Shown: one piece after another, positions 1 to 64,000 of the stretch
How positions within the stretch are numbered: the stretch's first letter is position 1
Layout: each line of letters opens with the position of its first letter
DNA from: an uncultured Planctomycetota bacterium
GTDB lineage: Bacteria > Planctomycetota > Brocadiia > CAIUPP01
Direction: 5' to 3'
Length of the DNA: 64,000 nucleotides
Assembly: GCA_903901045.1 (NCBI GenBank)
Contig: CAIUPP010000061.1
Location: 38,374-102,373, forward strand
Notes under the pieces: generated by a model
Seen by the model: the letters and a program-made list of their open reading frames with translations, nothing else
What the model was told of the DNA's origin: nothing
Databases searched by the model: none
Made by a program: the position numbers and the translations under genes

Positions 1-1037
1 GGTTCGGCCTGCCGCCGGGCACTCCGTGCACGGGCAAGCTGGTCACGGCGCTGCGCCGGATCGGCTTCGACCGCGTCTTCGACACCGACCTGGCCGCCGA
101 CCTGACGATCATGGAGGAGGCGCACGAGTTCCTTCGCCGGATGAAGGGGGAGGGCGGTCCGCTGCCGCTGATCACGAGCTGCTCGCCGGGCTGGGTCAAT
201 TTCATGGAGAAGTTCTACCCCGAGCTCATCCCGCACGCCAGCAGTTGCCGCAGCCCCATGAGCATGATGTCGGTGCTGCTGAAGACCTACTATGCCGAGA
301 AGATCGGGAAGGACCCGAAGAAGATCTTCGTGGTCGCCGTGATGCCCTGCACCGCCAAGAAGTACGAGTCGCGCCGGCCGGAGCACTACATGGCCGACGG
401 CATCCCGTACACCGACGCGGTGCTGACGACGCGCGAATTGATCTGGATGATCCAGAGCGACGGGGTGAATTTCAACGGCCTCGAAGAGGGGAAGTTCGAC
501 GAGCCTCTGGGGATCGCGACCGGCGCGGGGGACATCTTCGGCACCACCGGCGGGGTGATGGAGGCGACGCTGCGCACCGCCAGCGAACTGGTGACCGGCA
601 AACCCTTCCGCCGCATGGAATTCACCGAGGTGCGCGCCGTGGAGGGACTGCGCGAGGAGTCCATCGCCCTGGGCGACCTGGTGCTGCACGTCGGGGTGGC
701 CAACGGCCTGGTGAACGCCAAGACGCTGCTGGACAAGGTGGTTCGCAAGGAGAAGGAATTCCACATGATCGAGGTGATGGCCTGCCCGGGCGGCTGCATC
801 GGCGGCGGCGGGCAGCCCTATCCGCCGCGCGGCACGAAGGTGCTCGACCCCGCGCTGCTGGCCGCGCGCGCCCGCGCGCTGTACTCGATCGACGGCGCCA
901 AGAAACTCCGCAAGTCGCACGAGAACCCGGCGGTGAAGAAACTGTACGCCGAGTTCCTCGGCGAGCCCGGCGGCGCGAAGGCCCATGAGCTTCTGCATAC
1001 CCATTATTCGGCGAAACTGCCAAGAGGGATCCGATGA
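1..1037 (+). CDS. hydA: [FeFe]-hydrogenase catalytic subunit, C-terminal H-cluster domain (5' end lies outside window)
   Basis: Frame-3 ORF runs to the window edge. H-cluster motifs TSCSPGWV, MPCTAKKYE and CPGGCIGGGGQP are present. Confidence 0.85.
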   Translation, partial: FGLPPGTPCTGKLVTALRRIGFDRVFDTDLAADLTIMEEAHEFLRRMKGEGGPLPLITSCSPGWVNFMEKFYPELIPHASSCRSPMSMMSVLLKTYYAEKIGKDPKKIFVVAVMPCTAKKYESRRPEHYMADGIPYTDAVLTTRELIWMIQSDGVNFNGLEEGKFDEPLGIATGAGDIFGTTGGVMEATLRTASELVTGKPFRRMEFTEVRAVEGLREESIALGDLVLHVGVANGLVNAKTLLDKVVRKEKEFHMIEVMACPGGCIGGGGQPYPPRGTKVLDPALLAARARALYSIDGAKKLRKSHENPAVKKLYAEFLGEPGGAKAHELLHTHYSAKLPRGIR

Positions 1038-1570
1038 GCCAGTGTTGCTGCTCCCATTCCACGGACAACCGCGAAAAAGTTCTGGCCGGCGCGCGCGCCG
1101 CGCTGCCGCCGGAGATCGTCACTTTCATCGAGCAGGTGCGCCAGGGCCCCGAGCCGGCCAGCCAGCTCATCTCCGTTCTGCACAAGGTGCAGGGGCACTT
1201 CGGGCATCTCGGCGTGGCGCAGATGAACGCGGTGGCGCAGTTGATGCAGGTCCCCTCCTCGACGGTGACGGGGGTGGCGACGTTCTACCACTTCTTCCGC
1301 CTCAAGCCGGGCGGGAAGTTCCTCATCAACGTCTGCCTGGGCACCGCCTGCTACGTGAAGGGGGCCAGCGCGGTGGCGGAGCGGCTGAAGGAGGAGTTGG
1401 GCGTCGATTTCGGCGAGACGAGCAAGGACGGGATGTTCACGCTGGAGTCGGCGCGCTGCCTGGGCACCTGCGGCCTGGCCCCCGTCATCATGATCGGCGC
1501 CGACGTCCACGCCAAGGTGAAACCCGACCAGATCCCCGCGCTGCTGGCGAAGTACCGCGAGAAGACGTAA
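1034..1570 (+). CDS. NuoE/HndA-type thioredoxin-like [2Fe-2S] ferredoxin (24-kDa NADH dehydrogenase subunit family)
   Basis: 178 aa with Cys pattern CLGTAC...C..GTC and 4-nt overlap (ATGA) with hydA. Confidence 0.8.
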   Translation: MSQCCCSHSTDNREKVLAGARAALPPEIVTFIEQVRQGPEPASQLISVLHKVQGHFGHLGVAQMNAVAQLMQVPSSTVTGVATFYHFFRLKPGGKFLINVCLGTACYVKGASAVAERLKEELGVDFGETSKDGMFTLESARCLGTCGLAPVIMIGADVHAKVKPDQIPALLAKYREKT

Positions 1571-1730
1571 GAGCTGCGCGGGCGTGAAGCTGGGAAGATT
1601 GCCGCGGCCGGCGCGAACGCGCGCCCTGCCAAAGGGCCGCCCTGACGCGCCAGCCTCGCTGTGACGTTTAATGGCCGCGGGCGCGACGCTCAGGCTCCCT
1701 CCCTCATGGAGACTGAACGCCCCGCCCTGT

Positions 1731-1766
1731 TTGACCCCCCCTCCGGGCATCCCCTATAATCTTCAC
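1731..1766 (+). promoter_or_regulatory. putative sigma70 promoter (TTGACC - 17/18 nt - TATAAT) upstream of CNNM gene
   Basis: Near-consensus -35 and -10 hexamers lie ~60 nt upstream of the ATG at 1825. Confidence 0.4.
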
Positions 1767-1824
1767 TGCCGCACCGCGTTGCGATGCCCGTTCCCGTCAC
1801 ACCGGCCCGCTGCTCAGGGAGACC

Positions 1825-3087
1825 ATGGCCAGCGTATTGCTCGCGAATATTCCGATTCTCCTGGTGATGCTCCTGCTGCTGTGCTGCTCGGCCTTCTTCA
1901 GCGCGGCGGAGACCTCCCTCTTTTCGCTCACCCAGGAAGACCTCCGCGCGATGGCCGCCAAGCCCTCGCGCTCCGGGCGGCGGATCACGCTGCTCCTGAG
2001 CGACGCGCATACCCTGCTGGCCTCCGTGCTGTTCGGCAACATGCTGGTGAACCTGACCATCTTCGGCTTGGGCGTTCTGGTGGCGTGGGAAATAGCCGAG
2101 GTCAGCCACGCGCAGGCGGCGGCCTGGAGCGTCGGCACGCTGCTGATCGTGATCCTGTTCGCCGAGGTCAGCCCCAAGGGGATCGCCGTGGGCCGCCCCG
2201 TGCCGATCGCCCACCTCGTCGCCGAGCCGATGTACTGGTTCTACCGCGTCACGCGCCCCGTCAGCGACGTGCTGCACCGGATCTCCGAGTCCACCACCAA
2301 CCGCCTCTCGGTCCGTTTCAGCCCCGCGCCGTACGTCACGCGCGACGAGTTGAAGATGCTGATGGGGATGGCGGAGCAGCAGGGGGCGCTGGACGCGCGC
2401 ACGCGCAGCATGATCGAGCAGGTGGTCGAGCTCGCGGAGATGCGCGCGAAGGAAGTGATGACCCCGCGCGTCGACGTCCCGCGCTTCAACCTCGCCGACG
2501 GGCGCGCCGCGTTCTGCTACTACATCCTGCGCGGACGCCATACGCGCGTGGTCGTCTACGAGGGGACCACCGAGAACCTCTACGGCATCCTCTTCTCGCG
2601 CGACGTTTTCCTGCACCCGGACAAGACGCTCAAGGAGCTCGTGCGGCCGGTGCGCTTCGTCCCGGAGACGCAGACGCTCGAACGCCTCCTGCAAGTCCTG
2701 GGGCGCGATTCGCAGTCGGTGGCGATCGTGGTGGACGAGTACGGCGGCATGGCCGGCCTCGTGACGCTGGAGCATGTGCTGGAGCATGTGATCGGCGAGT
2801 TCGGCGCGCGCGCCGGCGGCCCGGAGCAGGTGGAGCAACTGGATGAGGACACCTACCTGGTCTCCGGCGACCTGGGCGCGCGCGAATGGCCGCAACTGCT
2901 CGGCGCGACCTTCGACCGGCCGGGGGTGGAGACCGTCGGCGGGTTCGTCATGTCGTTGCTGGGACGCGTGCCAAAGGTCGGAGAGCGCATCGATTGGCGC
3001 GGGCTGGAATTCGTGGTGGAACGGATGTCCGGCCGGCGGGTCCAGCAGGTGCGCGTCCACCGCGTGAAGAACGGGGAGGGGGCATGA
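1825..3087 (+). CDS. CNNM/CorC/TlyC-family transporter (DUF21 TM domain + CBS pair + CorC_HlyC)
   Basis: 420 aa with N-terminal multi-TM DUF21-like region, CBS-like middle and CorC C-terminal domain. Confidence 0.85.
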   Translation: MASVLLANIPILLVMLLLLCCSAFFSAAETSLFSLTQEDLRAMAAKPSRSGRRITLLLSDAHTLLASVLFGNMLVNLTIFGLGVLVAWEIAEVSHAQAAAWSVGTLLIVILFAEVSPKGIAVGRPVPIAHLVAEPMYWFYRVTRPVSDVLHRISESTTNRLSVRFSPAPYVTRDELKMLMGMAEQQGALDARTRSMIEQVVELAEMRAKEVMTPRVDVPRFNLADGRAAFCYYILRGRHTRVVVYEGTTENLYGILFSRDVFLHPDKTLKELVRPVRFVPETQTLERLLQVLGRDSQSVAIVVDEYGGMAGLVTLEHVLEHVIGEFGARAGGPEQVEQLDEDTYLVSGDLGAREWPQLLGATFDRPGVETVGGFVMSLLGRVPKVGERIDWRGLEFVVERMSGRRVQQVRVHRVKNGEGA

Positions 3088-4061
3088 CCGGCATCCTCCT
3101 GCTGATCGCGCTGAGCATCCTGCTGGCCGGCTTCTTCGCCGGGGCCGAGACGGGCGCCTACCGGCTCAACCGCATCCGCCTGCGCCAGGGGGCCGAAAGC
3201 GGCGCCTGGAGCGCCATCCTCCTCCACGGCATGGTCGGCCACATGGAGCGCTTCGTCTGCACGACCCTGACCGGCACGAACATCGCCGTATACGCCGCCA
3301 CGGCGCTGTGTACCTCCCTGCTCATCCCGCATTTCCAGAATCAATTATGGGCGGAACTGGGCAGCACGCTGATCCTCGCCCCCATCCTGCTGCTGCTGGC
3401 CGACGTGATCCCCAAGAGCCTCTTCCAGGTGCTTTCCGACCCGCTGATGCGCTGGGCCAGCCTGCCGCTCTGGATCGCGGACAAGCTGCTCTATCCCCTT
3501 TCCGCGCTGCTCCTGGTGATGCTGAGTTTCTGGCATAAGCTCCTCGGCGGGCGCGCCGACCCGCACCAGACGGTGGTCACCGCGCAGTTCCTGAGCAGCC
3601 AGCTTGCCGCCGGAACGCAGGATGGCGTGATCACCGCGCAGCAGGATATCGTCGTGCGCAACATCATGCAGTTGGGGACCCACAGCGTTCGCCGGGTGCT
3701 GGTGCCGCTGGAGAGCGTGAGCATGCTCTCGCTGGACGCCCCGCGCGACGAGGTGGTGCGCACGATGGCCGAGAACGACCACGAGCTCTACCCCGTATAC
3801 GAGGGGGGGCGCGAGAGCGTCGTGGGGATTGTCCAGGTGCTGGATTTCGTCTGCGAGGGATCGGACGCCCCGCTGGGCAATTTCGTCACCGAGCCGGTCT
3901 TCCTGCGGTCGGACCTGACGATGGATGACGCGTTCCGCCAGTTGCAGGAAGTGGACCAGACGATGGGGATCGTGGTGGACACGCGCGGCCGCGCACTGGG
4001 GATCGTCACGGTGGACGACCTGCTGCGCGAGCTCTTCAGCAGCCTGCGCCCGGCGCGGTGA
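3084..4061 (+). CDS. CNNM/CorC-family paralog (DUF21 + CBS), shorter, lacking CorC_HlyC tail
   Basis: ATG at 3084 overlaps the upstream stop (ATGA). Protein starts MTGILLLIALSILLAGFFAGAETGAY, the typical DUF21 N-terminus. Confidence 0.8.
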   Translation: MTGILLLIALSILLAGFFAGAETGAYRLNRIRLRQGAESGAWSAILLHGMVGHMERFVCTTLTGTNIAVYAATALCTSLLIPHFQNQLWAELGSTLILAPILLLLADVIPKSLFQVLSDPLMRWASLPLWIADKLLYPLSALLLVMLSFWHKLLGGRADPHQTVVTAQFLSSQLAAGTQDGVITAQQDIVVRNIMQLGTHSVRRVLVPLESVSMLSLDAPRDEVVRTMAENDHELYPVYEGGRESVVGIVQVLDFVCEGSDAPLGNFVTEPVFLRSDLTMDDAFRQLQEVDQTMGIVVDTRGRALGIVTVDDLLRELFSSLRPAR

Positions 4062-4065
4062 CGAC

Positions 4066-4196
4066 AACGGCTTTTCACCGCAGAGACGCGGAAATGCGGA
4101 GAACGGCAGTTCAGGTTAACGGCAATACCGCGCAAGCCACGGTCCGTCTCCCTGAACTGCTGTTCTCCGCATTTCCGCGCCTCCGCGTGATCTCCG
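4066..4196. terminator. long imperfect hairpin (~30-bp stem) between convergent genes, followed by 2x direct repeat CGCCGTTCTCTGCGTCCT (4211-4294)
   Basis: GCGGAAATGCGGAGAACGGCAGTTCAGG pairs with CCTGAACTGCTGTTCTCCGCATTTCCGC. Confidence 0.4.
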
Positions 4197-4324
4197 TTTC
4201 CGTTCCCCCCCGCCGTTCTCTGCGTCCTTCGTGCCCTCTGTGGTAGAAGTCGTCGTTGTTGTTTCCGCTACCCCGACTCGCCGTTCTCTGCGTCCTCCGC
4301 GTCTCCGCGGTGAGAGGCCGTTAG

Positions 4325-5065
4325 CTACACGGCCTCCCCTTCCGCTTTCAGGATTGCGGCGCGCATGGCGGCCGCGTCGGTGGCGGCGCGCAGACGGGCG
4401 ACCAGTTTCGTGCGCGTGCAGATAAGGCACAGCCGCGCCAGGATGTGCAGGTGGATGCGGTCGTCCTGGCAGCAGATCAGGAAGAACAGGTCGGTGGGCG
4501 CGGCGTCGGGCGCGCCGAAATGGACCGGGCCGCGCGTCCGCCCGAGGGCCACAAAAGACTCGCTGAACATGTACGGGTCGTGATGGCGCGCGTGCAGCAG
4601 CGCGAAGCCGCCGGGGAGCGCGGTCGAGCAGAGGTCCTCGCGCTGCCGCAGCATCTCCAGCAGCTCGCTCGGATAGTTCACCAGCCCGGTGCGTTCCCCC
4701 AGCGCGACCATTTCCTTCAGCACCGAGGGGCGCGTGCGGGCGTCGAGCGCGGGGGCGATCGCGTCGGGGCGCAGCAGTTCTTCCAGCATCTCGCCGCCGG
4801 TCGTCAGGCGTTCGAGGCGCGCCGTCGTCTTGCGGTGGTAATCCGCCAGCCGCTTCTCCGACAGCCCCAGGATGCGCCGCGAGGCCCAGGCATCCACCTC
4901 CTTGCGAGTGAAGACCAGCCGCCCCCCCAGCCGCTCGTGCGGAATCTCCCCCTCCTTGACCAGGCGCTCAAGATCCTCGCCCGTCAGGTGCAGGTACTCG
5001 GCGACTTCCGTCACACTCATCCGGCGCAGTGGCATGGGACGTCCCTTGGAAAATGATGAAGCCAT
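4325..5065 (-). CDS. ptsN: HTH (excisionase/MerR-like) + PTS EIIA(Ntr)-type domain regulatory protein (PtsN-like)
   Basis: ATG at 5065 (MASSFSKG...). N-terminal VTEVAEYLHLTGEDLERLVKEGEIP is an HTH; the C-terminal part is a PTS_EIIA_2-like fold. Confidence 0.65.
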   Translation of the reverse strand: MASSFSKGRPMPLRRMSVTEVAEYLHLTGEDLERLVKEGEIPHERLGGRLVFTRKEVDAWASRRILGLSEKRLADYHRKTTARLERLTTGGEMLEELLRPDAIAPALDARTRPSVLKEMVALGERTGLVNYPSELLEMLRQREDLCSTALPGGFALLHARHHDPYMFSESFVALGRTRGPVHFGAPDAAPTDLFFLICCQDDRIHLHILARLCLICTRTKLVARLRAATDAAAMRAAILKAEGEAV

Positions 5066-5210
5066 AATGACGAATGACGGAGGAAACAGCAAGTGCTGGA
5101 AACGTGTCGACCGATAGCTCGCCTGGTGGAGCGCGCTGTCCCAGCGCGCTGGGTTCCTGGAGCGACACGTTTTGCCTGGCACAAGCGCGCTCGGAGAGCG
5201 CGCTCCACCA

Positions 5211-6527
5211 TCACCGTTCCGCCCGGAATCGCTTCCCCCTGAGAATATGATGGTAGTGAACCGCGAACCGGTGCGCTTCATCCCGGACGTATTGGAGGAT
5301 CAGCAGCGCGGGGTTGTTGCGGCGCAGGCGCAGCTCGCGCGGCGGCTGGCCGAAGTAGAGCAGTTCCTCGCGCTTGGCCAGCGCCACGATGCACGCGGGC
5401 CGGATGCCCACCTCCGCCAGCGCGTCGGTCGCCGCCTGAAGCTGCCCCCTGCCTCCGTCGATCAGGAGGATGTCTGGCAGGGGGGCCTGCTCCTCGGCGA
5501 GGCGGCGGAAGCGCCGCGCGACCACCTCGCCGATCGAGGCGAAGTCGTTCAGCCCCTCCACCGTCTTGATCCGGAAACGGCGGTAGCCGGACTTGAAGGG
5601 GCGGCCATCCACGAACGTGACGAGGGAGGCGACCGAGTCGCTCCCGCCGAGGGTGGAGATATCCACCCCCTCGATGGCGCGCGGGAGCGCCGTCAATTCC
5701 AGCACGCGCTGCAACTCCGCGAGCCCCTTTGCGGCGTCCATCTCCGGCGGGAGGGTCGCCTCGGGAAAGAAGTCGAACGACCCGCGCTTGCCCAGCGCCT
5801 CGAAGGCTCTGATCTGGTCGCGCACCTGGCCGGCCTTTTCGAATTCCAGCCGCTTGGAGAGCTCCGCCATCCGGCTTTCCAGGTCGCGCAGCACGCGCTT
5901 GCGCTTGCCATCCAGGAAACGCTGAAGCAGTTCGATCTGCCTAAGGTACTCCTCGCGCGAAACGCGGTCGGCGCAGGGGGCCGTGCAGCGGCTGAGGTGA
6001 TAGAGCAGGCAGGGGCGCTCGAAGCGGCGCTTCACGTCGTCGGCGCGGATGGGGCGCGAGCAGGTGCAGAACTTGAAGACGCGCTGGAGCAGTTGCACCG
6101 CCTGGCGCAGGCCGCGCGCGTCGGTGAAGGGGCCGTAATACTTGCTCTTGCGGTTATCGCGCTGGCGGGTGACGAAGACGCGCGGAAAGTCGTCGCCGCG
6201 CGTGATCTCCAGGTAGGGGTAGAGCTTGCTATCGCGCAGGTCGGCGTTGTACTTGGGCTGGAGGTCCTTGATGAGGCGCGCCTCCATGAGCAGCGCGTCC
6301 ACCTCGGATTCGGCGGGGATCACCTCGAAGTCCGCCACCTGCGGCATCATGGCGGCGATCTGCGGGCGCTCGTCAGAACGCGCCTCCTGGAAGTAGCTGC
6401 CCACGCGGTCGCGCAGGGCGTTGGCCTTCCCCACGTAAAGCACCGCCCCGCGGGCGTTCTTCATGAGGTAAACGCCGGGAGTACGAGGCAAGGCGGCGGC
6501 TTTTTTTTTCAGGTCGTCAGGAGTCAT
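5211..6527 (-). CDS. uvrC: UvrC-like excinuclease (GIY-YIG + UvrC RNaseH-like domains), short form without C-terminal (HhH)2
   Basis: GIY-YIG motif GVYLMKNARGAVLYVGKANALRDRVGSYF plus UvrC central and endonuclease regions. ~438 aa versus ~600 aa for canonical UvrC. Confidence 0.75.
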   Translation of the reverse strand: MTPDDLKKKAAALPRTPGVYLMKNARGAVLYVGKANALRDRVGSYFQEARSDERPQIAAMMPQVADFEVIPAESEVDALLMEARLIKDLQPKYNADLRDSKLYPYLEITRGDDFPRVFVTRQRDNRKSKYYGPFTDARGLRQAVQLLQRVFKFCTCSRPIRADDVKRRFERPCLLYHLSRCTAPCADRVSREEYLRQIELLQRFLDGKRKRVLRDLESRMAELSKRLEFEKAGQVRDQIRAFEALGKRGSFDFFPEATLPPEMDAAKGLAELQRVLELTALPRAIEGVDISTLGGSDSVASLVTFVDGRPFKSGYRRFRIKTVEGLNDFASIGEVVARRFRRLAEEQAPLPDILLIDGGRGQLQAATDALAEVGIRPACIVALAKREELLYFGQPPRELRLRRNNPALLILQYVRDEAHRFAVHYHHILRGKRFRAER

Positions 6528-6540
6528 GGCTGTGAACGGA

Positions 6541-6680
6541 TTCAACTTTCAACATCCGACGTCCAACGTCCAACATTCAACGAACAACAAAAGAACGCCG
6601 CGCGCGGAACGTTGTTGTTTGTTGCCGTTACTTGAACGTTGAAAGTTGAACGTTGGATGTTGGACGTTGAATCCGTTGTC
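6541..6680. repeat. near-perfect ~65-bp-arm hairpin built from tandem heptamers (TTCAACG-type), 11-nt GC loop
   Basis: TTCAACTTTCAACATCCGACGTCCAACGTCCAACATTCAACGAACAACAA mirrors its reverse complement after the GCCGCGCGCGG loop. Confidence 0.75.
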
Positions 6681-6683
6681 GTT

Positions 6684-7154
6684 CTACCGAGGCATCTCGA
6701 ATTCCTGCTCGGGATGTCTCACGCTGAGCACCGGGCAGGGAGCTTTGCGGACCACTTTCTCCGCGACGGAACCGAACAGGGCGTGCTTGATGCCGCTGCG
6801 CCCGTGCGTGCCGCAGACGATCAGGTCCGCCTCGATCTCCTGCGCGCAGCGGATGATTTCGAGGAAGGGCGCCCCTTTGCGGATGAGATACTCCACCTTG
6901 AGCCGCGCGCGCACGTCGGCGGGGAGCAGTTCCTGCAGCGCCTTGTTCGCCTGCTTCTCGATGTCCGCCATGAGCTGCGCGAGGGGGGGCGTTTGAAGCA
7001 TGTCGAAGTAGAGCGCGCTGGAAATTTCCTCGATGACGTGGAGGATGACCAGTTTCGCGCTGAACTCATCCGACATGGAGATGGCGTACTTCATGGCGTG
7101 CTTGGACGGCTCCGAGAAGTCCGTCGGGTGGAGGATGGTTTTCATCTTGATCAT
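6684..7154 (-). CDS. universal stress protein (UspA family)
   Basis: 156 aa with Usp fold motifs (ILHVIE...GTHGRSG...GSVAEKV). Confidence 0.85.
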   Translation of the reverse strand: MIKMKTILHPTDFSEPSKHAMKYAISMSDEFSAKLVILHVIEEISSALYFDMLQTPPLAQLMADIEKQANKALQELLPADVRARLKVEYLIRKGAPFLEIIRCAQEIEADLIVCGTHGRSGIKHALFGSVAEKVVRKAPCPVLSVRHPEQEFEMPR

Positions 7155-7330
7155 TGCGCGCTTCCTTTCGCAAGAACCCTGCGTTGGGCGCCATGTCTGC
7201 CGTATATCATAACATCATAAGCGATGGATGCTTCCGACGCCAGCGCGGAATCGGCTCCGCGGTGCGGCGTTCCATCCCCGCGGAGCATCGCAAAGAGGCC
7301 CGCGTTTATGCGTCATTGCGAGGACTCCGC

Positions 7331-8134
7331 CTACGGCGTTGCTTTCTCCGCCGGTTTCGCCTCAGATGGCTTCTGGCGCGTCTGCTGCTCCGGCGTGGCG
7401 GGGGGCAGGCGGCTGGCCGAGAGCATGCTGATCAGCGCTTCGGTTATGTCGCGCGGCGCCAGCGACTCCGGGAACTTCAGTTTGAAGTCGTTGGGGTCTA
7501 TGGCGATCCCGGAGCGAACGTCGGAGTAGGTCACTTTCAGAAATGTCGCGCCGTTCGGGTCGTCCAACTCGACGTGCCGCACCATGCCATCGGCCGGGCA
7601 GAGCCAGAAGCGCACCTTCGCCGGCTCGGGGAGCCAGAGCGCGACATTGGCCGGGAGCGAGAGCCGCCCCCGCGGCAGGTCCGCCTGGTAGCGCGTCACG
7701 GCGATGCCATCCAGCGTCCCTTCCCCCAGGCTGACGGCGCGCCCGTCGGTGAGCAGGCTGCGGTAAGCGCGGGGGTCGTAGGTGAGGACCGGGTCGTACC
7801 CCGGCATCGCCTTGTGCACGCGCTCCAGGTCCACCGTCACCGCGCGACGCCCGTCGGGCCCTTGCTCGATCTGCCGGACCATGAGCCCGTCGCTGGCGAT
7901 GGTCAATGTGCTTTGCTGCTCCTTGGGACTGCTGAGCGTCATCGTCCCTTCCACGCGGAACTGGCGGTCGCCGAGGAATTTGGCCTGGTAGTCCGTCGCG
8001 GCGTTCAGCTTGCCCACCGTCATTTCCTGGCGGATGCGCGCGGTGAAGCCGGTCGCATCCGCCGGCGCGGCGGAGGCCACGCACGCAAGCCCCATCATCA
8101 GCCCGGCGGCATAAAGGAACCCTCGCGGCCTCAT
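7331..8134 (-). CDS. secreted hypothetical protein (signal peptide; possibly LolA-like fold), last gene of tad-associated cluster
   Basis: N-terminal MRPRGFLYAAGLMMGLACVASAAPA signal peptide. No confident family assignment. Confidence 0.45.
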   Translation of the reverse strand: MRPRGFLYAAGLMMGLACVASAAPADATGFTARIRQEMTVGKLNAATDYQAKFLGDRQFRVEGTMTLSSPKEQQSTLTIASDGLMVRQIEQGPDGRRAVTVDLERVHKAMPGYDPVLTYDPRAYRSLLTDGRAVSLGEGTLDGIAVTRYQADLPRGRLSLPANVALWLPEPAKVRFWLCPADGMVRHVELDDPNGATFLKVTYSDVRSGIAIDPNDFKLKFPESLAPRDITEALISMLSASRLPPATPEQQTRQKPSEAKPAEKATP

Positions 8135-10197
8135 GGCTGCTTATCCTCCGGCGGAGCGGTCGGCTTCTTGCCGAGCCGCAGTTGCAGGTTGAAAATGTCC
8201 ACTTGCACCTTGTGGGAATAGGGGTGGTCGTTCGGCAGCCGGTCCGCCACGGTCAGCAGGATCTGCAGGGCGGTCTGCGGGTCGTCTTTGACCATGTTGA
8301 GGGCGCGGTTGTAATCCACGATGGCGTCATCTTCCATCTTCTTGATCCGGGCGGGCGCATTGCGGTTGGTGGGGTCCAGGAAGATCGCCTGCTGGTACTT
8401 GCGCCGCGCGGTGAGGTAGTCGTTCTGGAGCAGCGCCTTGTCCCCGGCGTCGACCAACTGCGTGGCGGCGGCCCCCTTCTTCGCGCTCAGGGCGGCCAGG
8501 TTGGCCTTTGCCTCGGCGGCGTAGTGGTTGGACTCCGGCTTCTCATAGCGGAGGACTTCGTTGAATTTGTCCTGGGCGGTCCCGAACTCCAAATCCTTGA
8601 GCGCCGCGAGGGCGGCGTCATGCGCGGCGACGACCTGCTTGATCCGCTGCACTTTCTCCGGATCGGCCTTCGGCAGCGTGGCGAGAATCTCAAGCGCCTT
8701 GGGGCCGTCCCCGGCGTTGTAGGCCGCGTCGGCCTGCTTGATGAGATCCTTCGCGTGGGCGACGGCCAGCAGGCCGGCTGCCTCTTTGGCGTAAGGGCTG
8801 TCCGGGGGAATGTCCGTCAGGGCGTCCACGGCGCGCCCCGGCGCGCCCGCGTCCGTCTCGGCGCGCGCGGCTTCGACCTTCTTGCGCTGCTCCTCGTACC
8901 GCCGGTACTGCGCGATCTTCGGTTCGAGCTCCCCGGCCAATGCGGGGGAGGCGCCGGCGAGTTGCTTCATCGAGGCGATGGCGTCGGACCAGTTCTGCGC
9001 GGCGGCCTGGTCGGCGGCGACCTTCTTCAGTTGGGTGATCGACTCCTCGAGAATCGCGGGCACGTCCTTGTAGAATGCGCTGTTCTCCCTGACCTGCCGG
9101 GCATACGTCAGCGCCTTGAGGAAATCGCGGCGCTCCATCGCTTGTTTCGCTTCGGTGAGGCTCGCCATGGATTCGGTCTCGTCGCGGATCCAGAGCAGCC
9201 GCGCTTCGGCCAGGAGCTTGGCGGAGGGGACGCCGCCGCTTTCGGCGGAGCGCTGCACGTCGGCCCAGCGTTTCTTGGCCTCCTCGAACTTCTCTTCAAA
9301 GGCGCGGCGCGCTTCGGCGTCGGCCTTGAACGCGACCAGGAGCAGGCTCGGCAGTTCCGTGCGCGTCTGCATCGGCATTTTGCTCAGCCGTTCGAGTTGC
9401 TGCGCGGCGTTCTCGGTGCGCCCCTCCTGGTACTCCTTCACGGCGCCGGCCATCATCTCCCGGTAGGCCGTCAGCGAGAGCGACTGGGGCCCTTTCTTCG
9501 CCGGCAGGAACAACGCGAGCGCCCCCAGCAGAACGGCCATCAGAAGCGCGCCGATCAGCAGAATCTTCAGTTTGCGGCTGCGCGGGGAAGCGCCGAGGGG
9601 CGCCCCTTCCACCGGCGCGGCGCGGCCCGATTCCTCGCGGCGCGTGACGACGGCCGGCAGCACGACGGGCGCCGCGTCCCCGGCGGGCGCGGCGGAGGGA
9701 ACCACTTCGACCTCGGCCCCGGTGGTGGTATCGCGCACGTACCAGCGGCCGTCGCGGACGATCATCTCCGTCCCGGCTCCTTCGCCGCCGGCGGCGGACT
9801 GGGCGAGGCTCTCATCGGCCGGGGTGGGGGCGTCGTCGGCCTGGAAATCCGGGGCGTCCGGGACGCGGCGCTCCAGTTCGGCGGAGCCGACTTCCAGCGG
9901 GCGCGTGTCCGAAGGCTCATCCTGGTCGAAGCGCATCCAGACGTTGCCCGCGCGCAGGCGCATCCCCGGCTGGAGGCGCGCTTCGTGAATGCGCTGCTGC
10001 CCGATGAAGGTGCCGTTCTTGGTCTCGAGGTCGCGCACGGTAAGCTGCTGGCCGGACAACTCCAGCTCCAGGTGGCGGCGGGAGAGGCTCCCCTCCGGGT
10101 AGCAGATGTCGCAGCCGGGGTCGCGCCCGACGACGCTGATCCCCTCCGGCAGGCGGAACTCGCGCCGCTTTCCCTTGCATTCGATGATGATCCGCAC
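8131..10197 (-). CDS. FHA-domain protein with TM segment and C-terminal TPR repeats
   Basis: N-terminal FHA motifs (GRDPGCDI...LSRRHLEL...RDLETKNGTF), a mid-protein hydrophobic helix, then a TPR-like Ala/Leu-rich C-terminus. Confidence 0.7.
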   Translation of the reverse strand: MRIIIECKGKRREFRLPEGISVVGRDPGCDICYPEGSLSRRHLELELSGQQLTVRDLETKNGTFIGQQRIHEARLQPGMRLRAGNVWMRFDQDEPSDTRPLEVGSAELERRVPDAPDFQADDAPTPADESLAQSAAGGEGAGTEMIVRDGRWYVRDTTTGAEVEVVPSAAPAGDAAPVVLPAVVTRREESGRAAPVEGAPLGASPRSRKLKILLIGALLMAVLLGALALFLPAKKGPQSLSLTAYREMMAGAVKEYQEGRTENAAQQLERLSKMPMQTRTELPSLLLVAFKADAEARRAFEEKFEEAKKRWADVQRSAESGGVPSAKLLAEARLLWIRDETESMASLTEAKQAMERRDFLKALTYARQVRENSAFYKDVPAILEESITQLKKVAADQAAAQNWSDAIASMKQLAGASPALAGELEPKIAQYRRYEEQRKKVEAARAETDAGAPGRAVDALTDIPPDSPYAKEAAGLLAVAHAKDLIKQADAAYNAGDGPKALEILATLPKADPEKVQRIKQVVAAHDAALAALKDLEFGTAQDKFNEVLRYEKPESNHYAAEAKANLAALSAKKGAAATQLVDAGDKALLQNDYLTARRKYQQAIFLDPTNRNAPARIKKMEDDAIVDYNRALNMVKDDPQTALQILLTVADRLPNDHPYSHKVQVDIFNLQLRLGKKPTAPPEDKQP

Positions 10198-10207
10198 GGC
10201 GGCCTCC

Positions 10208-11443
10208 TCACTTCCTCTTCGTCATTTGCGGCAGAAAGATGCTCTGCAACAGCGCGCGCACCTTCTGGTTGCGCCAGTCATTCTCATCCGGGATCAGCTT
10301 GAGCGCTTCCTCCAGCAACTGCCCCTCGCGCGCCGCGTCGTGGTTGCTCAGCGCCACGCGAATCTCGCCGGCGATCTTCTCCCACTTCGCATCCACCGCG
10401 GTCTTCGCCGCGATCAGCCCCCGGCTGGCCGCTAGGTAATCCTCCCCCTTGGTCAGCTTGGAAAGCACCGCCAGCGCGCATTCGTACTGCTGCTGCGCCA
10501 GGTAGGGGCGTTCCGCCTGAAGCGCGCGCCCCGACTCGACATAGTAATGCGCGCGCGCGCGGCGTTCCACGTCGCTGAGCTGGGCGTAGGTGAGGTCGTC
10601 CAGCGAGTTCTCGATCCGGCCGCGCACGAGGACGCGCATGACGCCTATCGTTCCGTCCTCTTTAGTGATCTTGACGTCCGCCTCCCCGCCGCTGACGCCG
10701 GAGACGACGTATTCCCAGGGATCGTCCAGCTTGGTCACTTGGACAATCTGGTCCGGGCTGACCTCAAGCGTGGCGATCGCCGGCCGCTTATTGCCATCCT
10801 TATCCGCCTTCGAAATGGAAAGCCAGCGGTTCTCGCCCACGCGGATGAGAATGGTGGGTATCTGGATTACGCCGCTGCTGGTGTCCTTATTCCTTCCGAG
10901 GATGAGCGCGCTGACGCCGACGGCCAGCAGCAGGCCCACGACCGCGGCGATCAGCAGCTTCACGTTGAGCTTGGCGCTGCCGCCTCCCTGCGTGGCGGCG
11001 GGGGAGGGCGCGGCCTGGCCCGTCCCCGGCGTCACCGGCTGCCAGCCGGCCGGGATGGCCGGCGCGCGCGACGGGGCGACGGCGGTCGAAGGCGCTCCCT
11101 TCTGCGGCGCGCTCCCCGGCGCTGAAGCGCCGATGATCTCAAAGCGCATCTCGATATCGCCCACGGTGAACAGGTCGCCGTTCTCCAGGATCGATTCGCG
11201 CACGGGATTGCCCCCGACGGTGATCCCGTTGCGGCTGTCCAGGTCGCGCAGGACGAAATGCCCCTTCTCCTCGGTGATCCGCGCATGCTGGCGGCTGATC
11301 GAAGCCTGGTCCAGGATGATCTCGCATTCCGGGTTGCGCCCGATGGTGGCGACGGGGCCGGTGAGGATGAAGCTGCGCCCCTGCAACGGAGGGGTCAGGA
11401 TCGTCAGGCGCGGGCGTCCGGTTCCGGATGAAGTCGCGCTCAT
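10208..11443 (-). CDS. FHA-domain membrane protein
   Basis: N-terminal FHA (GRNPECEIILDQASISRQHARI...RDLDSRNGI) and one TM helix (LLIAAVVGLLLAVGVSALIL). Confidence 0.7.
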   Translation of the reverse strand: MSATSSGTGRPRLTILTPPLQGRSFILTGPVATIGRNPECEIILDQASISRQHARITEEKGHFVLRDLDSRNGITVGGNPVRESILENGDLFTVGDIEMRFEIIGASAPGSAPQKGAPSTAVAPSRAPAIPAGWQPVTPGTGQAAPSPAATQGGGSAKLNVKLLIAAVVGLLLAVGVSALILGRNKDTSSGVIQIPTILIRVGENRWLSISKADKDGNKRPAIATLEVSPDQIVQVTKLDDPWEYVVSGVSGGEADVKITKEDGTIGVMRVLVRGRIENSLDDLTYAQLSDVERRARAHYYVESGRALQAERPYLAQQQYECALAVLSKLTKGEDYLAASRGLIAAKTAVDAKWEKIAGEIRVALSNHDAAREGQLLEEALKLIPDENDWRNQKVRALLQSIFLPQMTKRK

Positions 11444-11790
11444 GCAGACTCCTCAAGTCGCAAAGCGTCGCCGGGCATCAGCCCGACGCCGTCCAGGGCC
11501 CCGGCGGGCAATTCCAGCACGCACCGGGCGCCCCAGCAGGAGGCCAGCCGCCAGGGCTTCAGGCCAGGCGTCACTTTGCGCACCACCCAATCATCGTCCA
11601 GAAAGACCGCGTCGATCGCAAACCGCATGAAGAAAGTATGGATGCTCGCGCAGCGCTCGATCAACATGCCGCCGCCGGGGGGCAGACCGTCGCGCCCCAG
11701 CAGCCCGCGCATGCGCGCCGCCGTCGTCCGCGCTATCTCCACCCGGTCCGCAAGCACGCGGCCCGTGCGACTGTGGACCAATTTTACCAT
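11440..11790 (-). CDS. DUF192 (COG1430) family protein
   Basis: MVKLVHSRTGRVLADRVEIARTTAARMRGLLGR...MLIERCASIHTFFMRFAIDAVFLD matches DUF192. ATG at 11790. Confidence 0.65.
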   Translation of the reverse strand: MVKLVHSRTGRVLADRVEIARTTAARMRGLLGRDGLPPGGGMLIERCASIHTFFMRFAIDAVFLDDDWVVRKVTPGLKPWRLASCWGARCVLELPAGALDGVGLMPGDALRLEESA

Positions 11791-11792
11791 AG

Positions 11793-12310
11793 AATTGATA
11801 AGTGATGAGTGATGAATGTTGATTGATAATTGGTCATTGTTCGGCCTATTCCTGGCAAGACGTGACTGTGCGCACGGGGGCCCGATAGTTCGCCGTCTTC
11901 GAAGAGGCAACGCAGATCGCCGTCAACTCACCGACTTCCCGCAAGAGGCCCTCCATGCGTTTGGCCGGAATCATTTCAGCCGCCGCAATCAGGCGCAGCC
12001 AGTACTGGGCCTCGCGCAATTCTTTGACGACGATCTGCAGCTTGTGCGCAAAATCTCTCTTGCTCTCCGCGCCGCACGCTTCGCTGTAATTTGCCCCCGC
12101 AGAAGTGGCCGCGCGGAAAAGCTGAAGACTTACGTGCTGCGCCAGCGATGTTTTCGGCAGGGCCGAGGCAAGTCCGTAGGTTCGCGCGCCGAATCGAAGG
12201 AACCTCTCGCACAACTCCCTGCTATTCATCATCCCCTCGCCAACATGATAATTGTCGTTCTCCTGCTCCAATTATCAATCATCACTTATCACTCATCCAT
12301 TATCAATTCT
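11793..12310. repeat. cassette A: four-helix-bundle gene bracketed by ~40-bp inverted repeats made of tandem heptamers (GTGATGA/TTGATAA units)
   Basis: Left arm AATTGATAAGTGATGAGTGATGAATGTTGATTGATAATTG (~11793-11836). The reverse complement of the right arm (~12270-12310) is GAATTGATAATGGATGAGTGATAAGTGATGATTGATAATTG. Confidence 0.8.
11846..12232 (-). CDS. four-helix-bundle protein, '23S rRNA intervening-sequence protein' family (TIGR02436/PF05635-like), copy A
   Basis: Family core ATSAGANYSEACGAESKRDFAHKLQIVVKELREAQYWLRL; paralogous to copies B-D. Confidence 0.8.
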   Translation of the reverse strand: MMNSRELCERFLRFGARTYGLASALPKTSLAQHVSLQLFRAATSAGANYSEACGAESKRDFAHKLQIVVKELREAQYWLRLIAAAEMIPAKRMEGLLREVGELTAICVASSKTANYRAPVRTVTSCQE

Positions 12311-12311
12311 C

Positions 12312-13241
12312 TTATCTCGTCATCAATTTAAGAACAATCGGCCCGAAGATCATGATGAAAATCGTGGGGAAAATGAACAGGATGAGGGGCAGAAGGATCT
12401 TGACCGGCGCTTCCATCGCGAGCTTCTCGGCAGTCTGGCTGCGGCGCGTGCGCATCTGGTCGGCCTGGATGCGCAGGATCGGGCCGAGGCTGGAGCCGAG
12501 CTCGTCGGCCTGGATCAGCGCACTGACCACGCTGTTGAGTTCGGAAGCGTCCACGCGGCGGCTCAGTTCGCGCAACGCCTGCGCGCGCGTGCGGCCCAGC
12601 TGGATGTCGCGCACCGTCTGCCCCAGTTCCACCCCGAGCGGCCCGGGGCCGAGTTTCTTCACGATGCGCGCGAGCGCCTGCGTGAAGTCCAGCCCGGCCT
12701 CGACCGAGAGGGTGAGCAGGTCCAGCGCGTAGGGGAGCCCGCGGCGGATTTCGTCGCGGCGCGCTTTCACCCGCGAACGCAGCCAGAGCAGCGGCATGTA
12801 CATGCCGCCGAGGGCGAAGATGAGAATGATCGCGTTGAAGTTCATCCGGAGGTTGAACAGCGCTCCCAGGAGCCCCCCGCAAATCCCCCCCAGCAGCACC
12901 ATCCCGAGGAACTCGTCGGCGCTGACCCCTTCCGGGTAGGAGGCGCTGCGCAGTTGTTTTTCGGCCCAGATGCGAGGGGCGAGCAGGAAGGACTTCTCCG
13001 CCGGCCGGCCCGTGGCCATTTCGACGCGCGCCGAGACCCTCGCCAGCACGAACGAGAGCGCCCGCGCGGGGGGCCGCAGCAGCTTGAACAGCGGCGAGGA
13101 GGCCGGCCGCCCCAGGCTGCGGTACTGCCGCGCCTCGGCGCGGGCCCCCATCAGGGTGCGCGCCAGCGTATACGCCAGGAGCGCCACGCTCGTCCCCGCG
13201 CACAGCGCCAGCAGCATCGTCTGCAGCGATCCGTCTTCCAT
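12312..13241 (-). CDS. tadC: Flp pilus assembly protein TadC (T2SS-F domain)
   Basis: ATG at 13241 (MEDGSLQTMLLALCAG...). GspF-like domain and TM helices. Confidence 0.85.
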   Translation of the reverse strand: MEDGSLQTMLLALCAGTSVALLAYTLARTLMGARAEARQYRSLGRPASSPLFKLLRPPARALSFVLARVSARVEMATGRPAEKSFLLAPRIWAEKQLRSASYPEGVSADEFLGMVLLGGICGGLLGALFNLRMNFNAIILIFALGGMYMPLLWLRSRVKARRDEIRRGLPYALDLLTLSVEAGLDFTQALARIVKKLGPGPLGVELGQTVRDIQLGRTRAQALRELSRRVDASELNSVVSALIQADELGSSLGPILRIQADQMRTRRSQTAEKLAMEAPVKILLPLILFIFPTIFIMIFGPIVLKLMTR

Positions 13242-13246
13242 TCCGC

Positions 13247-14119
13247 TCACACCTTGATCGAAACGATTCGCCAGATCATGAACACTCCGATCGCCTCCAT
13301 CACCACCACGCCCGCCATCATCAGCCAGCCGAGCCAGTGCGTGAACATGGGCCGCATGAGCTCCGGGCTCCAGGCGTTCAGCGCCAGGAAAATCAGCACC
13401 GGCAGCAGGCCGATGATCACCCCCTGCATTTTCCCCTGCGCGGTCAGCGAGGAGATCTTCCCCTGGATGCGGTGGCGGTCGCGGATGGTGTCGGCGATGT
13501 TGTCGAACACCTCGGCGAGGTTCCCGCCCACCTCGCGGCTGATGAGGATGGAGGTGATGAGAATGTCCAGGTCCTCGCCCGGCATGCGGTCGAGCAGGTG
13601 CTGGAGCGCGTCCTCCATCGTGACGCCCAGGCGCATCTCCTGCACCATCAGGCGCATCTCCTGCCCCATCGGGTTCTCCGTCTCGCGCGCAATCAGCTCG
13701 AACGCCGCCGGCAGGCTGTGGCCCGCGCGCAGACTGTTGCCCATCGCCACCAGCGCGTCCTCCAACTGCACGCCGAACTTCTTGTCCCGCCGCCACTTGA
13801 GGAAGCGCACGATGATGGTGGGGGTCGCGAACGCCGCGATCCCCACGAAAATCGCCAGCACGACGTTCAACGTCATGACGGCGAAAATAATGAACACGAC
13901 CAGCGTGGAAAGGAAAGAGAGGTAGAGGATCTGCTGGACTGTCATGGTCAGGTACATTGCGTCGAGGGTGCGCGTGGCGCCGGAGACGTACTTCTCCTCG
14001 TAGGTCTTGAACCCCTTGGAGAGGAACGCCATCAGCCCGTACATCAGCAGCACGACGGCGAAGAACGCCGCGCCGAGGGTCACCACCGTCCAGGCCTGAC
14101 TCAGTTGGCCGGGGTTCAT
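13247..14119 (-). CDS. tadB: Flp pilus assembly protein TadB (T2SS-F domain)
   Basis: 290 aa polytopic protein with GspF-like domain, adjacent to tadC and cpaF. Confidence 0.85.
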   Translation of the reverse strand: MNPGQLSQAWTVVTLGAAFFAVVLLMYGLMAFLSKGFKTYEEKYVSGATRTLDAMYLTMTVQQILYLSFLSTLVVFIIFAVMTLNVVLAIFVGIAAFATPTIIVRFLKWRRDKKFGVQLEDALVAMGNSLRAGHSLPAAFELIARETENPMGQEMRLMVQEMRLGVTMEDALQHLLDRMPGEDLDILITSILISREVGGNLAEVFDNIADTIRDRHRIQGKISSLTAQGKMQGVIIGLLPVLIFLALNAWSPELMRPMFTHWLGWLMMAGVVVMEAIGVFMIWRIVSIKV

Positions 14120-14120
14120 C

Positions 14121-15755
14121 TCATTCCTCCACCGGCTTGAACAGTGCCAGGTCCACCGGCACGCCGCGCTCGCGCAGCTCCTGCACGAACTTCGGGATTG
14201 CGCCGGTGGCCGTCATCACCCCCAGCACGCGGCCATGCTCGTCGTATCCCTTCTGTCGGAACTCGAAGATCGGCTGCATGATGACCGTGTCCTGCTCCAT
14301 GCCGGTGATCTCGGAGATGTTGGTGATCTTGCGCGTGCCGTCCGGCAGGCGCGCGCCGTGGACGATGAGGCTGATGGCGGCGGTGATCTGCTCGCGGATG
14401 GCGCGGCTGGGCAGATCGAGGCCGGCCATGAGCACGAGCGTTTCCAGGCGCGCCAGGACGTCGCGCGGGCTGTTCGCGTGGAGCGTGGTGAGCGAGCCAT
14501 CGTGGCCGGTGTTCATGGCCTGGAGCATGTCGAGCGCCTCGCCGCCGCGGCACTCGCCGACGACGATCCGGTCGGGCCGCATGCGCAGGGCGTTGATGAC
14601 GAGCTTTCGGATCGGCACCTCCCCCTTCCCCTCGATGCTGGGGGGCTTGCTTTCCAGGCTGATCACATGCTCCTGCGCGAGTTGCAGTTCGGCGGCATCC
14701 TCAATGGTGATGATGCGCTCGGTCGATGGAATGAAGCCGCTGAGGATGTTCAAGAGGGTGGTCTTGCCCGAGCCGGTGCCGCCGCTGATGACGGCGTTCT
14801 TGCGGTTGACCACGCCGATCTGAAGGAAATCGGCCATCGCCTGCGAGAGCGAGCCGAAGCGGATGAGGTCGGTGGTGGTGAACGGGGTGCGCGCGAATTT
14901 GCGGATGGTGAGCGTGGGGCCGGTGAGCGCCAGCGGCGGGATGATGGCGTTCACGCGCGAGCCGTCGGCCAGGCGCGCGTCCACCATGGGGCTGGACTCA
15001 TCCACGCGCCGCCCGATGGGCGCCAGGATGCGCCGGATGACCGCCAGAAGCTGCTCGTTGCTGGTGAAGCGCTTGTCGGTCAGCTCCAGCCGGCCATGCC
15101 GCTCGATGTAGATCTTGTCCCAGCCGTTGACCATCACTTCGTCCACGGAATCGTCGGCCAGGAAATCCTCCAGCGCGCCCAGCGCGATGGCCTCGTCCAC
15201 GACCTCCTTGACCAGCGCCTCCGAGGTGAGCCAGGAGGGGCGCTCCGAGGCGAACTTGGCGACGGCGGCGCGGGCGGCGACCGAGGTTTTGCCCCGCACT
15301 TCCTCCGTGGTCTTCTCCGTCAGGTCGGTGTGCTTGAGGTCGAGAGAGGCGAGGATTTCATCATGGATCTTCTTCTTCAGTTCGACCGGCGTGCGGCGGT
15401 CCGGGCCGAGGCGGGGATGTTTCGCGGAACTGGGCGGCTTGCCCACCGCTTCGGGGGCGGCCTCGCCGGCATGGAAGGTGAGCGTGAACGGCCCGATGCG
15501 AATGACGTTGCGCTCCCCCAGCGGCGCCTGCCCGATCACCTTGGCGCTGTTGAGGAAGGTGCCGTTGCGGCTGCCCAGGTCGTGCAGCACGTAGGCCTTG
15601 TCCTCGTAAGCGACGATGCAATGCTCGCGAGAGATGCTGGGGTGGTCGAGCACGAGGTGGTTGACGCCGGCCTTCTTGCCGATCTTGAAGGGCAGCGGGT
15701 CCAGCGGAACGCTGCGCGCGGAGCCGCTTTCGTCTCGCAGGATCAGTACCGCCAT
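14121..15755 (-). CDS. cpaF: CpaF/TadA secretion ATPase with N-terminal FHA domain fusion
   Basis: FHA N-terminus (IGKKAGVNHLVLDHPSISREHCIV...LHDLGSRNGTFLN), then Walker A (GGTGSGKTT) and VirB11/CpaF motifs. Confidence 0.9.
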   Translation of the reverse strand: MAVLILRDESGSARSVPLDPLPFKIGKKAGVNHLVLDHPSISREHCIVAYEDKAYVLHDLGSRNGTFLNSAKVIGQAPLGERNVIRIGPFTLTFHAGEAAPEAVGKPPSSAKHPRLGPDRRTPVELKKKIHDEILASLDLKHTDLTEKTTEEVRGKTSVAARAAVAKFASERPSWLTSEALVKEVVDEAIALGALEDFLADDSVDEVMVNGWDKIYIERHGRLELTDKRFTSNEQLLAVIRRILAPIGRRVDESSPMVDARLADGSRVNAIIPPLALTGPTLTIRKFARTPFTTTDLIRFGSLSQAMADFLQIGVVNRKNAVISGGTGSGKTTLLNILSGFIPSTERIITIEDAAELQLAQEHVISLESKPPSIEGKGEVPIRKLVINALRMRPDRIVVGECRGGEALDMLQAMNTGHDGSLTTLHANSPRDVLARLETLVLMAGLDLPSRAIREQITAAISLIVHGARLPDGTRKITNISEITGMEQDTVIMQPIFEFRQKGYDEHGRVLGVMTATGAIPKFVQELRERGVPVDLALFKPVEE

Positions 15756-15860
15756 ATCATCCTCTCCCGTTCAGGCCGGTCATGGGTCCGCCGCGCCGGG
15801 GCGCAGCGTTCTTAAGCGCGGAGGCAAGGCAGAGCCTGGCCCCGGCGACGGCATGCGCCG

Positions 15861-16727
15861 CTACGGTTGCGGAACAAACTCTTCCAGCGACCCCTGCTTC
15901 TTCAGGCGCTCGTCTCGGTCCTTGCGGGCGGTGGCGGCCAGGTCGAGCAGGTTCTTGTCGCTGACATCCTGAGCCTCCGGGACGTTGGTGTCGGCGACCG
16001 GGCTCCGCAGGGACATGGTCAGCGCGCCATCCTGCTGCGCGTAGACCAGAAGGTTCGCCTCCAGCGGGCTGACCGCCACGGTGATGGTGCTGTAGCTCTT
16101 GACGCGCGCGCCGTTGCTGATGACGTACTCCTCGTCATGCGTGCGGCTGTCCACGGCGAGGATGCGCACGTTGTCCAGCAGCAGCACGGTGTGGCTGGCG
16201 GTAGCGCCGGTCATCGGGGCGCCCGCGGCGGCCGGGGCGCGAGCCGCCGCCCCTTGCTGCGTGCTGGTCGGGAACGTGCCGATGACGTCCACCCGGCTCC
16301 CGGGAACCAGGTTGCCGGCGACGCCGGTGACGTTATCCACGCGCAGCGTGACCGCGCGCTCGCCGGCGTTGAGCTTCTGCTCGAGCTTCTCCACCGGCTG
16401 CCGGAAATAACTCCAGCGCAGCGGCTCGCCGCGCTCCACGGTCTTGTTGATGACCTGCCCGAGGAACCGCTGGTCGTCGGCCATGATGTCGTCCGCCGTG
16501 ACGGTCGACTCGGTGACGATCTTGCCGGGGAGGTTGTCCACGTCCTTGTAGAGCATCTTCGGCAGGACGGGGGTGCCCGCCGTGATACGCTCGCCGGCCG
16601 CCGCGATGCGCTGCGGCTTGAACTTGTTCTGGAAGTCGTTCTGCCGGTTCTGAAGCACCTTCTGGAACCCATAGACGGCGACGAGGCCCAGGACCACGGC
16701 CAGGATCAAGGCGAGCTTGTTCTTCAC
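15861..16727 (-). CDS. cpaB: Flp pilus assembly protein CpaB/RcpC (SAF domain)
   Basis: Likely GTG start at ~16727 preceded by GGAGG. TM anchor (MKNKLALILAVVLGLVAV) and CpaB-type domain. Confidence 0.8.
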   Translation of the reverse strand: MKNKLALILAVVLGLVAVYGFQKVLQNRQNDFQNKFKPQRIAAAGERITAGTPVLPKMLYKDVDNLPGKIVTESTVTADDIMADDQRFLGQVINKTVERGEPLRWSYFRQPVEKLEQKLNAGERAVTLRVDNVTGVAGNLVPGSRVDVIGTFPTSTQQGAAARAPAAAGAPMTGATASHTVLLLDNVRILAVDSRTHDEEYVISNGARVKSYSTITVAVSPLEANLLVYAQQDGALTMSLRSPVADTNVPEAQDVSDKNLLDLAATARKDRDERLKKQGSLEEFVPQP

Positions 16728-17233
16728 TGCATTTCCTCCTTGGGGCCCGCTGCGGCGGGACCCCGGTTGGGGACGGAGGCCTGGCGCATGAGGGTGACGG
16801 CTGAGCCGCCTCCTGCGCCCGCCTCGACGATGCTTATGATACACCAACTGCCGGTAGGGTCTGCAAATGTCAGGGGCATCCCGCCGGGCTCCTCCATCAT
16901 GCCCGGCAAGCGTTGCGTTGTCCAGCCCCGCGCGGGCATTTCATGCCTGTAGAACTCCGCGACCGCGTCGGCGGACTCGCGGCTGACGTAGCGAACCAAT
17001 ACGCGCCCCGAGCCCGGCGCGGAGTTCAGGATGCCGGCCAGTTGCGATTCCGGCGGCGCGGGGATGTTCTCCAGCGCCCGCCCCGCCCTGCCCGTTGCCC
17101 CGCGCTCCACAATTGCGGGCAATAATCCGTAATGGCCGATGGCGAAAGACAAGGCTACGATAAGCCCGGCGCCTGCAAGACGGAAAACGATTTCTGACTT
17201 CTGATTCCTGAATTCTGATTTCTGATTTGCCAT
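16724..17233 (-). CDS. hypothetical small membrane protein; N-terminus (MANQKSEFRNQKSEI) encoded by heptamer-repeat arm
   Basis: 169 aa with one TM helix. Overlaps cpaB start by 4 nt. The first 15 codons are the TTCTGAT tandem repeat. Confidence 0.4.
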   Translation of the reverse strand: MANQKSEFRNQKSEIVFRLAGAGLIVALSFAIGHYGLLPAIVERGATGRAGRALENIPAPPESQLAGILNSAPGSGRVLVRYVSRESADAVAEFYRHEMPARGWTTQRLPGMMEEPGGMPLTFADPTGSWCIISIVEAGAGGGSAVTLMRQASVPNRGPAAAGPKEEMQ

Positions 17234-17702
17234 GTTTCACATGCTACGTTGACAATTCGTCCTGTCTGAGTGAGTCCGCATTCTTCCGCGACTTGTACGT
17301 GGTGACCGCGGCGACGAAGATACGGATCAACTGGTCTGCCTCGTCGAGCATCCCGGTCAGACGCTTTGCGGGCAAGAGTCCGGCTTCGGCTATCAGCCGC
17401 AGCCAATACTCGCTCTCGCGCAATTCCTTCAAAGATATCTGCATCTTGTGAAGGAAATCCTGGCGGCTTTCCGCCCCTGACGCCTCACAGTAGTTTGCCC
17501 CGGCGGAGGTGGCGGCCCGCATGAGTTGAAGGCCGACATGCCGCCCCGTGGCCGACTTGGTCAGCGCATTTGCCACATGAATACTTCGGACTCCGAATTG
17601 CAGCAGCCTCCGGTTCAAGTCGTGCTTGTCCATGCTGTGCGCTCCCGATGAAACCTCACACTGCTCTCCGCCCGAGGCACAAATCAGAACTCAGAAATCG
17701 TT
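17186..17702. repeat. cassette B: four-helix-bundle gene bracketed by inverted heptamer-repeat arms (TTCTGAT units)
   Basis: Left arm CGATTTCTGACTTCTGATTCCTGAATTCTGATTTCTGATTTG. Right arm reverse complement is AACGATTTCTGAGTTCTGATTTGTG (shorter arm). Confidence 0.75.
17244..17633 (-). CDS. four-helix-bundle protein, 23S-IVS-protein family, copy B
   Basis: Family core ATSAGANYCEASGAESRQDFLHKMQISLKELRESEYWLRL. Confidence 0.8.
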   Translation of the reverse strand: MDKHDLNRRLLQFGVRSIHVANALTKSATGRHVGLQLMRAATSAGANYCEASGAESRQDFLHKMQISLKELRESEYWLRLIAEAGLLPAKRLTGMLDEADQLIRIFVAAVTTYKSRKNADSLRQDELST

Positions 17703-18721
17703 TACCACCGTTTCCAAAGATTCTGCGTCGCATCATTCACCGCGGGCAGCGCGACGGCGCCAAGCAGGTCGGCGGCCTCTCCCAGCACCGCGGCGGAGGT
17801 GTGCCCTTGCTCGCCGGCGGCCAGCCGCGTTCCATTCCCCGTGACGTGGCCGGTCAGGTCCATCGTGAACTCCCACTGCGGGCGGCTCGTGGGGTTGGGG
17901 TACGTGCCGGTGATGTAATTTCCCAGCGTGGTGGGCGCCTCGTCCGTTGCCCGGAAGACGGAGGGGAAGTAGGGGGGGCTGTACGTGGCGCGCAGGTCCG
18001 CGTGGCGACGTTCGAGCCAGTGCGTGCCGCCGACGCCGTCGAAGGCGGATGCGATCCAGGCGGTGGTGTTGTCGATGACCGGCGGAGTGGCCTCGTCGGC
18101 GGTTACGAACCCGCCGCCGAGCTCCACTCCACCAGCTAGAGGGTTCAAGTAATGTGCGGGGGAAAATTTGTCGCCATATTCCGTATTCGAGACTTCCGTG
18201 ATCCCCTTGACCGCGTCCCAGACGAAGCTCTGCGTGGTCACCCCCAGCGCGTAATTCCAGAGGCTGACGGCAAGCCGCTCGCGGTCGAACGTGTCCGGCT
18301 GGCCGCCCCCCATCAGGGGGCCGGTCGTCAATTGGGTGGGGATTTCCTGGCGGTAATAGTCGTCGAGCTGGCTTGAGAGCTCGGACGCCTCCAGCGTCAG
18401 GTCTCCCTGGGCGGCCGCCGTCTGGCCGCCGCTGACGGGGCGGACATTGTCCGGCGTCCCCCCGCCGGAGGGCCAGAGCTTCATCAGCAACAGGTCCGCC
18501 GGCTGAGCCGTGGGCATCCAGACGGCAAACGTCGCCGCCTTGACGGCGCGCTGCCGGGTCAGCGTCGCATAGCCGAAGTAAAGCACCCCCAGCACGATCA
18601 GCATGTACAGCGGCATGACCAGCGCGGTTTCGACCATCGCCGTTCCGCGGAGCGAACGACAACGGCGAGCGTAGAGTGTAGAGTGCAGAGTGATGAGTGT
18701 AGAGCTATTCATTTTTCTCAT
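17702..18721 (-). CDS. tadE: TadE/TadG-like pseudopilin with long repeat-encoded leader
   Basis: Contains RGTAMVETALVMPLYMLIVLGVL (class-III signal / TadE-like N-terminus). Leader residues STLITLHSTLY are encoded by the GTAGAGT repeat arm. Confidence 0.7.
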   Translation of the reverse strand: MRKMNSSTLITLHSTLYARRCRSLRGTAMVETALVMPLYMLIVLGVLYFGYATLTRQRAVKAATFAVWMPTAQPADLLLMKLWPSGGGTPDNVRPVSGGQTAAAQGDLTLEASELSSQLDDYYRQEIPTQLTTGPLMGGGQPDTFDRERLAVSLWNYALGVTTQSFVWDAVKGITEVSNTEYGDKFSPAHYLNPLAGGVELGGGFVTADEATPPVIDNTTAWIASAFDGVGGTHWLERRHADLRATYSPPYFPSVFRATDEAPTTLGNYITGTYPNPTSRPQWEFTMDLTGHVTGNGTRLAAGEQGHTSAAVLGEAADLLGAVALPAVNDATQNLWKRW

Positions 18722-19167
18722 GGGCCATGTTCCTCTTCACAGTTACGACAGATCGGACCGCCATGGCGGTTAACTCACTGCATTCCCGCAAGGCGCCGTC
18801 GAGTTGTGCCGGCGGCAACAAACGGCTCTCCCTGGCAAGAGTCAGCCAGTAGTCCGTTTCGCGCAGTTCTTTGATGACAACCTGCAGCTTATGCACGAAA
18901 TCCGCACGGCTCTCAGCGCCCTTTGCCTCCCTGTAATTTGCCCCAGCCGACGTGCCCGACCGTAGCACCTGCTTGGCAATCACTCTGCCAGCCATGGTCT
19001 TGGGCATAGCCTGCGTAAGGCGAATCACCTCGATAGCGTAGGCCAGCAGGCGCTTGTCCAGCATGCCCTCACGTTCTGCCATCGCCATAACTCCCCGCTC
19101 AGGTCCTTGTCCTCGTCCTTGTTCACTCTGCATTCATCGCTCTGCACTCTACACTCTACGCTCGCCG
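18665..19167. repeat. cassette C: four-helix-bundle gene bracketed by inverted heptamer-repeat arms (GTAGAGT units)
   Basis: Left arm GGCGAGCGTAGAGTGTAGAGTGCAGAGTGATGAGTGTAGAGC. Right arm reverse complement is GGCGAGCGTAGAGTGTAGAGTGCAGAGCGATGAATGCAGAGTGA. Confidence 0.8.
18705..19088 (-). CDS. four-helix-bundle protein, 23S-IVS-protein family, copy C
   Basis: Family core RSGTSAGANYREAKGAESRADFVHKLQVVIKELRETDYWLTL. The 3' end overlaps the tadE-like start by 17 nt. Confidence 0.8.
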   Translation of the reverse strand: MAMAEREGMLDKRLLAYAIEVIRLTQAMPKTMAGRVIAKQVLRSGTSAGANYREAKGAESRADFVHKLQVVIKELRETDYWLTLARESRLLPPAQLDGALRECSELTAMAVRSVVTVKRNMAHEKNE

Positions 19168-21738
19168 TTAATGTTCCACCACATCGCTCATCTGCCTATT
19201 CCCATAGTCGAGAACCGGCGTGATCGGCTTGCCGTACTCGTCGCGGCGCTGGCTCATCTGGCGCATCTTGAGGGCGATGCTGGGGTCTCCCTGCCCGTTG
19301 AATTGGGTGGCCCAGCCGCTTGAATCGTAGCCGGAGGCGAACTGCGCGCTGAGCACCGTATCCCACAGGTAGGAGAGGGCGTTTTCGGTTTCGAGCGTGA
19401 TCGCCTGCCCCTGAATGATCTCGTCATCCAGGTCGTAATCCTGCATCTGATCGCGCGAGGGATAGAGCTTTGCCGTCGCGCCCGCCATGTACAGATTGTT
19501 CGGGTCCTGCTCGACCCAGTTTGCTCGATCCGCCTTGCCGCCGAACTGGTACCGCGTTCCGCCGCCGTCGTCCGGAACGCCCACGCGCGAGCAGGAGATG
19601 GCGACGTACCCCCAGGGCGGCTGTAGCGCCTGCGGGAAGAGCATGGGGAGGTCGGGTTGCTTGTAGACTCCGACATTGACGCCATACTTGAAGAACTCAT
19701 CCGTCAGCACCAAGGGGTATCCGGCCGGTGCCGCGGGGGCGTTGCGGAGAATGTAGGAATCGTACCGGTGAACGCGGCTGTCCAGAAAGTCGGTGTCCGT
19801 CCATCCACGCTGACCGTCGGTGATGGACAGATCATAGGAGCGCGGGTCCGGCGGGTTGATGCGACCGGAGGGGATATCCGCGATGAAGACCCGGATATCC
19901 GTGGCCCCGTCGCGGTTGTTATCGTAACCGCCGCAGACTTTACATACTTCCTTGTGCGTCCCCTGGTTGGGATCATTGGGATCGTTGGGGACATCCACAA
20001 CGCCGCTCCCGCCGCAGCCCAAGGGAGGCTCCGGGCAGGGCTCCGTCTGGTAGTAGGCGTCCTCCGGAGGGTCCTCATTGGGCTGGAGGATCGCCAGGCT
20101 GCCGGGCGGACGCAGCGGATAGGTGTGCCGCCAGAACGGCTCGCGGGGACCCGCCGTGCCCGTATTGTCCGGGATCGGATTGAACCAGGCCGTCCACGCC
20201 GGCAGTTGGTTCCCGGAGATGCCGCGGTCGCCGAAGGCATGGGTGTAGACGTACCGATTCATATTCCTTTCGCGGGACAGCATCGCCCCGGAGGTCTCGT
20301 GATCGTATTGCCATTGCTTGAGTCCACCGTGCTCCGGGACCACTTCGGTAAGCTGCTGGCGCGACCAGACCTGCTCGGTCGGGTCGAACCACTTGCGCCA
20401 GCGGCCGTCCGCGTCACCGGCGGTGAGGCTGAACCCGCCCGCCGTGACGCTGAAGGAGTTCGGGTCGAAGCCGTGGACGCCGATCGTGACCGGGCCCAGA
20501 GTGGTCGAGATGGTCGGGGGGTCGCTCAAGGTCAAATGGGCGTGGCCGATGGTGACCTGGGTGGGGTCCCCGATGGTCGCGCTGGCGTCGCCGGGGAAGT
20601 GGATAACGTTGGTGACGTTCATCCGCACTTCCACCCCGGCGATCGTGGTCGTGTTGCTGGTCATGTCGGTGTAGGAGTGCGCGGCGTTGTCCCAGAGGTA
20701 CAGGTGGCCGTTGCCCGCGTTCTTGAAAGTCTGGGAAAGGTTGCCGCAGGTGACTTTCGTCCCCTCCTTGGTCCCGTCGCCGTCCATGTCCACTTTCTCG
20801 AAGGAGATAGTCGGCAGGGAGGGGCCGCCGTTCGCGGCCTGTCCCCAGACCACCCAGCCGAGGTCGTCGGTCTTGACCAGGTAAATCTCCTCGGTCAGCG
20901 CCCCGTTGGTGTAGAAGCTGATCTTCCAGCGGTTGGGGGATTCCTGGCTGATGATCACCTCGGTTTCGGTGACCCCTTCCAGGGAGTACAGGATGTGCCA
21001 CTGCCCGTCCACCAGCGTCACCTGGATCATCTCCTTGCTGCCGCCGGTGAGGTTGGTGACGCGCCAGCCGTTGCCCAGTTGCTCGATGCTGAAAGAGATG
21101 AGACTCTCCGGGTAAGGGAAGAGCCGCTGGCTGGGGAAGACGCTGAGGCGCTCTCCGCCGGCGCGCGTGCCGATGGCGAACATCTCCTCGGCGAGCAGGC
21201 GCGGGGTGAGGATGGCGACGGCGTTCTCCGTCTGCGAGAGCTGCACCATCAGGCTCTTGGCCTGCGGCAGGGCGGTGTTGGCGAGGTCCCATGCCTGCCG
21301 GTGCGCCATGACGGCCGGGCCGGAGGCAACGCCGCCGGTGCGGATCAGTTCCATGCGCGCGGCGACGCCGGTGACGTTCACATCCACGGCATACTTCAGC
21401 GAGTTGTAGTACGTCTGCGCCATGGCGCTGTTGATCCAGCCGATGGCGCTCAGGCTGTTCGCTTCCACCATCGCGCCGGAGTACGCCGCCGAGTCCGCCG
21501 CCACCTGCACCCGCGTGCGCCCCTCGATGATCCGCCCCAGGTTGTACACCAGCGCCACGAACCCCACCAGCACGATCAGGCTCGCCGCGGCGAAGATAAT
21601 CCCCTGGCCGCGCTCGTCGCGCAGGAAACGGCGAAAACTGAGAACTGAGAACTGGGAACTGAAAGTTGCGAAAGAACGGCCCCTCCGCGCCATAGCGCGG
21701 TGGACCGGAATCGGCTCGTTATTCTTGCATGCACTCAT
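19168..21738 (-). CDS. tadG: large TadG-like pilus-assembly/pseudopilin protein (856 aa)
   Basis: N-terminal RRFLRDERGQGIIFAAASLIVLVGFVALVYNLG (TadG N-terminal domain type). The leader contains repeat-encoded FSSQFSVLSF. Confidence 0.65.
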   Translation of the reverse strand: MSACKNNEPIPVHRAMARRGRSFATFSSQFSVLSFRRFLRDERGQGIIFAAASLIVLVGFVALVYNLGRIIEGRTRVQVAADSAAYSGAMVEANSLSAIGWINSAMAQTYYNSLKYAVDVNVTGVAARMELIRTGGVASGPAVMAHRQAWDLANTALPQAKSLMVQLSQTENAVAILTPRLLAEEMFAIGTRAGGERLSVFPSQRLFPYPESLISFSIEQLGNGWRVTNLTGGSKEMIQVTLVDGQWHILYSLEGVTETEVIISQESPNRWKISFYTNGALTEEIYLVKTDDLGWVVWGQAANGGPSLPTISFEKVDMDGDGTKEGTKVTCGNLSQTFKNAGNGHLYLWDNAAHSYTDMTSNTTTIAGVEVRMNVTNVIHFPGDASATIGDPTQVTIGHAHLTLSDPPTISTTLGPVTIGVHGFDPNSFSVTAGGFSLTAGDADGRWRKWFDPTEQVWSRQQLTEVVPEHGGLKQWQYDHETSGAMLSRERNMNRYVYTHAFGDRGISGNQLPAWTAWFNPIPDNTGTAGPREPFWRHTYPLRPPGSLAILQPNEDPPEDAYYQTEPCPEPPLGCGGSGVVDVPNDPNDPNQGTHKEVCKVCGGYDNNRDGATDIRVFIADIPSGRINPPDPRSYDLSITDGQRGWTDTDFLDSRVHRYDSYILRNAPAAPAGYPLVLTDEFFKYGVNVGVYKQPDLPMLFPQALQPPWGYVAISCSRVGVPDDGGGTRYQFGGKADRANWVEQDPNNLYMAGATAKLYPSRDQMQDYDLDDEIIQGQAITLETENALSYLWDTVLSAQFASGYDSSGWATQFNGQGDPSIALKMRQMSQRRDEYGKPITPVLDYGNRQMSDVVEH

Positions 21739-21815
21739 GGTATTGTTACCTCAATCTCAACATCGCGCCATCTTTCAGTTCTCAGTCTTCAGTCTTCAGT
21801 CTTCAATTCTCGCCG
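21630..21815. repeat. 'empty' heptamer inverted-repeat pair (GAGAACT units) whose ~105-bp loop holds only the tadE-stop/tadG-start junction
   Basis: Left arm GGCGAAAACTGAGAACTGAGAACTGGGAACTGAAAG. Right arm reverse complement is GGCGAGAATTGAAGACTGAAGACTGAAGACTGAGAACTGAAA. Confidence 0.7.
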
Positions 21816-21822
21816 TCCTTCA

Positions 21823-22407
21823 TCACTCGCCCCACGGATGCGCCAGCACGCAACTGCCGGTCATCAGCCAGTGCGCCGCGCCTCCCCACTTCGAGCGGTC
21901 CACGTCGAGGCCGGGGGTCAGGTCGCCCAGCGCGTAGAGGGCGTCGCCGGCGATTGGCACATTCAATTCGTAGTCATGCGATACGTCGGCGTGGATCACC
22001 GGCTGGCCGTTGACCGAATCGGGGTAGACGTTGACGTCGGTCTTCAGTTCCGCCGCGGCGCTGCCGGGGAGCGTCCCCCAGCCGGGCAGGGTGATGGTGT
22101 CGTTGGCGACGACGCCGGAAGTTCCCGTGATGCGGCTCAGCGGGATCAGCGCCGCGCGCTTGCAGGCGGTCGGGTCGATCGCCGGCGACTGCGCCAGCCC
22201 CGCGCGCGCCGCGCAAAAAGCGCTGTACTCGATCACCTGCTGCGCGATGAACAGATGGGCCAGTTGAATGATGACCAGCGTGATCAGCAGTTGGAGCGGG
22301 AAGATGATGGCGTATTCAACCAGCGCCTGCCCCGACTCCGCGCGGGCGGCGCGGCGAGAACTGAAAACTGAGAACTGAAAACTGAGAACTGAGAGTTGGC
22401 GGTTCAT
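21823..22407 (-). CDS. tadE: TadE-like pseudopilin
   Basis: RRAARAESGQALVEYAIIFPLQLLITLVIIQ is a TadE N-terminus. Leader MNRQLSVLSFQFSVFSS is encoded by the repeat arm. Confidence 0.75.
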   Translation of the reverse strand: MNRQLSVLSFQFSVFSSRRAARAESGQALVEYAIIFPLQLLITLVIIQLAHLFIAQQVIEYSAFCAARAGLAQSPAIDPTACKRAALIPLSRITGTSGVVANDTITLPGWGTLPGSAAAELKTDVNVYPDSVNGQPVIHADVSHDYELNVPIAGDALYALGDLTPGLDVDRSKWGGAAHWLMTGSCVLAHPWGE

Positions 22408-22824
22408 CGCGCAGCTCCTTTGTTCGACTTCGCCGTCACCACGGACTTCACGCCTATGGAGATCAGTTCATTCACCTCACTGGCAATGCCGTCCAGGCGA
22501 GCCGGCTTCAACAAATGGGCGTTGCGGCAAAGCTCAATCCAATAGAGCGTCTCGCGCAGTTCTTTCACTACAATCTGCATCTTGTGCGCAAAGTCGGCGC
22601 GACTCTCGGCGCATCTCGCCTCGCAGTAGTTGGCGCCAGGCGACGTGCCGGATCGCAGCAATTGCAGTCCCACATGCCGCCCCGCCGCCGTCTTGGGCAG
22701 CGCGTTCGTCATCGCGATGACCCTCACGGCCAGTTCTTGCAGGCGCTCACCATAATTGCCGCTCTGCGCCACGTTTTATCCTCTCAGTTCTCAGTCTTCA
22801 GTTCTCAGTTTTCAGTTCTCGCCG
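22353..22824. repeat. cassette D: four-helix-bundle gene bracketed by inverted heptamer-repeat arms (GAGAACT units)
   Basis: Left arm GGCGAGAACTGAAAACTGAGAACTGAAAACTGAGAACTGAGAG. Right arm reverse complement is GGCGAGAACTGAAAACTGAGAACTGAAGACTGAGAACTGA. Confidence 0.8.
22404..22772 (-). CDS. four-helix-bundle protein, 23S-IVS-protein family, copy D
   Basis: Family core RSGTSPGANYCEARCAESRADFAHKMQIVVKELRETLYWIEL. GTG start. Confidence 0.8.
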   Translation of the reverse strand: MAQSGNYGERLQELAVRVIAMTNALPKTAAGRHVGLQLLRSGTSPGANYCEARCAESRADFAHKMQIVVKELRETLYWIELCRNAHLLKPARLDGIASEVNELISIGVKSVVTAKSNKGAAR

Positions 22825-22825
22825 T

Positions 22826-23374
22826 TTACTTCAGCAGCAACTCCATCCACGCCCACACAACCCCGATCCCGATGGCCACGCCGTACGGGATCGTCGTCGC
22901 CGGCGCGCCGTCGGCCGGCTTGGCGCGAAGAGTGAAGAGGGCGCGCAGGCTGGATTTGAGGCCGGACAGGAGCCGTCGCTGCCAGATCAGCACGCAGACG
23001 GCAATGGCCGCGCCCACGAGGGCGGCATACATCAGCGCGATGATCACGAAGCCGATGGCGCTGACGCCCGCCGCGCCCGCGAAGGGGGCCAGCGCGCCGA
23101 CGGCCCCCATCATCTTGACGTCTCCCGCGCCCAGGCTGCCCATGAAATAGACCACCAGCAAAATGCCCGCCCCCACCCCCGCCGCCAGCGCCGCGTTGCC
23201 GAGGTGCCAGAAGCCCGGCTGGTTCGTGTCCATCAGGTACGCGCTGGCCAGCCCGATCGCTAGCGCCCCCAGCGTCACCCAGTTATAAAGCTTCCCGCGC
23301 GCCATGTCGGTGTAGACGCACACGACCGCCAGCGCGAGAAGACAACCCTGCCGAACCAGTTCTATGGTTGCCAC
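22826..23374 (-). CDS. tadV: prepilin peptidase (A24 family; CpaA/TadV)
   Basis: 182 aa polytopic protein with the conserved GAGDVKMMGAVG motif. Confidence 0.85.
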   Translation of the reverse strand: MATIELVRQGCLLALAVVCVYTDMARGKLYNWVTLGALAIGLASAYLMDTNQPGFWHLGNAALAAGVGAGILLVVYFMGSLGAGDVKMMGAVGALAPFAGAAGVSAIGFVIIALMYAALVGAAIAVCVLIWQRRLLSGLKSSLRALFTLRAKPADGAPATTIPYGVAIGIGVVWAWMELLLK

Positions 23375-23406
23375 AGATCAACCCACCTCAATGTTCCTGC
23401 GATAAT

Positions 23407-23456
23407 GTGGCGCGGGTTATCCAACCCGCGGTCATCGTGCGTTCATTCCGCTTTCG
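23407..23456. repeat. family-4 element copy a (GCGGGTTATCCAACCCGC hairpin + CATCGTGCGTTCATTCCG tail)
   Basis: GTGGCGCGGGTTATCCAACCCGCGGTCATCGTGCGTTCATTCCGCTTTCG. Confidence 0.7.
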
Positions 23457-23603
23457 TCTCTCGCGGGCCTGCGGCCCGCGCCATATCGGCTTCAAGACCG
23501 GAAGCCCCGCGCGCTCCACTTCAAACGAATAACTCCGACCGCTGCGGGCGCAGAGGCCGGAGTTATCCATGCGACAACGCCCGATCGGGCAGCGGACGCG
23601 CCG

Positions 23604-23852
23604 TCAGAACGTATTGACGTTCTTTCCAGAAGTGGCGGTGTCCGCCTCGCTGCTCTTGTCCTGAACGGTCTGTTCCGTGCCGGTGCCGATCCGCTTGACT
23701 TCGCTGCCGAACAGCGCTCGGATCTGGTCCCCGAAGATCAGGATCACGGCGATGGAGCTGACCGCCACGAGCGCGACGATGATCGCGTACTCGGCCGTCG
23801 TCTGTCCCTTCCGGCTCTTCAACCCGCTCACCTTCATAATCCACTGACGCAT
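23604..23852 (-). CDS. flp: Flp/Fap pilin
   Basis: Flp motif G|QTTAEYAIIVALVAV after a short basic leader. Confidence 0.8.
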   Translation of the reverse strand: MRQWIMKVSGLKSRKGQTTAEYAIIVALVAVSSIAVILIFGDQIRALFGSEVKRIGTGTEQTVQDKSSEADTATSGKNVNTF

Positions 23853-23885
23853 TTCAGTACCCTCCAAAAGTTAACTCTTAAGACC

Positions 23886-24107
23886 CTATGGAATCGGAAG
23901 ACAAATCAGCGACGCCACATCCTGAAAGAAGTTCAGCAGCGCCGCCTGCATCGCCTCGATGGAAACCATCACCACGATCACCGTCCAGAACGCCACCAGC
24001 GCGTACTCCGTGGCGGCCTGCCCGGTTTCGTTCCGGAGCAGCGCCGACGGGTCGGAGCGCAGGTGAAGCATGGTCAGCAACTCGTGCATGGTCTTCTCTA
24101 ACTCCAT
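23886..24107 (-). CDS. flp: Flp/Fap pilin (second copy)
   Basis: Flp motif G|QAATEYALVAFWTVIVV. Confidence 0.8.
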   Translation of the reverse strand: MELEKTMHELLTMLHLRSDPSALLRNETGQAATEYALVAFWTVIVVMVSIEAMQAALLNFFQDVASLICLPIP

Positions 24108-24305
24108 TATAAGCCTGTCGCCGCAACGTCACTAGGACTATCTTCGCAATGCCCGTGCCATTGGCGCAGCGAAATCGCAAGCGGCTGCTATATTTCATGT
24201 TACAGTATTTGGCCGGTTCGCGCCCTTGGTGAAATGTCGCCGCACACCACAGCCCGCATGTAGGGAAATCCGCCACCGTAAACCACTTGCGCCCTTGCGT
24301 TTGTA

Positions 24306-24327
24306 GGGGCAAGGCATGCCTTGCCCC
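24306..24327. repeat. family-1 REP-like 22-bp perfect palindrome GGGGCAAGGCATGCCTTGCCCC
   Basis: Exact palindrome. At least 7 copies in the window: 28088, 34868, 38206, 40405, 55339 and 56642 (the last two degenerate), plus the GGGGCGCAGCATGCTGCGCCCC variant at 28005. Confidence 0.85.
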
Positions 24328-24437
24328 TGCGCCAGCACCCCCACGATGGCGCGCGCTTTCCCGCAAAAGCGCGGCGCCCTTCGCTGCCCCGATACAGCGA
24401 GCGGCCAGTCCGCGTCCCGCGCCGCAGGCGCGGGGAA

Positions 24438-24545
24438 AAGAAAGCGGAAAGAACGCACGCTGATTGCGGGTTTGATAACCCGCGCTACATCGGCCTCACG
24501 AACCGGAAGAACTGCACGGTAATCGCGGGTTGGATAACCCTCGCC
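24438..24545. repeat. family-4 element copies c and d (reverse orientation), tandem, upstream of flp genes
   Basis: Reverse complement of 24438-24490 is GTAGCGCGGGTTATCAAACCCGCAATCAGCGTGCGTTCTTTCCGCTTTC. 24500-24545 is a more diverged copy. Confidence 0.7.
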
Positions 24546-24558
24546 ACACCGCCTGCTT

Positions 24559-25113
24559 TCAGCGGCCACACTCCACCTGGCTCCGGTAGAGGGAGCTGCC
24601 GGCAGCATCAATCGCGACGATGGCGGGGAACTCCTGAACCGTCATCTCCCTAAGCGCCTCGGGGCCCAGGTCTTCGTACGCGATCACCCGGGACGCCGTG
24701 ATGCACTTCGCCAGAAGCGCGCCCGCCCCTCCAGTGGCGGCGAAGTACACCGCGCCGTGGCGCTTCATCCCCTCGATGACGGCCGGGGAGCGATCCCCCT
24801 TGCCGATCATCCCGCGCAGCCCCAGGGCGATCAGCCGCGGGGCGTAGGCGTCCATGCGATAACTCGTGGTCGGACCCGCCGCGCCGACCACCTGCCCCGG
24901 CGCGCCGGGCGTGGGGCCGACGTAATAGATGATCGCGCCGCGCAAGTCGACCGGCAGCGGCTCGCCGCGGTCGAGCGCGGCGACCAGCCGCTTGTGCGCG
25001 GCATCGCGCGCAGCGTAGAGGATTCCGCTGATCCGCACCGGCGTCCCCGCCGTCAATCGGCGCGCCGCCTCCTCGCTGAGCGGGGGGGTGATCCTGACGG
25101 GAGCGCTATCCAT
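24559..25113 (-). CDS. class-I fumarate hydratase / L(+)-tartrate dehydratase beta subunit
   Basis: 184 aa matching the FumA C-terminal / TtdB catalytic domain (GPTTSYRMD..., KGDRS...). Confidence 0.8.
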   Translation of the reverse strand: MDSAPVRITPPLSEEAARRLTAGTPVRISGILYAARDAAHKRLVAALDRGEPLPVDLRGAIIYYVGPTPGAPGQVVGAAGPTTSYRMDAYAPRLIALGLRGMIGKGDRSPAVIEGMKRHGAVYFAATGGAGALLAKCITASRVIAYEDLGPEALREMTVQEFPAIVAIDAAGSSLYRSQVECGR

Positions 25114-25274
25114 ACTTCTCCTCTTCCCTGCTGCGCCGATCTATTCACCGCGGAGGCGCGGAGAACGAACGACGCCGTCTTTCATCTCTCAGTTCTCAGT
25201 CTTCAGTTCTCAGTTCTCGCCGTCCTGCGCATCTCCGGGGTGAAAAGGGCAAACGCCCGTCTCGGAGAGAACGT

Positions 25275-25324
25275 GTAGCGCGGGTTATCAAACCCGCGAT
25301 CATTGTGCGTTCTTTCCGATTTCC
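25275..25324. repeat. family-4 element copy b, in the 268-bp spacer between fumarate hydratase alpha and beta genes
   Basis: GTAGCGCGGGTTATCAAACCCGCGATCATTGTGCGTTCTTTCCGATTTCC, preceded at 25185-25225 by a solo CTCAGTT heptamer-repeat arm. Confidence 0.7.
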
Positions 25325-25381
25325 TTTCCCCGCGCCTGTGGCGCGGGACGCGGACTTGATAGTCCGCGCTACATACGCGGC

Positions 25382-26293
25382 TCACAAGACGACTTCCGCA
25401 TGCCGATGGCTGTGGCAGTCCAGGTTGACGGCGACCGGCAGCGCCGCGAGGTGGCATGGGGCCGATGCAACGTGCACCGCCAGCGCTGTGACTTCCCCGC
25501 CCAGCCCCATCGGGCCGACCCCGGTGGCATTGATTTGAGTGAGCAGTTCGCGCTCCAGTTCGGCATCCAGCGCGTTGGCCGCCGGCTGGCCCAGCGGCCG
25601 CAGGAGCGACTCCTTGGCCAGCAGCGCGCATTTCTCGAAGTTTCCGCCGAGGCCCACCCCGACGATGACCGGCGGGCAGGGATTGCCCCCGGATTCGCGC
25701 ACGGCGCGCACGACGAACTCCACCACCCCCTCGCGCCCGGCCGAGGGGGGGAGCATCGCCAGGCGCGACATGTTCTCGCAGCCCCCGCCCTTGGCGGCGA
25801 AGAGAATGCGCAGGCGGTCGCCCGGGACGATGCGCGTGTGCAGGATGGCCGGCGCGTTCGTGCCGGTATTCCTGCGGGTGAGCGGGTGGTCGAGGATGCT
25901 CTTGCGCAGGTGGAAGCGGTTGGCGCCTTCGGCCACCGCCTGCTGAACCGCTTCGGCCAGGTCGCCGCCGGTGAGATGAAGCTCCTGCCCGATCTCCAGG
26001 AAGATCACGGAGACGCCGGTATCCTGGCAGAGCGGCCGGCGCTCGGCCCGGGCGATTTCGGCGTTGTGCTGAAGGTCGGCCAGGATAGCGCGTCCGATGG
26101 CGCTGCTCTCGCGCGCCGCGGCGGCGGCCAGCGCCGCGCACTCCGCGCCGCCCAGGTCAAAAGTGGCCTGTTCGATCAGTCGCAGCAGCGCCGCCTGAAG
26201 CTCTTTCACCGGCAACTCGCGCACGGCGGACCCTCTCCGCAAAACGGGAAACCTGCCTGCACGATATGATAGCAGCTTGCCGCAGCGGTGCAA
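25382..26293 (-). CDS. class-I fumarate hydratase / tartrate dehydratase alpha subunit
   Basis: Fe-S-dependent hydrolyase alpha domain (CQDTGVSVIFLEIG..., HLRKSILDHPLTRRNTGTN..., FAAKGGGCENMS). Confidence 0.8.
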   Translation of the reverse strand: MHRCGKLLSYRAGRFPVLRRGSAVRELPVKELQAALLRLIEQATFDLGGAECAALAAAAARESSAIGRAILADLQHNAEIARAERRPLCQDTGVSVIFLEIGQELHLTGGDLAEAVQQAVAEGANRFHLRKSILDHPLTRRNTGTNAPAILHTRIVPGDRLRILFAAKGGGCENMSRLAMLPPSAGREGVVEFVVRAVRESGGNPCPPVIVGVGLGGNFEKCALLAKESLLRPLGQPAANALDAELERELLTQINATGVGPMGLGGEVTALAVHVASAPCHLAALPVAVNLDCHSHRHAEVVL

Positions 26294-26295
26294 CA

Positions 26296-26380
26296 GAAAC
26301 GAAAGGACCTAAAGGACTGCAAGGACAAAAAGGACCATGGATGTGTCCTTGCAGTCCTTGCAGTCCTTTAGGCCCTTCTT
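26296..26380. repeat. heptamer-periodic hairpin (AAGGAC units) between convergent genes
   Basis: GGACCTAAAGGACTGCAAGGACAAAAAGGACC / loop ATGGAT / GTGTCCTTGCAGTCCTTGCAGTCCTTTAGGCC. Confidence 0.65.
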
Positions 26381-26393
26381 CGCCAGAGCGCCC

Positions 26394-27824
26394 TCACACA
26401 TGATACACCCGCCCCGGCGCGGACTCCTCCTTCGTGTACCGCGCCAGCAGCGCCATCGCCTGCTCCAGGCCGCCGGCCAGCTCCACGTCGAACCCATTCA
26501 CATGGTCCCCGTGGCGCTCCAGCCAGCTCCAGGCGATGTGCAATTCCTCGGCGTCGCTCGGCGGCGGGGGGGTGGAGAAGAAGAACTCGTTCAGCGCGGC
26601 GCGCGCCTGTTCCGGCTCCGCGCGCGGGATCACCAGCCGCCGCAGCGCGCGCTCGCCGTAGAGCAGGAAGAGCTCCGCCTGTCCCTCCTCGGGCGCGGGC
26701 AGAATCAGCGTCAGGCGCTGCGTCGGCGCTTTCGCCAGCGCTGCGCGCTCGTGGATGTCGAACTGGATATTGATCTTCGGCTGGAGTTTGCGGATCGCGG
26801 CGGATTCTTCCAGCAGCGCCGCCAGTTCGGAGCCGGTGCGGCGGGTCTCCAGCCGCGAGACGGACTCCAGGATGCGCTCCCCCTTCTCGTCGCGGCGCAC
26901 GCGGGCGCGGAAGTAGCTCTTCACCCGCTGGCGCAGGTTCAGCGCTTTCCCCACGTACACGGGAGTGCCGCCGGCCTCCTTGAAAATGTAAATCCCCGGC
27001 TCCTCGGGCAGCTGATCGAGGGTCGCCTTGTCGAATTCATACCCGCTGAAATCCACCTCGCGCCGGACGGGATGCTGCAGCGTGGTCCATTCCTGAGGCG
27101 GGGCCAGGCCCACCTCCTCCGAGCGCGCGAGCATCGCGGCGAAGATCTCGGCGATGAAGCGCGCCTTCTCCTCCGCGCTGGCCGGCTCGCGCGCGGGCAG
27201 CCCGAGCTTGGTCGCGAGGCCGCCCGGCGTGGTTGCGCCCGCACCCAGCGTGCGCTTGGCCAGGCGTTCAAGCGAGAGCGTCTCCGCCTCCTCGCCGGCG
27301 AAGGAGAGGGCATGCGCGACGGCGTTCTGGAACGCGCCGATGCGGAAAGCGACCAACGTGGCGCCCCGCGCGAATTCGGCGGCTTTCGCGACGCACTCCG
27401 ACGCCGGCGGCGCCTGGCGGATCGCCTGTTTCAAATTCGGCGGAAGAATGAGGCCGGAGGGGAAGGGGTCCGGACGGATGGGGGAGCCCGCCGTCCCCTG
27501 CGAACGGCCGGCGGAATCGAGCCGCAGCGCGAACCACTCGACGTCCAGGAAGCGCGCGCCGTCGCGCACCAGCGTCGTCTGGAGGATGGCGTATTCCCCG
27601 GCACCGGCTCCTCCCGCGGGCGCCTTCGCGGCCACCCAGGCGCCCGACGCGTTCTGGCTCAGGCGCGGGTCGCCCGCCAGCACGGTCTTCACCAGCTTGT
27701 CCGTGAGTGGGGAAGGCTTGCCGGTGGGGAAGAGGAACTGCGCGGCGATCTCCTGCGACGCCGCCCCCTGTTCGCCGCGCTCGGCGACGAAGGCGAAGAT
27801 TCTGTCCTGAATGGAATTGCTCAT
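26394..27824 (-). CDS. GIY-YIG domain protein with N-terminal uncharacterised domain (Cho/UvrC-N-like nuclease)
   Basis: ATG at 27824 (MSNSIQDRIF...). The GIY-YIG motif PGIYIFKEAGGTPVYVGKALNLRQRVKSYF lies mid-protein. Confidence 0.55.
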   Translation of the reverse strand: MSNSIQDRIFAFVAERGEQGAASQEIAAQFLFPTGKPSPLTDKLVKTVLAGDPRLSQNASGAWVAAKAPAGGAGAGEYAILQTTLVRDGARFLDVEWFALRLDSAGRSQGTAGSPIRPDPFPSGLILPPNLKQAIRQAPPASECVAKAAEFARGATLVAFRIGAFQNAVAHALSFAGEEAETLSLERLAKRTLGAGATTPGGLATKLGLPAREPASAEEKARFIAEIFAAMLARSEEVGLAPPQEWTTLQHPVRREVDFSGYEFDKATLDQLPEEPGIYIFKEAGGTPVYVGKALNLRQRVKSYFRARVRRDEKGERILESVSRLETRRTGSELAALLEESAAIRKLQPKINIQFDIHERAALAKAPTQRLTLILPAPEEGQAELFLLYGERALRRLVIPRAEPEQARAALNEFFFSTPPPPSDAEELHIAWSWLERHGDHVNGFDVELAGGLEQAMALLARYTKEESAPGRVYHV

Positions 27825-29101
27825 CCCTTGCGCAGCGCCTCCAGCGTCCGGCGCATATCCTCCGGCAGCGGCGCCTCGACCGTCAGCGGCTGCTTCGTCG
27901 CAGGATGCTTGAACGTGATCCGCGCCGCGTGGAGCGCCTGGCGGTCGAGAAGCAGAATGTCGCCCGGGTCGCGCGGCGTTTGCGCGGACTCTGTTTCGTT
28001 GGTGGGGGCGCAGCATGCTGCGCCCCTACGCTCCGTGTGGACGCTCTTCCCCTCGTCCTTTGCTCGCGCGGAACCCTCCGCCGTTGTAGGGGCAAGGCAT
28101 GCCTTGCCCTTGCGCTCCGCATGGGCGCTCTTCCCCTCGTCCCTGTCCGGGCCGGATGCCCGCAGGTCCGACAAGTACAACTTGCTCCGCACACCGTACG
28201 ACCTGTCGCACAGGATCGGATGCCCGAGGGCCTGCAGGTGGACGCGGATCTGGTGCATCCGCCCGGTATAGAGCCGGCAGCGCACCAGCGTGAAGGCCGC
28301 GAAGCGTTCGACCACCTTGAACCCCGTGCGCGCCTCCTGGCCGTCCTCGCGCACCATCATCTGCGCGAGGTTCGCATTCTCGTGCTCCTCCCGGCCCAGC
28401 CGAAGGTCGATGAGCCCTTCCTCCTGCTCGATCACCCCCTCCGCGATGGCCAGGTACTCCTTGGTGATGTCGCTCTGCTCGAAGATGAGCGGCACGGAGC
28501 GATCGTTGCGCCCCGTCTTGCAGACCACGAGCACGCCGCTGGTGTCCTTGTCGATGCGGTGCGCCAGCTTGGGGACGACGTCCTTGCGGTGGTCCTCCAG
28601 GTTGCGGTAGCGCAGGTGCAGGGCGTTGATGAGCGTGTCGTAATGGTGTTTCCCCGCCGGGTGGACCACGATGTTCGGCTGCTTGTTGAGAACGAGAAGC
28701 TGGTCATCCTCGTAGAGGATCTCCAGCGGGATTTCCGCCATCCGTTCGCAGGCGTCCGCCGGGGCGGGGGGGAGCGGCACGCGCACCATCTCGCCGGACT
28801 TGACGCGGTACGAGCAATCCAGCCGCGTCCCCGACGAGGTGACCTCGCGCAGCTCGATCAGTTCCTGCACCTTGGTGCGCGAGCGCCAGCGCAGTTTGAC
28901 CTTGAGAAATTGATCGAGCCGAAGGCCGGCCTGGTCGGGATAGACGAAATGCTCCTCCGCCGCCTGGGGAGTGATGAGGCGGTCGGGCGCCTTCCCCGGC
29001 GGCATTAGCTGCCGGCACTGGCCGGGGCGGCGGGGTTTCGCTGGCTGGGAGGCGGATTGGCTCATATCGCAAAGATACCGGGCGGAGGGGGACAGGGTCA
29101 A
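27821..29101 (-). CDS. RluA-family pseudouridine synthase (RluD-like, S4 + catalytic domain) carrying an in-frame ~50-aa palindromic-repeat insertion
   Basis: RluA motifs (HRIDKDTSGVLVVCKT, LVRCRLYTGRMHQIRVHL). Codons encoding ...DRDEGKSAHAERKGKACLAPTTAEGSARAKDEGKSVHTERRGAACCAPT... map onto two tandem family-1 palindrome units (27985-28135). Confidence 0.8.
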   Translation of the reverse strand: MTLSPSARYLCDMSQSASQPAKPRRPGQCRQLMPPGKAPDRLITPQAAEEHFVYPDQAGLRLDQFLKVKLRWRSRTKVQELIELREVTSSGTRLDCSYRVKSGEMVRVPLPPAPADACERMAEIPLEILYEDDQLLVLNKQPNIVVHPAGKHHYDTLINALHLRYRNLEDHRKDVVPKLAHRIDKDTSGVLVVCKTGRNDRSVPLIFEQSDITKEYLAIAEGVIEQEEGLIDLRLGREEHENANLAQMMVREDGQEARTGFKVVERFAAFTLVRCRLYTGRMHQIRVHLQALGHPILCDRSYGVRSKLYLSDLRASGPDRDEGKSAHAERKGKACLAPTTAEGSARAKDEGKSVHTERRGAACCAPTNETESAQTPRDPGDILLLDRQALHAARITFKHPATKQPLTVEAPLPEDMRRTLEALRKG

Positions 29102-29173
29102 GCGAGACGGTCCATGCGCCCGCCTTCATCGGCGCTCCAGGTCGCCGGCGTTTTCGAAGTCCGCGAGGGAATG

Positions 29174-29677
29174 CTATGGCTGCGGCGGACCGATGTGGCC
29201 GGTCATGGGGGCGAAGTCGCTGTGAACGCCGCGCGAGTTGATGGTAATGGTTCCCGTCGGGGCGGAGGAGGTGAGCCAGCCGCGGCTGATCAGACCGCCG
29301 GCCGCGGCGCCAGGGGAACTCCACGTGCTGGAGGCCACGCCCAGGCCGACGAGTCCGCCGATAGTGGAGATCGGGGAACTCCACGAGGAGGTGGCCGACA
29401 GGGATGTGGCGGCCGGCGCAGCCACGGCGGCAGCCGGCGCCGGCGCCGTCGCGGCGGCTGGCGCGGCGGAGGCCCGCGCGGCGGAGGAGGCGGTGGCCGC
29501 GACCGAAGCGGTCGCGGCGGCGGACGCTGCGTCTGCGGCCGCGGCCCTCCCGGCGGCCGGCGCTTCCGGCGCGCCGTTGGAACTGGAGGAGGAGCCGAAA
29601 AAGGGCATGGAGCCGCAGCCGGCCAGACCCAGGGCCAGAACCGCCACGACGGCCGCCGTCAACACCGTTGAGCGCAT
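29174..29677 (-). CDS. Ala/Ser-rich lipoprotein (hypothetical)
   Basis: Signal peptide plus lipobox LAGC (MRSTVLTAAVVAVLALGLAGCGS). Low-complexity Ala/Ser body with repeated SxWSSP. Confidence 0.45.
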   Translation of the reverse strand: MRSTVLTAAVVAVLALGLAGCGSMPFFGSSSSSNGAPEAPAAGRAAAADAASAAATASVAATASSAARASAAPAAATAPAPAAAVAAPAATSLSATSSWSSPISTIGGLVGLGVASSTWSSPGAAAGGLISRGWLTSSAPTGTITINSRGVHSDFAPMTGHIGPPQP

Positions 29678-29909
29678 GATTTCTCCTGATGAGAAATTAT
29701 AGCAACTCCCGCGCCGAATGTCTCGGCAAGCGTTCAGTCGGAGAGTTCTGCGGGCGATCCGCCGCCGCGCTCCGTCCGCTTTCCCGTCGTCCATTCGTCG
29801 TCGGGCATCCCCGTTTCTCTATTGTTCCAACTCCCTCCTTGACAACCATCCGAAGCGGGCCATAGACTAGCGTGGGCGCGGTGTCGGCTCATCAGCCGGG
29901 GAGTGGGTT

Positions 29910-32900
29910 ATGTCCATACGGTTCAAGTGCGCGTGCGGCAAGAGTTTCAAGGTTGACGACAAGTTTGCCGGCAAGCGAACCAAGTGCACCGCTTGTGGCG
30001 CGAGCATTCAAATCCCGACGGCCGCGGCGCCCGCGCCCACTCCGCCCGCGCCACCCCAGGCCGAGCCGCCCCCAGTCGAGCCGCCGCCACCCGAGCCCGC
30101 CTCGCGCAAGGGAATGGAGCTGTCGCTGGAAATCGAGCCGCCCGCTCCCAAGGCGGCGCGCCCGGCGCTGGCCGATGAATTCCCTCTGGCGGCCGGACAG
30201 CCCCCGCCCCCCGCCGAGCCCGCGCCTGCCCCCTCCCTTCTGTCCGAAACGCACGCCGTCCAGGAACCCTCCGCGGGAGGAGAGGATATCCCGCTGGCCG
30301 CGCCGGAGCAAGCGCCCGAGCAGCATAAGAAATGCCCGAAGTGCGGCGCAGCGGCGGAACCCTCCGCGGCGATCTGCATCGAATGCGGCGCCAGTTTCCT
30401 GCCCGCCGCCCCCGCGGCTGCTGCGAAGCAGAGGGGCGTCGCCGGCTTCTTCAGGAAGAATATGCTGGTCATCGGCATCGCAGGCTGCGGCTTGTTGCTG
30501 GTGGGAGGGCTCGTCTTCGGGGTGGCCTATCTGTTGAAATCGCGCCGCCCCAAGCCGCCGCCCGCCGCCGCGGCGAGACCGCCCGCCCCCGTCACCACCA
30601 CCACGCTGGCGCCCGCGCCTTCCCCGGAAACCAAGGCCGCCGCGCCTGCGCCGCCGAAAGTCGAGTGGAACGGCTTCAAGGATCCCCGCCTGATCGCGCG
30701 CGACCGCCTCGCCGCCGCCGGCGGCCTGCTCCTGGCCGCGTTGCAGAAATCCGGAAAGCCCCCCGCTGCGCTGGGCGATATCGGCCTGCCCGCCGAACTT
30801 CACACCGGCCTCTCCTATGTCGGGCCGGAGGTGGCCGCGCTGGCCTGGTTCCGCCCGCTGCTGTTCGAGTCGGTCGAGAACTCCGGCAAACGCTACGTCT
30901 TCTTCAGCGACGGCCTCACGCGGCTCCTCTCCGCCGCCGAATGGCGCGCCGCTCTCCCGGCCCAGAGCGCGCAGGGATACCTCACCCCGGCGGACCAGGA
31001 CCTCCTGGCCGCCACCGCGCCGCGCGTGCGCGTCTCCAACGCCCGCTATGCCCGGCTGGAAGTGTCACTCGACGGCGCGAAAGTCGCTTCGCTGGCCCGG
31101 GGGGAATCGCGTTCGCTCAATCTCGCCGAAGGGGAGCACCAGTTGAAGCTCTCCATCCCCGACGGTCCCAGCGAGACGCTGCCGCTCTCCGCCGCGCGCG
31201 GGTTGAACATCTCCTATTCCCTTCCGCTGCACGCGGATACGTTCTACATCGCCGCGCGCGCCTATCGCGCCATCCTGACCCAGCAGGGGAACGCTTCCGG
31301 CTACACCGCGGAGAAGGAGGGGAACACGATCGTGGCCCTCAAGGGGCCCTCGGAGCGCGTCATCTTCACGACCCCCGGCGCGCGCTCGGCGCTCTCGCCG
31401 GACCTGCGCTCGCTGGAGGCGCGCATCGAGCGCGACTTCGGGACCCTTGAAGGGCTCGATGGGAAAGCGCTGCGCATGGATGAACTGAGCCGGCTCGAAG
31501 AGGGCGTGGTGAAGTTCAAGGGGGGCTCGGTGGCGACCTATCGGCGCAGCGCGCTGGGCACGCTGGCCGTGCAAGTGGCGCCGAACCTCACCGCCGCCCG
31601 GCTGGCGCAGGGCGCGCCGCGATCCGGCACAGAGAAGACCGCGCCGGGGATGCGCCCCGCCATGCCGCCGCGCGCCGCGCCGCCAAGCGCCATGCCACCG
31701 GGCATGGGACGGCAAGCCGCCGCACAGGCCGATATCGAGTTGAAATATCCCGCCGCCGCGTTCGCGACGACCCCCGATCTGTCGGCGATCAGCGCTATCT
31801 TCCACAGCGCCGGCGCCGCCCAGGCGATCCTGGACCGCGAGCGCGATTCGCAGAAACGCGCAGCCGGGCCTGAAGGCGCGCGCGGCGCTCCGCCGAATGC
31901 CGGGATACCTCCCCCAATGAGAGCGCCTGCCGCCGCGCCTGCGGCGGGGATGCCGGGCGCCGGAGCGATCCAGTCCCCCGATCTGTTTGCGCTGAGCGAT
32001 GCGCAGGAAGAGCTCGCGCGCGCCCCCTCCGATGAAGCGCTCTTCGCCGGTCTCGTCATCTACGGCGGGCCGGAGTCGGTCGCCACCATGCTGCCGCTGG
32101 CTGAGAAGCTCCAGGCCTCGGCGGCGGGGTACAACGAAATGCTGCTGGCCCTCGCGCGATGCGGCAAGGGCGCCACGCTGGCGCAGCTCGCCGCCGCAGG
32201 GCAGAATTCCCCCGTCGGCGCCGTCATCGCTCTCTCCCTGATCGACGACGATGCGGCCCGCAATGCCTGCGGAAAGATCATGGCCGACTGGAGCGCCTCG
32301 CGCGTGCAGGAGGCGGTAAGCGCCTGGCCGCTCATCGCCGCCCCCTCTGCGCGGCGCAATTTCATTCTCGCGCTCGACGCCGCCAAGCCGGCGCTCCTGG
32401 AGGATCCCTCCGTCCTCAACGCCCTGATGAAACTCGACCCCTATGTGCTCGATCTGGTGCTGGCGCGCAAGCTTCCCGAGGCGCAGAAACCCGCGGAGCC
32501 GGCCAAGACCCCCGAAGGAACCGCCGGCGCGGCAGCCCAGCCCGCGCCCGCGCGCGCCGCGGCGGCGCCGCAGGATTCCTCGCAAGGAAGCGCCAGCCGC
32601 ACGGACTCCGCCACGCCCCTTTCCTGGCGTCTGCTGGCGCACCGGCAGAACGCGCAGGCGGTCGCGCGATTCGTCGCCCTGCTCACCGGGGCCGACGCCA
32701 CGGCAAAGCAGCAGGCCATCGCGGCGCTGGCCGAGGTCGGCGACGACAGCGTCGTTCCTTCCCTCGGCGCGATGTTGCAGGACCCGGCCCCGTCCATCCG
32801 CATCGAGGCCGCCGGCGCGCTGGCGCGACTCGGCTCCGCCGACGCCGTGGCGCTGCTCACCGACAGGATGACCGCCGAGCTCCTGTCCGAGGAGATCGTC

Positions 32901-34823
32901 AAAGCCGCGCCGGGCATGGCCGCTCGGGCCGGACGCGCGGCGACCGGCCGCCTCCTCGCCGGGATGCTCAAGCTGGCGCTGCCCAAGCCAACCGCGGAAA
33001 CGGGCGCGCCCGCCGCACCGGGCGCTCCGCCCAGGCCCCCCAACGCGGGCCGTCCCCCGGAGCGGCCGATGCCGCCGAGTATGCCGGGGATGCCGGGACA
33101 GACCGCGACCCAGTCCAAGCCGCTGATTGCGCAGTTGTTGGATGCGCTCGCCAGGGTGGGCGCGCCCGCGGAGGCCCGGGGGTTGATCGAGGAAGCGAGC
33201 AAGGAGGCCGACCCCTCCGTGCGCATGGCCGCCTATCGCGCCCTGGCGGTCCCGGCGGGCGGCGGGAACCTCCTGCGCGGCGTCGGCAAGTTGGTCCATA
33301 TCTCCGGCCCCTCCGCCGCTCCGGCCGGCGCCGGAGTGGCGGTGATGCTGAAGGATGCCGATGCCTCCGTGCGCGTCTCCGCCGTCCGCATGCTGGGCAG
33401 TATCGCCACCCCCTCCGCGCTCGAAGCGCTGCAGGCGGCCGCCAAAGACCCCGACGCCGAGGTGCGCCTGGCCGCGGTGCAGGCGGCGGGCCGTCTCTCC
33501 GGCGCCTCCCCCTCGCTGAAAGAAGTCCTGTCGGCGGGACTGGCCGACGCCGACCCGCGCGTCGTCGCCGCCACCGCGGAAGCCGCCATCAAGAGAAATG
33601 AGACGTCGCTCGGGCAGGCCGTGGTCGCCGCATTGAACCGGCCGCCGCCCCAGGAGGTGAAGACGGAAGGCCAGCAGGAGGCGAAAGAGGACGTTGGCGG
33701 GCAGGCGCAGGCGCTGATCGTCCTGACGCGCGCCGCGGCGCAGTTCAAGGCCCCCGGGGCGACCGGCGCGCTCGTGTTGCTGCTGGCGCACAAGCAGCCG
33801 GAAGTGAAAGTCGCCGCCGCGACGGCGCTGGGCGAACTGCGCGATGCCGCCACGGTCCCCTCGCTCGTGAGCGCCTCCCGCAGCACCGAGGCCTCCGTCG
33901 CGTCCGCCGCGGTGATCGCGCTGACCCGCTTCGATTCCCCCGACGCCGTCCAGGCGATCCTGGCTTCCCTGAAGCAGGAGACGCTGCCGGAAGAGGCGCG
34001 CCGCGCCGTGTTGATGCGCGTCGTTGCCGCCGCCGGCAAGCCCGGCCCCTTCGCCGACTGGGTCGCCTCCGGCCAGGCCGGACCGGCCGATCTGACCGCC
34101 TTCGCCCTGATCGCCCCCGGCGCGCCCGAGGCCTTGCAGCCGGGGCTCATCGCCATCGGCAAGCGGTACCTGCAGGACACGCGCCCCGACGTGCGCCGCG
34201 CCGCCGCCGGCATCCTCGGCCGCTTCAGCGCCGACCCCGCCGTGCGCGCCGCCATCCTGGCCGCGCTCGATCAGGACGCCTCCGGCGTGGCGGGCCCCGC
34301 GGCGGATCTGCTCCGCCAGAACAAGGACCCCGCGCTGCTGATGAACCAGACGCTGCGCCTCTACAAGCAACTGGTCGAAGCCGTCACCCCTGCCACCGGG
34401 ACCGCGCCCGCCGCGCGCGTCTCGGGTCTGGCCAAGGCCTCGCCGGAGGAGAACATGGCGCTTCGGCAGGCGATTATCGATTCGGTCTTCAACTGCCAGA
34501 GCGGCGAGGAGGCGGCGCGCACGCTGCGCAATATCCTGGCGATGGATTCCAGCGAGGTGATGCGCCGCCGGATCATCGACGCCCTGGCGCGCACCGAAAG
34601 CCCCGTGGCGGTGGGCTACGTGGCGGAATTGGCGACGCGCAGCGGCTCCGCCGTGGCGCCGTACGCGGTCGAGGCCCTTGCGCGCATCGGGCCGCTGAAC
34701 CGCGGCGTGGCCGAGGAGGCGCTCCTGCTTCTTTCCAAGGGCGTGGCCGCCGACCCGGAACTTGCCGCCTCCGCCCAGGATGTGCTGGATGCCCTCACGG
34801 AGAAGCCGCAGCCGGCGGGTTAA
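29910..34823 (+). CDS. giant (1637 aa) membrane-anchored HEAT/PBS-lyase-repeat protein with two N-terminal zinc ribbons
   Basis: The ATG is preceded by GGGAGTGGG. Two zinc ribbons (CACGKSF...CTACGA and CPKCGAA...CIECGAS), one TM helix (MLVIGIAGCGLLLVGGLVFGVAYLL), then ~1000 aa of HEAT-like repeats (ALAEVGDDSVVPSLGAMLQDPAPSIRIEAAGALARLG...). Confidence 0.8.
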   Translation: MSIRFKCACGKSFKVDDKFAGKRTKCTACGASIQIPTAAAPAPTPPAPPQAEPPPVEPPPPEPASRKGMELSLEIEPPAPKAARPALADEFPLAAGQPPPPAEPAPAPSLLSETHAVQEPSAGGEDIPLAAPEQAPEQHKKCPKCGAAAEPSAAICIECGASFLPAAPAAAAKQRGVAGFFRKNMLVIGIAGCGLLLVGGLVFGVAYLLKSRRPKPPPAAAARPPAPVTTTTLAPAPSPETKAAAPAPPKVEWNGFKDPRLIARDRLAAAGGLLLAALQKSGKPPAALGDIGLPAELHTGLSYVGPEVAALAWFRPLLFESVENSGKRYVFFSDGLTRLLSAAEWRAALPAQSAQGYLTPADQDLLAATAPRVRVSNARYARLEVSLDGAKVASLARGESRSLNLAEGEHQLKLSIPDGPSETLPLSAARGLNISYSLPLHADTFYIAARAYRAILTQQGNASGYTAEKEGNTIVALKGPSERVIFTTPGARSALSPDLRSLEARIERDFGTLEGLDGKALRMDELSRLEEGVVKFKGGSVATYRRSALGTLAVQVAPNLTAARLAQGAPRSGTEKTAPGMRPAMPPRAAPPSAMPPGMGRQAAAQADIELKYPAAAFATTPDLSAISAIFHSAGAAQAILDRERDSQKRAAGPEGARGAPPNAGIPPPMRAPAAAPAAGMPGAGAIQSPDLFALSDAQEELARAPSDEALFAGLVIYGGPESVATMLPLAEKLQASAAGYNEMLLALARCGKGATLAQLAAAGQNSPVGAVIALSLIDDDAARNACGKIMADWSASRVQEAVSAWPLIAAPSARRNFILALDAAKPALLEDPSVLNALMKLDPYVLDLVLARKLPEAQKPAEPAKTPEGTAGAAAQPAPARAAAAPQDSSQGSASRTDSATPLSWRLLAHRQNAQAVARFVALLTGADATAKQQAIAALAEVGDDSVVPSLGAMLQDPAPSIRIEAAGALARLGSADAVALLTDRMTAELLSEEIVKAAPGMAARAGRAATGRLLAGMLKLALPKPTAETGAPAAPGAPPRPPNAGRPPERPMPPSMPGMPGQTATQSKPLIAQLLDALARVGAPAEARGLIEEASKEADPSVRMAAYRALAVPAGGGNLLRGVGKLVHISGPSAAPAGAGVAVMLKDADASVRVSAVRMLGSIATPSALEALQAAAKDPDAEVRLAAVQAAGRLSGASPSLKEVLSAGLADADPRVVAATAEAAIKRNETSLGQAVVAALNRPPPQEVKTEGQQEAKEDVGGQAQALIVLTRAAAQFKAPGATGALVLLLAHKQPEVKVAAATALGELRDAATVPSLVSASRSTEASVASAAVIALTRFDSPDAVQAILASLKQETLPEEARRAVLMRVVAAAGKPGPFADWVASGQAGPADLTAFALIAPGAPEALQPGLIAIGKRYLQDTRPDVRRAAAGILGRFSADPAVRAAILAALDQDASGVAGPAADLLRQNKDPALLMNQTLRLYKQLVEAVTPATGTAPAARVSGLAKASPEENMALRQAIIDSVFNCQSGEEAARTLRNILAMDSSEVMRRRIIDALARTESPVAVGYVAELATRSGSAVAPYAVEALARIGPLNRGVAEEALLLLSKGVAADPELAASAQDVLDALTEKPQPAG

Positions 34824-34867
34824 GTGCGCGCCGCGCCGGGCATTAGTCGATCGGGCCTCCACCTTCA

Positions 34868-34888
34868 GGGGCAAGGCATGCCTTGCCC
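34868..34888. repeat. family-1 REP-like palindrome copy
   Basis: GGGGCAAGGCATGCCTTGCCC. Confidence 0.8.
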
Positions 34889-34929
34889 TCTGACGACGCC
34901 GGGGTGTTTCTCTGCGAGAGGGAGAGCGG

Positions 34930-35535
34930 ATGCGCCCGGAGGATCATCTGTTCATGGCGCGCACTCATCTGCGGGAGATTTCCCCCGCCGCGCCGCCGCC
35001 GGATTGCCTCCTGCGGACTTATCGCCCCGGCGACGAAATCCCATGGCTCGCCCTCGTCCGCGCCGTCTACGGCGGGAAGTGGGGGGAGGATACCTTCGAG
35101 CGCTGCGTGCGCGCCGATGAGGCCTTCCGCCCCGAACGGCTTTTCCTGGCCGAGTCGGCCGGCCGTCTCGTGGGGACTGCCGGCGCTTTCCAGAAGCTGG
35201 CCTACGGCGATCAGACCGGCTACGTGCACATGCTCGCGGTGGAGGCGGAGAGCCAGGGGAAGGGGATCGGCTCGGCGCTGCTCGCGCGATGTCTGGAGTA
35301 CTTCCGAGACATGGGCTGGCGCAACGCCGTGCTGGATACCGACCGCCATCGCCTCCCCGCCATCCGCCTCTACCTGCGCAGCGGCTTCCTCCCCCTCCCC
35401 GAAACGCTCGACGAGCTGGAGGAATGGCGTCGCATTCTCCCGGCGCTGGGATACGCCGGAATGGCCGAACGGCTCAGGCAGGGGGTGGTGGCAGAAGGAT
35501 CGCGCGGGGCGAACGACGGCAAGTCCGCGGTATGA
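34930..35535 (+). CDS. GNAT family N-acetyltransferase
   Basis: Acetyl-CoA binding motif MLAVEAESQGKGIGSALL. 201 aa. Confidence 0.8.
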   Translation: MRPEDHLFMARTHLREISPAAPPPDCLLRTYRPGDEIPWLALVRAVYGGKWGEDTFERCVRADEAFRPERLFLAESAGRLVGTAGAFQKLAYGDQTGYVHMLAVEAESQGKGIGSALLARCLEYFRDMGWRNAVLDTDRHRLPAIRLYLRSGFLPLPETLDELEEWRRILPALGYAGMAERLRQGVVAEGSRGANDGKSAV

Positions 35536-35595
35536 GACGGACCACGGCGATTGCTGAACACGGATTATGCTCTGTAGAAAGAAACCCTTCTGTGA

Positions 35596-35775
35596 ACCCC
35601 CGCAGGGGGTGACGGACTTTAGCCCACGGCGAGCGAAGCGAGTCGTGGGGAACCGATCTGTTCTTGGTGTCAAGAGCCCCCGAAGGGGGCGACGGACTTG
35701 TGGCGGAACGTTCCGTCGCCCCCTCCGGGGGCTCACGGGTCGTGCATGACTCCTCCCCACGACTCGCTTCGCTCG
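35596..35775. repeat. ~180-bp structured element with nested inverted repeats (MITE- or ncRNA-like)
   Basis: Outer arms AGCCCACGGCGAGCGAAGCGAGTCGTGGGG (35621) and CCCCACGACTCGCTTCGCTCGCCGTGGGCT (35746). Inner arms CCCCCGAAGGGGGCGACGG and CCGTCGCCCCCTCCGGGGG. Confidence 0.6.
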
Positions 35776-35935
35776 CCGTGGGCTAGAGTCCGACGGCCGC
35801 TTCGCGGCCTAACAAGCAGAATGGGATGGTTTCTCCGGAGCATGCGGATTACGCGGTGCGCCCTGCGCACCTGTGAATTACGATTAGCAGGTTGGCCGAC
35901 CCCTCCAATGCAGCTCGTACCGCGGCGTCGTTCAC

Positions 35936-36846
35936 TTCGCAAATCGCCATTCGCAATTCGCTATTCGCCAATCATCCGTTCCGCAATTCATCCGCTAACC
36001 GCGGCAAGAAATATCCCCGCGCTGACGGCGACGTTCAGCGACTCCCCGGCCCCGCGGCTGGGGATCGTGTACCGCGCATCGGCCAGCGCCTGCAACTCCG
36101 GGGCGATCCCGTGCGCCTCGCTGCCCAGCAGCAGCGCCGCGCGGCTCGAACGCGCCCAGGCGCTCCACTCCGTCGCGCCGTCCATCGTCCCCGCGCCCAG
36201 CGCAAACCCCTGCCCCTTCAGCCGCGCCAGCGCCTCGGCCAGCGGCACGTCGCGGCAGACCGGCAGATGGAACATCCCGCCCATCGTCGCGCGCACCGTC
36301 TTGGGGTTGAGCAGGTCGGCGCTGCCGCGCCCCAGCAGCACGGCATCCACCCCGAACCACGCCGCCGTGCGGATCACCGTGCCCACATTCCCCGGGTCGC
36401 TCACGCTGTCCAGCGCCAGCGCCACCGCGCGCGGCCCGAACTTCAGGTCCGCCCAGCGCCGCTCCTGCCAGCGCGCCGCCGCCAGCAATCCCTGGCTGTG
36501 CACGGTGTCGCTGATTTTGTCGAACTCGAATTCGGCCGTCTCCAGGATGGGAATTTTCCGCTCCTCGAACTCCGCCGCCACGCGCCGCGCCGCGGAGTCC
36601 GCGAATTCGGAGAGCAGCAAAAACTCCACCGGCGCGCCGGAGTCCAGAAGCTCCTCGCACAGCCGCGCCCCCTCCACGGCGAAGAGTCCGCTCTCCTCGC
36701 GTCCCTTGCGGCTCCCCAGCCCGCGCGCCACCGCCAGTTGTCTCTTGGATGCTTTCATGCCCCTGAATATGACAGACGCGGCGCGGGACGTCAAGAACGA
36801 ATGATTTGCGAATTGCGATTACCGATTAGCGATTGGCGATTGGGAC
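35936..36846. repeat. heptamer inverted-repeat pair (AATCGCN/ATTCGCN units) bracketing the TrmH/SpoU methyltransferase gene
   Basis: Left arm AAATCGCCATTCGCAATTCGCTATTCGCCAATCATCCG. Right arm ATGATTTGCGAATTGCGATTACCGATTAGCGATTGGCGATTGGGACGG. Confidence 0.6.
35988..36758 (-). CDS. TrmH/SpoU-family RNA 2'-O-methyltransferase (RlmB-like)
   Basis: SpoU motifs (LDSVSDPGNVGTVIRTAAWFG, TIPSRGAGESLNVAVSAGIFL). ATG at ~36758. Confidence 0.85.
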   Translation of the reverse strand: MKASKRQLAVARGLGSRKGREESGLFAVEGARLCEELLDSGAPVEFLLLSEFADSAARRVAAEFEERKIPILETAEFEFDKISDTVHSQGLLAAARWQERRWADLKFGPRAVALALDSVSDPGNVGTVIRTAAWFGVDAVLLGRGSADLLNPKTVRATMGGMFHLPVCRDVPLAEALARLKGQGFALGAGTMDGATEWSAWARSSRAALLLGSEAHGIAPELQALADARYTIPSRGAGESLNVAVSAGIFLAAVSG

Positions 36847-37036
36847 GGCGCTGGCCCGTCGGGGAGGCACCACGAGGGCGCTTGGCTGCGACAACGGTTC
36901 CGTCCCCTGTTTCCTTCATCCTTCGTCATGGGGGCTTCGTGATTTTCCGCCCCTCCCTCCCTTGACAGGCGATATTTATATGATATCATTCTGAAAGCGC
37001 AGGGCGGGTGATCTCTCAGGGGAAAGGAATCGTCAA

Positions 37037-37936
37037 ATGGAAGAGCGCGAAACGACGGCGACGAGTGGTTGGCTGATGCTGCCGGTGATGAGCTGCCTGA
37101 TTCTGGGGGTGCCGCTGCTGATCGGCGCGGCGGTGGAATTCAAGTCGGCGTGGCTCTTGTTGGCCATCGTGGCGCTGGGGCTCTTCGATCTGCTCATGCT
37201 CGCCGGGTTCTTCATCCTGCAGCCGGGGGAGGCGCGCGTCCTGGTCCTGTTCGGGAAATATGTCGGCTCCGTCAAGACCAGCGGCTTCTTCTGGGCGAAC
37301 CCATTCAGCGTGCAGCACGGCGTCATGAGCTCCATGGACCTGAGCATTTCCGTCCGCGCGCGGAACTTCGAGACTTCGGCGCTCAAGGTGAACGACCAGC
37401 GGGGCAACCCGATCGAGATCGGCGCGGTGGTGGTCTGGCGCGTCCAAGATACCGCGAAGGCGCTTTTCGACATCGAGTCGTACCAGCAGTACGTCAAAAT
37501 CCAGAGCGAGACGGCCGTCCGCCACCTCGCGCAGAGCTACCCGTACGATCACATGGATAACGCGGCGCAGACGCAGGTCACCCTGCGCGGGAACAGCGAC
37601 GAGATCAGCCACGCCCTGGAGGGGGAACTGCGCGAGCGGCTTTCCCGCGCGGGGGTGCTGGTCGAGGAGGCGCGGCTGACGCACCTGGCGTACAGCCCGG
37701 AGATCGCCGGGGTGATGCTGCGCCGCCAGCAGGCGGAGGCCATCGTCGCCGCGCGGCAGAAGATCGTCCAGGGCGCGGTGAGCATGGTCGAGATGGCGCT
37801 GACGGAGCTCTCCACGCGCAAGGTGATCGAGCTGGACGAGGAGCGCAAAGCGGCGATGGTCGGCAACCTGCTGGTCGTCCTGTGCGGCATGACCGAGGCG
37901 GAGCCGGTGATCAACGCGGGGACGCTATACCATTAA
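37037..37936 (+). CDS. SPFH/band-7 domain membrane protein
   Basis: N-terminal TM region plus band-7 domain (stomatin/prohibitin-like). Confidence 0.8.
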
Positions 37937-38011
37937 TCGACGCCCCGGGCTCACCGCGGAGACACGGAGAAAGGCAGTTCAGGGTGACGGCAGCGGAACA
38001 ACGGCAAACAA

Positions 38012-38206
38012 ATGGGTGAGAAGAAAAGTTTCCTTCTGCGCATAGACGCCGGGCTCTGGGATGAACTCCAATCCTGGGCCGACGACGAACTGCGCAGCGT
38101 CAACGGGCAAATCGAATACCTCCTGCGCGAGACGGTGCGGGCGCGGCGCAGCCAGCGCGCAGATAAGCGTAACCCGCAGGGGGCAGCGCGCCGTCCTGTT
38201 CTGTAG
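38012..38206 (+). CDS. Arc-type ribbon-helix-helix DNA-binding protein (putative)
   Basis: FLLRIDAGLWDELQSWADDELRSVNGQIEYLLRE resembles the Arc/RHH beta-alpha-alpha unit with the RSxNxEI motif. Confidence 0.45.
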   Translation: MGEKKSFLLRIDAGLWDELQSWADDELRSVNGQIEYLLRETVRARRSQRADKRNPQGAARRPVL

Positions 38207-38226
38207 GGGCAAGGCATGCCTTGCCC
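38206..38226. repeat. family-1 REP-like palindrome copy
   Basis: GGGGCAAGGCATGCCTTGCCC immediately after the RHH gene stop. Confidence 0.8.
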
Positions 38227-38336
38227 TCCAGCCCGCATAGCGCTCGGCGCCCTCGCCCAGCATTGCACCCCTCCTCCGCCAATTGCTAAGATACGGCATT
38301 GCGCGATATTCCGTTGTTTCTTCCCGGAGCCCAGGA

Positions 38337-39629
38337 ATGGCAGCCAAAGGCATTGGTTACAAAGAACACGCGTTGACACAGGAGGAGGTGCGCCAGCTTT
38401 TCGCCCAAGCGGTCAAGGCCGCCGGCCTGCGCGGCAAGAAGCTCCTCTGCATCATCCCGGACAGCACCCGCACCTGCCCGCTCCCGTTCCTCTTCCGCAC
38501 GATGTGCGAGACGGCCGGCGCGGAGGCGTCGAAGCTGGATTTCCTCATCGCGCTGGGCACCCACCCGCCCATGAACGACGAGGCGATCAACGCGCTGCTC
38601 GGCCTCACCCCCGAGGAACGCCGCGGAAAATACGCCAAGGTGGGCATCTTCAACCACCGCTGGGACAAGCCCGACGAGTTGAAGCACGTCGGCACGCTGG
38701 AGGCGGATGAGGTGGAGGAGATCTCGCGCGGCCTGCTGCGCGAGGCGGTGCGCGTCGAGGTGAACCGCCGTTTGGACGACTACGACCATGTCTGCATCAT
38801 CGGCCCGACTTTCCCGCATGAGGTGGTCGGCTTCAGCGGCGGGAACAAGTACTTCTTCCCCGGCGTCAGCGGCCCGGAGGTGCTCAATTTTTTCCACTGG
38901 CTCGGAGCGATGCTGACGATCCCCGTGATCATCGGCACGAAGATGACCCCCGTGCGCCAGGTGGTGGACCGCGCGGCGGCGTTCATCAAGAAGCCGAAGC
39001 TCTGCTTCAGCCTGGTGATCCACCACGGCGAGGTGTACGGGCTGTACACCGGAACGCCCGAGGAGGCGTACGAAAAGGCGGCGGAGCTCTCCCGCGAGCT
39101 GCACATCTGCTACGTCCCGAAACCGTTCAAGCGCGTCCTCTCCTGCGCCCCCAAAATGTATGACGACGTCTGGACCGCCGGCAAGTGCATGTACAAGCTG
39201 GAGCCGGCGCTGGCCGACGGCGCCGACCTCATCATCTACGCGCCGCACATCACGGAAATTTCCTACACGCACGGCAAGGCGCTCGACGCCGTGGGGTACC
39301 ACGTGCGCGATTACTTCCGCACGCGCATGGAGCAGTTCGCGCACATCCCGCGCGGCGTGCTGGCGCACTCGACGCACGTGAAGGGGATCGGCACGTTCAT
39401 CAACGGCGTGGAGAAGCCGCGCGTGAACGTGATCCTGGCGACGCGGATTCCCAAGGAACGCTGCCGCAAGGTGAACCTGGGCTACATGGACCCCGACCAG
39501 ATTCGCGTGGAGGAATTCGCCGGGCGCGAGGAGGAGGGGATTGCGCATATCCCCAAGGCCGGCGAGATGTTATATCGCCTGACCGACGGCTCGGTGCCGC
39601 GCATTCCCGGGGACAAGGACCTGGTGTGA
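38337..39629 (+). CDS. LarA-like (DUF2088, nickel-dependent lactate racemase family) protein
   Basis: ~430 aa. Assignment to the DUF2088/LarA fold is by overall similarity to family members as remembered. No family-defining motif could be verified here. Confidence 0.5.
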   Translation: MAAKGIGYKEHALTQEEVRQLFAQAVKAAGLRGKKLLCIIPDSTRTCPLPFLFRTMCETAGAEASKLDFLIALGTHPPMNDEAINALLGLTPEERRGKYAKVGIFNHRWDKPDELKHVGTLEADEVEEISRGLLREAVRVEVNRRLDDYDHVCIIGPTFPHEVVGFSGGNKYFFPGVSGPEVLNFFHWLGAMLTIPVIIGTKMTPVRQVVDRAAAFIKKPKLCFSLVIHHGEVYGLYTGTPEEAYEKAAELSRELHICYVPKPFKRVLSCAPKMYDDVWTAGKCMYKLEPALADGADLIIYAPHITEISYTHGKALDAVGYHVRDYFRTRMEQFAHIPRGVLAHSTHVKGIGTFINGVEKPRVNVILATRIPKERCRKVNLGYMDPDQIRVEEFAGREEEGIAHIPKAGEMLYRLTDGSVPRIPGDKDLV

Positions 39630-39852
39630 GCGCTCCGGTGTGGCACAGCCGCTCTCGGCTGTGCTGATACGAGCGAGACCCCCGCACCGCCGAGGGCGGC
39701 TGTGCCACAGGTCAATGTGGCCGGCGGAGGACCGCGGTTCGGAAGATTTACTGGACGCGCCTGCGCAAACATCTTAGAATCGAACATACGGATGTTTCTC
39801 CGGTAACGACGCAAGGGGTGGTGCCTGCCGGCTTCTCTGACCAGGAGGCCCG

Positions 39853-40275
39853 ATGCATTCGCTTGCCTTTATGCCCCGTCGCGCGAGCGCGTTCACGCTG
39901 ATTGAGCTGATGATCGTCGTGATCATCGTGGCGATTCTGGCGACCATTCAGCTCCCCATGTACCACGCCAACGTCGTGGCCGCGCGCATGAGCGAGGGGA
40001 TTTCCGGCGTCGGCACCATCCGCACCGCGATGCGCGTCTACACCGCATCGCACGGCGGGAACTACCCCACCTTCAACCACGTGGACGCCTCGTCCCTGAG
40101 CGCCATCGGCATCATGCCCACCGACCTGAACGGCAAGTTCTTCCAGTCCGGCAACTACATCGTCGACTCCACCGCCACGACGTACACCATCCAGGCCACC
40201 CTGCTCCCCTCCGGCGAAACCTACATCATCAACCAGGATGGCGTCGAAAGCGGGACGTACCAGACGGGGCAGTGA
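39853..40275 (+). CDS. type IV pilin / pseudopilin with prepilin N-terminal methylation motif
   Basis: RRASAFTLIELMIVVIIVAILATI is the class-III signal G/F-T-L-I-E. Confidence 0.75.
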   Translation: MHSLAFMPRRASAFTLIELMIVVIIVAILATIQLPMYHANVVAARMSEGISGVGTIRTAMRVYTASHGGNYPTFNHVDASSLSAIGIMPTDLNGKFFQSGNYIVDSTATTYTIQATLLPSGETYIINQDGVESGTYQTGQ

Positions 40276-40404
40276 AATAGGCCACTCGGAGTGCGAGCCG
40301 TGTGTGGCGCGGACTATCCAGTCCGCGTCGCGGGCGGAACGCCCGCGGTGCCGTTACTGGGGAGCAGTATGCTGCGCCCTGGTCGGGAAGGGCGATCGCC
40401 CAGG

Positions 40405-40426
40405 GGGCAAGGCATGCCTTGCCCCT
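40405..40426. repeat. family-1 REP-like palindrome copy (perfect)
   Basis: GGGGCAAGGCATGCCTTGCCCC between the pilin gene and the gyrB stop. Confidence 0.85.
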
Positions 40427-40451
40427 ACACTTCCGCAATGCCCCCCTCGGG

Positions 40452-43334
<2,883 letters not shown>

Positions 43335-43338
<4 letters not shown>

Positions 43339-44435
43339 TCCTGCACGATCGGCATGAGGAGATAGAGATAATCGGCCCCGGCGCGCATCACGGCCGCGCG
43401 CGCGGCGTCTTTCATCTCGAAGCGGATGGTGTCGCGGCCCATGGCCTTCACCCCGTCCAGAAGGAAATCGGGGTTGAAGCGTATTTCGATGGGAGCGCCT
43501 TCATACTTCGCTTCGATCTCCACGCGCGCCTCGCCGCGCTCGGGGTCGCTGGATTCCACCACCAACTTGCTGCCGCTGAGCTTCAGCCAGACCGCGGCGC
43601 TCTCGCCGGCCGTCAGCGCCGCCGCCTGCCGCACCGCGTTCCCCAACTCCTCGGCGGAGATTTCCAGCCGCTTGTCGCAATCTTCCGGGATGACCTCCTT
43701 GTACGCCGGGAAGCGTCCTTCCACGAGTTGCGCGACCAGCACGCCGTTCTCCGTGCGCATCATCACCTGCCGCTCATGGATGGCTATCTTCACGACTTCT
43801 TCATCGCCGATCATCTTCTGCAACTGTTGCAGCGCTTTGACCGCGATGATGGCGGAGTTGCTGCTGGGGGCGGGCGCATTGGCCTTGCGGCGGATGACGG
43901 CCAGCCGGTGTCCATCTGTCCCGATCATTTCGATCTTCGCCGTCTTCTCCTTGGTCACCAGAAGCACGCCGTTCAGCGCATACCTCTGCTTCTCGGAGGA
44001 AACTGCAAAGACCGTCTTTTCGATCATTTCGCGGAGAACGGCCCCCTCGATTTCAAGGCAGGCTTCATCCGGGAAGTCCGGTATCTCCGGGAACTCCTCT
44101 TCAGAGACCCCCACGACATGAAACTTGCTTCCTTTTCCTTCCACATGAAGCGCGCTGTTTGCGACGCTCAGGGAAAGTCTTTCATCGCGGCTCTCGTTGA
44201 CGATCCCGCCAAGAGGATCCGCCGGGATGACGATGCCACCTGGTTTGGAGACTTGAACATCGCGAACGAAGAACTTGAGCCCCACCTCAAGGTCTGTCGC
44301 TGAGATTTCCAATTTATCTCTAAGCGCCTTGATGTGGATGTCTTTGAGAATCGGCTTGATGTTGCGAGGATCCACAACTCCCGAGACAACTCGCAAAGCT
44401 TCGCGAAGCTGTGTGCGTGAGCAAGAGACGTTCAT
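43335..44435 (-). CDS. dnaN: DNA polymerase III beta sliding clamp
   Basis: 366 aa three-domain clamp, adjacent to dnaA and oriC. Confidence 0.9.
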
Positions 44436-44734
44436 CGCGGACCCTCCGAAACTAGATGGTTAATGGAGTGTAATTCTAACATAATCATCTTCATCCATCA
44501 AGGTCGACAATATGTGGAGCACAACAAACTCCGTGTTTCTATCATTCTAACACATAACGAGTTACGTAATAAAGTACGATGTGGATAACCGTTGAATTAG
44601 TGTGGATAACTTTATTGAAGATATGTGCGCAACCCCACAATCCAACCGCATCAGAATTGATGCTGTTAAGTGATGGCAGGATGCACTCATATTATCCACA
44701 GAAACTTTCCCCTTCTGCACAGATTCTTAACGCC
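44436..44734. other. chromosomal replication origin (oriC) between dnaA and dnaN: AT-rich DUE plus DnaA boxes
   Basis: Perfect DnaA boxes TGTGGATAA at ~44584 and ~44613, and TTATCCACA at ~44691. The segment is strongly AT-rich in a 68% GC genome. Confidence 0.75.
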
Positions 44735-46090
44735 TCATCGGCCCGACGACGTCGTGAGGCTCTGCTTGAGTTGATCCATGGTTTTGGAAAGAGAGGGATT
44801 ATTGCGGACATCTTCCGCAATCTTGGACTCGGCATGGAGCACCGTGCTGTGGTCGCGGCCGCCGAAATACCCCCCGATTTCCTCCAGTGAGAGAGTCGTC
44901 AGCGCGCGCGCCAGATACATGCAGACCTGGCGGGGCATGACGATCGAGCGCGTCCTCTTTTTCGATTGAAGGTCGGCGACGCGCACGTTGAAATGCGCCG
45001 TGACGACGCGCATGATCTCTTCTATCGTGACCGCCGCCATCGGCGAAGCCGGCTCATGCAGCGCCGTCCGCGCGACTTCCAGCGTGATAGGCTTGTTCAA
45101 CAGCGAGGCATACCCCAGCACTTTGGTGATCGCGCCATCCAATTCGCGGATGTTGCTGGTGATCAGGTTGGCGATGAACTCGATCACGTCGTCCGGGATC
45201 TCCACCTGGCGCAACTCCGCCTTCCGATGGAGGATCGCCACGCGCATTTCGTAGCCGGGGGGGTCGATGCGCGCGACCAGCCCGCTCTTGAACCGCGAGG
45301 TGAGCCGCTCCTGCAGGCCGGAAAGGTCCTGCGGCGGCTGGTCGCTGGAGATGACGATCTGCTTCTGCGCGTTGTAGAGATCGTTGAACGTGTGGAAGAA
45401 CTCCTCCTGGCTGCGCTCGGCGCGAGAGAGGAACTGGATGTCATCGATGAAGAGGAAGTCGAGCTGCCGGTAGCGGGCGCGGAAGGAGGGGAGGTCGTTG
45501 CGCTGAATCGCGGCGATGAATTCGTTGACGAACGTTTCGCAGGAGAGGTACGCGATGCGCCGCGCGCCGAATTTCGCGCGGCCGACGTGGCAGATCGCCT
45601 GCAGCAGATGACTCTTGCCCAGGCCGACGGCGCCGTACAGGAAGAGCGGATTGTACGTGCGCCCGGGGCTTTCGCTCACCGCGATGGCGGCGGCATGCGC
45701 GAGCTGGTTCGACGGGCCCACCACGAAGGAGTCGAACGTGTAATGCTCGTTCAGCCGCAGGCCGGGGCCGATCACGACCGGTTCCATGGGGAGCTGTTCC
45801 AGCGGCTCCGGCTCGCGCGGCGCGGGGGCCGGGGCGGAAGCGTCCAGGCTGAAGCGGATGGCCGGCTGGCCGCCCATCACCTGCACAGCGCACTCCTGAA
45901 GGAGTTTCAGGTAGTTCTGCGCCAGCCACTCCTTAAAGAAGTTGTTCGGCACGCGGATGACCAATTCTTCCGCGCTGCAGGAGACCGGCTTGAGGTTCTG
46001 GAACCAGGTGGCGTACTGCTGCTGGCTGACTCGCTTGCGGATGGCATCAAGAAATTCCGGCCAGACGGTCGTTTCCGTCAGCAAGGTCAT
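44735..46090 (-). CDS. dnaA: chromosomal replication initiator DnaA
   Basis: ATG at 46090 (MTLLTETTVWPEF...). AAA+ Walker A GAVGLGKSHLL and the C-terminal DnaA-box-binding HTH. Confidence 0.95.
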   Translation of the reverse strand: MTLLTETTVWPEFLDAIRKRVSQQQYATWFQNLKPVSCSAEELVIRVPNNFFKEWLAQNYLKLLQECAVQVMGGQPAIRFSLDASAPAPAPREPEPLEQLPMEPVVIGPGLRLNEHYTFDSFVVGPSNQLAHAAAIAVSESPGRTYNPLFLYGAVGLGKSHLLQAICHVGRAKFGARRIAYLSCETFVNEFIAAIQRNDLPSFRARYRQLDFLFIDDIQFLSRAERSQEEFFHTFNDLYNAQKQIVISSDQPPQDLSGLQERLTSRFKSGLVARIDPPGYEMRVAILHRKAELRQVEIPDDVIEFIANLITSNIRELDGAITKVLGYASLLNKPITLEVARTALHEPASPMAAVTIEEIMRVVTAHFNVRVADLQSKKRTRSIVMPRQVCMYLARALTTLSLEEIGGYFGGRDHSTVLHAESKIAEDVRNNPSLSKTMDQLKQSLTTSSGR

Positions 46091-46550
46091 AGGCGTCTCC
46101 AGTGTGATGCTCCGGCCGAGGCCGGCGGCTTGCGATGATCGGACGGCGCTGCCAGGCGGCAATATGTCCCGGATCGAAACAGACGGCCGAGGATTCGACC
46201 TGAACGCTCTGGGCTGCGCCGGACGGCAACCAAGTATGTTACGCACCGCCCGGCAGGATGTCAACAAGCGGAAACAAGAGGGGGGATGCCGGTTGCGCAG
46301 GACTTGGAGTGCGCCGCCAAAGGCGGCGCTTTGGCTGCGTACGAACGGGCCATTCCCGGCCGACCCCGCGCATGAGCGAATCCGGCCCAAGACAAAGCGG
46401 CGTCTTTGCCGCCGCAGTCCACACTGTCGCGCCTTGTCATCGCACAAGCTTGCCAAAGTATTGGTTGAACGTTGATCCCGGTCCCCCCTCTCCGCCGCTT
46501 GCATTCCCCGCAGTCCCTCCCGTATGCTCAGGCTCCTTCAGGAGGGAAAA

Positions 46551-46596
46551 GGGGTCTGGCTGCTTTTCACCGTTGTGAAAAGATGCCTGACCCCGG
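46551..46596. repeat. family-2 palindromic element GGGGTCNGGCTGCTTTTCRCCGTKGYGAAAAGATGCCTGACCCC
   Basis: Nearly identical copy at 55263-55308, which lies inside the pabB ORF. Confidence 0.75.
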
Positions 46597-46614
46597 TTCG
46601 CCCGGGAGAGCAGG

Positions 46615-47646
46615 ATGGTCTGGCAGGAACATATCGGCGCGCTTCACGTGCATTCCCGGTACAGCGACGGCTCCGGGACGGTGGAGGAGATTCTCCGCGC
46701 CGCGCGGCAGGCGGGGCTCGACCACGTCGTGCTGACCGACCACGACAGCCTCGCGGCGGCGCGCGAGGGATGGGGCGGCGAGCGCAGCGGGGTGCGGCTG
46801 ATGGTGGGCGTCGAGATCACCCCCAGGGGTCAGGCGCACGTCCTGGCGCTGCGGGTAGACCATTGCGAGGGGTACGCGGCGCGGCACAACGCGCGGGCGC
46901 TGGATGAGGTGGTGGCGCAGGGGGGGTATGCGCTGGTCGCGCACCCGCTGGGGAAGAACAAGCCGCTGCTGGGGATCCGCCAGCCCCCCTGGTACAACTG
47001 GAGCCACCCCGCCATTCGCGGCCTTGAACTCTGGTCGTACACGCATGACTGGGTGGATGGGGTGGCCTGGTGGCGGCTGCCGGAGGCGTACAGCTTCTGG
47101 CGGCATCCGGAGAGCAAGGTGCGCGGGCCGTATCCCGGCGTGCTGTCGATGTGGGATGAAATGGGCCGAAGCCGCCGGCTGGCCGGATGGGGGGGCGTCG
47201 ATTGCCACGCCAAGCCGGTTCCGCTGACCGGCTGGAAGGTGTTCGGCTACGAGCGGATGTTCCGCTTCCTGCGCAATCACCTCTTCATCGAGGAGACGGA
47301 ATACCGGCGCGATCCGGACGCGGCGATCTGGTCGGCGCTGGCGGAGGGGCGCGGCTTCCTGGCGCACGACGCGCTGGCGGATTCGACCGGCGCGCGCTGC
47401 GGCTGCCTCTTCGATGATGGGCGGCTCCTGCAGATGGGGGAGGAAGCGCCGTTCGCCCACGGCGCGGTGATGACGCTGTCGCTGCCGGAGGAGGGGGAGA
47501 TTCGCTGGCTGCAGGATGGCCGTTGCCGCCTCTGCGCCCGCGGACGCGCGCTGCACGGGGAACCGGCGGGGCCGGGGGTGTATCGCTTCGAGGTGCTGCG
47601 CCGCGGGAGGCCCTGGCTGTTCACGAATCCGTTCTATCTGCGCTGA
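46615..47646 (+). CDS. PHP-domain (polymerase/histidinol-phosphatase-like) metal-dependent phosphoesterase
   Basis: LHVHSRYSDGSGT...VLTDHD is a PHP motif I/II. Confidence 0.7.
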   Translation: MVWQEHIGALHVHSRYSDGSGTVEEILRAARQAGLDHVVLTDHDSLAAAREGWGGERSGVRLMVGVEITPRGQAHVLALRVDHCEGYAARHNARALDEVVAQGGYALVAHPLGKNKPLLGIRQPPWYNWSHPAIRGLELWSYTHDWVDGVAWWRLPEAYSFWRHPESKVRGPYPGVLSMWDEMGRSRRLAGWGGVDCHAKPVPLTGWKVFGYERMFRFLRNHLFIEETEYRRDPDAAIWSALAEGRGFLAHDALADSTGARCGCLFDDGRLLQMGEEAPFAHGAVMTLSLPEEGEIRWLQDGRCRLCARGRALHGEPAGPGVYRFEVLRRGRPWLFTNPFYLR

Positions 47647-47743
47647 GGCGGAAGTTGGCGCGGTTCACCACAACCAGGGCGCAGCCCATCGAGAGCCTCA
47701 GGGTCGAACGACATGCTGCGCCCCTACAGCAAACCCACGGCCG

Positions 47744-48811
47744 TCACTTCGGCCTGTCTTTCCAGCCCGCGATGTAATTGACAAACCCCTTGCTCTGCGT
47801 CACCACCGGCTCGTTGTTCTTGTCGAACGTGACGAACATCGCTTCGAGCCCCTTGTGCGCCTCGACGTACTTGAGCCCTTCCTCCACCCCCATGACGCTC
47901 AGGGCCGTGTCCAGGATGTCCGTGGTGGTCGTGTCCGGGCCGACGACGGTGACGCTCGGGACGTTGTCCGCGGTCCAGCCGGTGCGCGGGTCCACGATGT
48001 GCGAGTAATGCTTCCCCTGGATCGTCACATAGCGCTGGTAATTGCCGGAGGTGGAGACGGCCTGGTCCGTAAGCTCGAGCACCGCCAGCAGGGCGGCGGG
48101 GTTGTTCGGCTGGCGCGGGTCCTGCACGCCAATGCGCCAGGGGCGGCCCTCGGGGTTGTGTCCCATCGCGTAGATATCGCCGGAGCCGGCCAGGAGGGCG
48201 TTATGCACGCCGCGCTTCTTCAGCACTTCCAGCACGCGGTCCATGCAATATCCCTTGCCCAGCCCCCCCAGGTCGAGTTGAACGCCGGGCTTCGGCAGTT
48301 TCACCGTGTGCGCCACGGAGTCCAGAAGAACCTGATCGGCCCCGCCCAGCGCGCGCGCCGCGTCGAGCTCCGCCTGAGTGGGCAGCCGGTCCGCCTTGCC
48401 CGCCTCGCGCCAGACCTGGAGCAGCGGGCCGCAGGTGATATCGAAGGTCTTGTTCGTCAGGTCGTACCATTTCACGCCGTCGGCGATGCAGTCGAACAGA
48501 TCCGGCTCCACGCGAACCGGGCGCTGGGCCCCTTCGGCGTTGACCAGGGCCAGTTCAGATTTGGGATCATGCGCGCTGAGCTCGCGCTGGAGCGTGTCGA
48601 GCCGGTCGAACGCGGCGCGGAGATGCCCCTTCGCGGTCGCCTCATCCCGAGCGGCGATGGTGAGGGTGATGGTGGTGCTCATCAGGTTACGCGATTCGCT
48701 GACGGCCTTTTCCGGCGTCTGCGCGCAGCCGAGCGGCGCGATGGCCGCCCATCCCAGCAGGAAGAGCGAGCCGAGGAACATGCGGCGCGGTGCGTGAAGA
48801 ATCATGGGCAT
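47744..48811 (-). CDS. apbE: ApbE-family FAD:protein FMN transferase (lipoprotein)
   Basis: Lipobox LGCAQ. ApbE motifs (DLGGLGKGYCMD, GDIYAMG). Confidence 0.85.
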   Translation of the reverse strand: MPMILHAPRRMFLGSLFLLGWAAIAPLGCAQTPEKAVSESRNLMSTTITLTIAARDEATAKGHLRAAFDRLDTLQRELSAHDPKSELALVNAEGAQRPVRVEPDLFDCIADGVKWYDLTNKTFDITCGPLLQVWREAGKADRLPTQAELDAARALGGADQVLLDSVAHTVKLPKPGVQLDLGGLGKGYCMDRVLEVLKKRGVHNALLAGSGDIYAMGHNPEGRPWRIGVQDPRQPNNPAALLAVLELTDQAVSTSGNYQRYVTIQGKHYSHIVDPRTGWTADNVPSVTVVGPDTTTTDILDTALSVMGVEEGLKYVEAHKGLEAMFVTFDKNNEPVVTQSKGFVNYIAGWKDRPK

Positions 48812-48900
48812 AATGGCCTCCTTCTGCCGCCTATTATAGGCCATCCGCCCCGGGGTAAGCCAGACCTCGATCCATGTCCGCGCCAGGAGCAAAAGGAAAA

Positions 48901-48990
48901 GCCTTGCGAAGGTTCGTTCAGGCCTTCGCAAGGCTCTCCGCACACCAACCGACCCAGCGAAGGGCTAAGCAAGCCTTCGCAGGGTATCGC
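48901..48990. repeat. family-3 palindromic element (CCTTGCGAAGGTTCG ... CCTTCGCAAGG)
   Basis: Second copy at 62440-62482. Confidence 0.7.
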
Positions 48991-49005
48991 GCTGGCTCCA
49001 GCCGA

Positions 49006-51111
49006 TCACTTCCCGGCGGCCGCCTCCAGCGCCTGCAGCCGGCGCTCCAGCGCCTGCGCCGCCGCGCGCTGATCCGCGCACTCCTTCTTCAGCGCGGCGA
49101 TCTCTGCCTCTTTCTGCTGAACGACCTTGTAGAGCCCCTGGATGGAGGCCAGGGCGATGCCGTTGGCATCCAGCGCGCAGATCGTCTTGTCGTCGCCGCC
49201 GAGCCGGAAGGCGGCGTAGAGGTCCTGCGCCATCGGGCCGAGGTGCTGGACCGACGGGCCGTTGACCTTGTAGTTCCATGCCTGCACCGGCACGGCGGCC
49301 AGTGTGCGCAAAATCGCCAGCGTGTCCACGGCGGTGAGGTTCTCTTTGCGCGCCCGGTCGGAGGTGTCGTGCCAGTTGCCGTCAACCCCCAGGTAAGCGC
49401 CGGTCGAGGTGTCGATGACTTTGGTCGCGTCGTTCGGCTGAATGGTGATGACCGCTCCGCCGCTATACGTGAACGTGTTCTGCAAACCGGTGAACAGGTT
49501 GTTGTTGGCCAGATGCGCCATTTGAGAAGCGTGGTCGCCGTCGAGCATGTCCGCGTTGAGGTTGGCGACCAGCGAGGTCGAGCTGACGGCGAACGGGGCG
49601 GTGCCGGTGGCGACCATGGACACGATCTGCCCGCCGGCAAAGATGCGGTTGGGGGTGGCCAGCCCGTACCCGGAGGGGCTGGAGGACTGTCCATACACGC
49701 CATAGGTGGCGCCGGAGCCCGCGCCTGCGATGCCCAGGACACCCATGTACGGCGCCCAGGCGGATACGCCGGTTCCCGTGTCGCCGTTGGCGGTGAAGTG
49801 GCCGCCGATGTTCGACACCGCGCCGGGTGCGGAGGCGTTCCCTTCCACCCCGAGATGCGGCGCCGTGGCCTCAACGCCGACGCCGCTGTTGCCCGAAGCA
49901 ATGAAATAGCCGCCGTAGTTGGTGACATCGCCGGTCGCCGTCGCCGAGGCATAGACGCCGCGCGCCGCGTTGCCGCCGGCGGTGAAGTAGCCGCCATAGT
50001 TGCCCAGATCCCCTGTTCCGGTGGCTATTCCCTGAACGGCCAGGAATGACGCCGTGCCAAAGACCCCGGTGCCGAAATTGCCCCCTGCGGAGAAACTGCC
50101 GCCGACGTTGCTGATGTCGCCGCCGGCCACGGCAGAGCCGCTGACGCCCACGCCGCTCTCACCTGCGGCCGTGAAGTAGCCGCCGTAGTTTGTCCTTGCG
50201 CCGGTGGCTGTGGCGCTGCCGCGCACCGCCTGCGCGCCGGAGTTGGAATCGAAGGTCGACACTTGGAACTTCGCCACGGTCCCGGTCGTGCCGACGCCGA
50301 CCGTGCCGTCCGCGAGAATGCGCATCGCTTCCAAGCCGTTGGTCTTGAGCACGAGCGCCTGCGAATCCGTGGTGCCCAGGAAGTTCGTGCCGGGCGTCGT
50401 GTCCGCATTGCCGATGCGCGACCAGGCGTCCAGGCTGCCGGGCGTGCCCGCGGGCCCGCTCAAACCAGTTGCGCCCGTGGGGCCCATTGCGCCGGTTGCT
50501 CCGGTAGCGCCGGCCGCACCCGCTGCGCCGGTCAGGCCTGTTGCGCCGGTCGAGCCCGTCGCACCCGTCGCACCCGTTGCGCCGGTCGCGCCGGTCGGAC
50601 CTGTTGCGCCAGCAGCGCCGGTCGGGCCCGTGGGTCCTGCCGGCCCCGCCGCGCCCGCCGCGATTTCCGCAGCGTGCAATCCGTCCAGGGTGTCTGCGTC
50701 GCCGGCCGTCGCGGCGTAAAGGCTCTGCATCAAATTACCGAGGGGCCGCCGCGTGGCCAGCGGGATATAGGTGCCGGTCCCCGCCACGGCGCGATACGCC
50801 ACCTGCACCCAGCGCGCCTCGCCGTTGAATGCGCCCGCGCCGAAATCGAGCGAGACGGTATACGCGCCCTTGGTGATCACCGTGCCCGAATGGTCCACGG
50901 CGCCGCCGATCTGCAAGCCGCCGGTGGCGGCATTCCAGAGAGTGAAGCGCATGTCGCACGGGCTCTTCACCTTGGCCTCGGTCTTACCGATGGTGTCGCT
51001 GAATAGGAAGGCGGTTCCCATGGGCGCCGCGAACGCCGCGGCGCAGACGAAAGACAAAACGGCCAGAACGGCTGCGACATTCCGCGCGCACCGCCGCATT
51101 CCCGTCGACAT
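49006..51111 (-). CDS. secreted collagen-like (Gly-X-Y) repeat protein with C-terminal phage-tail-fibre-type intramolecular chaperone (Peptidase_S74-like) domain
   Basis: Signal peptide. [22 protein letters not shown]... tract. Repeated YGGYFTAxG units. C-terminal [12 protein letters not shown]...VQAWNYK matches the S74 chaperone 'SDxRxKxNI' signature. Confidence 0.75.
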
Positions 51112-51305
51112 GGTCCTCTCCTTATTGCCGTGGCTTTGCCAGGGGCCGACCGCCTCGGTCGCCGCTGACGCGTCCGGCGGTATTCTACGCTTCCGGCGCG
51201 AAATCGCAAGAAGAACTCCCCCTCCACTTGCGGCGGGCGCGGCGGTGGACTAAGCTATCCGGTCGACGGCGGATTTTTCCAGGATGGCCCAAACGGGAGA
51301 ATGAC

Positions 51306-52502
51306 ATGAAACGATTCTGGCGCGGCGCGTTGATCCTGACGGCGGTGATTGCGGTGGGGATGGGCGGGTGCGCGAAACAGAAGGTGACGCCCCCCCCGCC
51401 GGTGGCGAAGAACTTCTACCGCGAGCTGCCCGCCGGCGCGGCGGCGCTGCGCAAGATCACCGACCCCGCGCGCGTTCCGGACTTCCGCCCCGCCTGGGCC
51501 GACCGCGCGGGCCTGCAGGAGGCGCTCGACGAAAGCATCCGCTACATGGCCGCCCCCTCCAGCAACAAGTACTACCCGGTGCAGGGGGAGATCACCCACG
51601 CGCGCGTCAGCGCCGGCCTCGGGCTCTTCGCCGAACTGCTCCGCGCCTCCGCCACGCCGGATGAATTGCAGCAGCGCCTGCTCGAATCCTTCGACGTGTA
51701 CGAATCAGTGGGCTGCGACGACCAGGGCTCGGTGCTCTTCACCGGGTACTACACCCCCATCTTCAATGCCAGCCTCACTCCCACCGCGGAGTACAAGTAC
51801 CCGCTCTATAAGCGCCCGACCGACCTGGTGAGCGACGGCGAGGGGAACACGCAGGGGCGGCGCGAGGCGGATGGAAAAGTCGTCCCCTATTACACCCGCG
51901 CGGAGATCGACGCCGGCGCGCTCAAGGGGAGCGAGTTGGTGTATCTGAAGGACCGGTTCGAGGCGTATGTCTGCACGATCCAGGGCTCCGCGCGCCTGCG
52001 GCTGCCCGGCGGGGAATGGTTCAAGGTCGGCTACGCCGGCAACAACGGCAAGGAGCATACCGCCATCGGCAAGCTGATGATCCAGGATGGCCTGATCCAG
52101 CCGGCGCAGTTGTCCCTCTCCGGCCTGATGAGCTACTTCGCCTCGCACCCGGAGCAGCTCGACGTCTACCTGCCGCGCAATGAGCGCTATGTCTTCTTCC
52201 AGAAGAGCGACACCGACCCGCTCGGCAGCCTGGGCCGGCCCGTGACGGCGTATCGCAGCTTGGCCACCGACAAGAGCCTGTTCCCGCGCGGCGCGCTGGT
52301 GTTCGTGAACACGCGCATTCCGACGGCGGACGGCGCGACGCAGCGCCCCTTCCAGCAGTTCATGTTCGACCAGGACGCGGGCGGGGCGATTCGCGCCGCC
52401 GGCCGCGCGGATATCTACCTGGGGATCGGCGACGAGGCCGGACGCCTCGCCGGCTGGACGCTCAACGAAGGGAAGCTGTACTACCTGATCGCGAAGGAAT
52501 AG
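51306..52502 (+). CDS. mltA: membrane-bound lytic murein transglycosylase A (MltA; lipoprotein, 3D domain)
   Basis: Lipobox GMGGCAK. MltA and 3D domain motifs. Confidence 0.8.
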   Translation: MKRFWRGALILTAVIAVGMGGCAKQKVTPPPPVAKNFYRELPAGAAALRKITDPARVPDFRPAWADRAGLQEALDESIRYMAAPSSNKYYPVQGEITHARVSAGLGLFAELLRASATPDELQQRLLESFDVYESVGCDDQGSVLFTGYYTPIFNASLTPTAEYKYPLYKRPTDLVSDGEGNTQGRREADGKVVPYYTRAEIDAGALKGSELVYLKDRFEAYVCTIQGSARLRLPGGEWFKVGYAGNNGKEHTAIGKLMIQDGLIQPAQLSLSGLMSYFASHPEQLDVYLPRNERYVFFQKSDTDPLGSLGRPVTAYRSLATDKSLFPRGALVFVNTRIPTADGATQRPFQQFMFDQDAGGAIRAAGRADIYLGIGDEAGRLAGWTLNEGKLYYLIAKE

Positions 52503-54145
52503 AGGGCCGCGGGCGAAGGATTGGACTCGTCCGGCGCGGCGGCTTGCTGAAGCGCGGTGTCATGCAAGCCTGTCCCCGACCGCCGTTCCGCAATGATCGC
52601 GTCCGGCTTGCCCGGGAGGAAACCGATCCGCAAGCCGTTCGTGAACTGCACTCCGTCCACCCCGGCATCGGAATACGCCGTCGGCGGGGCCGAAGGGGTC
52701 TCCTGCGCGTACAGGATGAACTGGTTGGCTCCGTCATGAAGGTCCGGCAGCGCTTCGGGGGCGCACTGCAGCGTGGTCACCACGTCGAGCGACTGAATCC
52801 GCAGCCCCGCCTCCGGCACCGAGATTCCCAGCGCGTAGCCGAAGAGCGGCTGCCCGCTGAAGAACTCATCCAGGACCACCGAGCAATCCCCCGTCAATGC
52901 GCCCGCCGGCCGCCACGCTTCCAGGGAGGGGAGTTGCCCCCGCGCGAACGGCAGGATGGAAAGCTGCGCAGGCTCCGGCGACTCGACGGAGGCGACGACC
53001 CGCGCGCCGGTCATCAGGAAGGGGCTGGTCATCGGAACCACCAGGCTGGCCGGGCGCAGCGGCTCGATCCGGCGCAGCACCAGCGAACCATCCTTCAGCG
53101 AGAGGGAGACGTTCTCCAGCAGCAGCCCGTGCGGCGCTCCGCCGGCGAAGTTTTCCGGCAGGTAGCGCCACATCAGCCGGCCGGTGGCTTCGATCGGGAG
53201 CGGCATTTCGTAGGAAGCCCCGTTGCGCATGGGGAAAATTTCGGTGCGCTCGCCGGGGAGCAGGTCGAAGCGCATATAGTGGTGGAACATGTGGAAGAGC
53301 CCCGGGATGCGCTCGCGGTCGGCCAGCGACGGCTCTCCCTCGGCGCGTTCGAGGTACTCGACCTGCCCTTTGCGGAAAGCGTCGGCCAGCGTCTTGGGGG
53401 GGTAGTAGGCGTGGGGCGTGTTCTCCACCGGAGTCGCATCCGCCTTGAGATCCTCGGCCGAGGCCCATTCGCCGTCGGCGCGGCGGTAGACGGCATGCCC
53501 GTCTGGGTCCATGTAAATCCAGCGGCCGTCCGCGTACGCCTCCATCACGCAGTGCGCGATGGGAGGTTCCCCCTCTTCATACGTGATCCCCAGCAGGCGG
53601 GTCTTGCAGCCGGCCAGTTCGCACAGGGTGGAAAGCGTCTGGGCGGCATAATTGCACTGGGCGGTGCCCATGACGCTGAAAAGGGTGGGGGGATCCAGCA
53701 GCATTCCCCCGGTGCTGATGGGGTCGTAGTTGTAATAGTAGCGAGGGAAGAGGGCCCAGAGGGCGAGGACTTTGTCCGTCTCGGTGCGCGCGCCCGCCGT
53801 CACCGAGTCCACGATGGTCTGGGCGCTGTAGAAGTTGGGCATGTCGGCGCGGTAGAACCAGAAGTTCCGCACCTGGCGCGAGGAGGCATTCTCGATGACG
53901 ATCATTTCGGTGAAGGCGTCCGCCGCGTCCGCCGGGATGGCGAAAGAGCACCGCGACATCTGCGGCGCGCCCCGCAGGTCCACCTGACGCCAGCCGTCGG
54001 TGAAATCGCGTTCCGCCAGGGTCACCCCCGCCCCCCGCGGCTCCAGCCAGCCATTTCGGCAAGCTGCGATTCCGCCGAGGACCAGCAGCGCCACCAGTCC
54101 GGCCGGCACCGTCACCACCAGCAGCCAATGCTTGAACACCGCCAT
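52481..54145 (-). CDS. transglutaminase-like cysteine-protease-fold protein (membrane anchored)
   Basis: Core Cys...His...Asp arrangement (TAQCNYAAQTL...AHCVMEAYADGRWIYMDPD). The 3' end overlaps the convergent mltA by 22 nt. Confidence 0.65.
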   Translation of the reverse strand: MAVFKHWLLVVTVPAGLVALLVLGGIAACRNGWLEPRGAGVTLAERDFTDGWRQVDLRGAPQMSRCSFAIPADAADAFTEMIVIENASSRQVRNFWFYRADMPNFYSAQTIVDSVTAGARTETDKVLALWALFPRYYYNYDPISTGGMLLDPPTLFSVMGTAQCNYAAQTLSTLCELAGCKTRLLGITYEEGEPPIAHCVMEAYADGRWIYMDPDGHAVYRRADGEWASAEDLKADATPVENTPHAYYPPKTLADAFRKGQVEYLERAEGEPSLADRERIPGLFHMFHHYMRFDLLPGERTEIFPMRNGASYEMPLPIEATGRLMWRYLPENFAGGAPHGLLLENVSLSLKDGSLVLRRIEPLRPASLVVPMTSPFLMTGARVVASVESPEPAQLSILPFARGQLPSLEAWRPAGALTGDCSVVLDEFFSGQPLFGYALGISVPEAGLRIQSLDVVTTLQCAPEALPDLHDGANQFILYAQETPSAPPTAYSDAGVDGVQFTNGLRIGFLPGKPDAIIAERRSGTGLHDTALQQAAAPDESNPSPAALYSFAIR

Positions 54146-54381
54146 AGCCCACCCCCTCGAATGCGAACCATCTACGTGCAACTCTATTTCATGTGCAATC
54201 GGCATGCCGCAACTCGCGCAATCCGCGGGCGCACCGCTTTTGTGCTTGCGGGACTAGTGGATTCGCGCAATTTGCGGCGATCGCATGGCTGGCACATTCC
54301 CCCACCTGTTGTGTGTGGAAATCCTACACCCAGGAATTTCAGACACAGGCGGGTCGAAGATAGCACCGGGCCGGGAGAAAT

Positions 54382-55941
54382 TCAAGTGAAATTTAACATG
54401 TTTTTTGCGCCCACTGCCGCCAGCAGCGCGAGCGCTTTTTGCGCCGTTTCGTCGAACTCCGCCTCCGGCCGGCTGTCGGCGACGATGCCGCCCCCGGCCT
54501 GCAGCCAGACCTTGCCTTCGACGGTCAGGATCGTGCGGATGGCGACGCTCATCTCCAGCGCGCCGTCGAACCCCAGGAAGCCGACCGCGCCGGTGTACAC
54601 GGAGCGGGCGGTCGGCTCCAGCTCGTCGATGATCTGCATCGCCCGGACTTTGGGCGCGCCGGTGATGGAGCCGCAGGGGAAGGTCGCGCGCAGCAGATCC
54701 ACCCGGTCGCGGTCGCCGTGGAGTTCCCCCGAGACGGTGGCGACCAGATGATGAACCGTGGGATAGCTCTCCAGGCGCCGCGCCTCCTCCACCCGCACCG
54801 AGCCGTAGGAGCAGACGCGCCCGAGGTCGTTGCGTTCCAGGTCCACGATCATCGCCAGTTCGGCGTTGTCCTTTTCGCTGAGCAGAAGCTCCTGCGCGAG
54901 CGCGCGGTCCTCCTGCGCCGAGACGCCGCGCGGGCGCGTTCCCTTGATCGGCCGCGTCTCCACGCGCCCCCCGCGCAACGAGAGAAACCGCTCCGGCGAG
55001 GCGCTGACCACGGCACGCCCTCCCCCCAAGTCCAGATACGCCGCCATCGGCGCAGGGTTGATCCGGCGCAGCCGCAGATAGAGTTCCCACGGGGGCAGCG
55101 CGCAGGCCGCCTCGAATCGGCGCGAGAGGTTCACTTGGAAAATATCGCCCGCCGCGACGTACTCGATGCACCGCGCCACCGCCCGGAGATATTCCGCGCG
55201 CGAGAAGTTGCAGCGCAACTCCCCCGCAATGCCGGACGAGGCGAATAGCGAATTGCGAATAATGGGGTCGGGCTGCTTTTCGCCGTGGCGAAAAGATGCC
55301 TGACCCCATTTCGTCTTCGCCCAGGCGGATTCCGCCGTGGGGGCAAGGCATGCCCCGCCCCTGCCCGCGACGCCAGGAGCCGTCGCCGGCAGAACGCCGG
55401 TCAGCCGCTCCGCCAGTTCCCCCGCCGCCCGCGCCGCGTTGCGCCCGCCCGCCGCGCACCCCACCGCCCACGCCCGCTGCTCCTGCAGGTCGTACACAAT
55501 GGCGGCATCGTGGAACGCCAGGTGCGATTCCGGCAGGGGGATATCCGCGAGGGCGCGCCTCGGCAATTGCTCGATGAAATGGCAGAGGTCGTACCCCAGG
55601 TATCCCACCGCGCCGCCGAGAAACGGCGTCTCCGGGTGCGGAGGAAAAGTGCGCTCGTTCAGCAGCCGGCGCATTTCGCGGAAGGGATCCTCTTCCACGC
55701 GGCGCTCACCCGCCGCAGCGCGCAGAAGAAGGCTCCGGCCGGCGGACTGCATCACGCGATACGGGCGGCAGCCCAGGAGGCTGTATCGCGCCAGTCCGGG
55801 CATCGGCAGCGCGCTGTCCAGAAAGAACGCCCCCTCCTCGCGCGCCAGAAGGCGGAACGCCTCCTCGGGAGCGGGAGGATGGGGCAGCGGAACGACGCAA
55901 ACCGGCGCAGGCATGACGCACCCCTCAAGAAGAACCGGCAA
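54382..55941 (-). CDS. aminodeoxychorismate/anthranilate synthase component I (PabB/TrpE family) with in-frame repeat insertion
   Basis: Chorismate-binding domain motifs (SPERFL, IKGTRPRG, TFPCGSITGAPK). A ~45-aa insert (...GRGGACLAPTAESAWAKTKWGQASFRHGEKQPDPII...) is encoded by family-1 and family-2 palindromes. Confidence 0.85.
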   Translation of the reverse strand: MPVLLEGCVMPAPVCVVPLPHPPAPEEAFRLLAREEGAFFLDSALPMPGLARYSLLGCRPYRVMQSAGRSLLLRAAAGERRVEEDPFREMRRLLNERTFPPHPETPFLGGAVGYLGYDLCHFIEQLPRRALADIPLPESHLAFHDAAIVYDLQEQRAWAVGCAAGGRNAARAAGELAERLTGVLPATAPGVAGRGGACLAPTAESAWAKTKWGQASFRHGEKQPDPIIRNSLFASSGIAGELRCNFSRAEYLRAVARCIEYVAAGDIFQVNLSRRFEAACALPPWELYLRLRRINPAPMAAYLDLGGGRAVVSASPERFLSLRGGRVETRPIKGTRPRGVSAQEDRALAQELLLSEKDNAELAMIVDLERNDLGRVCSYGSVRVEEARRLESYPTVHHLVATVSGELHGDRDRVDLLRATFPCGSITGAPKVRAMQIIDELEPTARSVYTGAVGFLGFDGALEMSVAIRTILTVEGKVWLQAGGGIVADSRPEAEFDETAQKALALLAAVGAKNMLNFT

Positions 55942-56217
55942 ATGGTAGCGGATGTGCGCCTCCGCCGCAAGGAAGGCGGAGCGGGTTCTTTGCCCGGCCC
56001 GCTCGTTGTTTCCGGATCAAGCGCGCTGGGACAGCGCGCTCCACCATGCCACCGTCGCGTCCGATCTGCGGACTCGCACGTAGGCACGGGCTTTAGCCCG
56101 TGCGCCTGTGGGCGGGCGAGGGCCCGCCCCTACGCGCCAATGCGCCCCCCCCCCGCATGCTTGCATCCTCCGCCGCGCGGCGGTATCGTGTCGGCGGTTC
56201 AACAGAGCGAGGGCTCC

Positions 56218-56625
56218 ATGCACATCCACGAGACGACGATCCGCGTCCTGTACGCCCACACCGACAAAGCGGGGGTGGTCTATTACGCGAACTACCTTCA
56301 GTTCTTCGAGACCGGGCGGACGGAGTACCTGCGCGCGCTGGGGAAGAGCTATGCCGACTTCGAGCGCGACGGAATCATTCTCACCGTCACCGAGGCCGCG
56401 CTCAAGTACCATCGCCCCGCGGTCTATGACGACCTGCTCGCCATCCGCACCCGCGTCACGCGCATCCGGCGCACGCGAATGGATTTTCTCTATGAAGTGC
56501 GCAACGCCGCCGGGGAGCTGCTGTGCGAGGGGAGCACCGTGCTGGGTTGCCTGGATACGACCACCAAGCGTCCGCGCGAACTGCCCGCCGATCTGGTGGC
56601 GCTGGTGGGGGCGGTCGACGCGTAG
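56218..56625 (+). CDS. YbgC/4HBT-family acyl-CoA thioesterase
   Basis: 135 aa hot-dog fold with the VYYANYLQFFE motif. Confidence 0.8.
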   Translation: MHIHETTIRVLYAHTDKAGVVYYANYLQFFETGRTEYLRALGKSYADFERDGIILTVTEAALKYHRPAVYDDLLAIRTRVTRIRRTRMDFLYEVRNAAGELLCEGSTVLGCLDTTTKRPRELPADLVALVGAVDA

Positions 56626-56778
56626 GCACGGGAGGCCCGCAGGGGCAAGGCATCGGCCTGCCTTCCGACGAACGCGGGGGAGCTGGCCCGCGGAATGGTG
56701 GAGCGGGCTGTCCCAGCCCGCTCGTTGTTTCTGTCTGCAGCGCTGGGGACAGCGCGCACCACCACAGCGCACACGGCA

Positions 56779-57453
56779 TCATTTCGCCGGCGGATACTCC
56801 GTGCACAGCAGATGCACCGGCGGCTCATCCTCGACGATCTCCGGGAAGCGGCCGCGCGCATCGAAGAACCGGTTGTCCGCCTTGTCGTCGTTCACCGTGG
56901 AGACTTCCCCCAGCAGCACCGTGCTGCCGCGTCCGGTGAAGCGGTGATAGATGTGGTCGGTCAGGCAGATGCTCTCCCCCGGCTTCAGCACCACCGCCTC
57001 GCCCGCTTTCAGCACGCGCCGGACGCCGTCCACCGAGACGGCGACGTCGGTCTTGGCCAGCGCCTCGCCCTTGGTGGCGTTGTGCAACTCGATGGCGATA
57101 TCCCCCCCCGCGCGGTTGATGATGTCCTCCGCCTTGTGCCAATGGAAATGCATGGGGGTCTGCTGGCCGACCTGCTGGATGAGGATTTTCTCGCAATAGG
57201 TCTTGGGGTAGCGCCGGTCGGTCGAGTGGCCGTTGCGGATGGTGAACAGCACCAGCCCCACCTTGCTGAAATCGCCCGAGCCCATGTCGGAGACGTCCCA
57301 GCCGAGCAGGCAGTCGCGAATCTCGTCCGCCTCATGCCCCTTCTTGCGCCATTCCTGCGGCGTCCAGAGGGCGAACGGGGGAAGGCGAAAGTTCTGCTGC
57401 GCGAGGAATTTCTTGGCCGACACGATGTTGGCGTTGATCTCGGAGCGTTTCAT
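56779..57453 (-). CDS. cupin-fold sugar ketol-isomerase (D-lyxose/D-mannose isomerase-like)
   Basis: Cupin metal-site residues HFHWHKAED...H. Family call is from memory of PF07385-type proteins. Confidence 0.45.
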   Translation of the reverse strand: MKRSEINANIVSAKKFLAQQNFRLPPFALWTPQEWRKKGHEADEIRDCLLGWDVSDMGSGDFSKVGLVLFTIRNGHSTDRRYPKTYCEKILIQQVGQQTPMHFHWHKAEDIINRAGGDIAIELHNATKGEALAKTDVAVSVDGVRRVLKAGEAVVLKPGESICLTDHIYHRFTGRGSTVLLGEVSTVNDDKADNRFFDARGRFPEIVEDEPPVHLLCTEYPPAK

Positions 57454-57646
57454 AATAGTCTCCCAGAAAAAGAACAAGTGGATACATATGCTACCGGAAA
57501 TGGGCGGCATAGTGTACTGACGAAAAGAATATCAAGGTGTGTCCCCAACAAACTCTCCCGCAGGCGGATTCGAAAGATGTCTGCACTGCCACAACCTCAT
57601 AGCGTAGCTTGGGTTATGCGCGGCGGCCTGGTTTGTGTTGACAAGA

Positions 57647-59323
57647 TTATGTGCCAGGAGCCGATGATTCGGCGCCACTTGGCACAAAAAGGTATTTGCG
57701 GCCACGACGCTGACCCGCAAAACAGATGGCCCCTTCCGCGGCCAGTTCCGCCAGCATTCGCTGCACTCGTCGTCGAGGGATTTCCAGGCCGATCCGCTCA
57801 TGGATGTCGCTGATAGCCGCTTCGCGGTATATTTCCAAGTCACGAAGCAACAGTTCACGAAGCCGGTGCTTCTCAATCCCACGAAGGGTGGTAGGTCCCC
57901 TGAACTCCAACCGTCGCAGGACATCGGGTTTCACATAATATGCCGTCGCCTTAGTGCGGCCCCGGGTAGACACCAAGCTCCAGTCTCGCAGCCGGCCGAT
58001 CCAGTCGCGCAGTTCTTCGGCGTTGCGGAGGGCAAGCATCTTGCCCAGTTCCACGGCGGTCAGCGACTCGTGTTGGGCAATCAGACCCAGCGCAATCAGT
58101 TCCTTCTGTGTTGGCTGGAAACTCTGGTCCGCCTTCGTCATGAAATCGATGACTCCGGCTTTGATAATCTGTTTCCGCACAACGACGGTCACCCTATCGT
58201 CGCCTTCCTTGACTTCCGGCGCAGGCCTGCCGCCGGCGAGAAGCAATTCATACATTCGGTCAAACCCGCTTCCTTCACGCTCCATTAGCTTCAGATCATA
58301 AAAGACTTTCGCCAAGTGGGGGTTGCGCTGGCTGGTTACGTGCAGAATGTTGTGAGGCGTAACACCGACGGGGAGCAGCCCGGGGCTATGCACCTCCAGC
58401 CGGTCCGGGTGTAGATTCAGGAAGATGTCCCCGCGTTGTGTGTACGGACGGTGTACCAATGCATTCGCCAGCAGTTCGCGAACGACCTCCTCCTCATAGT
58501 GAGGCACGGTCTTTCGGAACAAGCCCGCCGGCAATTCGTAGCTCTCCTTCCAATCGGGCACATCTCGCCAGACCAGTTCTATCATCTCCTTTGGGTTGAG
58601 GTCGTAACAGTCCCAGCCGTCCGAATACTTGCGCACCTTCTTGCCCTGTGCGTCGTATTTTATGCACTGAATAGCCGGAGCATGTAGCAGAGCCGCGCGG
58701 TCAGCGCGTCGTCCAATCCACAACACGCCCAGTTGCGTCAGACAACCTTCACGAGCAAAGAAGTAGTGCTCCAGCAGCTCTCGTTCGGCCTTGTTTTTTA
58801 CGAAATCGGTCACGCGGTCTGAGGCGCGGACTGATTCGACGAACGCCAGGAACTTTTCCGCATCGTACTGATTTGGGCGAAGCCGCCGGACCGGCTGGAG
58901 TTCCCACACAAATGAGTTACGGTCCGCCATGAGACGCGTAAGGTCATCGCCGCGAAGGGGGTGCGTCTCGTCAGAGACCCGAATATAGAAGCGGCCGTCT
59001 GACGTGGAGGCGACGCTTTGCTGGTTGCGGTGGATGGTGATTTCCACGTATTCGCCGCCATGGCTGGCCGTCTTCTTTACCGCCACGACGCCAACGTTTG
59101 TGGTTGTCTGCATAATGCGCTTGCGGATCCTCTCCAGCAGGTCGTCCGCTACGTGTTGTTCCGCGGGCGGCCCCTCCCTGCCGTCTTCAATGCCGAGAAG
59201 AATGCAGCCGCCAGCCGCATTGGCAAACCCCACACAATCAGCCGCGAGCTTGGCCGCATCCTCATGCTTGCCCAAGGCATAGTGGATGGACTTGCACTCG
59301 AAAACCTGCCCTTCGCCGCTCAT
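57647..59323 (-). CDS. AlbA_2 DNA-binding + HATPase-like domain regulator (COG2865 'RecG-C-terminal-like' transcriptional regulator)
   Basis: N-terminal FECKSIHYALGKHEDAAKLAADCVGFANAAGGCILLGIEDG is an AlbA_2 (Schlafen-like) divergent AAA motif. There is a C-terminal wHTH. Confidence 0.6.
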   Translation of the reverse strand: MSGEGQVFECKSIHYALGKHEDAAKLAADCVGFANAAGGCILLGIEDGREGPPAEQHVADDLLERIRKRIMQTTTNVGVVAVKKTASHGGEYVEITIHRNQQSVASTSDGRFYIRVSDETHPLRGDDLTRLMADRNSFVWELQPVRRLRPNQYDAEKFLAFVESVRASDRVTDFVKNKAERELLEHYFFAREGCLTQLGVLWIGRRADRAALLHAPAIQCIKYDAQGKKVRKYSDGWDCYDLNPKEMIELVWRDVPDWKESYELPAGLFRKTVPHYEEEVVRELLANALVHRPYTQRGDIFLNLHPDRLEVHSPGLLPVGVTPHNILHVTSQRNPHLAKVFYDLKLMEREGSGFDRMYELLLAGGRPAPEVKEGDDRVTVVVRKQIIKAGVIDFMTKADQSFQPTQKELIALGLIAQHESLTAVELGKMLALRNAEELRDWIGRLRDWSLVSTRGRTKATAYYVKPDVLRRLEFRGPTTLRGIEKHRLRELLLRDLEIYREAAISDIHERIGLEIPRRRVQRMLAELAAEGAICFAGQRRGRKYLFVPSGAESSAPGT

Positions 59324-59538
59324 ATTTTCATCTCCCCACGCGCGAGACATAACCGCGACAAATGGCGTGCTTTAGACCCTTCACGAACAAAGCGTACATA
59401 TCCCATATGGCGGCGTCAAATTATTGCGGTACATAGGCAGGCCGCGCCGAAGCCCCGCCCCCTTGCAAAACCGCGCATCGGCTGGTACAGTTCGACGGTG
59501 TGCCGCAAGACCGCGTTTCCCCATGAGGATGGAGCAAA

Positions 59539-60456
59539 ATGAAGGGCCGCCCCCAGGATTTCATGCGCGTCGGGATGATCCATTTCATGGCCTATCCGCA
59601 GGCCATGAAGCCGGGCGGGCCGGTCGTCGAGACGCTGCAAGCGCTCTGCGCGGATGACTATTTCAGCCTGGTCGAGGTGACGCGCATCCCCGATGCGGCG
59701 ACGCGCGCGCGCGCCATCGCGGCGGTGAGCAAGGCGGGCCGGGAGGCGCTCTTCGGCGCGCAGCCGGCGCTGCTGGCGGGGAAGCACGATCTGAACAGCC
59801 CCGACGTGCGCGCGCGCCAGGCGGCGGTGGACGCCGCGCGCGCCTGCCTCGCCGAGGCGGTCGAGTGGAAGGCGCAGGGGCTGGCCCTCCTGAGCGGCCC
59901 GGTGCCTGCGCCGGAGCAGCGCGCCGCCGCGCGCTCCTGGCTGGTCGCTTCGCTCAAGGAGTTGTGCGAGTTCAGCCGGCGGCAGGGGAATATCCCCATC
60001 CTGCTGGAGGTCTTCGACCAGCTTCCCTTCGGCAAGAATTGCCTGATCGGCCCCACCTCGGAAGCCGTCGCGGTCGCCCGGCATGTCACGGGGTTCTACC
60101 CCGCGTTCGGCCTGCTGCTGGACTTGAGCCACCTCCCGCTGCAGGGGGAGAGCGCGGCGCAGGCGCTCGGCGCCGCCGCCCCGTTCCTGAAGCACGTCCA
60201 TATCGGCAACTGCGTCATGCGCGACAGCGCGCACCCGGCGTACGGCGACAACCATCCCCTCTTCGGCTGCCCCGGCGGGGAGAACGGCGTTGAGGAGCTG
60301 GCGCTGTTCCTGCGCGAGCTTTTCAAGATCGGCTACCTGCGCGAGGGGGCGCGCGCCGCCGTGTCCTTCGAGATCAAACCGTACGGCGACCAGACCAGCG
60401 AGCAGGTGCTGGCCAACGCCAAAGAGACGCTCGACGCGGCCTGGAAGCGGGTGTAG
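59539..60456 (+). CDS. xylose-isomerase-like TIM-barrel sugar phosphate isomerase/epimerase
   Basis: 305 aa with AP_endonuc_2-type barrel. Confidence 0.7.
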   Translation: MKGRPQDFMRVGMIHFMAYPQAMKPGGPVVETLQALCADDYFSLVEVTRIPDAATRARAIAAVSKAGREALFGAQPALLAGKHDLNSPDVRARQAAVDAARACLAEAVEWKAQGLALLSGPVPAPEQRAAARSWLVASLKELCEFSRRQGNIPILLEVFDQLPFGKNCLIGPTSEAVAVARHVTGFYPAFGLLLDLSHLPLQGESAAQALGAAAPFLKHVHIGNCVMRDSAHPAYGDNHPLFGCPGGENGVEELALFLRELFKIGYLREGARAAVSFEIKPYGDQTSEQVLANAKETLDAAWKRV

Positions 60457-60516
60457 CTCGGAAACCATGGAACCATCCTCCCTTGGCGGCATCCAACCTA
60501 TTGCAGGGGTTCGGCG

Positions 60517-61152
60517 TTGAGCAGTGACACGGAGAACCGGACAGGTCGCGGCGACGCGGAGCTTCTGGAGGCTTCGCGCGGCGGGGACTCGGAGGCGTTC
60601 GGCGCGCTGGTGCTGCGCCACCAGGACCGGCTGTATCAACTGGCCTACCGCCTCAGCGGCAACGAAGCGGAGGCCTGGGAGATCGCGCAGGAGAGTTTTC
60701 TGAAAGCGTACCGCGCGCTGGCTTCGTTCCGAGGCGAGAGCGCCTTCTTCACCTGGATTTACCGGATCGCCCTCAACGAACATCGCAGCCGGCAGCGGTT
60801 CCGGGCGGTTCGCCCGAGGGAGAGGAGCCTGGAAGCGGCGGGGCGCGGGAATGCCGAGGAGGAACGCGCCGGACTGAAGGACCAATTGGCCTCGGACGGG
60901 CCGGACCCCTCCGAGGAGGCGGGTCGCGCCGAGCGCAAGGCGCTGGTCGAGCAGGCGCTGGCGCGCATGGAAGAGGAACAGCGCGCGATTATCGTGCTGC
61001 GCGACATCGATGGGCGCGACTACGAGGAAATCGCGGAGATTCTGGGCTGCCCGCGCGGCACGGTGAAATCGCGGCTGCACCGGGCGCGGCTGTCGCTCAA
61101 GGAATTGCTGTCGGGGGCGTTGAAGTCGGAGACACGGGAAGGATTCGCATGA
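60517..61152 (+). CDS. ECF-subfamily RNA polymerase sigma-70 factor
   Basis: TTG start. Region 2 (FGALVLRHQDRLYQLAYRLSG...FLKAY) and region 4 (ILGCPRGTVKSRLHRAR). Confidence 0.85.
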   Translation: MSSDTENRTGRGDAELLEASRGGDSEAFGALVLRHQDRLYQLAYRLSGNEAEAWEIAQESFLKAYRALASFRGESAFFTWIYRIALNEHRSRQRFRAVRPRERSLEAAGRGNAEEERAGLKDQLASDGPDPSEEAGRAERKALVEQALARMEEEQRAIIVLRDIDGRDYEEIAEILGCPRGTVKSRLHRARLSLKELLSGALKSETREGFA

Positions 61153-62411
61153 TGCGTTGCGCGCGAGCACAGGAAGAGCTATCCGCCTATCTGGACGAGG
61201 AGTTGACCGCCCAGGAGAAGGCGGAACTGCGCGCACATCTGGACGGCTGCGCCGCGTGCCGCGCGGAGCTGGAAGCGCTGCGCGCGACGGTGGACTCGGT
61301 GCGCGCGCTGCCGCGCACCCCCGCGCCGGCGGGATTCCGCGACGGCGTCATGGCGAAGCTGAAAGAGGCCCCCGCCCCCGCCGCCGGCGGGACAGGCCAG
61401 CCCGCGCCCTCCTTCCGCGCCCCCCTCTGGCGCAGGCTCTGGCCGGTCGCCGCGGCGATCGTGGTGGCGCTGATGATCAGTTTGTTCTATCCGACGCCGC
61501 GCCCCGCCCACCTGAGCGCGCGCAGCCTCGCGAAGCGCGGCGAGCCGGTGGCGCGGGACACCCAGTTCGACAAGATGGAGGCCGCGAAGGATGAGGGGGC
61601 GATGGGCAAGGGTATCGCTGCCGCGCCCGCCGCCGCCCCGGCCGCGACGGCGGCTCCGGCAGGAGAGAAAGAGGTGGCGCTGGCGGAGCGCGCCGGCAGC
61701 GACGCTGAGAACGCCGCCATCGGCAAGGCGGGGCCGCCCGTCGCGCTGAAGAAGGACAGCGACCACTTCCTGGCGAAAGGCGCCGCCGCCTCCACGGGCG
61801 TCGTGTCGAACGCCATCGAAGATTACTCGATGGCGAAGACGCCCGCGGTTGCGGACCAGCGGCTGGCCGGAGCCGGCGCGCCGGTGGAAATCGTGATCGC
61901 CTCCGCCGACCCGGATTACGCGCGGCAGGTGGCGCGCGATCTGCTTGAGAAACGCGGCTGGCTCGCGCGGGCGGATGTGGCGGCGGCCAAGGGCGGAGCC
62001 ATGGCGAAAGCCGCCCCGCCGCGGGCGAATCAGACGATTCAATTGAACCTGCTGCCCGATCAGGTGGCGCTGCTGCGCGAGGATTTGAAGCGCGCGGGTT
62101 TAGTCATGGCGGACCAGGCGGGGGCCGCTCCGCGCGATCAGGCGGTGCAGAACCTCGCCGCCGCGGTCAAACTGGAAGAGGAGAAGCAGGTCGCCACCCG
62201 GCAGGCCGCACCCGCCGCCCCGGCCACCCAGCAGATGACGCAACAACGTTCCCCCGACCTCGCGGTGCAGTCGGAAAGCGCTCAGTCCCAGCGCGCCGCG
62301 ACGGTGCCGGTGCCGGTGCTCCTGAAATTTGTCGCAGTGCAAGCCCTTCCCGCGCAAGACGCGGATATGAATCAGGCCACCCCCAACCCGCCTCCCGCGC
62401 AGGCGAAGTAG
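61149..62411 (+). CDS. zf-HC2 anti-sigma factor with TM helix and Ala-rich periplasmic region
   Basis: ATGA overlap with the sigma gene. Motif CARAQEELSAYLDEEL...HLDGCAACRAEL. TM helix LWPVAAAIVVALMISLF. Confidence 0.65.
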   Translation: MMRCARAQEELSAYLDEELTAQEKAELRAHLDGCAACRAELEALRATVDSVRALPRTPAPAGFRDGVMAKLKEAPAPAAGGTGQPAPSFRAPLWRRLWPVAAAIVVALMISLFYPTPRPAHLSARSLAKRGEPVARDTQFDKMEAAKDEGAMGKGIAAAPAAAPAATAAPAGEKEVALAERAGSDAENAAIGKAGPPVALKKDSDHFLAKGAAASTGVVSNAIEDYSMAKTPAVADQRLAGAGAPVEIVIASADPDYARQVARDLLEKRGWLARADVAAAKGGAMAKAAPPRANQTIQLNLLPDQVALLREDLKRAGLVMADQAGAAPRDQAVQNLAAAVKLEEEKQVATRQAAPAAPATQQMTQQRSPDLAVQSESAQSQRAATVPVPVLLKFVAVQALPAQDADMNQATPNPPPAQAK

Positions 62412-62501
62412 GACCGCGCGATAGTCCCATCCCGAACCTTGCGAAGGTTCGTCTAATCCTTCGCAAGGCAGTCCCACGGCGCAGCCACCCCGCCCTTGGC
62501 A

Positions 62502-62642
62502 GTGTATCACTTACGCGCGAAGTCATTCTGAGCGCAGCGAAGAATCTCTCTTTAGATGAACGGTTAGCGCTCCGAAAGACCCTTCGCTGCGCTCAGGGTG
62601 ACAAAGGGGCAAGCCGTCCCGCGCGTATGTGATACACCGCCC
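62502..62642. repeat. nested inverted-repeat structure upstream of tRNA-Phe
   Basis: Outer arms GTGTATCACTTACGCGCG (62502) and CGCGCGTATGTGATACAC (62622). Inner arms GTCATTCTGAGCGCAGCGAAG (62524) and CTTCGCTGCGCTCAGGGTGAC (62581). Confidence 0.6.
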
Positions 62643-62704
62643 CGCCCCTCTCTGGCTTGAACTTTCGCGGGCGGCATGATAAATTCAAGAGCCTGAGGCT
62701 TGAT

Positions 62705-62780
62705 GGACGGGTAGCTCAGCTGGTAGAGCACAGGACTGAAAATCCTGGTGTCGGCGGTTCGATCCCGCCCCCGTCCACCA
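62705..62780 (+). tRNA. tRNA-Phe (anticodon GAA)
   Basis: 76 nt. Acceptor stem GGACGGG/CCCGTCC. Anticodon loop CTGAAAA. T-loop GGTTCGATCC. Encoded CCA. Confidence 0.85.
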
Positions 62781-62885
62781 TCTCCAGCGCCAGCCGCCTC
62801 CCACCGAGTTGCGCCTGCTAAGTTGTTTTGCTCTTCCGACGGCGCACGCGCCGCCGGATGGATGTTCTTTACAAAGGAGCCGGCA

Positions 62886-64000
62886 ATGCCCCGCCGAAGC
62901 ATGCTTCTCTTCCTCGTCGTCCTGCTGGTCAGCGCCATGGGCGTCAGCCACGCTTTCACCAAAGACCAGTATCAGGACGAAATGCGCACGTTCTCCCAGA
63001 TCCTCTACCAGGTGATGGACAGCTACGTCACCGACGTCGATTCGAAGAAGCTCTTCAGCGGCGCCTATCGCGGCATGCTCTCCACGCTGGACCCCTACAG
63101 CCAGTACTTCGACGCGCAGGAGGCCAAGAGCTTCCAGGCGGGCACCGAGGGGCAGTTCGGCGGCGTCGGAATTGAAATCAGCATGCAGGACGGGGTGCTC
63201 ACCGTCGTCAGCCCCATCAAGGGCACCCCGGCTTACGACGCGGGGATTCTGCCGGGCGACCTGATCCTCAAGATCAACGGCAAGTCGACCGAGCGCATCT
63301 CGCTGGATGAGGCGGTCAACACGCTGCGCGGCGATATCGGCACCAAGGTCTCTCTCGTCGTGCGCCATATCGGCGCCGCCACCGATACCCCCGTGGAGCT
63401 GACGCGCGCCAAGATCTCCCCCTCCTCCATCGAGGCGCTGATGATCGACAAGGCCAACGGCATCGGCTACGTGCGAGTCAGCCAGTTCACCGCCACCGTG
63501 ATGAAGGACTTCAACGCCGCCGTCGAGGAGTTGCAGAAGAAGGGAATGCGCGGGCTCATTCTGGACATGCGCGGGAACCCCGGCGGATTGCTGGACATGG
63601 CGGTTGAGATGTCCGACCGCTTCATCGCCAGCGGGAAGATCGTGAGCATGAAGGGGCGGCGGCCCGAGTCCGAGCGCATCTTCTCCGCTCACGCGGGGGA
63701 CAAGCTGGAGGAGTTGCCGCTGATCGTGCTGGTGGACGAAGGCTCCGCCAGCGCCGCCGAGATCGTCGCCGGCGCCATCAAGGACCACCACCGCGCGCTG
63801 CTGGTGGGGGCGCGCACGTACGGCAAGGGCTCCGTCCAGAACGTCTTCGAACTGGGGAACGGGCAGGCTCTCAAGCTCACCACCGCCAAGTACTACACCC
63901 CCTCGGGCAAGCCGATCGAGGACCATCAGGGCCTCGTGCCGGATATCTACATCCCCATGCCCCGCGACCTGCTGATCGCGCTTCGCAACCAGGAGCGCGA
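62886..64000 (+). CDS. ctpA: S41-family C-terminal processing (tail-specific) protease, 3' end beyond window
   Basis: AAAGGAG RBS 6 nt before the ATG. Signal peptide, PDZ domain (GIEISMQDGVLTVVSPIKGTPAYDAGILPGDLILKING) and LILDMRGNPGG catalytic region. The ORF is still open at 64000 and is not reported in the ORF track. Confidence 0.85.
   Translation, partial: MPRRSMLLFLVVLLVSAMGVSHAFTKDQYQDEMRTFSQILYQVMDSYVTDVDSKKLFSGAYRGMLSTLDPYSQYFDAQEAKSFQAGTEGQFGGVGIEISMQDGVLTVVSPIKGTPAYDAGILPGDLILKINGKSTERISLDEAVNTLRGDIGTKVSLVVRHIGAATDTPVELTRAKISPSSIEALMIDKANGIGYVRVSQFTATVMKDFNAAVEELQKKGMRGLILDMRGNPGGLLDMAVEMSDRFIASGKIVSMKGRRPESERIFSAHAGDKLEELPLIVLVDEGSASAAEIVAGAIKDHHRALLVGARTYGKGSVQNVFELGNGQALKLTTAKYYTPSGKPIEDHQGLVPDIYIPMPRDLLIALRNQER

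Follow-up and report, generated by a model that had tools for sequence, protein, structure and literature searches.

A gene-less heptamer-array hairpin between usp and uvrC of a Planctomycetota bacterium, a probable relative of palindromic elements that carry PF05635 genes

The window, i.e., the whole 64,000-nucleotide stretch of DNA analysed here from an uncultured Planctomycetota bacterium, carries a gene for a universal stress protein (usp) and, downstream of it, uvrC (Table 1). The original prediction had placed a hairpin between the usp stop and the uvrC start; protein domains confirm both neighbours, with the added precision that both genes lie on the minus strand. The usp-uvrC spacer is 156 nt long, of which the hairpin takes up 143 nt. 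The two genes look like one transcription unit, because the corresponding spacers of relatives go down to 50 nt. Gene callers shift the start of uvrC by 63 nt in the downstream direction and read hairpin arms as protein leaders.

Table 1. Genes, hairpin parts and heptamer-array elements of the window (arms named as on the transcribed strand; IVP, intervening-sequence protein).
Feature	Position	Strand	Details
usp, universal stress protein	6684-7154	-	PF00582, E = 2e-33; TAG stop 6684-6686
uvrC	5211-6527	-	438 aa; GIY-YIG, UVR and UvrC_RNaseH domains; ATG 6525-6527
Hairpin (whole)	6535-6677	-	
Hairpin 5' arm	6622-6677	-	Starts 6 nt past the usp stop codon
Hairpin interior	6591-6621	-	31 nt between the arms
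Hairpin 3' arm	6535-6590	-	Ends 7 nt ahead of the uvrC ATG
IVP cassette	11791-12310	-	TGATAAG/AATTGAT arms 11791-11833 and 12268-12310, 88% complementary; IVP gene 11846-12232
IVP cassette	17188-17702	-	GATTTCT arms 17188-17235 and short arm ~17680-17702; IVP gene 17244-17633
IVP cassette	18654-19176	-	GAGTGTA arms 18654-18704 and 19126-19176, 88% complementary; IVP gene 18705-19088
Second gene-less heptamer hairpin	21623-21815	-	Arms of AACTGAG/GARRACT units separated by 96 nt; between TadE and TadG-like genes
IVP cassette	22352-22824	-	AACTGAG arms 22352-22395 and 22781-22824, 98% complementary; IVP gene 22404-22772
Orphan AACTGAG-type array	25173-25222	-	5'-arm polarity; between two fumarate hydratase subunit genes
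Inverted TTCGCAA/AATCGCC arrays	35932-36845	-	Arrays 35932-35976 and 36802-36845; enclose a SpoU/TrmH RNA methyltransferase gene (35988-36794), not an IVP gene

The hairpin is an inverted repeat with arms of 56 nt each. On the minus strand, the 5' arm reads AACGGA, then TTCAACG, TCCAACA, TCCAACG, TTCAACT, TTCAACG and TTCAAGT, then AACGGCAAC, and the 3' arm ends with TTGAATG, TTGGACG, TTGGACG, TCGGATG, TTGAAAG, TTGAATC and CGTT. The plus-strand heptamers quoted in the original prediction (TTCAACT, TTCAACA, TCCGACG, TCCAACG, TCCAACA, TTCAACG, AACAACA) were located at 6541-6589. The inverted repeat is real, but it is not "near-perfect": the ungapped complementarity of the arms is 80%, and the minimum-energy fold contains several bulges and internal loops, so that the "long perfect duplex" expected of the RNA was an overstatement. 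The heptamer portion amounts to ~6 units per arm (~42-49 nt) instead of ~65 bp, and the inner part is a separate quasi-palindrome of the AACAACAA/TTGTTGTT type (arms 6578-6590 and 6612-6624). Within the supposed 11-nt GC loop lies a perfect GC palindrome of 10 nt, CCGCGCGCGG (6598-6607), which leaves an actual loop of ~4 nt. The 31-nt interior contains neither an ORF nor a recognisable IVP gene remnant, and no such remnant was seen on six-frame reading of the hairpin interiors of the window and of two relatives (L085 and L086).

Period 7 was found in both arms by Tandem Repeats Finder. Matches to TTCAACGTTCAACG with at most 3 mismatches number 17 in the window, compared to 2.7 expected window-wide, and 13 of the 17 fall within 6541-6671; the TTCAACG unit is confined to this single locus of the window. 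The arms are AT-rich (40-42% GC) compared to the window (66% GC). Folded as minus-strand RNA, the hairpin reaches -73.1 kcal/mol, compared to -43.4 +/- 3.9 kcal/mol for shuffled sequences (z = -7.6; 0/200 shuffles as good). The plus-strand RNA folds at -71.3 kcal/mol, i.e., antisense is equal to sense, and single-stranded DNA folds at -40.5 kcal/mol (z = -4.9). Beyond the stem, there is no U-tract or T-run on either strand, as originally noted, and a promoter and terminator scan of positions 6000-7400 yielded no promoter-like site and no terminator-like match at the hairpin. A search against Rfam 15 at gathering and permissive thresholds returned nothing relevant, with chance-level matches to miRNA hairpins far below their gathering scores, and Rfam detected no rRNA in the window. 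Three contigs from independent assemblies (an ENA scaffold, a JGI contig and an ENA k141 contig) agree at every base of the hairpin, and a relative whose UvrC is 92% identical has an orthologous version. These results rule out an assembly artefact, which the original prediction had named as a possible refutation. One contig terminates inside the hairpin.

Period 7 also prevails among the short-period tandem repeats of the window, with 13 AT-rich arrays that are mostly inverted pairs; period 9, the sole other scoring period, owes most of its score to a collagen-like coding repeat at 50464-50662. A separate GC-rich REP-like family lies at 5124-5210 and 56020-56722. The architecture of the hairpin is shared with the gene-bracketing heptamer pairs of the window, in agreement with the original prediction, which nevertheless missed the identity of the bracketed genes. 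These are PF05635 "23S rRNA intervening-sequence protein" genes. Three of the four match Pfam PF05635 (E = 1e-14 to 1e-18), two of those also matching TIGR02436; the fourth was assigned by alignment, and a profile built from all four matches PDB 2RLD. The four paralogues are only 43-50% identical to one another, so no recent transposition has taken place in this genome. Sibling elements extend into coding sequence: the stop codon of the IVP gene at 22404-22772 overlaps the TadE ATG, the sibling hairpins reach across the start codon into the leader-coding part of the gene that follows, and the 3' arms are translated as leaders of the TadE and TadG-like genes. The orphan array at 25173-25222 shows 82% complementarity with an array located 2.8 kb off, at 22352-22401. 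An AACGG(CGA)...(TCG)CCGTT clamp is a local feature, present in 4/7 window elements. No target-site duplication, cross-phylum terminal motif, transposase or reverse transcriptase was found for the elements.

The arrangement as a whole represents an element family that spans phyla and includes gene-less forms, a second point missed by the original prediction. We surveyed 80 IVP loci from Planctomycetota, Verrucomicrobiota, Acidobacteriota, Bacteroidota, WOR-3, Armatimonadota and other groups. Period 7 was the best period in 127 of 151 IVP gene flanks, compared to 35 of 313 control windows. The heptamer of the upstream arm recurs in the reverse complement of the downstream arm, and the adjoining genes are co-directional with the IVP gene (upstream 19/19; downstream 21/22). 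IVPs of different phyla that are 73-77% identical share the arm unit or differ at one unit position, and whole-cassette transfer is therefore implied. IVP relatives were sought in viral contigs as a transfer vehicle, and none were found. Gene-less heptamer hairpins, which recur in other phyla, are located between a stop and a start codon at L008 (atpD/atpC), L075 and L086; that of L022 ends just ahead of a start codon, with only the start codon seen, and additional ones occur at L046 and L102, the latter in frame inside uvrC.

The family was delimited by ~5-8 tandem heptamers per arm, of one unit, inverted and AT-rich relative to the genome, in a spacer of co-directional genes. The usp-uvrC hairpin has the inverted heptamer arms and the spacer-filling placement, which is shared by the hairpins of L008 and L075, and it shares unit and polarity with a gene-bearing cassette. 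YCAACRY arrays were found only at this locus, at its orthologue in L085 and in the arms of the L058 IVP cassette, and in all three the YCAACRY array is the 5' arm on the transcribed strand. The hairpin encloses no PF05635/TIGR02436 gene, and we filed it as a gene-less derivative or relative of the family.

Relatives differ in the content of the orthologous spacer. In L085 (92% UvrC identity) the hairpin is the same except that its 5' arm counts 4 units rather than 6, and L086 (89%) carries a hairpin of another heptamer, TGCAGAA. In three more distant relatives (L087-L089; 64-66%), a heptamer hairpin is absent from usp-uvrC spacers of 50-171 nt. The Tad operon shows a parallel pattern, with cassettes present in L127 and absent in L129. 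Orthologous arms (window compared to L085 and L127) differ by whole units and by uncompensated point changes, and no compensatory substitutions were found between them.

The family is best read as palindromic insertion elements whose arms are inverted tandem-heptamer arrays and whose full-length form encloses a PF05635/TIGR02436 gene. The elements sit sense-oriented in operon spacers, also in rRNA helices, and sometimes in frame in ORFs. The usp-uvrC hairpin is probably a gene-less, selfish palindromic element resembling rRNA intervening sequences (IVSs), co-transcribed with the operon and perhaps cut by RNase III. In this lineage it was inserted or turned over as DNA within the usp-uvrC spacer, and its heptamer arrays gain and lose units through slippage; the comparison with relatives shows both steps. 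The stem would outlast such unit changes without compensatory mutation, because several alternative registers are open to an array that pairs with any inverted array of its own unit. Given the geometry and the absent promoter and terminator signals, the hairpin would be co-transcribed with usp and uvrC and would form an imperfect RNA stem of ~55 bp. The last step is the least certain, and we put it forward tentatively: RNase III may cut the long duplex, as it does in IVP-carrying rRNA IVSs and in the Correia elements of Neisseria. Cleavage would uncouple the usp and uvrC cistrons and determine where the uvrC message begins and how ribosomes reach it. Such cleavage cannot be universal in the family, because it would destroy messages with translated arms (TadE, TadG-like and the uvrC of L102). 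On balance, the element would be "operon punctuation" of a mostly selfish or nearly neutral kind that may also influence uvrC expression.

The strict co-orientation of the cassettes with transcription points to a constraint at the transcript level. No test gave any sign of selection on RNA rather than on DNA, because the sense and antisense folds are equal. In ~50 cassette stems, G.U and A.C mismatches on the transcribed strand number 42 vs 42; this lack of a G.U excess and the lack of compensatory changes count against the preferred reading. Mobility without a known mechanism also counts against it, as no target duplication, conserved terminus, transposase or reverse transcriptase was found, and so does the lack of recent transposition in this genome. 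The interior of the hairpin is free of IVP remnants, which leaves an origin from a gene-bearing cassette through deletion hypothetical.

It is unlikely that the hairpin is instead a home-grown repeat, in which a heptamer SSR of the spacer expanded by slippage and acquired an inverted copy by intra-strand template switch. Such a repeat would be immobile and functionless, and its only link to the IVP cassettes would be that both arise in slippage-prone AT-rich spacers. Consistent with this origin, the heptamer is specific to each element, target-site duplications and conserved termini are absent, and unit counts vary between arms and among relatives; the missing G.U bias and compensatory changes are also expected if DNA copying keeps the arms alike. 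Heptamers are the commonest long SSR class in many bacteria and have been attributed to polymerase slippage, according to the mention of Mrazek 2007 in PMC4679880. However, local slippage does not account for period-7 arrays at IVP flanks across phyla, or for identical or one-position-different units beside IVPs that are 73-77% identical in different phyla. It also leaves unexplained that the L058 IVP cassette repeats the heptamer class and the polarity of the hairpin, and that two unrelated heptamer hairpins occupy one spacer among relatives of 89-92% identity.

Another alternative assigns the arrays to the IVP itself. A pentameric IVP ring would bind the heptamer arrays, perhaps with one unit per subunit and with RNA or single-stranded DNA wrapped round the ring, and gene-less hairpins would be trans targets that regulate neighbours such as uvrC. 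Avd relatives in diversity-generating retroelements bind nucleic acids along with reverse transcriptase. The IVP homologue PDB 2RLD consists of 5 chains in a homopentameric ring, and in 25/29 cassettes the 5' arm has A > T and purines > pyrimidines on the IVP sense strand. Arms are 5-8 units long, but they show no preference for 5 units. IVP identity is 65.5% with the same arm unit compared to 52.7% with a different unit, a real correlation that co-inheritance alone predicts and accounts for, as same-unit pairs go down to 42% and different-unit pairs up to 75%; IVP-heptamer specificity was rejected on this ground. Moreover, the window contains no IVP gene bearing TTCAACG arms. Another homologue, Xcc0516, is cited as homopentameric in PMC4990558, whereas S23p is reportedly not produced in Coxiella (PMC4990558). 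Overall, we regard a protein-binding role as improbable. We are just as doubtful of its extension, in which the arrays would be the cognate sites of IVP/Avd-like rings, and cassettes and gene-less hairpins together would constitute a genome-wide, horizontally mobile protein-RNA/DNA system regulating and punctuating operons. If IVP rings did bind heptamers, much of the bacterial heptamer excess and the origin of rRNA IVSs would be explained.

A transcription terminator or attenuator parting usp from uvrC is very improbable. A very stable hairpin immediately past a stop codon would suit this role, but the stem is 4-5 times as long as a terminator stem, neither strand provides a U-tract, and the scan gave no terminator-like match at the hairpin and no promoter-like site for uvrC downstream of it. 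The usp-uvrC spacer of 50 nt in relatives and the start codon and leader-coding sequence within sibling hairpins also speak against it. The original prediction had already set the hairpin apart from intrinsic (Rho-independent) terminators, and its position within the apparent usp-uvrC transcription unit agrees with that. A DNA-level structure, be it the strong cruciform or replication obstacle originally proposed or a recombination hotspot, is scarcely credible: symmetry with equal folding of both strands, stems without G.U bias, the single-stranded DNA fold and the contig ending within the hairpin are compatible with it, but no test singled it out, the GC-rich centre and 80% matched arms are unfavourable to extrusion, the cassettes are strictly co-oriented with transcription, and inheritance of the hairpin has been stable in the 92% relative.

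The proteins of the PF05635/TIGR02436 family are very abundant; the family takes its name from the rRNA IVSs of the early 1990s and is related to Avd. Our results indicate that IVP genes travel in a stereotyped inverted-heptamer cassette, sense-oriented in ordinary operons of many phyla, and that gene-less versions persist as long hairpins between, and sometimes inside, genes. The 30-year-old puzzle of rRNA intervening sequences is thereby tied to protein-coding operons, and the origin of rRNA IVSs, the function of IVPs and the bacterial heptamer excess gain a common testable frame. IVP genes have been reported as "CRISPR-associated" where they are inserted in cas operons, for which the habit of inserting into operons may offer a simpler explanation. 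In practical terms, heptamer arrays break assemblies and shift gene-start calls. Our literature search retrieved no paper linking IVP genes to flanking inverted heptamer arrays, the nearest being PMC4990558 on the Coxiella IVS and PMC4679880 on TAACTGA repeats, and we could not find an earlier description of a mirror-image heptamer-array element enclosing an IVP gene.

Bacterial heptanucleotide repeats include TAACTGA in Beggiatoaceae, Cyanobacteria and Bacteroidetes (PMC4679880) and the cyanobacterial STRR sequences. Like the elements described here, they are intergenic arrays (2-40 tandem heptamers), often just 5' of start codons, with copy numbers that shift among strains in 7-nt steps, and the RAACTGA units of the window's Tad operon are one position off TAACTGA. 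Unlike these elements, they were described as direct arrays, with one inverted case noted and no link to IVP genes; the arrays described here occur in inverted pairs, which either fold into hairpins or flank a gene. Rickettsia palindromic elements are said to be selfish and to tolerate in-frame insertion in protein genes as well as in spacers, a behaviour resembled by the L102 hairpin inside uvrC and the translated 3' arms of the Tad operon. Those elements reportedly fall into families of conserved sequence that occur in Rickettsia alone, and tandem heptamers are not their building blocks. REP/BIME sequences are 20-40-nt imperfect palindromes with a conserved GTAG/CGTC head and many copies; the hairpin, with repeat-built arms of 56 nt and no such head, does not belong to this class.

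Correia elements (CREE/nemis) of Neisseria and other MITEs are likewise gene-less palindromic insertions of 100-150 nt in intergenic spacers, co-transcribed with their neighbours as the hairpin would be. Correia elements have one conserved sequence, defined inverted termini, a TA target duplication and hundreds of near-identical copies. In contrast, the heptamer and the termini vary between the elements described here, the arms are tandem repeats, and neither a flanking direct repeat nor a conserved terminus is present, which excludes the hairpin from the MITE/Correia-type class. Correia RNA hairpins bind RNase III, are cleaved or protected, and alter the expression of adjacent genes, according to what PMC2649163 states of them.

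The closest known systems are the 23S rRNA IVSs, which carry an S23p/IVP ORF in Leptospira and Coxiella burnetii and are ORF-less in Salmonella, Yersinia and Campylobacter. The terminal inverted repeats of an rRNA IVS form a stem that RNase III removes with no re-ligation afterwards, and the hairpin likewise has a stem. The hairpin is not at an rRNA IVS site, as its neighbours are usp and uvrC and not a 23S/16S helix; unlike a 23S IVS, it lies between protein-coding genes, and both of its arms are nearly all heptamer arrays. RNase III cleavage, here proposed, is established in Coxiella, where the enzyme excises the 23S IVS and makes its 5' cut at the first of the heptamers (PMC4990558). The translated arm of sibling elements has no counterpart in rRNA. 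On the other hand, both systems have terminal inverted repeats that form a long stem, and the full-length siblings in the window carry the same gene family, PF05635, as the Coxiella IVS, which in one strain has a 176-bp deletion in its ORF (PMC4990558). The 5' stem region of the Coxiella IVS also contains tandem heptamers (GACAGAT) in strain-variable number (PMC4990558). Like the elements described here, 23S IVSs occur in ORF-bearing and ORF-less forms, are sporadically distributed with apparent horizontal transfer, and are AT-rich compared to the host genome.

The usp-uvrC hairpin is very probably a gene-less member of a family of IVS-like heptamer-array elements, a reading that draws on its established architecture, a family link by unit and polarity, placement rules, turnover at orthologous sites and changes in unit number. 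A repeat search of the window places its arms at 6535–6590 and 6622–6677, 56 nt each, 31 nt apart and 80% complementary without gaps. Matches to TTCAACGTTCAACG at ≤3 mismatches are concentrated inside it (13 of the 17 in the window, versus an expectation of 2.7 for the whole window). The computed arms and fold bear out the heptamer-built hairpin of the original prediction, and the heptamers quoted there are present on the plus strand at 6541–6589. Calling it near-perfect was an overstatement, because several internal loops interrupt the stem; the GC core described as an 11-nt loop is there, but this central loop contains a perfect palindrome, CCGCGCGCGG (6598–6607). The hairpin has the same sequence in three contigs of different assemblies, which rules out an assembly artefact, and a fourth contig stops within it.

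Read on the minus strand, the usp TAG is followed by 6 nt, AACGGA and the 5' array (TTCAACG, TCCAACA, TCCAACG, TTCAACT, TTCAACG, TTCAAGT), then by an inner AACAACAA-type quasi-palindrome with a GC core, the mirrored array, TCCGTT, 7 nt and the uvrC ATG. The spacer is 156 nt long, of which the hairpin takes up 143 nt, and an Rfam search gave no match for it. The uvrC start call is unstable beside the hairpin (window 5211–6545; also L001:3691, a fetched locus): the mechanical ORF begins at a TTG within the 3' arm (6545), and the gene callers' start lies 63 nt downstream of the ATG at 6527, with loss of part of the GIY-YIG N-terminus. At 438 aa the encoded protein is short, with no helix-hairpin-helix domain detected.

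Genes flanking the usp-uvrC hairpin and other heptamer-array features of the window
Feature	Position	Strand or setting	Domains
uvrC	5211–6527	minus	GIY-YIG, UVR, UvrC_RNaseH
usp (Usp family)	6684–7154	minus	PF00582
IVP gene enclosed by heptamer pair	11846–12232	minus	
IVP gene enclosed by heptamer pair	17244–17633	minus	
IVP gene enclosed by heptamer pair	18705–19088	minus	
Second gene-less hairpin	21623–21815	beside minus-strand genes	
IVP gene enclosed by heptamer pair	22404–22772	minus	
Orphan arm	25173–25222	beside minus-strand genes	
Heptamer pair around SpoU/TrmH methyltransferase gene	35932–36845	beside minus-strand genes	

Period 7 is the leading short-period tandem repeat of the window, with 13 AT-rich arrays (28–53% GC; window 66%) of differing units, mostly in inverted pairs. 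All the heptamer elements lie between or beside minus-strand genes, mostly of the Tad pilus operon, and four pairs form cassettes around genes for intervening-sequence proteins (IVPs). Pfam PF05635 ('23S rRNA-intervening sequence protein') matches three of the four enclosed genes (E = 1e-14 to 1e-18), two of which also match TIGR02436 ('four helix bundle protein'); the fourth was assigned by alignment. Identity to the first of the four proteins is 43–50%, and their profile matches PDB 2RLD (five chains).

Other repeats are also present. Period 9, the only other enriched period, is largely explained by a 9/18/27-nt periodic repeat of GCGCCGGTC type (50464–50662) inside minus-strand ORF 49006–51249; the repeat resembles collagen-like Gly-X-Y coding sequence. 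A nonamer hairpin, AAGGACNNN (26303–26377), shares the design of the heptamer hairpins, with 33-nt arms that are 88% complementary and 9 nt apart, and lies between minus-strand gene 26394–28025 and the gene for the fumarate hydratase alpha subunit (25382–26308). A separate family of ~50–83 nt (GTGTAGCGCGGGTTATCAAACCCGCGATCATTGTGCGTTC...; 23405–23460, 24407–24490, 24501–24549, 25273–25356) has copies facing either way around the genes for Flp pilin and fumarate hydratase beta, and one pair is 93% complementary over 83 nt. GC-rich REP-like palindromes with a common GGTGGAGCGCGCTGTCCCAGCGCGCT (5124–5210, 56020–56050, 56692–56722) are a repeat family distinct from the heptamer elements.

The usp-uvrC adjacency is kept in five metagenomic relatives (L085–L089). 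The TTCAACG hairpin is present in L085 (92% UvrC identity), where the 5' arm has four units versus six in the window and the interior is changed. L086 (89%) carries a TGCAGAA hairpin at this site instead, with ~8 units per arm and an interior of ~90 nt, and the spacers of L087–L089 (64–66%) are 50–171 nt long and free of heptamer arrays. The Tad operon of an 86% relative (L127) shares the window's cassettes and units with different unit counts, a duplicated gene-less hairpin and one extra TGCAGAA array. CpaA abuts TadE with no cassette in a 62% relative (L129), and an IVP gene stands at the Tad-operon site without clear arrays in a 58% relative (L130). These differences in presence and unit composition at orthologous sites show that gain, loss, replacement and remodelling of the elements take place over genus-level divergence. 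Among named CpaA homologues, the nearest comes from Candidatus Brocadiia (52% identity).

In the 86–89% relative, from one JGI metagenome, TGCAGAA forms both the usp-uvrC hairpin (L086:2294–2496) and an orphan array (L127:1414–1465) adjoining the Tad-operon AACTGAG cassette, so that a single genome has the same unit family at unlinked sites. A diversity-generating retroelement core (bAvd and reverse transcriptase; L130:1880–3408) lies 6 kb from the Tad-operon IVP gene, probably by coincidence. IVP and Avd are related.

Origin of the hairpin in situ, through slippage and template switching, is unlikely. In its favour, neither a target duplication nor a terminus common across phyla was found, and between orthologues the arms vary in whole units and in uncompensated point changes. 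Against it, across all fetched loci, the YCAACRY unit class is confined to the usp-uvrC hairpin, its orthologue and the arms of one IVP cassette in Verrucomicrobiae (L058), with the same polarity as in the hairpin.

Membership of the IVS-like family is set in context by the IVP cassettes of other genomes. An IVP-alignment scan of one genome per species gave 548 relatives, of which the best 80 loci were studied; these are the closest relatives of the window's IVPs, not a random PF05635 sample. They come from Planctomycetota, Verrucomicrobiota, Acidobacteriota, Bacteroidota, Armatimonadota, WOR-3, Cloacimonadota, Deltaproteobacteria-type lineages and even archaeal bins, although bin taxonomy may be wrong. 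When periods 4–12 were tested in these loci, period 7 was best in 127 of 151 IVP flanks compared to 35 of 313 same-locus control windows, and strong arrays (≥22/28 matches) numbered 62 and 10, respectively. The unit of the upstream arm is that of the downstream arm's reverse complement, most commonly AAAATGC or AAATTGC, and the arms are clearly complementary in ~50 loci. Where flanks were callable by GC3, neighbours lie on the IVP strand (upstream 19/19, downstream 21/22). A exceeds T on the sense strand of the 5' arm in 25 of 29 cassettes, a count weakened by shared ancestry. IVP pairs with the same arm unit are 65.5% identical, compared to 52.7% for units at least two positions apart, and IVPs of Acidobacteriota and Planctomycetota bins, if their taxonomy is right, reach 73–77% with arm units equal or one position apart. 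Judged by this unit-matched identity, whole cassettes, arms included, appear to move between phyla.

Housekeeping genes can take the place of the IVP inside inverted arrays: the window has its SpoU/TrmH methyltransferase gene bracketed in this way, and ATP synthase operons of planctomycetes have atpC (L042:3111–3596; L065:2107–2835) and atpD (L008:3365–4958). That the arrays serve as IVP-binding arrays is quite improbable. Gene-less heptamer hairpins with 1–95 nt between arms are also present in L008 (atpD/atpC), L022, L046, L075, L086 and L102, those of L008 and L075 exactly between stop and start codon.

As a gene-less member of this family, the hairpin would be co-transcribed with usp and uvrC, and its RNA would fold to a stem of ~55 bp with its base 7 nt from the uvrC AUG. 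RNase III would then cleave the stem, on the precedent of Correia elements and of rRNA intervening sequences that bear an IVP gene, a step that we consider possible but somewhat doubtful. The minus-strand RNA folds at −73.1 kcal/mol versus −43.4 ± 3.9 for shuffles (z = −7.6), and the plus strand equally well (−71.3 kcal/mol). Transition mismatches over ~1,750 aligned stem positions, read on the sense strand, are split into 42 G.U and 42 A.C; this split and the equal folds therefore give no signature of one-strand RNA selection. A tandem-unit stem would need no compensatory change, since two inverted arrays built on one unit can always pair, and can do so in several alternative registers. A terminator is very improbable: for all the stability of the fold, the hairpin has no U-tract, in agreement with the original prediction, and a promoter/terminator scan of 6000–7400 found no terminator-like match at the hairpin and no promoter-like site in that interval. 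Action as a DNA cruciform or obstacle, with a single-stranded DNA fold of −40.5 kcal/mol, is the least probable reading.

Heptamer elements can sit in coding contexts, which they tolerate or exploit. In the Tad operon, translation runs through the 3' arms of the AACTGAG elements (in the stretches 22352–22407 and 21623–21766): the TadE ATG (22405–22407) overlaps the IVP stop, and the 3' arm encodes the leader MNRQLSVLSFQFSVFSS, to which the TadE leader of cassette-free L129 is unrelated but about equal in length. The start codon of the TadG-like gene falls within the loop of the second gene-less hairpin, and its leader includes FSSQFSVLSF. In L102, a distant uvrC homologue (45% identity) contains an in-frame GGCTATC/GGCTTTC hairpin (L102:3504–3595) that inserts 30 residues between RRLAE and PDLLLLDGG with the frame open; a second hairpin lies at L102:951–1085. 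RNase III cleavage is therefore not the universal fate of these elements.

The Coxiella burnetii 23S intervening sequence has the same gene family (S23p), inverted-repeat borders and RNase III excision, and ahead of the ORF stand 2–3 GACAGAT heptamers in tandem, the 5' cut falling at the first; GACAGAT copy number varies among strains, and the ORF is short by 176 bp in one strain (PMC4990558). Direct TAACTGA arrays precede start codons in Beggiatoaceae, Cyanobacteria and Bacteroidetes, with function unknown there, and the same source cites the overabundance of heptamer repeats in bacteria generally (PMC4679880). IVP genes have been seen inside cas operons, e.g., between cmr3 and cmr2 (PMC3936711). 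Neisseria Correia elements are palindromic insertions that carry no gene; their RNA is bound by RNase III, which cleaves or protects it (PMC2649163). A literature search, incomplete in coverage and weak as evidence, gave no account of inverted heptamer arrays flanking IVP genes generally and no description of gene-less heptamer hairpins in operons. Set against rRNA intervening sequences, MITEs and heptamer simple-sequence repeats, what is new is that an IVS-like element with tandem-heptamer arms lies outside rRNA and comes in forms with and without a gene. The in-frame uvrC hairpin of L102 is reminiscent of Rickettsia palindromic elements, and arrays around housekeeping genes resemble the processing stems that flank 16S and 23S rRNA.

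Follow-up and report, generated by a model that had tools for sequence, protein, structure and literature searches.

The 64-kb window, the whole stretch of DNA analysed, carries on its minus strand, between positions 24107 and 7331, a genuine pilus-assembly operon of a type described before; its host is probably a member of the Planctomycetota. Pfam and NCBIfam matches give the order flp-flp-tadV-tadE-tadG-tadE-AF_1845-cpaB-FHA::cpaF-tadB-tadC-DUF192-FHA/TM-FHA/TM/TPR. We privilege, as a reasonably probable explanation of the whole, a Tad pilus of the FHA-CpaF class in which FHA proteins would provide a docking scaffold without TadZ, phosphorylation would switch the motor, and inserted cassettes would supply translation start regions. 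The features of the locus are:

23886..24107, minus strand: Flp-type prepilin 1 (73 aa; Flp_Fap 18 bits, below the Pfam cutoff; GQAATEY motif)
about 23604..23867, minus strand: Flp-type prepilin 2 (82 aa; Flp_Fap 27 bits, below the Pfam cutoff)
22826..23374, minus strand: TadV/CpaA prepilin peptidase (182 aa; Peptidase_A24, 46.5 bits)
22352..22824, minus strand: cassette 1 (PF05635 gene at 22404-22772; 44-nt arms, 98% complementary; 44 closing pairs, z = -11.5)
21823..22407, minus strand: TadE-like pseudopilin 1 (TadE, 32 bits)
21633..21804, minus strand: ORF-less heptad hairpin (same repeat type as the cassettes; 33 closing pairs, z = -5.4)
19168..21738, minus strand: large TadG-like pseudopilin (856 aa; Tad/TadG-N, Pfam Tad (PF13400) 37 bits)
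18654..19176, minus strand: cassette 2 (PF05635 gene at about 18705-19133; 51-nt arms, 88% complementary; 52 closing pairs)
17702..18721, minus strand: TadE-like pseudopilin 2 (339 aa; TadE, 36 bits)
17182..17706, minus strand: cassette 3 (PF05635 gene at 17244-17633; 25-32-nt arms)
16724..17233, minus strand: small bitopic membrane protein AF_1845 (PF27226)
about 15861..16847, minus strand: CpaB/RcpC (RcpC 78 bits; TIGR03177 137 bits, above cutoff)
14121..15755, minus strand: FHA::CpaF motor ATPase (FHA 60 bits, T2SSE 200 bits)
13247..14119, minus strand: TadB platform protein (T2SSF, 82 bits)
12312..13241, minus strand: TadC platform protein (T2SSF, 73 bits)
11791..12310, minus strand: cassette 4 (PF05635 gene at about 11846-12271; 43-nt arms, 88% complementary)
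11440..11790, minus strand: DUF192 protein (DUF192, 75 bits)
10208..11443, minus strand: FHA/TM protein (411 aa; FHA 67 bits, then one hydrophobic segment)
8131..10197, minus strand: FHA/TM/TPR protein (688 aa; FHA 57 bits, then one hydrophobic segment)
7331..8134, minus strand: signal-peptide protein (267 aa; no Pfam or NCBIfam match)

Every gene named in the first-pass annotation was confirmed by Pfam at its coordinates, the tadC frame being the 12312 ORF and not 12328-13203, and the separate type IV pilin-like gene it had placed elsewhere in the window has an N_methyl match at 39841-40275. Its operon list stands for the tad and FHA genes but had passed over four same-strand PF05635 genes and their inverted repeats. 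The secreted protein with which it closed the operon does exist as an ORF but is not conserved in relatives; it has no counterpart in the related loci L003, L004, L170 and L172, and is lineage-specific and probably outside the pilus machine. The components typical of Tad/Flp (type IVc) systems are present as Flp prepilins with a dedicated A24 peptidase that has no methylase domain, CpaF/TadA with two T2SSF proteins, TadE/TadG pseudopilins and CpaB/RcpC; locus-level searches found neither the TadZ/CpaE ATPase nor the CpaC/RcpA secretin. Both Flp genes encode the G-x4-EY signature, as GQ(A/T)(A/T)(T/A)EY, and are conserved in four related loci, with orthologues in L003-L005. The carboxyl-terminal CLP(I/F/L)P of the first prepilin is conserved and GQTTAEYAIIVALVA of the second is kept in L003-L005. 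The 14-gene cluster is maintained in five planctomycete lineages, and L003, L004, L170 and L172, which also keep the large TadG-like pseudopilin, have an identical gene order with 58-72% identity in CpaF. Among 80 unrelated tad loci, 37 have a DUF192 gene following tadC.

The motor has an FHA domain at residues 24-88, a linker, and an ATPase at residues 132-537 that matches the solved CpaF 9e24 with 405 bits over this whole segment. In its FHA domain S42-R-E-H45 and N64-G65 are invariant, and the position of the phosphate-binding Arg is occupied by Lys27 in 12 of 12 planctomycete sequences; relative L047 has neither Lys nor Arg there. Fusions of this kind are known as class III CpaF (FHA-IDR-CpaF), with the same succession of FHA domain, disordered linker and conserved CpaF core, and were reported mostly from Betaproteobacteria (PMC12019362), whereas hundreds of the homologues found here are planctomycete. 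FHA-CpaF fusions with companion FHA proteins are already published and not novel (PMC8460266, PMC12019362). The FHA domains of proteobacterial class III proteins are degenerate, and the motifs of the planctomycete ones are better preserved. A neighbour-joining tree joins the FHA-CpaFs in a single clade in which the planctomycete group adjoins Myxococcota, including the Citreicoccus KilF orthologue, and places the non-FHA CpaFs of Phycisphaerae elsewhere.

In classical Tad systems the motor is positioned and recruited by TadZ/CpaE, a ParA-like protein. The first-pass annotation had reported TadZ/CpaE missing, and a custom HMM agrees, with a best E of 0.98 in the window, where no KGGxGx[ST] motif was found either; nor does any gene called in the adjoining ~6-9 kb on either side belong to a ParA/TadZ-type family. 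TadZ was detected in 57 of 58 non-FHA cpaF loci and in 2 of 25 FHA-type loci, five of the latter having been classed by tblastn coverage rather than by an FHA match (Fisher p = 4e-17, a statistic that ignores kinship), and both matches in FHA-type loci are weak and not adjacent to cpaF. Its absence therefore characterizes FHA-CpaF loci in general and does not set this locus apart. The operon shares Flp, TadV, TadE/TadG, CpaB/RcpC, CpaF/TadA and TadB/TadC with the Aggregatibacter tad and Caulobacter cpa systems, but these have their motor gene immediately preceded by that for TadZ/CpaE, as in the 57 non-FHA loci, usually have a linked secretin, and have no FHA proteins. We propose that in the FHA-CpaF class the two FHA membrane proteins form a membrane-anchored docking scaffold instead of TadZ/CpaE.

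All three FHA domains recognized at first pass, one in the motor and two in membrane proteins, are real. The possibility then raised that they are degenerate may apply to the motor, with its Lys for Arg, but not to the membrane proteins, which keep GR...SxxH...NG: GR36, S50-R-Q-H53 and N72-G in the FHA/TM protein, and GR, SRRH and NG in the FHA/TPR protein. G35, R36, S50, R51, H53 and S70 are each at least 90% conserved among 60 members of the FHA/TM family. The modelled folds of both domains are nearest the phosphothreonine readers GarA and OdhI. In both bitopic proteins the FHA domain precedes the membrane segment, so that it is presumably cytoplasmic. In the model of the FHA/TM protein, it is followed by a 50-residue disordered linker, a TM helix, a pil_N-like Ig domain and a five-helix domain. 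Its family comprises about 135 clusters with FHA, TM, a secretin-N-like pil_N domain and a helical domain; FHA was found in 60 of 60 scanned members and PF13629 pil_N in 12 (best E = 4e-8). The second protein combines FHA and TM with a long helical/TPR-like domain, a KilD-like architecture; beyond the FHA domain the hhalign probability to KilD is 32%, which does not establish homology.

Control of pilus assembly by Ser/Thr kinases, proposed at first pass, is plausible but inferred: the FHA domains are there, but the ORFs of the window, the genes called in the adjoining ~6-9 kb on either side and seven related loci yielded no Ser/Thr kinase or PP2C phosphatase domain, so that the proposal rests on the presence of FHA domains. 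We suggest that the FHA domains of the motor and of the membrane proteins bind phosphothreonines on the disordered linkers of their partners, the marks being written by an unlinked Hanks-type kinase, and that phosphorylation would switch motor recruitment and hence pilus extension. The FHA domains could alternatively be phospho-independent structural modules assembling, without a kinase, into a cytoplasmic ring on which the ATPase docks. FHA-like domains of the type III secretion protein SctD indeed function without phosphothreonine. SctD/PrgH, TagH/Fha1 of type VI secretion systems (PpkA/PppA) and Myxococcus GltG each belong to a trans-envelope machine, SctD and GltG having, as both proteins do here, a membrane segment besides an amino-terminal FHA or FHA-like domain, and window proteins have weak NCBIfam matches to the SctD, TagH/Fha1 and GltG models. 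Such a ring would agree with the matches of all three domains to Yop-YscD_cpl, with the weak match of the FHA/TM protein to the SctD model across FHA and TM, with the canonical Arg missing from the motor, and with the lack of a linked kinase or phosphatase in any locus examined. The likeness to SctD, TagH and GltG is confined to the FHA domain with or without TM, the pil_N and helical carboxyl-terminal module being specific to the ~135-cluster family. Against such a ring, all phosphate-binding residues are strongly conserved in the two membrane-protein domains, which share 33-35% identity with GarA/OdhI and 21% with YscD. We consider this alternative unlikely, and keep the phospho-switched motor as the preferred reading.

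The closest described relative is Kil, a Tad-derived machine of Myxococcus xanthus whose motor KilF is likewise an FHA::CpaF fusion (Seef et al. 2021, PMC8460266). In the published Kil tables, KilH, KilG and KilB have as neighbours an FHA-ATPase, FHA+TPR proteins and an FHA "PrgH-like" protein, the authors cite the FHA precedent of type VI secretion systems, and TadZ/CpaE goes unmentioned (PMC8460266); our TadZ HMM had no match in the myxobacterial FHA-type loci L008 and L026. Judged by domain architecture, both systems have FHA+TPR proteins (KilD and MXAN_4648 in Kil) and an FHA "PrgH-like" protein (MXAN_4649) next to platform genes and CpaB, as well as a TadG-N protein and several pseudopilins, and in KilD-like proteins of Citreicoccus and of a Myxococcota MAG the FHA domains are likewise followed by a TM segment. 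Kil differs in its linked short secretin KilC, which lacks N0 and has no counterpart found in the window, in its two gene clusters as opposed to a single 14-gene operon, in the two FHA domains of KilD where the protein here has one, and in the Arg of its motor FHA in place of Lys; DUF192 is a feature of the present locus, and the accessory proteins have no significant sequence similarity outside FHA. By analogy, the locus might encode not an adhesive pilus but an apparatus for contact-dependent killing or prey recognition, with FHA proteins triggering local assembly on cell contact. The shared FHA components and gene neighbourhood, and a CpaF in the clade adjoining Myxococcota KilF-like proteins, would fit this role, which we nevertheless hold to be rather improbable given the lack of a linked KilC-like short secretin, the absence of significant similarity of the accessory proteins outside FHA, and the TadG-like protein, Kil being said to be without one (PMC8460266).

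The locus lacks a secretin, as the first-pass annotation had found. With a custom HMM built from a KilC-like secretin (the Citreicoccus KilC orthologue), the best score in the 64-kb window was 7.8 bits, on the FHA/TM protein, and none of the genes called in the adjoining ~6-9 kb on either side belongs to a secretin family; over that distance, neither secretin nor TadZ was found just outside the window, where the annotation had allowed they might lie. In the preferred reading the pil_N-like and helical/TPR domains, presumably periplasmic, would touch CpaB as well as an outer-membrane conduit whose gene lies elsewhere. The pil_N domain is otherwise found at the amino terminus of CpaC-type secretins, and Tad systems of monoderm phyla exit by a non-secretin route. 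A machine working without secretin, either as a short filament below the outer membrane (piston or sensor) or through a non-secretin exit, with pil_N as the remnant of a lost secretin, would accord with the fusion of this domain to an inner-membrane FHA protein, with the absence of secretin within 10 kb of all eight planctomycete FHA-type loci compared to its presence at 18 of 21 other FHA-type loci, and with the linked secretin of the non-FHA Phycisphaerae loci L076, L085 and L086, but we give it little credence because CpaB, the partner of the secretin in classical systems, is still present and because the Kil genes are also split over two distant clusters, making a remote secretin the simpler reading.

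The four PF05635 ("23S rRNA IVS protein") genes lie inside the operon, each bracketed by an inverted repeat of 25-51 nt made of 7-nt units, whose arms overlap the starts of downstream tad genes. Cassette 1 has GAACTGA and AAACTGA units; its 5' arm begins 1 nt past the tadV stop codon, its own stop codon is overlapped by the tadE ATG, and its 3' arm encodes the leader residues "QLSVLSFQFSVFSS" of TadE-like pseudopilin 1. The ATG of TadE-like pseudopilin 2 precedes the stop codon of cassette 2 by 17 nt, its leader being encoded by the arm; an arm of cassette 3 encodes the amino terminus of AF_1845, and the DUF192 ATG immediately follows the 3' arm of cassette 4. The ORF-less heptad hairpin has the TadG start codon in its loop. 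Locus L003 has an orthologous cassette at the slot of cassette 2, and a TTTCTGA-type hairpin, as here, without ORF at that of cassette 3. Such brackets surround 45 of 63 unrelated metagenomic PF05635 genes, compared to 1 of 125 controls. Mismatches in the cassette arms show no sense-strand G:U bias.

PF05635, which also covers the Avd family of DGRs and the ORF of rRNA IVS elements, is found in the 23S rRNA intervening sequences of Leptospira and Coxiella as an ORF within a long inverted-repeat terminal stem in a transcribed region. Such IVS elements sit in 23S rRNA genes and are excised by RNase III. The cassettes share this enclosure, but their host is a protein-coding operon and their arms are 7-nt repeat arrays overlapping neighbouring gene starts; no rRNA was found in the 64-kb window, where they sit between protein-coding genes. 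The units of cassette 1 are closely related to the intergenic TAACTGA heptamers that stand in tandem directly upstream of start codons (MacGregor 2015, PMC4679880), which however are direct repeats only, with no link to PF05635 or to inverted pairs. We envisage that the four cassettes settled in the intergenic junctions of the operon in this lineage, following a rule in which an ORF for a four-helix bundle (Avd/IVS-protein family) between inverted heptanucleotide arrays would insert flush between co-directional genes and take over the sequence from which translation of the next gene downstream begins. They would now supply these regions to tadE1, tadE2, AF_1845 and DUF192, whose expression would probably be coupled to cassette translation or processing. 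The joint reading, that PF05635 cassettes are no chance passengers but a widespread and apparently undescribed operon-embedded class and that the FHA membrane scaffold replaces TadZ functionally throughout the FHA-CpaF class, is a tentative one, for which the balance lies close to even.

The locus extends FHA-type (Kil-like) Tad machines to Planctomycetota and raises the question of how a conserved 14-gene Tad cluster works in a diderm without a linked secretin. Mutual exclusion of FHA scaffold and TadZ is a testable rule that bears on motor recruitment without TadZ. The cassettes tie PF05635, a large family of unknown function, to heptanucleotide repeat arrays, which its protein, if the proposal is true, plausibly recognizes; they would then segment or gate expression of tadE1, tadE2, AF_1845 and DUF192. 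The bracket statistics are strong and general, which brings both the PF05635 family and the heptamer repeats, a puzzle of long standing, within reach of experiment.

Positions 24107-7331 on the minus strand of the window, whose overall G+C content is ~66%, hold a tightly packed row of genes that are all co-directional. The products with assignable domains are the following:

Tad operon, minus strand: Peptidase_A24 (Pfam)
Tad operon, minus strand: TadE, a large Tad/TadG-N protein of 856 aa and a second TadE of 339 aa (Pfam)
Tad operon: small membrane protein, PF27226 AF_1845 (as named by the precomputed annotation available for identical contigs of other metagenomes)
Tad operon, minus strand: RcpC/CpaB (Pfam)
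14121-15755, minus strand: motor with FHA and T2SSE domains (FHA::CpaF), 544 aa (Pfam)
Tad operon, minus strand: two T2SSF proteins and DUF192 (Pfam)
10208-11443: FHA/TM protein, 411 aa
8131-10197: FHA/TPR protein, 688 aa

The precomputed annotation of identical contigs concurs with the Pfam assignments. Two Flp-like prepilins give sub-threshold Pfam scores of 18 and 27 bits, but both have the G-x4-EY motif. The ATPase core of the motor (residues 132-537) scores 405 bits against solved CpaF structures, in which its residues 1-131 have no counterpart. The FHA proteins of 411 and 688 aa have one hydrophobic segment each, C-terminal to the FHA domain. These data confirm the gene order and the three FHA domains proposed in the first-pass annotation. 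An NCBIfam scan of the proteins of the operon without assignment revealed nothing further than FHA. ORF 12328-13203 was discarded as tadC because it is in the wrong frame. The 267-aa signal-peptide protein that ends the row has no Pfam family match; it is not conserved in related loci and was therefore rejected as a machine component. We show that the inner-membrane and periplasmic Tad gene set is complete, that its motor and two bitopic proteins carry FHA domains, and that the set has been conserved as a whole.

Hundreds of full-length homologues match the motor with 56-73% identity, nearly all carrying FHA; the few that are named, on which the taxonomy rests, come from Planctomycetes/Planctomycetota MAGs. 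In the GTDB scan the best among the matches listed are 53-57% identical. The order flp-flp-tadV-tadE-tadG-tadE-like-small protein-cpaB-FHA::cpaF-tadB-tadC-DUF192-FHA/TM-FHA/TPR is common to the window and to four related planctomycete loci, L003 (~70% identity), L004 (63%), L170 (58%) and L172 (58-61%), and it is kept in part in L005 and L171. Four related loci retain both Flp genes. Flp 1 (window 23886-24107; L003 1762-1950; L004 2675-2872; L005 2910-3083) always ends in CLP(I/F/L)P, a Cys-Leu-Pro-x-Pro C-terminus missing from the second Flp paralogue. In 37 of the 80 unrelated tad loci (L008-L087), spread over many phyla, the gene after tadC is DUF192, indicating that it is a common Tad accessory gene. 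The place of the 267-aa protein is occupied in L003 (17581-21302, 3' of the tad cluster) by a defence-like set of an AAA_15/AAA_21 ATPase and two WYL-domain regulators.

Four genes of the PF05635 / TIGR02436 'four helix bundle' family, overlooked in the first-pass annotation, lie between the tad genes on the same strand, each within its own inverted repeat. They are the only PF05635 genes of the 64-kb window and form the following cassettes:

Cassette 1, 22352-22824, minus strand: PF05635 gene (22404-22772) and inverted repeat
Cassette 2, 18654-19176, minus strand: PF05635 gene (18705-19133) and inverted repeat
Cassette 3, 17182-17706, minus strand: PF05635 gene (17244-17633) and inverted repeat
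Cassette 4, 11791-12310, minus strand: PF05635 gene (11846-12271) and inverted repeat

The genes have a GC3 of ~0.73 vs 0.85-0.92 in their neighbours. The repeats are 25-51 nt long with 88-98% complementarity, and in the predicted RNA fold the pairing of their arms (29-52 pairs) encloses the entire cassette (z -3.5 to -11.5). The arms are arrays of 7-nt units (GAGAACT/GAAAACT, GTAGAGT, GATAAGT, TCTGATT). The 5' arm starts 0-1 nt past the TAA stop of the upstream gene. On the other side, the ATG of tadE1 overlaps the stop codon of cassette 1 (ATGA), that of tadE2 lies 17 nt ahead of the cassette 2 stop codon, that of AF_1845 is found just 5' of the 3' arm of cassette 3 and that of DUF192 directly past the 3' arm of cassette 4. 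Each cassette overlaps the start region of the gene downstream, and from these positions the arms encode part of the AF_1845 N-terminus as well as portions of the pseudopilin leaders.

An ORF-less hairpin of the same type spans the TadG start (21633-21804), and L003 has two (~3007-3080 and ~8220-8300), one of them sharing both its heptad type and its slot with window cassette 3, together with an orthologous cassette in the slot of cassette 2. No PF05635 gene is present in the tad loci of L004, L005, L170 and L172. This absence from most relatives and the low mutual identity of the four window paralogues (46-57%) indicate that the cassettes are old, lineage-specific and do not belong to the pilus machine. 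The intergenic spacers 6532-6680, 26303-26377 and 25173-25222 also have hairpins without an ORF, or solo arms, of the heptad kind, hence the hairpin exists with and without ORF. TCCAACG units are found between a uvrC-like gene and usp, and AAGGAC/CAAGGAC repeats with 7-9-nt spacing upstream of 26394-28025. Since an Rfam scan of the whole window returned one tRNA only, the hairpins fall outside all known RNA families.

The arrangement extends well beyond this operon. A metagenome scan with five PF05635 sequences yielded 80 diverse loci; a bracketing inverted repeat with a score of at least 16 was found in 49 of the 72 with adequate flanks and in none of the shuffled controls. Among unrelated metagenomic PF05635 genes, 45/63 are bracketed vs 1/125 displaced windows of the same contigs (p = 2e-27). 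The strongest self-similarity is at a 7-nt shift in 49 of 50 arms. In the 34 cassettes with long flanks, a co-directional upstream ORF ends within 40 nt of the 5' arm in 22, and in 26 the 3' arm marks the opening of a downstream reading frame that is likewise co-directional. A test for sense-strand selection on the stems gave no signal (83 G:U-type vs 95 A:C-type mismatches), and without a G:U excess an RNA-level role is not favoured over a DNA-level one; the arrays may also serve as binding sites for a protein. The rRNA intervening-sequence (IVS) elements that carry a PF05635 ORF have reportedly been the subject of published work. Heptamer direct repeats (TAACTGA) upstream of start codons have been described (PMC4679880). 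The literature searched, of incomplete coverage, revealed nothing linking PF05635 to heptamer repeats or to inverted heptad arrays in operons, which is weak evidence of novelty. The PF05635 heptad-hairpin cassettes are the most novel material in the interval.

Other features of the window deserve mention. A second, REP/MITE-like repeat family with the core GCGGGTTATCCAACCCGCG (23405-23460, 24407-24490, 24501-24549, 25273-25356) has direct and inverted copies around the flp and fumarase genes, and in L004 three tad junctions have a palindromic element of another kind, peculiar to that locus (GTCATTGCGAG...). Translations of 40452-46537 (minus strand) identify gyrB, dnaN and dnaA in a row, so that the window probably includes the chromosomal origin region. 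The segment 49006-51249 codes for a 747-aa secreted protein that combines a collagen triple-helix repeat with a Peptidase_S74 (endosialidase chaperone) domain at the C-terminus, an architecture typical of phage tail fibres. The gene at 57647-59371, coding for a Schlafen/AlbA_2 + HATPase_c_4 protein, may be horizontally acquired; its GC3 of 0.67 is markedly below that of its neighbours.

FHA-bearing CpaF proteins are already published, as 'class III' CpaF (PMC12019362) and as KilF of the Tad-derived Kil system of Myxococcus xanthus, in which FHA proteins are over-represented, as its authors emphasise (PMC8460266). Their supplementary table lists FHA in MXAN_3104, FHA and ATPase in KilF, FHA plus TPR in KilD and MXAN_4648, and a 'PrgH-like' FHA protein, MXAN_4649; MXAN_4648 and MXAN_4649 adjoin KilH, KilG and KilB (PMC8460266), the same neighbourhood that the window has in cpaB-...-tadB-tadC-...-FHA/TM-FHA/TPR. 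The Citreicoccus locus L026 mirrors Kil cluster 1 (FHA protein, KilA, secretin, FHA::CpaF, 2xFHA protein), and KilD-like proteins of Citreicoccus and of a Myxococcota MAG have a transmembrane segment after the FHAs, as the window proteins do. In a rough neighbour-joining tree of ATPase cores, without support values, all FHA-CpaFs fall into a single large clade, where planctomycete and Myxococcota groups are neighbours; the non-FHA Phycisphaerae CpaFs branch elsewhere. The rival reading of the locus as a Kil-type killing device has to be weighed with these likenesses and with the accessory proteins, which show no significant similarity to Kil proteins outside the FHA domains (hhalign gives a probability of 32% for the FHA/TPR C-terminus against KilD-like C-termini).

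The absence of secretin and TadZ from the locus, already noticed on first reading, was borne out by HMM searches of the 64-kb window. The secretin HMM, for which the Citreicoccus inhibens orthologue of KilC served as seed (L026:8081-9847, Secretin 148 bits), recovers secretins in 42 of the 80 GTDB cpaF loci; its single match in the window is on the FHA/TM protein, at 7.8 bits. The TadZ HMM, built from 37 ORFs upstream of cpaF in other loci, gives a best E of 0.98. Reading of the window ORFs as translations, together with Pfam searches of the tad locus and of ten further ORFs, showed no secretin, ParA/TadZ-type, kinase or PP2C family. The same holds for the called genes of contigs extending the window by ~6 kb to the right and ~9 kb to the left, among which a secretin or TadZ just outside the window was sought. 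No Secretin, ParA-like gene, Pkinase or PP2C lies within 10 kb of L003, L004, L170, L172, L005 and L171.

TadZ/CpaE and FHA on CpaF are almost mutually exclusive across the 80 GTDB cpaF loci. With a threshold of 40 bits, TadZ-like genes were detected in 57/58 non-FHA cpaF loci, nearly always as the gene immediately upstream of cpaF, and in only 2 of 25 FHA-type loci (five classed by alignment coverage), where both are weak and not adjacent to cpaF (Fisher p = 4e-17, phylogeny ignored). Lack of TadZ therefore characterises the class. A linked secretin is found in 18/21 non-planctomycete FHA-type loci and also in non-FHA Phycisphaerae loci, and in 0/8 planctomycete FHA-type loci; a machine genuinely devoid of secretin is a rival reading to a conduit with its gene elsewhere in the genome. 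In the same incomplete literature, no paper connected FHA-CpaF with the lack of TadZ, or secretins with planctomycete CpaF, again weak evidence of novelty.

The predicted model of the FHA/TM protein has an FHA domain (10-104) closest to GarA/OdhI (fold search, E = 3e-9, 33-35% identity), a disordered linker (107-158), a transmembrane helix (160-184), an Ig-like beta-sandwich (192-276) and a five-helix domain (281-410). The fold search with the full model returned FHA matches only, and with the cropped C-terminal part (pLDDT 86) only weak Ig-like/Big_2 matches in the PDB. A profile of this part, searched against 1.84 billion representatives, retrieves only 135 clusters, almost all of them of ~400 aa with the module C-terminal. 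FHA is present in 60/60 scanned members, and 12/60 reach PF13629 (pil_N, best E = 4e-8), the 'pilus formation protein N-terminal' domain that elsewhere begins CpaC-type secretins at their N-terminus. This domain accounts for the weak secretin-HMM match.

The earlier proposal of Ser/Thr-kinase control of pilus assembly stands in part. The FHA domains of both membrane proteins retain GR, SxxH and NG; against it, the window has no kinase or PP2C, and the motor FHA retains SxxH and NG but has an invariant Lys (residue 27; all 12 aligned planctomycete sequences) in the position of the phosphate-binding Arg of canonical FHA domains. The Arg is kept in Myxococcota motor FHAs, and proteobacterial class III FHA domains are degenerate. 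The rival explanation, FHA domains as phospho-independent structural modules, bears on the same residues. The proposal was also largely anticipated by the published work on Kil and class III CpaF. What is new as a pilus variant is the planctomycete machine itself, encoded by a single conserved operon with no linked secretin, an FHA-TM-pil_N scaffold family and a Lys-variant motor FHA.

We favour the hypothesis that the scaffold for docking and positioning, in other systems TadZ, is here formed by the FHA proteins. An unlinked kinase would write the phosphothreonines that the FHA domains of these proteins read, probably on the long disordered linkers, which contain Thr and Ser. From their position beyond the membrane segment, the pil_N and helical/TPR domains are presumably periplasmic; they would make the connection to CpaB and to a conduit through the outer membrane whose gene lies elsewhere.

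Follow-up and report, generated by a model that had tools for sequence, protein, structure and literature searches.

ORF-containing intervening sequences (IVS) of the 23S rRNA, as in Leptospira, Coxiella, Brucella, Xanthomonas and Haemophilus, are located in helix 25 or 45 and carry a sense S23p/PF05635 ORF in the loop of a long stem formed by terminal inverted repeats. In Coxiella, the terminal repeats form a 28-bp stem within which RNase III cuts, and the 5' region contains tandem GACAGAT heptamers, in two or three copies depending on the strain (PMC4990558). This IVS has no promoter of its own and depends for its expression on the host transcript; its ORF is decaying and apparently untranslated, and S23p is pentameric (PMC4990558). 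We describe here four elements of comparable build, A to D, at junctions of a tad/Flp pilus operon in the window, i.e. the whole stretch of 64,000 nucleotides that was analysed.

The operon reads on the minus strand in the order flp, flp, tadV, (D), tadE, (empty hairpin), tadG, (C), tadE-like, (B), AF_1845-like, rcpC, cpaF, tadB, tadC, (A), DUF192, FHA, FHA. An earlier note on this DNA had listed four small paralogous ORFs, and all of them were recovered on the minus strand (Table 1). Each matches PF05635 (E 1e-14 to 2e-18, above the gathering score) as well as TIGR02436 (E about 1e-22 to 4e-24), the family check that the note had proposed, and a profile built from the four found no fifth copy in the 64-kb window. 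The ORFs are intact and each is preceded by a Shine-Dalgarno-like sequence; the start codon of D is GTG.

Table 1. Positions of the pilus operon, the four cassettes and the gene-less elements in the window.
Feature	Positions	Strand	ORF	5' arm	3' arm	Inverted repeat	Heptamer	Location or basis
Host tad/Flp pilus operon	8131-24107	-						ORF list; Pfam annotation of L001, an identical contig; DUF192 identification
Cassette A, 520 bp	11791-12310	-	11846-12232	12268-12310	11791-11833	43 nt, 88% complementary	GATAAGT/GATGAGT type	between tadC and DUF192
Cassette B, 525 bp	17182-17706	-	17244-17633	17682-17706	17182-17228	25 nt, 92% complementary (17182-17206 / 17682-17706)	GATTTCT / AGAAATC	between tadE-like (339 aa) and AF_1845-like membrane gene
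Cassette C, 523 bp	18654-19176	-	18705-19088	19126-19176	18654-18704	51 nt, 88% complementary	GAGTGTA	between tadG and tadE-like (339 aa)
Cassette D, 473 bp	22352-22824	-	22404-22772	22781-22824	22352-22395	44 nt, 98% complementary	GAGAACT	between tadV (prepilin peptidase) and tadE
Empty hairpin	21623-21815	-		21766-21815	21623-21671		D-type	between tadE and tadG; loop about 100 nt
Solitary array	25187-25218	not assigned					D-type, TCTCAGT, 4.6 copies	no partner arm nearby

A cassette protein matches the S23p-family structure 2RLD by sequence (E 1e-26). Its AF2 model has four helices (pLDDT 92.5), which Foldseek placed closest to 2RLD and 2GSC; the likeness to Avd structures that the note had suggested was also found, at greater distance (TM 0.73–0.85 over 2RLD, 2GSC and 4DWL). 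The genes could be seen as orphan Avd genes, either left over from diversity-generating retroelements (DGR) or acting for them in trans. The four-helix-bundle fold resembles that of bAvd (4DWL, 8UB7; TM 0.72–0.85, rmsd about 2 Å), and the solved relatives are homopentamers. Among Pfam families, PF05635 is the one that DGR loci contain most often (PMC10053308), and in one related genome (L087) a DGR lies 5 kb upstream of the tad operon. However, the Avd of that DGR belongs to a different Pfam family (PF22296) and reaches an hhalign probability of 0.5% against the cassette proteins, with no detectable sequence similarity between them. As already stated in the note, the window contains no reverse transcriptase, and no bAvd homologue either (tblastn with the DGR proteins of a relative, best E 0.13), nor is there a TR/VR-like pair among the repeats of the region. 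Without reverse transcriptase, template repeat and variable repeat, and with a hairpin-cassette architecture of their own, the cassettes differ from DGR. For the window this proposal is largely refuted, and we regard it as highly improbable.

The inverted repeats measure 25–51 nt and the bracketed units 473–525 bp, in line with the elements of about 0.5 kb previously noticed. Every arm is an array of about five tandem heptamers, and the heptamer differs from cassette to cassette. The likeness to ORF-bearing 23S rRNA IVS that had been proposed is therefore closer than was supposed, since the Coxiella IVS also has tandem heptamers. Common to both are the sense ORF in the loop, the long stem (28 bp in Coxiella), the size (about 430–520 nt), the variable copy number of the tandem heptamers in the stem region and the need for the host transcript in the absence of a promoter. 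By RNA folding, the closing stem is about 43–45 bp in D and C, with z = −11.0 and −5.6, respectively, versus shuffles. In contrast to the rRNA IVS, the cassettes lie at junctions of a protein-coding operon and, in three of the four, the 3' arm codes for part of the following gene; unlike the decaying ORF of Coxiella, theirs is intact and under strong purifying selection.

We favour, with a probability of about 0.6, the reading that A to D are self-contained IVS-type cassettes, with turnover at the DNA level and expression by read-through. Each would consist of a heptamer-armed hairpin whose loop holds a promoter-less S23p/23S-IVS gene equipped with its own Shine-Dalgarno sequence. Read-through from the operon promoter would transcribe the cassettes, the four-helix-bundle protein would be translated, and the arms of the transcript would pair as a duplex of 25–45 bp. 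Cleavage of these stems by RNase III is likely, because the duplex has been demonstrated to be its substrate in the rRNA IVS, where excision is established; here it is predicted by analogy. The operon mRNA would then probably be cut at each cassette, unless protein binding or translation of the 3' arm blocks pairing. The stem mismatches show no excess of G·U (89 G·U versus 88 A·C overall, 15 versus 18 among isolated mismatches) and hence no positive sign of selection on RNA pairing; the complementarity of the arms would be kept by DNA-level copying or slippage rather than by selection on base pairs. Against the favoured reading, no mobility enzyme is encoded by the cassettes, a target-site duplication was not detectable (2.46 versus a null of 2.38 ± 0.15), and no single transposase recognising terminal repeats fits, since the arm sequences differ among the cassettes of one genome. 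More speculatively, the protein, whose solved relatives are homopentamers, might bind its own heptamer arrays and help the cassette to persist or spread.

Integron gene cassettes are promoter-less single-gene units, which are inserted co-oriented, rely on a promoter upstream of them for expression and carry a recombination site made of imperfect inverted repeats. The elements found here resemble them in being promoter-less, single-gene and co-oriented, in their imperfect inverted repeats and probably in their expression from upstream. However, they come without integrase, attI or attC, have two arms instead of one 3' site, and are scattered in operons instead of being arrayed.

The 5' arms of A to D begin at, or 1–2 nt past, the TAA of the upstream gene (tadC, the 339-aa tadE-like gene, tadG and tadV, respectively). 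At A, the TAA of tadC (12312–12314) abuts the 5' arm and the ATG of DUF192 (11790) directly follows the 3' arm. The stop codon of D overlaps the start of tadE (ATGA), and the ORF of the downstream tadE-like gene begins 17 nt within C. That each cassette fills an intergenic gap and abuts its neighbours, as had been noted, holds true, but three of the 3' arms, those of B, C and D, are part of the downstream ORFs and are not intergenic. Translation of the B arm gives 'MANQKSEFRNQKSEIVF...' of the AF_1845-like gene. The C arm is read through by the tadE-like ORF as 'MRKMNSSTLITLHSTLYARRCRSLRG|TAMVET', which is kept in the related genome L084, and the D arm encodes the tadE leader 'MNRQLSVLSFQFSVFSS...'. 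No alternative in-frame ATG, GTG or TTG was found upstream of the G|QALVEY processing motif of tadE. Three of the four 3' arms, free of stop codons, have been co-opted by the downstream tad gene, whose start and leader they provide. Cleavage of the stems by RNase III would therefore separate tadE and the tadE-like and AF_1845-like genes from their start codons, which counts against the favoured reading.

Across orthologous tad operons, cassettes are present at six different junctions, or absent. The window has D, C, B and A; in L084, C, B and A are occupied and D holds an empty hairpin; L086 has C and one at cpaF|tadB; L087 and L088/L096 have D only; L169 and L175-L182 have one at rcpC|cpaF; and L089 has a complete operon without any. 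The cassette at the A site of L084 is 82.6% identical to A of the window over 516 nt, arms included, and the C protein of L084 is 93% identical to that of the window (dN/dS 0.11). The B site of L084 holds an A-type cassette, gene and arms, whose DNA matches the A-site cassette of the same genome at 79% identity over 515 nt, arms included, and B of the window at 69% over 156 nt only. No near-identical copy was found at two sites, this youngest paralogous pair being at 79%, so that no strictly recent event was caught. Among distant relatives, with CpaF proteins 68–74% identical, cassette proteins of the same site are 41–51% identical and those of different sites 40–53%. While the tad operon itself is inherited vertically, the cassettes at its junctions are gained, lost, copied and replaced as DNA-level units. 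The presence, absence and replacement at orthologous junctions bear out their earlier description as discrete inserted cassettes.

In this protein subfamily a hairpin cassette is the usual arrangement, in many phyla and in operons of many kinds. Flanking inverted repeats accompany 52 of 69 testable metagenome homologues (75%) versus 1 of 159 controls (0.6%), the latter being same-size pseudo-genes set elsewhere in comparable loci, with inverted-repeat scores of at least 14 counted; the median arm is 36 nt and the median element 484 nt. Neighbours are on the same strand as the homologue upstream in 34/40 and downstream in 33/40 cases. They are mostly housekeeping genes, including atpG|atpD, ABC transporter genes and aminoacyl-tRNA synthetases, and none of the 40 short loci lies within rRNA. 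Cultured carriers include Nostoc punctiforme, Planktothrix and Chlorohelix, and heptamer arrays flank the cassettes of Nostoc and Planktothrix. The pilus-operon setting put forward previously thus applies to the window, but the cassettes are not pilus-specific; they are members of a widespread class present in many operons. The note knew of no earlier description in a pilus operon, and our full-text literature searches found none of cassettes of this type outside rRNA.

Could the proteins nevertheless be dedicated accessory or regulatory parts of the planctomycete-type tad pilus, their place in the operon reflecting function and not selfish insertion? All 12 cassettes of the genomes compared lie within the tad operons (96 kb), with none in 92 kb of flanks, and the closest relatives of protein A that could be placed (58–92% identity) are all in a tad operon of the same type. 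This confinement could reflect local hopping or a host function. Translation of downstream tad genes begins within cassettes, and the strong purifying selection on the four-helix-bundle genes (dN/dS 0.07–0.11) equals that on cpaF (0.08; tadG, 0.30). However, a pilus part would hardly vary from none to four copies with changing positions, be absent from the complete operon of L089 and be missing from 80 other tad loci (0/80). Distant same-site copies are also no closer than cross-site copies, and the same subfamily, arms included, occurs in operons for ATP synthase, ABC transporters, tRNA synthetases or defence, as well as in 23S rRNA. We therefore consider such a role rather unlikely.

The defence operons are those of cultured cyanobacteria and Chloroflexota, where cassettes lie between DISARM drmD and BREX pglX or between a helicase and an N6-methylase gene. 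Together with the strong conservation of the protein, this location would suit small defence or addiction modules, e.g. nucleic-acid-binding proteins guarding the operon or genome, with the hairpins as regulatory sites. With contexts that are mostly housekeeping operons and no conserved partner gene, this is quite improbable.

Heptamer hairpins also occur without a four-helix-bundle gene. The one between tadE and tadG holds no such gene, and its alignment with cassette D does not stop at the 5' arm but also covers the first codons ((A/G)TGGCGC...); from this match, it is probably an internally deleted D-type cassette. Its 3' arm is part of the annotated TadG N-terminus ('FATFSSQFSVLSFRRFLRDERGQG'). 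Another empty hairpin is located at 6535–6677, and a SpoU methylase gene is flanked on both sides by heptamer arrays. At the B junction, L088/L096 have arms of the B heptamer type without a gene and L169 has a B-type array on the downstream (AF_1845) side, the one side examined; this GATTTCT-type sequence is common to them and the window, and the gene is there in the window only. That relatives have gene-less hairpins at matching junctions, and that intergenic heptamer repeats are known without this protein (PMC4679880), could mean that the hairpins came first, as host or independently spreading intercistronic RNA elements (processing, stability, translational coupling), the genes being secondary passengers of their loops. 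This is unlikely in our opinion, as gene and arms were copied together to another junction in L084, arms travel with the gene in orthologous cassettes, the retained first codons indicate deletion, three quarters of the family genes have arms, and the G·U bias expected of selected RNA stems is lacking.

In REPIN-RAYT and MITE/autonomous-element pairs, a gene flanked by inverted repeat units likewise coexists with scattered gene-less hairpin copies after stop codons. The favoured IVS-type cassettes share with them the bracketed gene and the gene-less intergenic hairpins just past stop codons. However, their protein is no HUH/Y1 transposase or known recombinase, and each cassette has tandem heptamer arrays of its own as arms, with no target-site duplication. 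Intergenic heptamer repeats of heterocystous cyanobacteria are known as STRR. Intergenic TAACTGA heptamer repeats occur in Beggiatoaceae, Cyanobacteria and Bacteroidetes, with no link to this protein (PMC4679880). Both resemble the arms as few-copy tandem 7-nt units, intergenic and near gene ends, in the same phyla that hold many four-helix-bundle genes; they have been described as direct-repeat arrays without an associated gene, whereas here two inverted arrays surround a specific gene family. Heptamer arrays number 15–22 per 100 kb in the loci studied here versus 1.0 in 80 unrelated tad loci. The classic IVS of 23S rRNA appear to be a special form of a cassette that is widespread in operons. 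The shared circular heptamer consensus A-R-A-W-K-G-C, with the Coxiella unit included, reaches 3.71 bits versus a null of 2.29 ± 0.10.

The tad/Flp pilus operon of the window, whose gene labels combine the ORFs of the window with the Pfam labels of an identical metagenomic contig (L001; contigs identical to that of the window are found in several metagenomes), contains four extra ORFs at the positions claimed in the earlier note. All four are members of the S23p family, as had been proposed: they score 53-67 bits with PF05635 (cut-off 33.8; E 1e-14 to 2e-18) and 77-85 bits with TIGR02436 (cut-off 24; E about 1e-22 to 4e-24), in each case exceeding the curated threshold. No other Pfam/NCBIfam match was obtained, and the four-helix bundle is the only coding content of a cassette, i.e. 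of the ORF with both inverted-repeat arms. A profile built from A-D revealed no fifth copy in the 64 kb window. The inverted-repeat brackets and the discrete size of the units are likewise confirmed, with arms of 25-51 nt that are 88-98% complementary and units of 473-525 bp. Such an inverted-repeat score is attained by 1 of 159 same-sized pseudo-genes placed randomly in comparable DNA. When folded as RNA, D and C are closed by stems of about 43-45 bp (z = -11.0 and -5.6, respectively, versus dinucleotide shuffles). Intrinsic terminators are ruled out, the arms having no trailing T-run and no terminator-like match coinciding with them. Chance ORFs of a GC-rich genome are ruled out by the family matches, the dN/dS ratios and the conservation in relatives.

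Every arm is a tandem array of period 7 with 3.4-5.7 copies, and the heptamer is not the same from cassette to cassette. In all four cassettes the 5' arm begins either at the TAA stop of the upstream gene or 1-2 nt after it, and a purine-rich Shine-Dalgarno-like sequence lies ahead of the ORF, which is in sense orientation. The purine fraction of the sense strand is 0.67-0.73 in the 5' arms of A, C and D and 0.48 in that of B. The two arms are asymmetrical, since the 5' arms have stops in two or three frames (4/4) and the 3' arms are stop-free in all frames (4/4). TAA is the stop codon expected to be rarest at about 65% GC; in our metagenome sample of homologous elements it ends 15 of 37 upstream genes versus 58 of 247 in the background, a modest enrichment. 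The region of the A-type 5' arm (TTGATAAT... units) holds five sigma-70-like matches in all versus 1.8 ± 1.6 expected from shuffles, three of them being -35/-10 matches in the arm itself. As far as the sequence tells, transcription of cassette A and the DUF192/FHA genes could start internally, from a promoter in this arm.

Table. Location of the cassettes and associated features in the window, in related tad loci and in cultured carriers.
Feature	Locus	Coordinates	Strand	Description
tad/Flp pilus operon	window		minus	flp, flp, tadV, tadE, tadG, tadE-like (339 aa), AF_1845-like, rcpC, cpaF, tadB, tadC, DUF192, 2 FHA-domain genes
Cassette A ORF	window	11846-12232	minus	tadC/DUF192; arms 43 nt, 88% complementary; GATAAGT/GATGAGT
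Cassette B ORF	window	17244-17633	minus	tadE-like/AF_1845-like; arms 25 nt, 92% complementary; GATTTCT
Cassette C ORF	window	18705-19088	minus	tadG/tadE-like; arms 51 nt, 88% complementary; GAGTGTA
Cassette D ORF	window	22404-22772	minus	tadV/tadE; arms 44 nt, 98% complementary; GAGAACT
TAA stops directly upstream of the cassettes	window	12312-12314, 17702-17704, 19168-19170, 22826-22828		all four upstream genes
A-type 5' arm region	window	12251-12326	minus	sigma-70-like matches
Empty hairpin, D-type arms	window	21623-21815		between tadE and tadG; loop about 100 nt
Empty heptamer hairpin	window	6535-6677		CAACGTC / TTGAACG units; arms 56 nt, 80% complementary; loop 31 nt
Solitary D-type heptamer array	window	25187-25218
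Inverted heptamer arrays	window	35937-35968 and 36806-36843		TTCGCAA / GATTAGC types; flank SpoU-family gene
SpoU-family RNA methyltransferase gene	window	35988-36794	minus	complete; PF00588 E 1e-34
Non-heptamer repeat family	window	23405-23460, 24407-24490, 24501-24549, 25273-25356		50-83 nt, up to 93% identical
Intergenic hairpin	window	26303-26377		9-mer repeat (AAAGGACCA); arms 33 nt, loop 9 nt
Intergenic hairpin	window	35591-35814		arms 61 nt, loop 102 nt
Intergenic hairpin	window	4079-4187		arms 44 nt, loop 21 nt
Related tad locus	L084			CpaF 94% identical; cassettes C, B, A; at D only empty hairpin with different heptamer
Heptamer array in tadB/tadC gap	L084	18469-18499		AATCCGC units
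Related tad locus	L086			cassette C and one at cpaF/tadB
Related tad loci	L087, L088/L096			cassette D only
DGR-like set	L087	71-3828		FGE-sulfatase-domain gene, bAvd (PF22296), RVT_1 reverse transcriptase
Related tad loci	L169, L175-L182			cassette at rcpC/cpaF
Related tad locus	L089			no cassette
PF13366 (PDDEXK_3) genes	contig of protein P0015	2771-3154 and 4745-5128		two genes of 127 aa
Cultured carrier	Nostoc punctiforme PCC 73102 pNPUN01			NPUN_RS34315; AAGTCGG-type arms
Cultured carrier	Planktothrix agardhii PCC 7805 p1 (L171)	1950-2395		DISARM drmD / BREX pglX gap
Cultured carrier	Candidatus Chlorohelix plasmid (L172)	1965-2395		helicase-related gene / N6-DNA methylase gap
Cultured carrier	Treponema saccharophilum pTS1

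Intervening sequences (IVS) with an ORF have been known in 23S rRNA since the early 1990s. To our knowledge, no explanation has so far been given for the origin of these IVS or for the part played by their conserved ORF. The resemblance to them that the earlier note had pointed out extends to the sense S23p ORF, the closing stem and the tandem heptamers, and not to the site of insertion: the cassettes are flanked by protein-coding tad genes instead of being placed in helix 25 or 45 of a 23S rRNA gene. Rfam finds no rRNA in the window or in 40 related short loci, and no Rfam family matches the cassettes. The IVS of Coxiella burnetii is a 428-nt element with tandem GACAGAT heptamers, in 2 or 3 copies according to the strain; the 5' cut is made where these repeats begin (PMC4990558). 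All structural features of this IVS are matched by the cassettes, location in rRNA excepted, and their ORF is well conserved, unlike that of Coxiella. The identification of A-D as IVS-type cassettes in protein-coding operons is supported. No description of such cassettes outside rRNA was found in the searchable full-text literature, from which most subscription journals are absent. Intergenic direct repeats of heptamers have been described in Beggiatoaceae, Cyanobacteria and Bacteroidetes, with no link to an S23p-family protein (PMC4679880).

Judging by substitution patterns, the cassette ORFs encode a functional protein under selection: between the window and the related tad locus L084, dN/dS is 0.07-0.11 for the four-helix-bundle genes, 0.08 for cpaF, 0.30 for tadG and 0.34 for tadE-like. 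An AF2 model of the monomer, for which the alignment comprised only the window sequences, has four helices with a pLDDT of 92.5. Foldseek ranks two S23p-family structures, 2RLD (E 3e-7, TM 0.78-0.92) and 2GSC (E 3e-4), ahead of Avd, the accessory protein of the Bordetella phage diversity-generating retroelement (DGR) (4DWL, 8UB7; TM 0.72-0.85, E only 0.04). At the sequence level 2RLD is the sole structure match (E 1e-26). The similarity to Avd, suggested in the earlier note, is visible at the level of the fold only. Chains A-E are listed in each of 2RLD, 2GSC and 4DWL, and a homopentamer is reported for Xcc0516 (Lin 2006, as cited in PMC4990558). An orphan DGR can be ruled out, because the window has neither a reverse transcriptase nor a TR/VR pair, as the earlier note had stated. 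The best tblastn match to the DGR reverse transcriptase of L087, another related locus, has an E of 0.13, the Pfam labels of the genes called in L001 include no RVT, and the region has no direct repeats other than the four paralogous genes and the heptamer arrays. The complete DGR-like set of L087 is located about 5 kb upstream of its tad operon and is unrelated in sequence to the cassette proteins; profile comparison detects no similarity between its bAvd and these proteins.

The tad loci of relatives, fetched through a graded series of homologues of the TadG-like protein, bear out the insertion of discrete cassettes by presence and absence, by an A-type copy at the B site of L084 and by gene-less derivatives. 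Across these loci, cassettes occupy six junctions of this vertically inherited operon. The A-type cassette at the B junction of L084 is 79% identical in DNA to the A-site cassette of the same locus over 515 nt including the arms; with window B it shares 69% over a 156-nt core only. Homology between the window and L084 at the B site stops exactly at the upstream stop codon and returns past the 3' arm, which, with the A-type copy, implies that gene and arms were copied or replaced together. Among distant relatives, the identity of cassette proteins is 41-51% at the same site versus 40-53% across sites, and that of CpaF 68-74%. As same-site proteins are no closer than cross-site ones despite a CpaF-like slow evolution (window versus L084), replacement rather than orthology is indicated. 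The cassettes are DNA-level units of gain, loss, copying and replacement, co-oriented with the host transcript. Between the arms of window A and L084 A, 3 changes are two-sided versus 7 one-sided, as counted by eye in one alignment, and 2 of the 3 two-sided changes are at the fuzzy outer boundary, so that the count is too weak to serve as evidence of compensatory change.

Presence/absence, copies at new sites and gene-less derivatives are shared with transposon/MITE- or REPIN-RAYT-like elements. The cassettes do not encode a transposase or recombinase of the DDE, HUH/Y1, serine or tyrosine type. No target-site duplication was detected in 46 elements (flank direct repeats 2.46 versus 2.38 ± 0.15 in shuffled pairings), a comparison in which the fuzzy arm boundaries could let short duplications escape. 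The 12 cassettes observed in these genomes, which represent fewer than 12 independent events, are all in tad operons (96 kb) and none is in the flanks (92 kb). This raises the idea that the cassette proteins serve a host function in pilus biogenesis, which we consider improbable: the L089 operon is cassette-free, the number and position of cassettes vary, and the same kind of cassette is present in many unrelated operons. Moreover, a scan of a genome collection with CpaF, which returned only distant tad loci (at most 58% identity, n=80), too remote to help with orthology but used as background for heptamer arrays, gave a four-helix-bundle gene in 0 of 80 loci. Local hopping together with vertical inheritance explains the concentration in tad operons. 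All the closest relatives of protein A that could be placed belong to operons of this type, in which they occupy three junctions.

The tad gene that follows D, C or B has its start within the cassette and continues through the 3' arm, which thus encodes the leader or N-terminal tail of that gene's product. The tadE start overlaps the stop of D (ATGA), and tadE-like starts 17 nt within the ORF of C, an arrangement that is also kept at the C site of L084 (TadG 71% identical). The N-termini encoded in this way are MNRQLSVLSFQFSVFSSRRAARAESG/QALVEY for TadE (D), MRKMNSSTLITLHSTLYARRCRSLRG/TAMVET for tadE-like (C) and MANQKSEFRNQKSEIVF... for AF_1845-like (B). In tadE, no other in-frame ATG, GTG or TTG is present ahead of the G/xxxxE prepilin motif. 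On the evidence of these reading frames, the cassettes appear to have become part of the translation of the downstream gene. If correct, this is an example of a cassette donating a start codon and a leader to a host gene.

No convincing promoter was found in the cassettes, sigma-70-like matches being confined to the A-type arm, and expression is thus likely to occur by read-through transcription. Read-through would generate a duplex of 25-45 bp on the transcript, which RNase III should cut by analogy with rRNA. Stems of at least 25 bp are generic substrates of this enzyme (established biochemistry; PMC4990558). Such cleavage would part tadE, tadE-like and AF_1845-like from their start codons, so that each cassette would work as a polar brake if neither ribosomes nor a bound protein separated the arms. 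Among the stem mismatches, G·U pairs do not exceed A·C pairs, either overall (89 versus 88) or when isolated (15 versus 18). Complementarity seems therefore to be upheld at the DNA level, for example through copying from one arm to the other or slippage of the repeats, and not by selection for RNA pairing.

When eleven tad-operon cassette proteins were aligned and used to scan JGI metagenomes, 80 loci with 40-56% identity were obtained, two of them again in a tad operon of the window type. Flanking inverted repeats (score of at least 14) were found for 52 of the 69 genes with enough flank (75%) versus 0.6% of controls. Nearly all of these arms consist of arrayed heptamers (median arm 36 nt, median element 484 nt), and the 5' arm is purine-rich in sense in 36 of 52. 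The upstream neighbour is on the same strand in 34/40 loci and the downstream one in 33/40; in the same 40-locus table, 29 cases have both neighbours in sense and 3 have both in antisense. Host junctions are, among others, atpG/atpD, ABC-transporter binding protein/permease, NusB/LysA, lysyl-tRNA synthetase/LolE-like, biotin carrier/methylmalonyl-CoA mutase and RfbC/glycosyltransferase. Cultured carriers are listed in the table; the Planktothrix and Chlorohelix cassettes are within defence operons, co-oriented and with heptamer arms on their flanks. The density of heptamer arrays is 15-22 per 100 kb in cassette-homologue loci versus 1.0 in the 80 unrelated tad loci. Among clusters at 50% identity, the A-D profile matches 16,006, and 7,316 of these matches have E ≤ 1e-10. 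A large number of family members bear no annotation beyond 'four helix bundle protein'. Once phased, the heptamers of 39 arms (those of window A-D and of metagenome loci L090-L169, plus the GACAGAT repeat of Coxiella from PMC4990558) yield a circular consensus, A-R-A-W-K-G-C, position 3 of which is A in 99%. Its 3.71 bits (versus 2.29 ± 0.10 in column-permuted controls, 0/100 of which reach 3.71) are taken as a lead only, since the elements are not all independent. Judged from the arms compared, this shared consensus could reflect a common binding or cleavage determinant.

Gene-less hairpins are also present. The alignment of the one between tadE and tadG to D continues beyond the arm into the first four-helix-bundle codons, which fits an internal deletion. 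Another, in cassette-arm style, is situated at about 6600 in a short gap separating long ORFs. Relatives have empty hairpins at cassette junctions D (L084, L086), C (L088, L089) and B (L088). At the B junction, a GATTTCT-type sequence is common to the window, L088/L096 and L169 (where only the downstream array is seen), and the gene is in the window only. The tadB/tadC junction of the window is a few nt long; that of L084 is a 195-nt gap with a heptamer array, which may be what is left of another cassette site. From the inverted arrays around the SpoU gene it can be seen that heptamer hairpins are able to enclose an ordinary gene of about 800 bp. Intergenic inverted repeats, such as the three other hairpins of the table, are unusually abundant in this genome. 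The non-heptamer repeats alternate in orientation around the flp and fumarase genes and have a REP- or MITE-like look.

The cassette is probably one member of a large class of which we found no description in the searchable literature. Our data point to the rRNA IVS as the visible tip of this far larger class, in which a gene in a hairpin with heptamer arms resides between the genes of ordinary operons, among others in Planctomycetota, Cyanobacteria, Chloroflexota and Spirochaetes. As to movement, no recombinase is encoded and the arms differ between cassettes. The coincidence of a pentameric protein with about five heptamers per arm, and the conserved heptamer core, suggest that the protein binds the arrays, although such binding is speculation. 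The authors of PMC4990558 cite an old idea that the IVS was once a mobile element, the ORF serving mobility. At a probability of roughly one in four, rRNA IVS and operon cassettes would form one previously unrecognised class of prokaryotic mobile elements. Arrays of about five heptamers (conserved xRAxxxx unit) would be recognised by their sole protein, a pentameric Avd-like four-helix bundle, which would either bring about hairpin-dependent spread itself, with no target-site duplication, or enlist a cellular enzyme for it (such as a reverse transcriptase or a repair/replication factor). The 3' ends of transcribed genes would be the targets, and the non-autonomous derivatives would be the empty heptamer hairpins, among them the STRR-type repeats of cyanobacteria. 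If the larger class suggested above is real, three unexplained observations, namely IVS ORFs, multicopy four-helix-bundle genes and intergenic heptamer repeats, would be joined, RNase III processing sites within operons would be predicted to be widespread, and Nostoc punctiforme PCC 73102 and Planktothrix agardhii PCC 7805 would be cultured, tractable carriers.

On the contig of protein P0015, a relative's tad locus, two PF13366 genes are found just upstream of a tad operon with a D-site cassette, each singly between housekeeping genes. They may represent another small-gene cassette family of similar habits.
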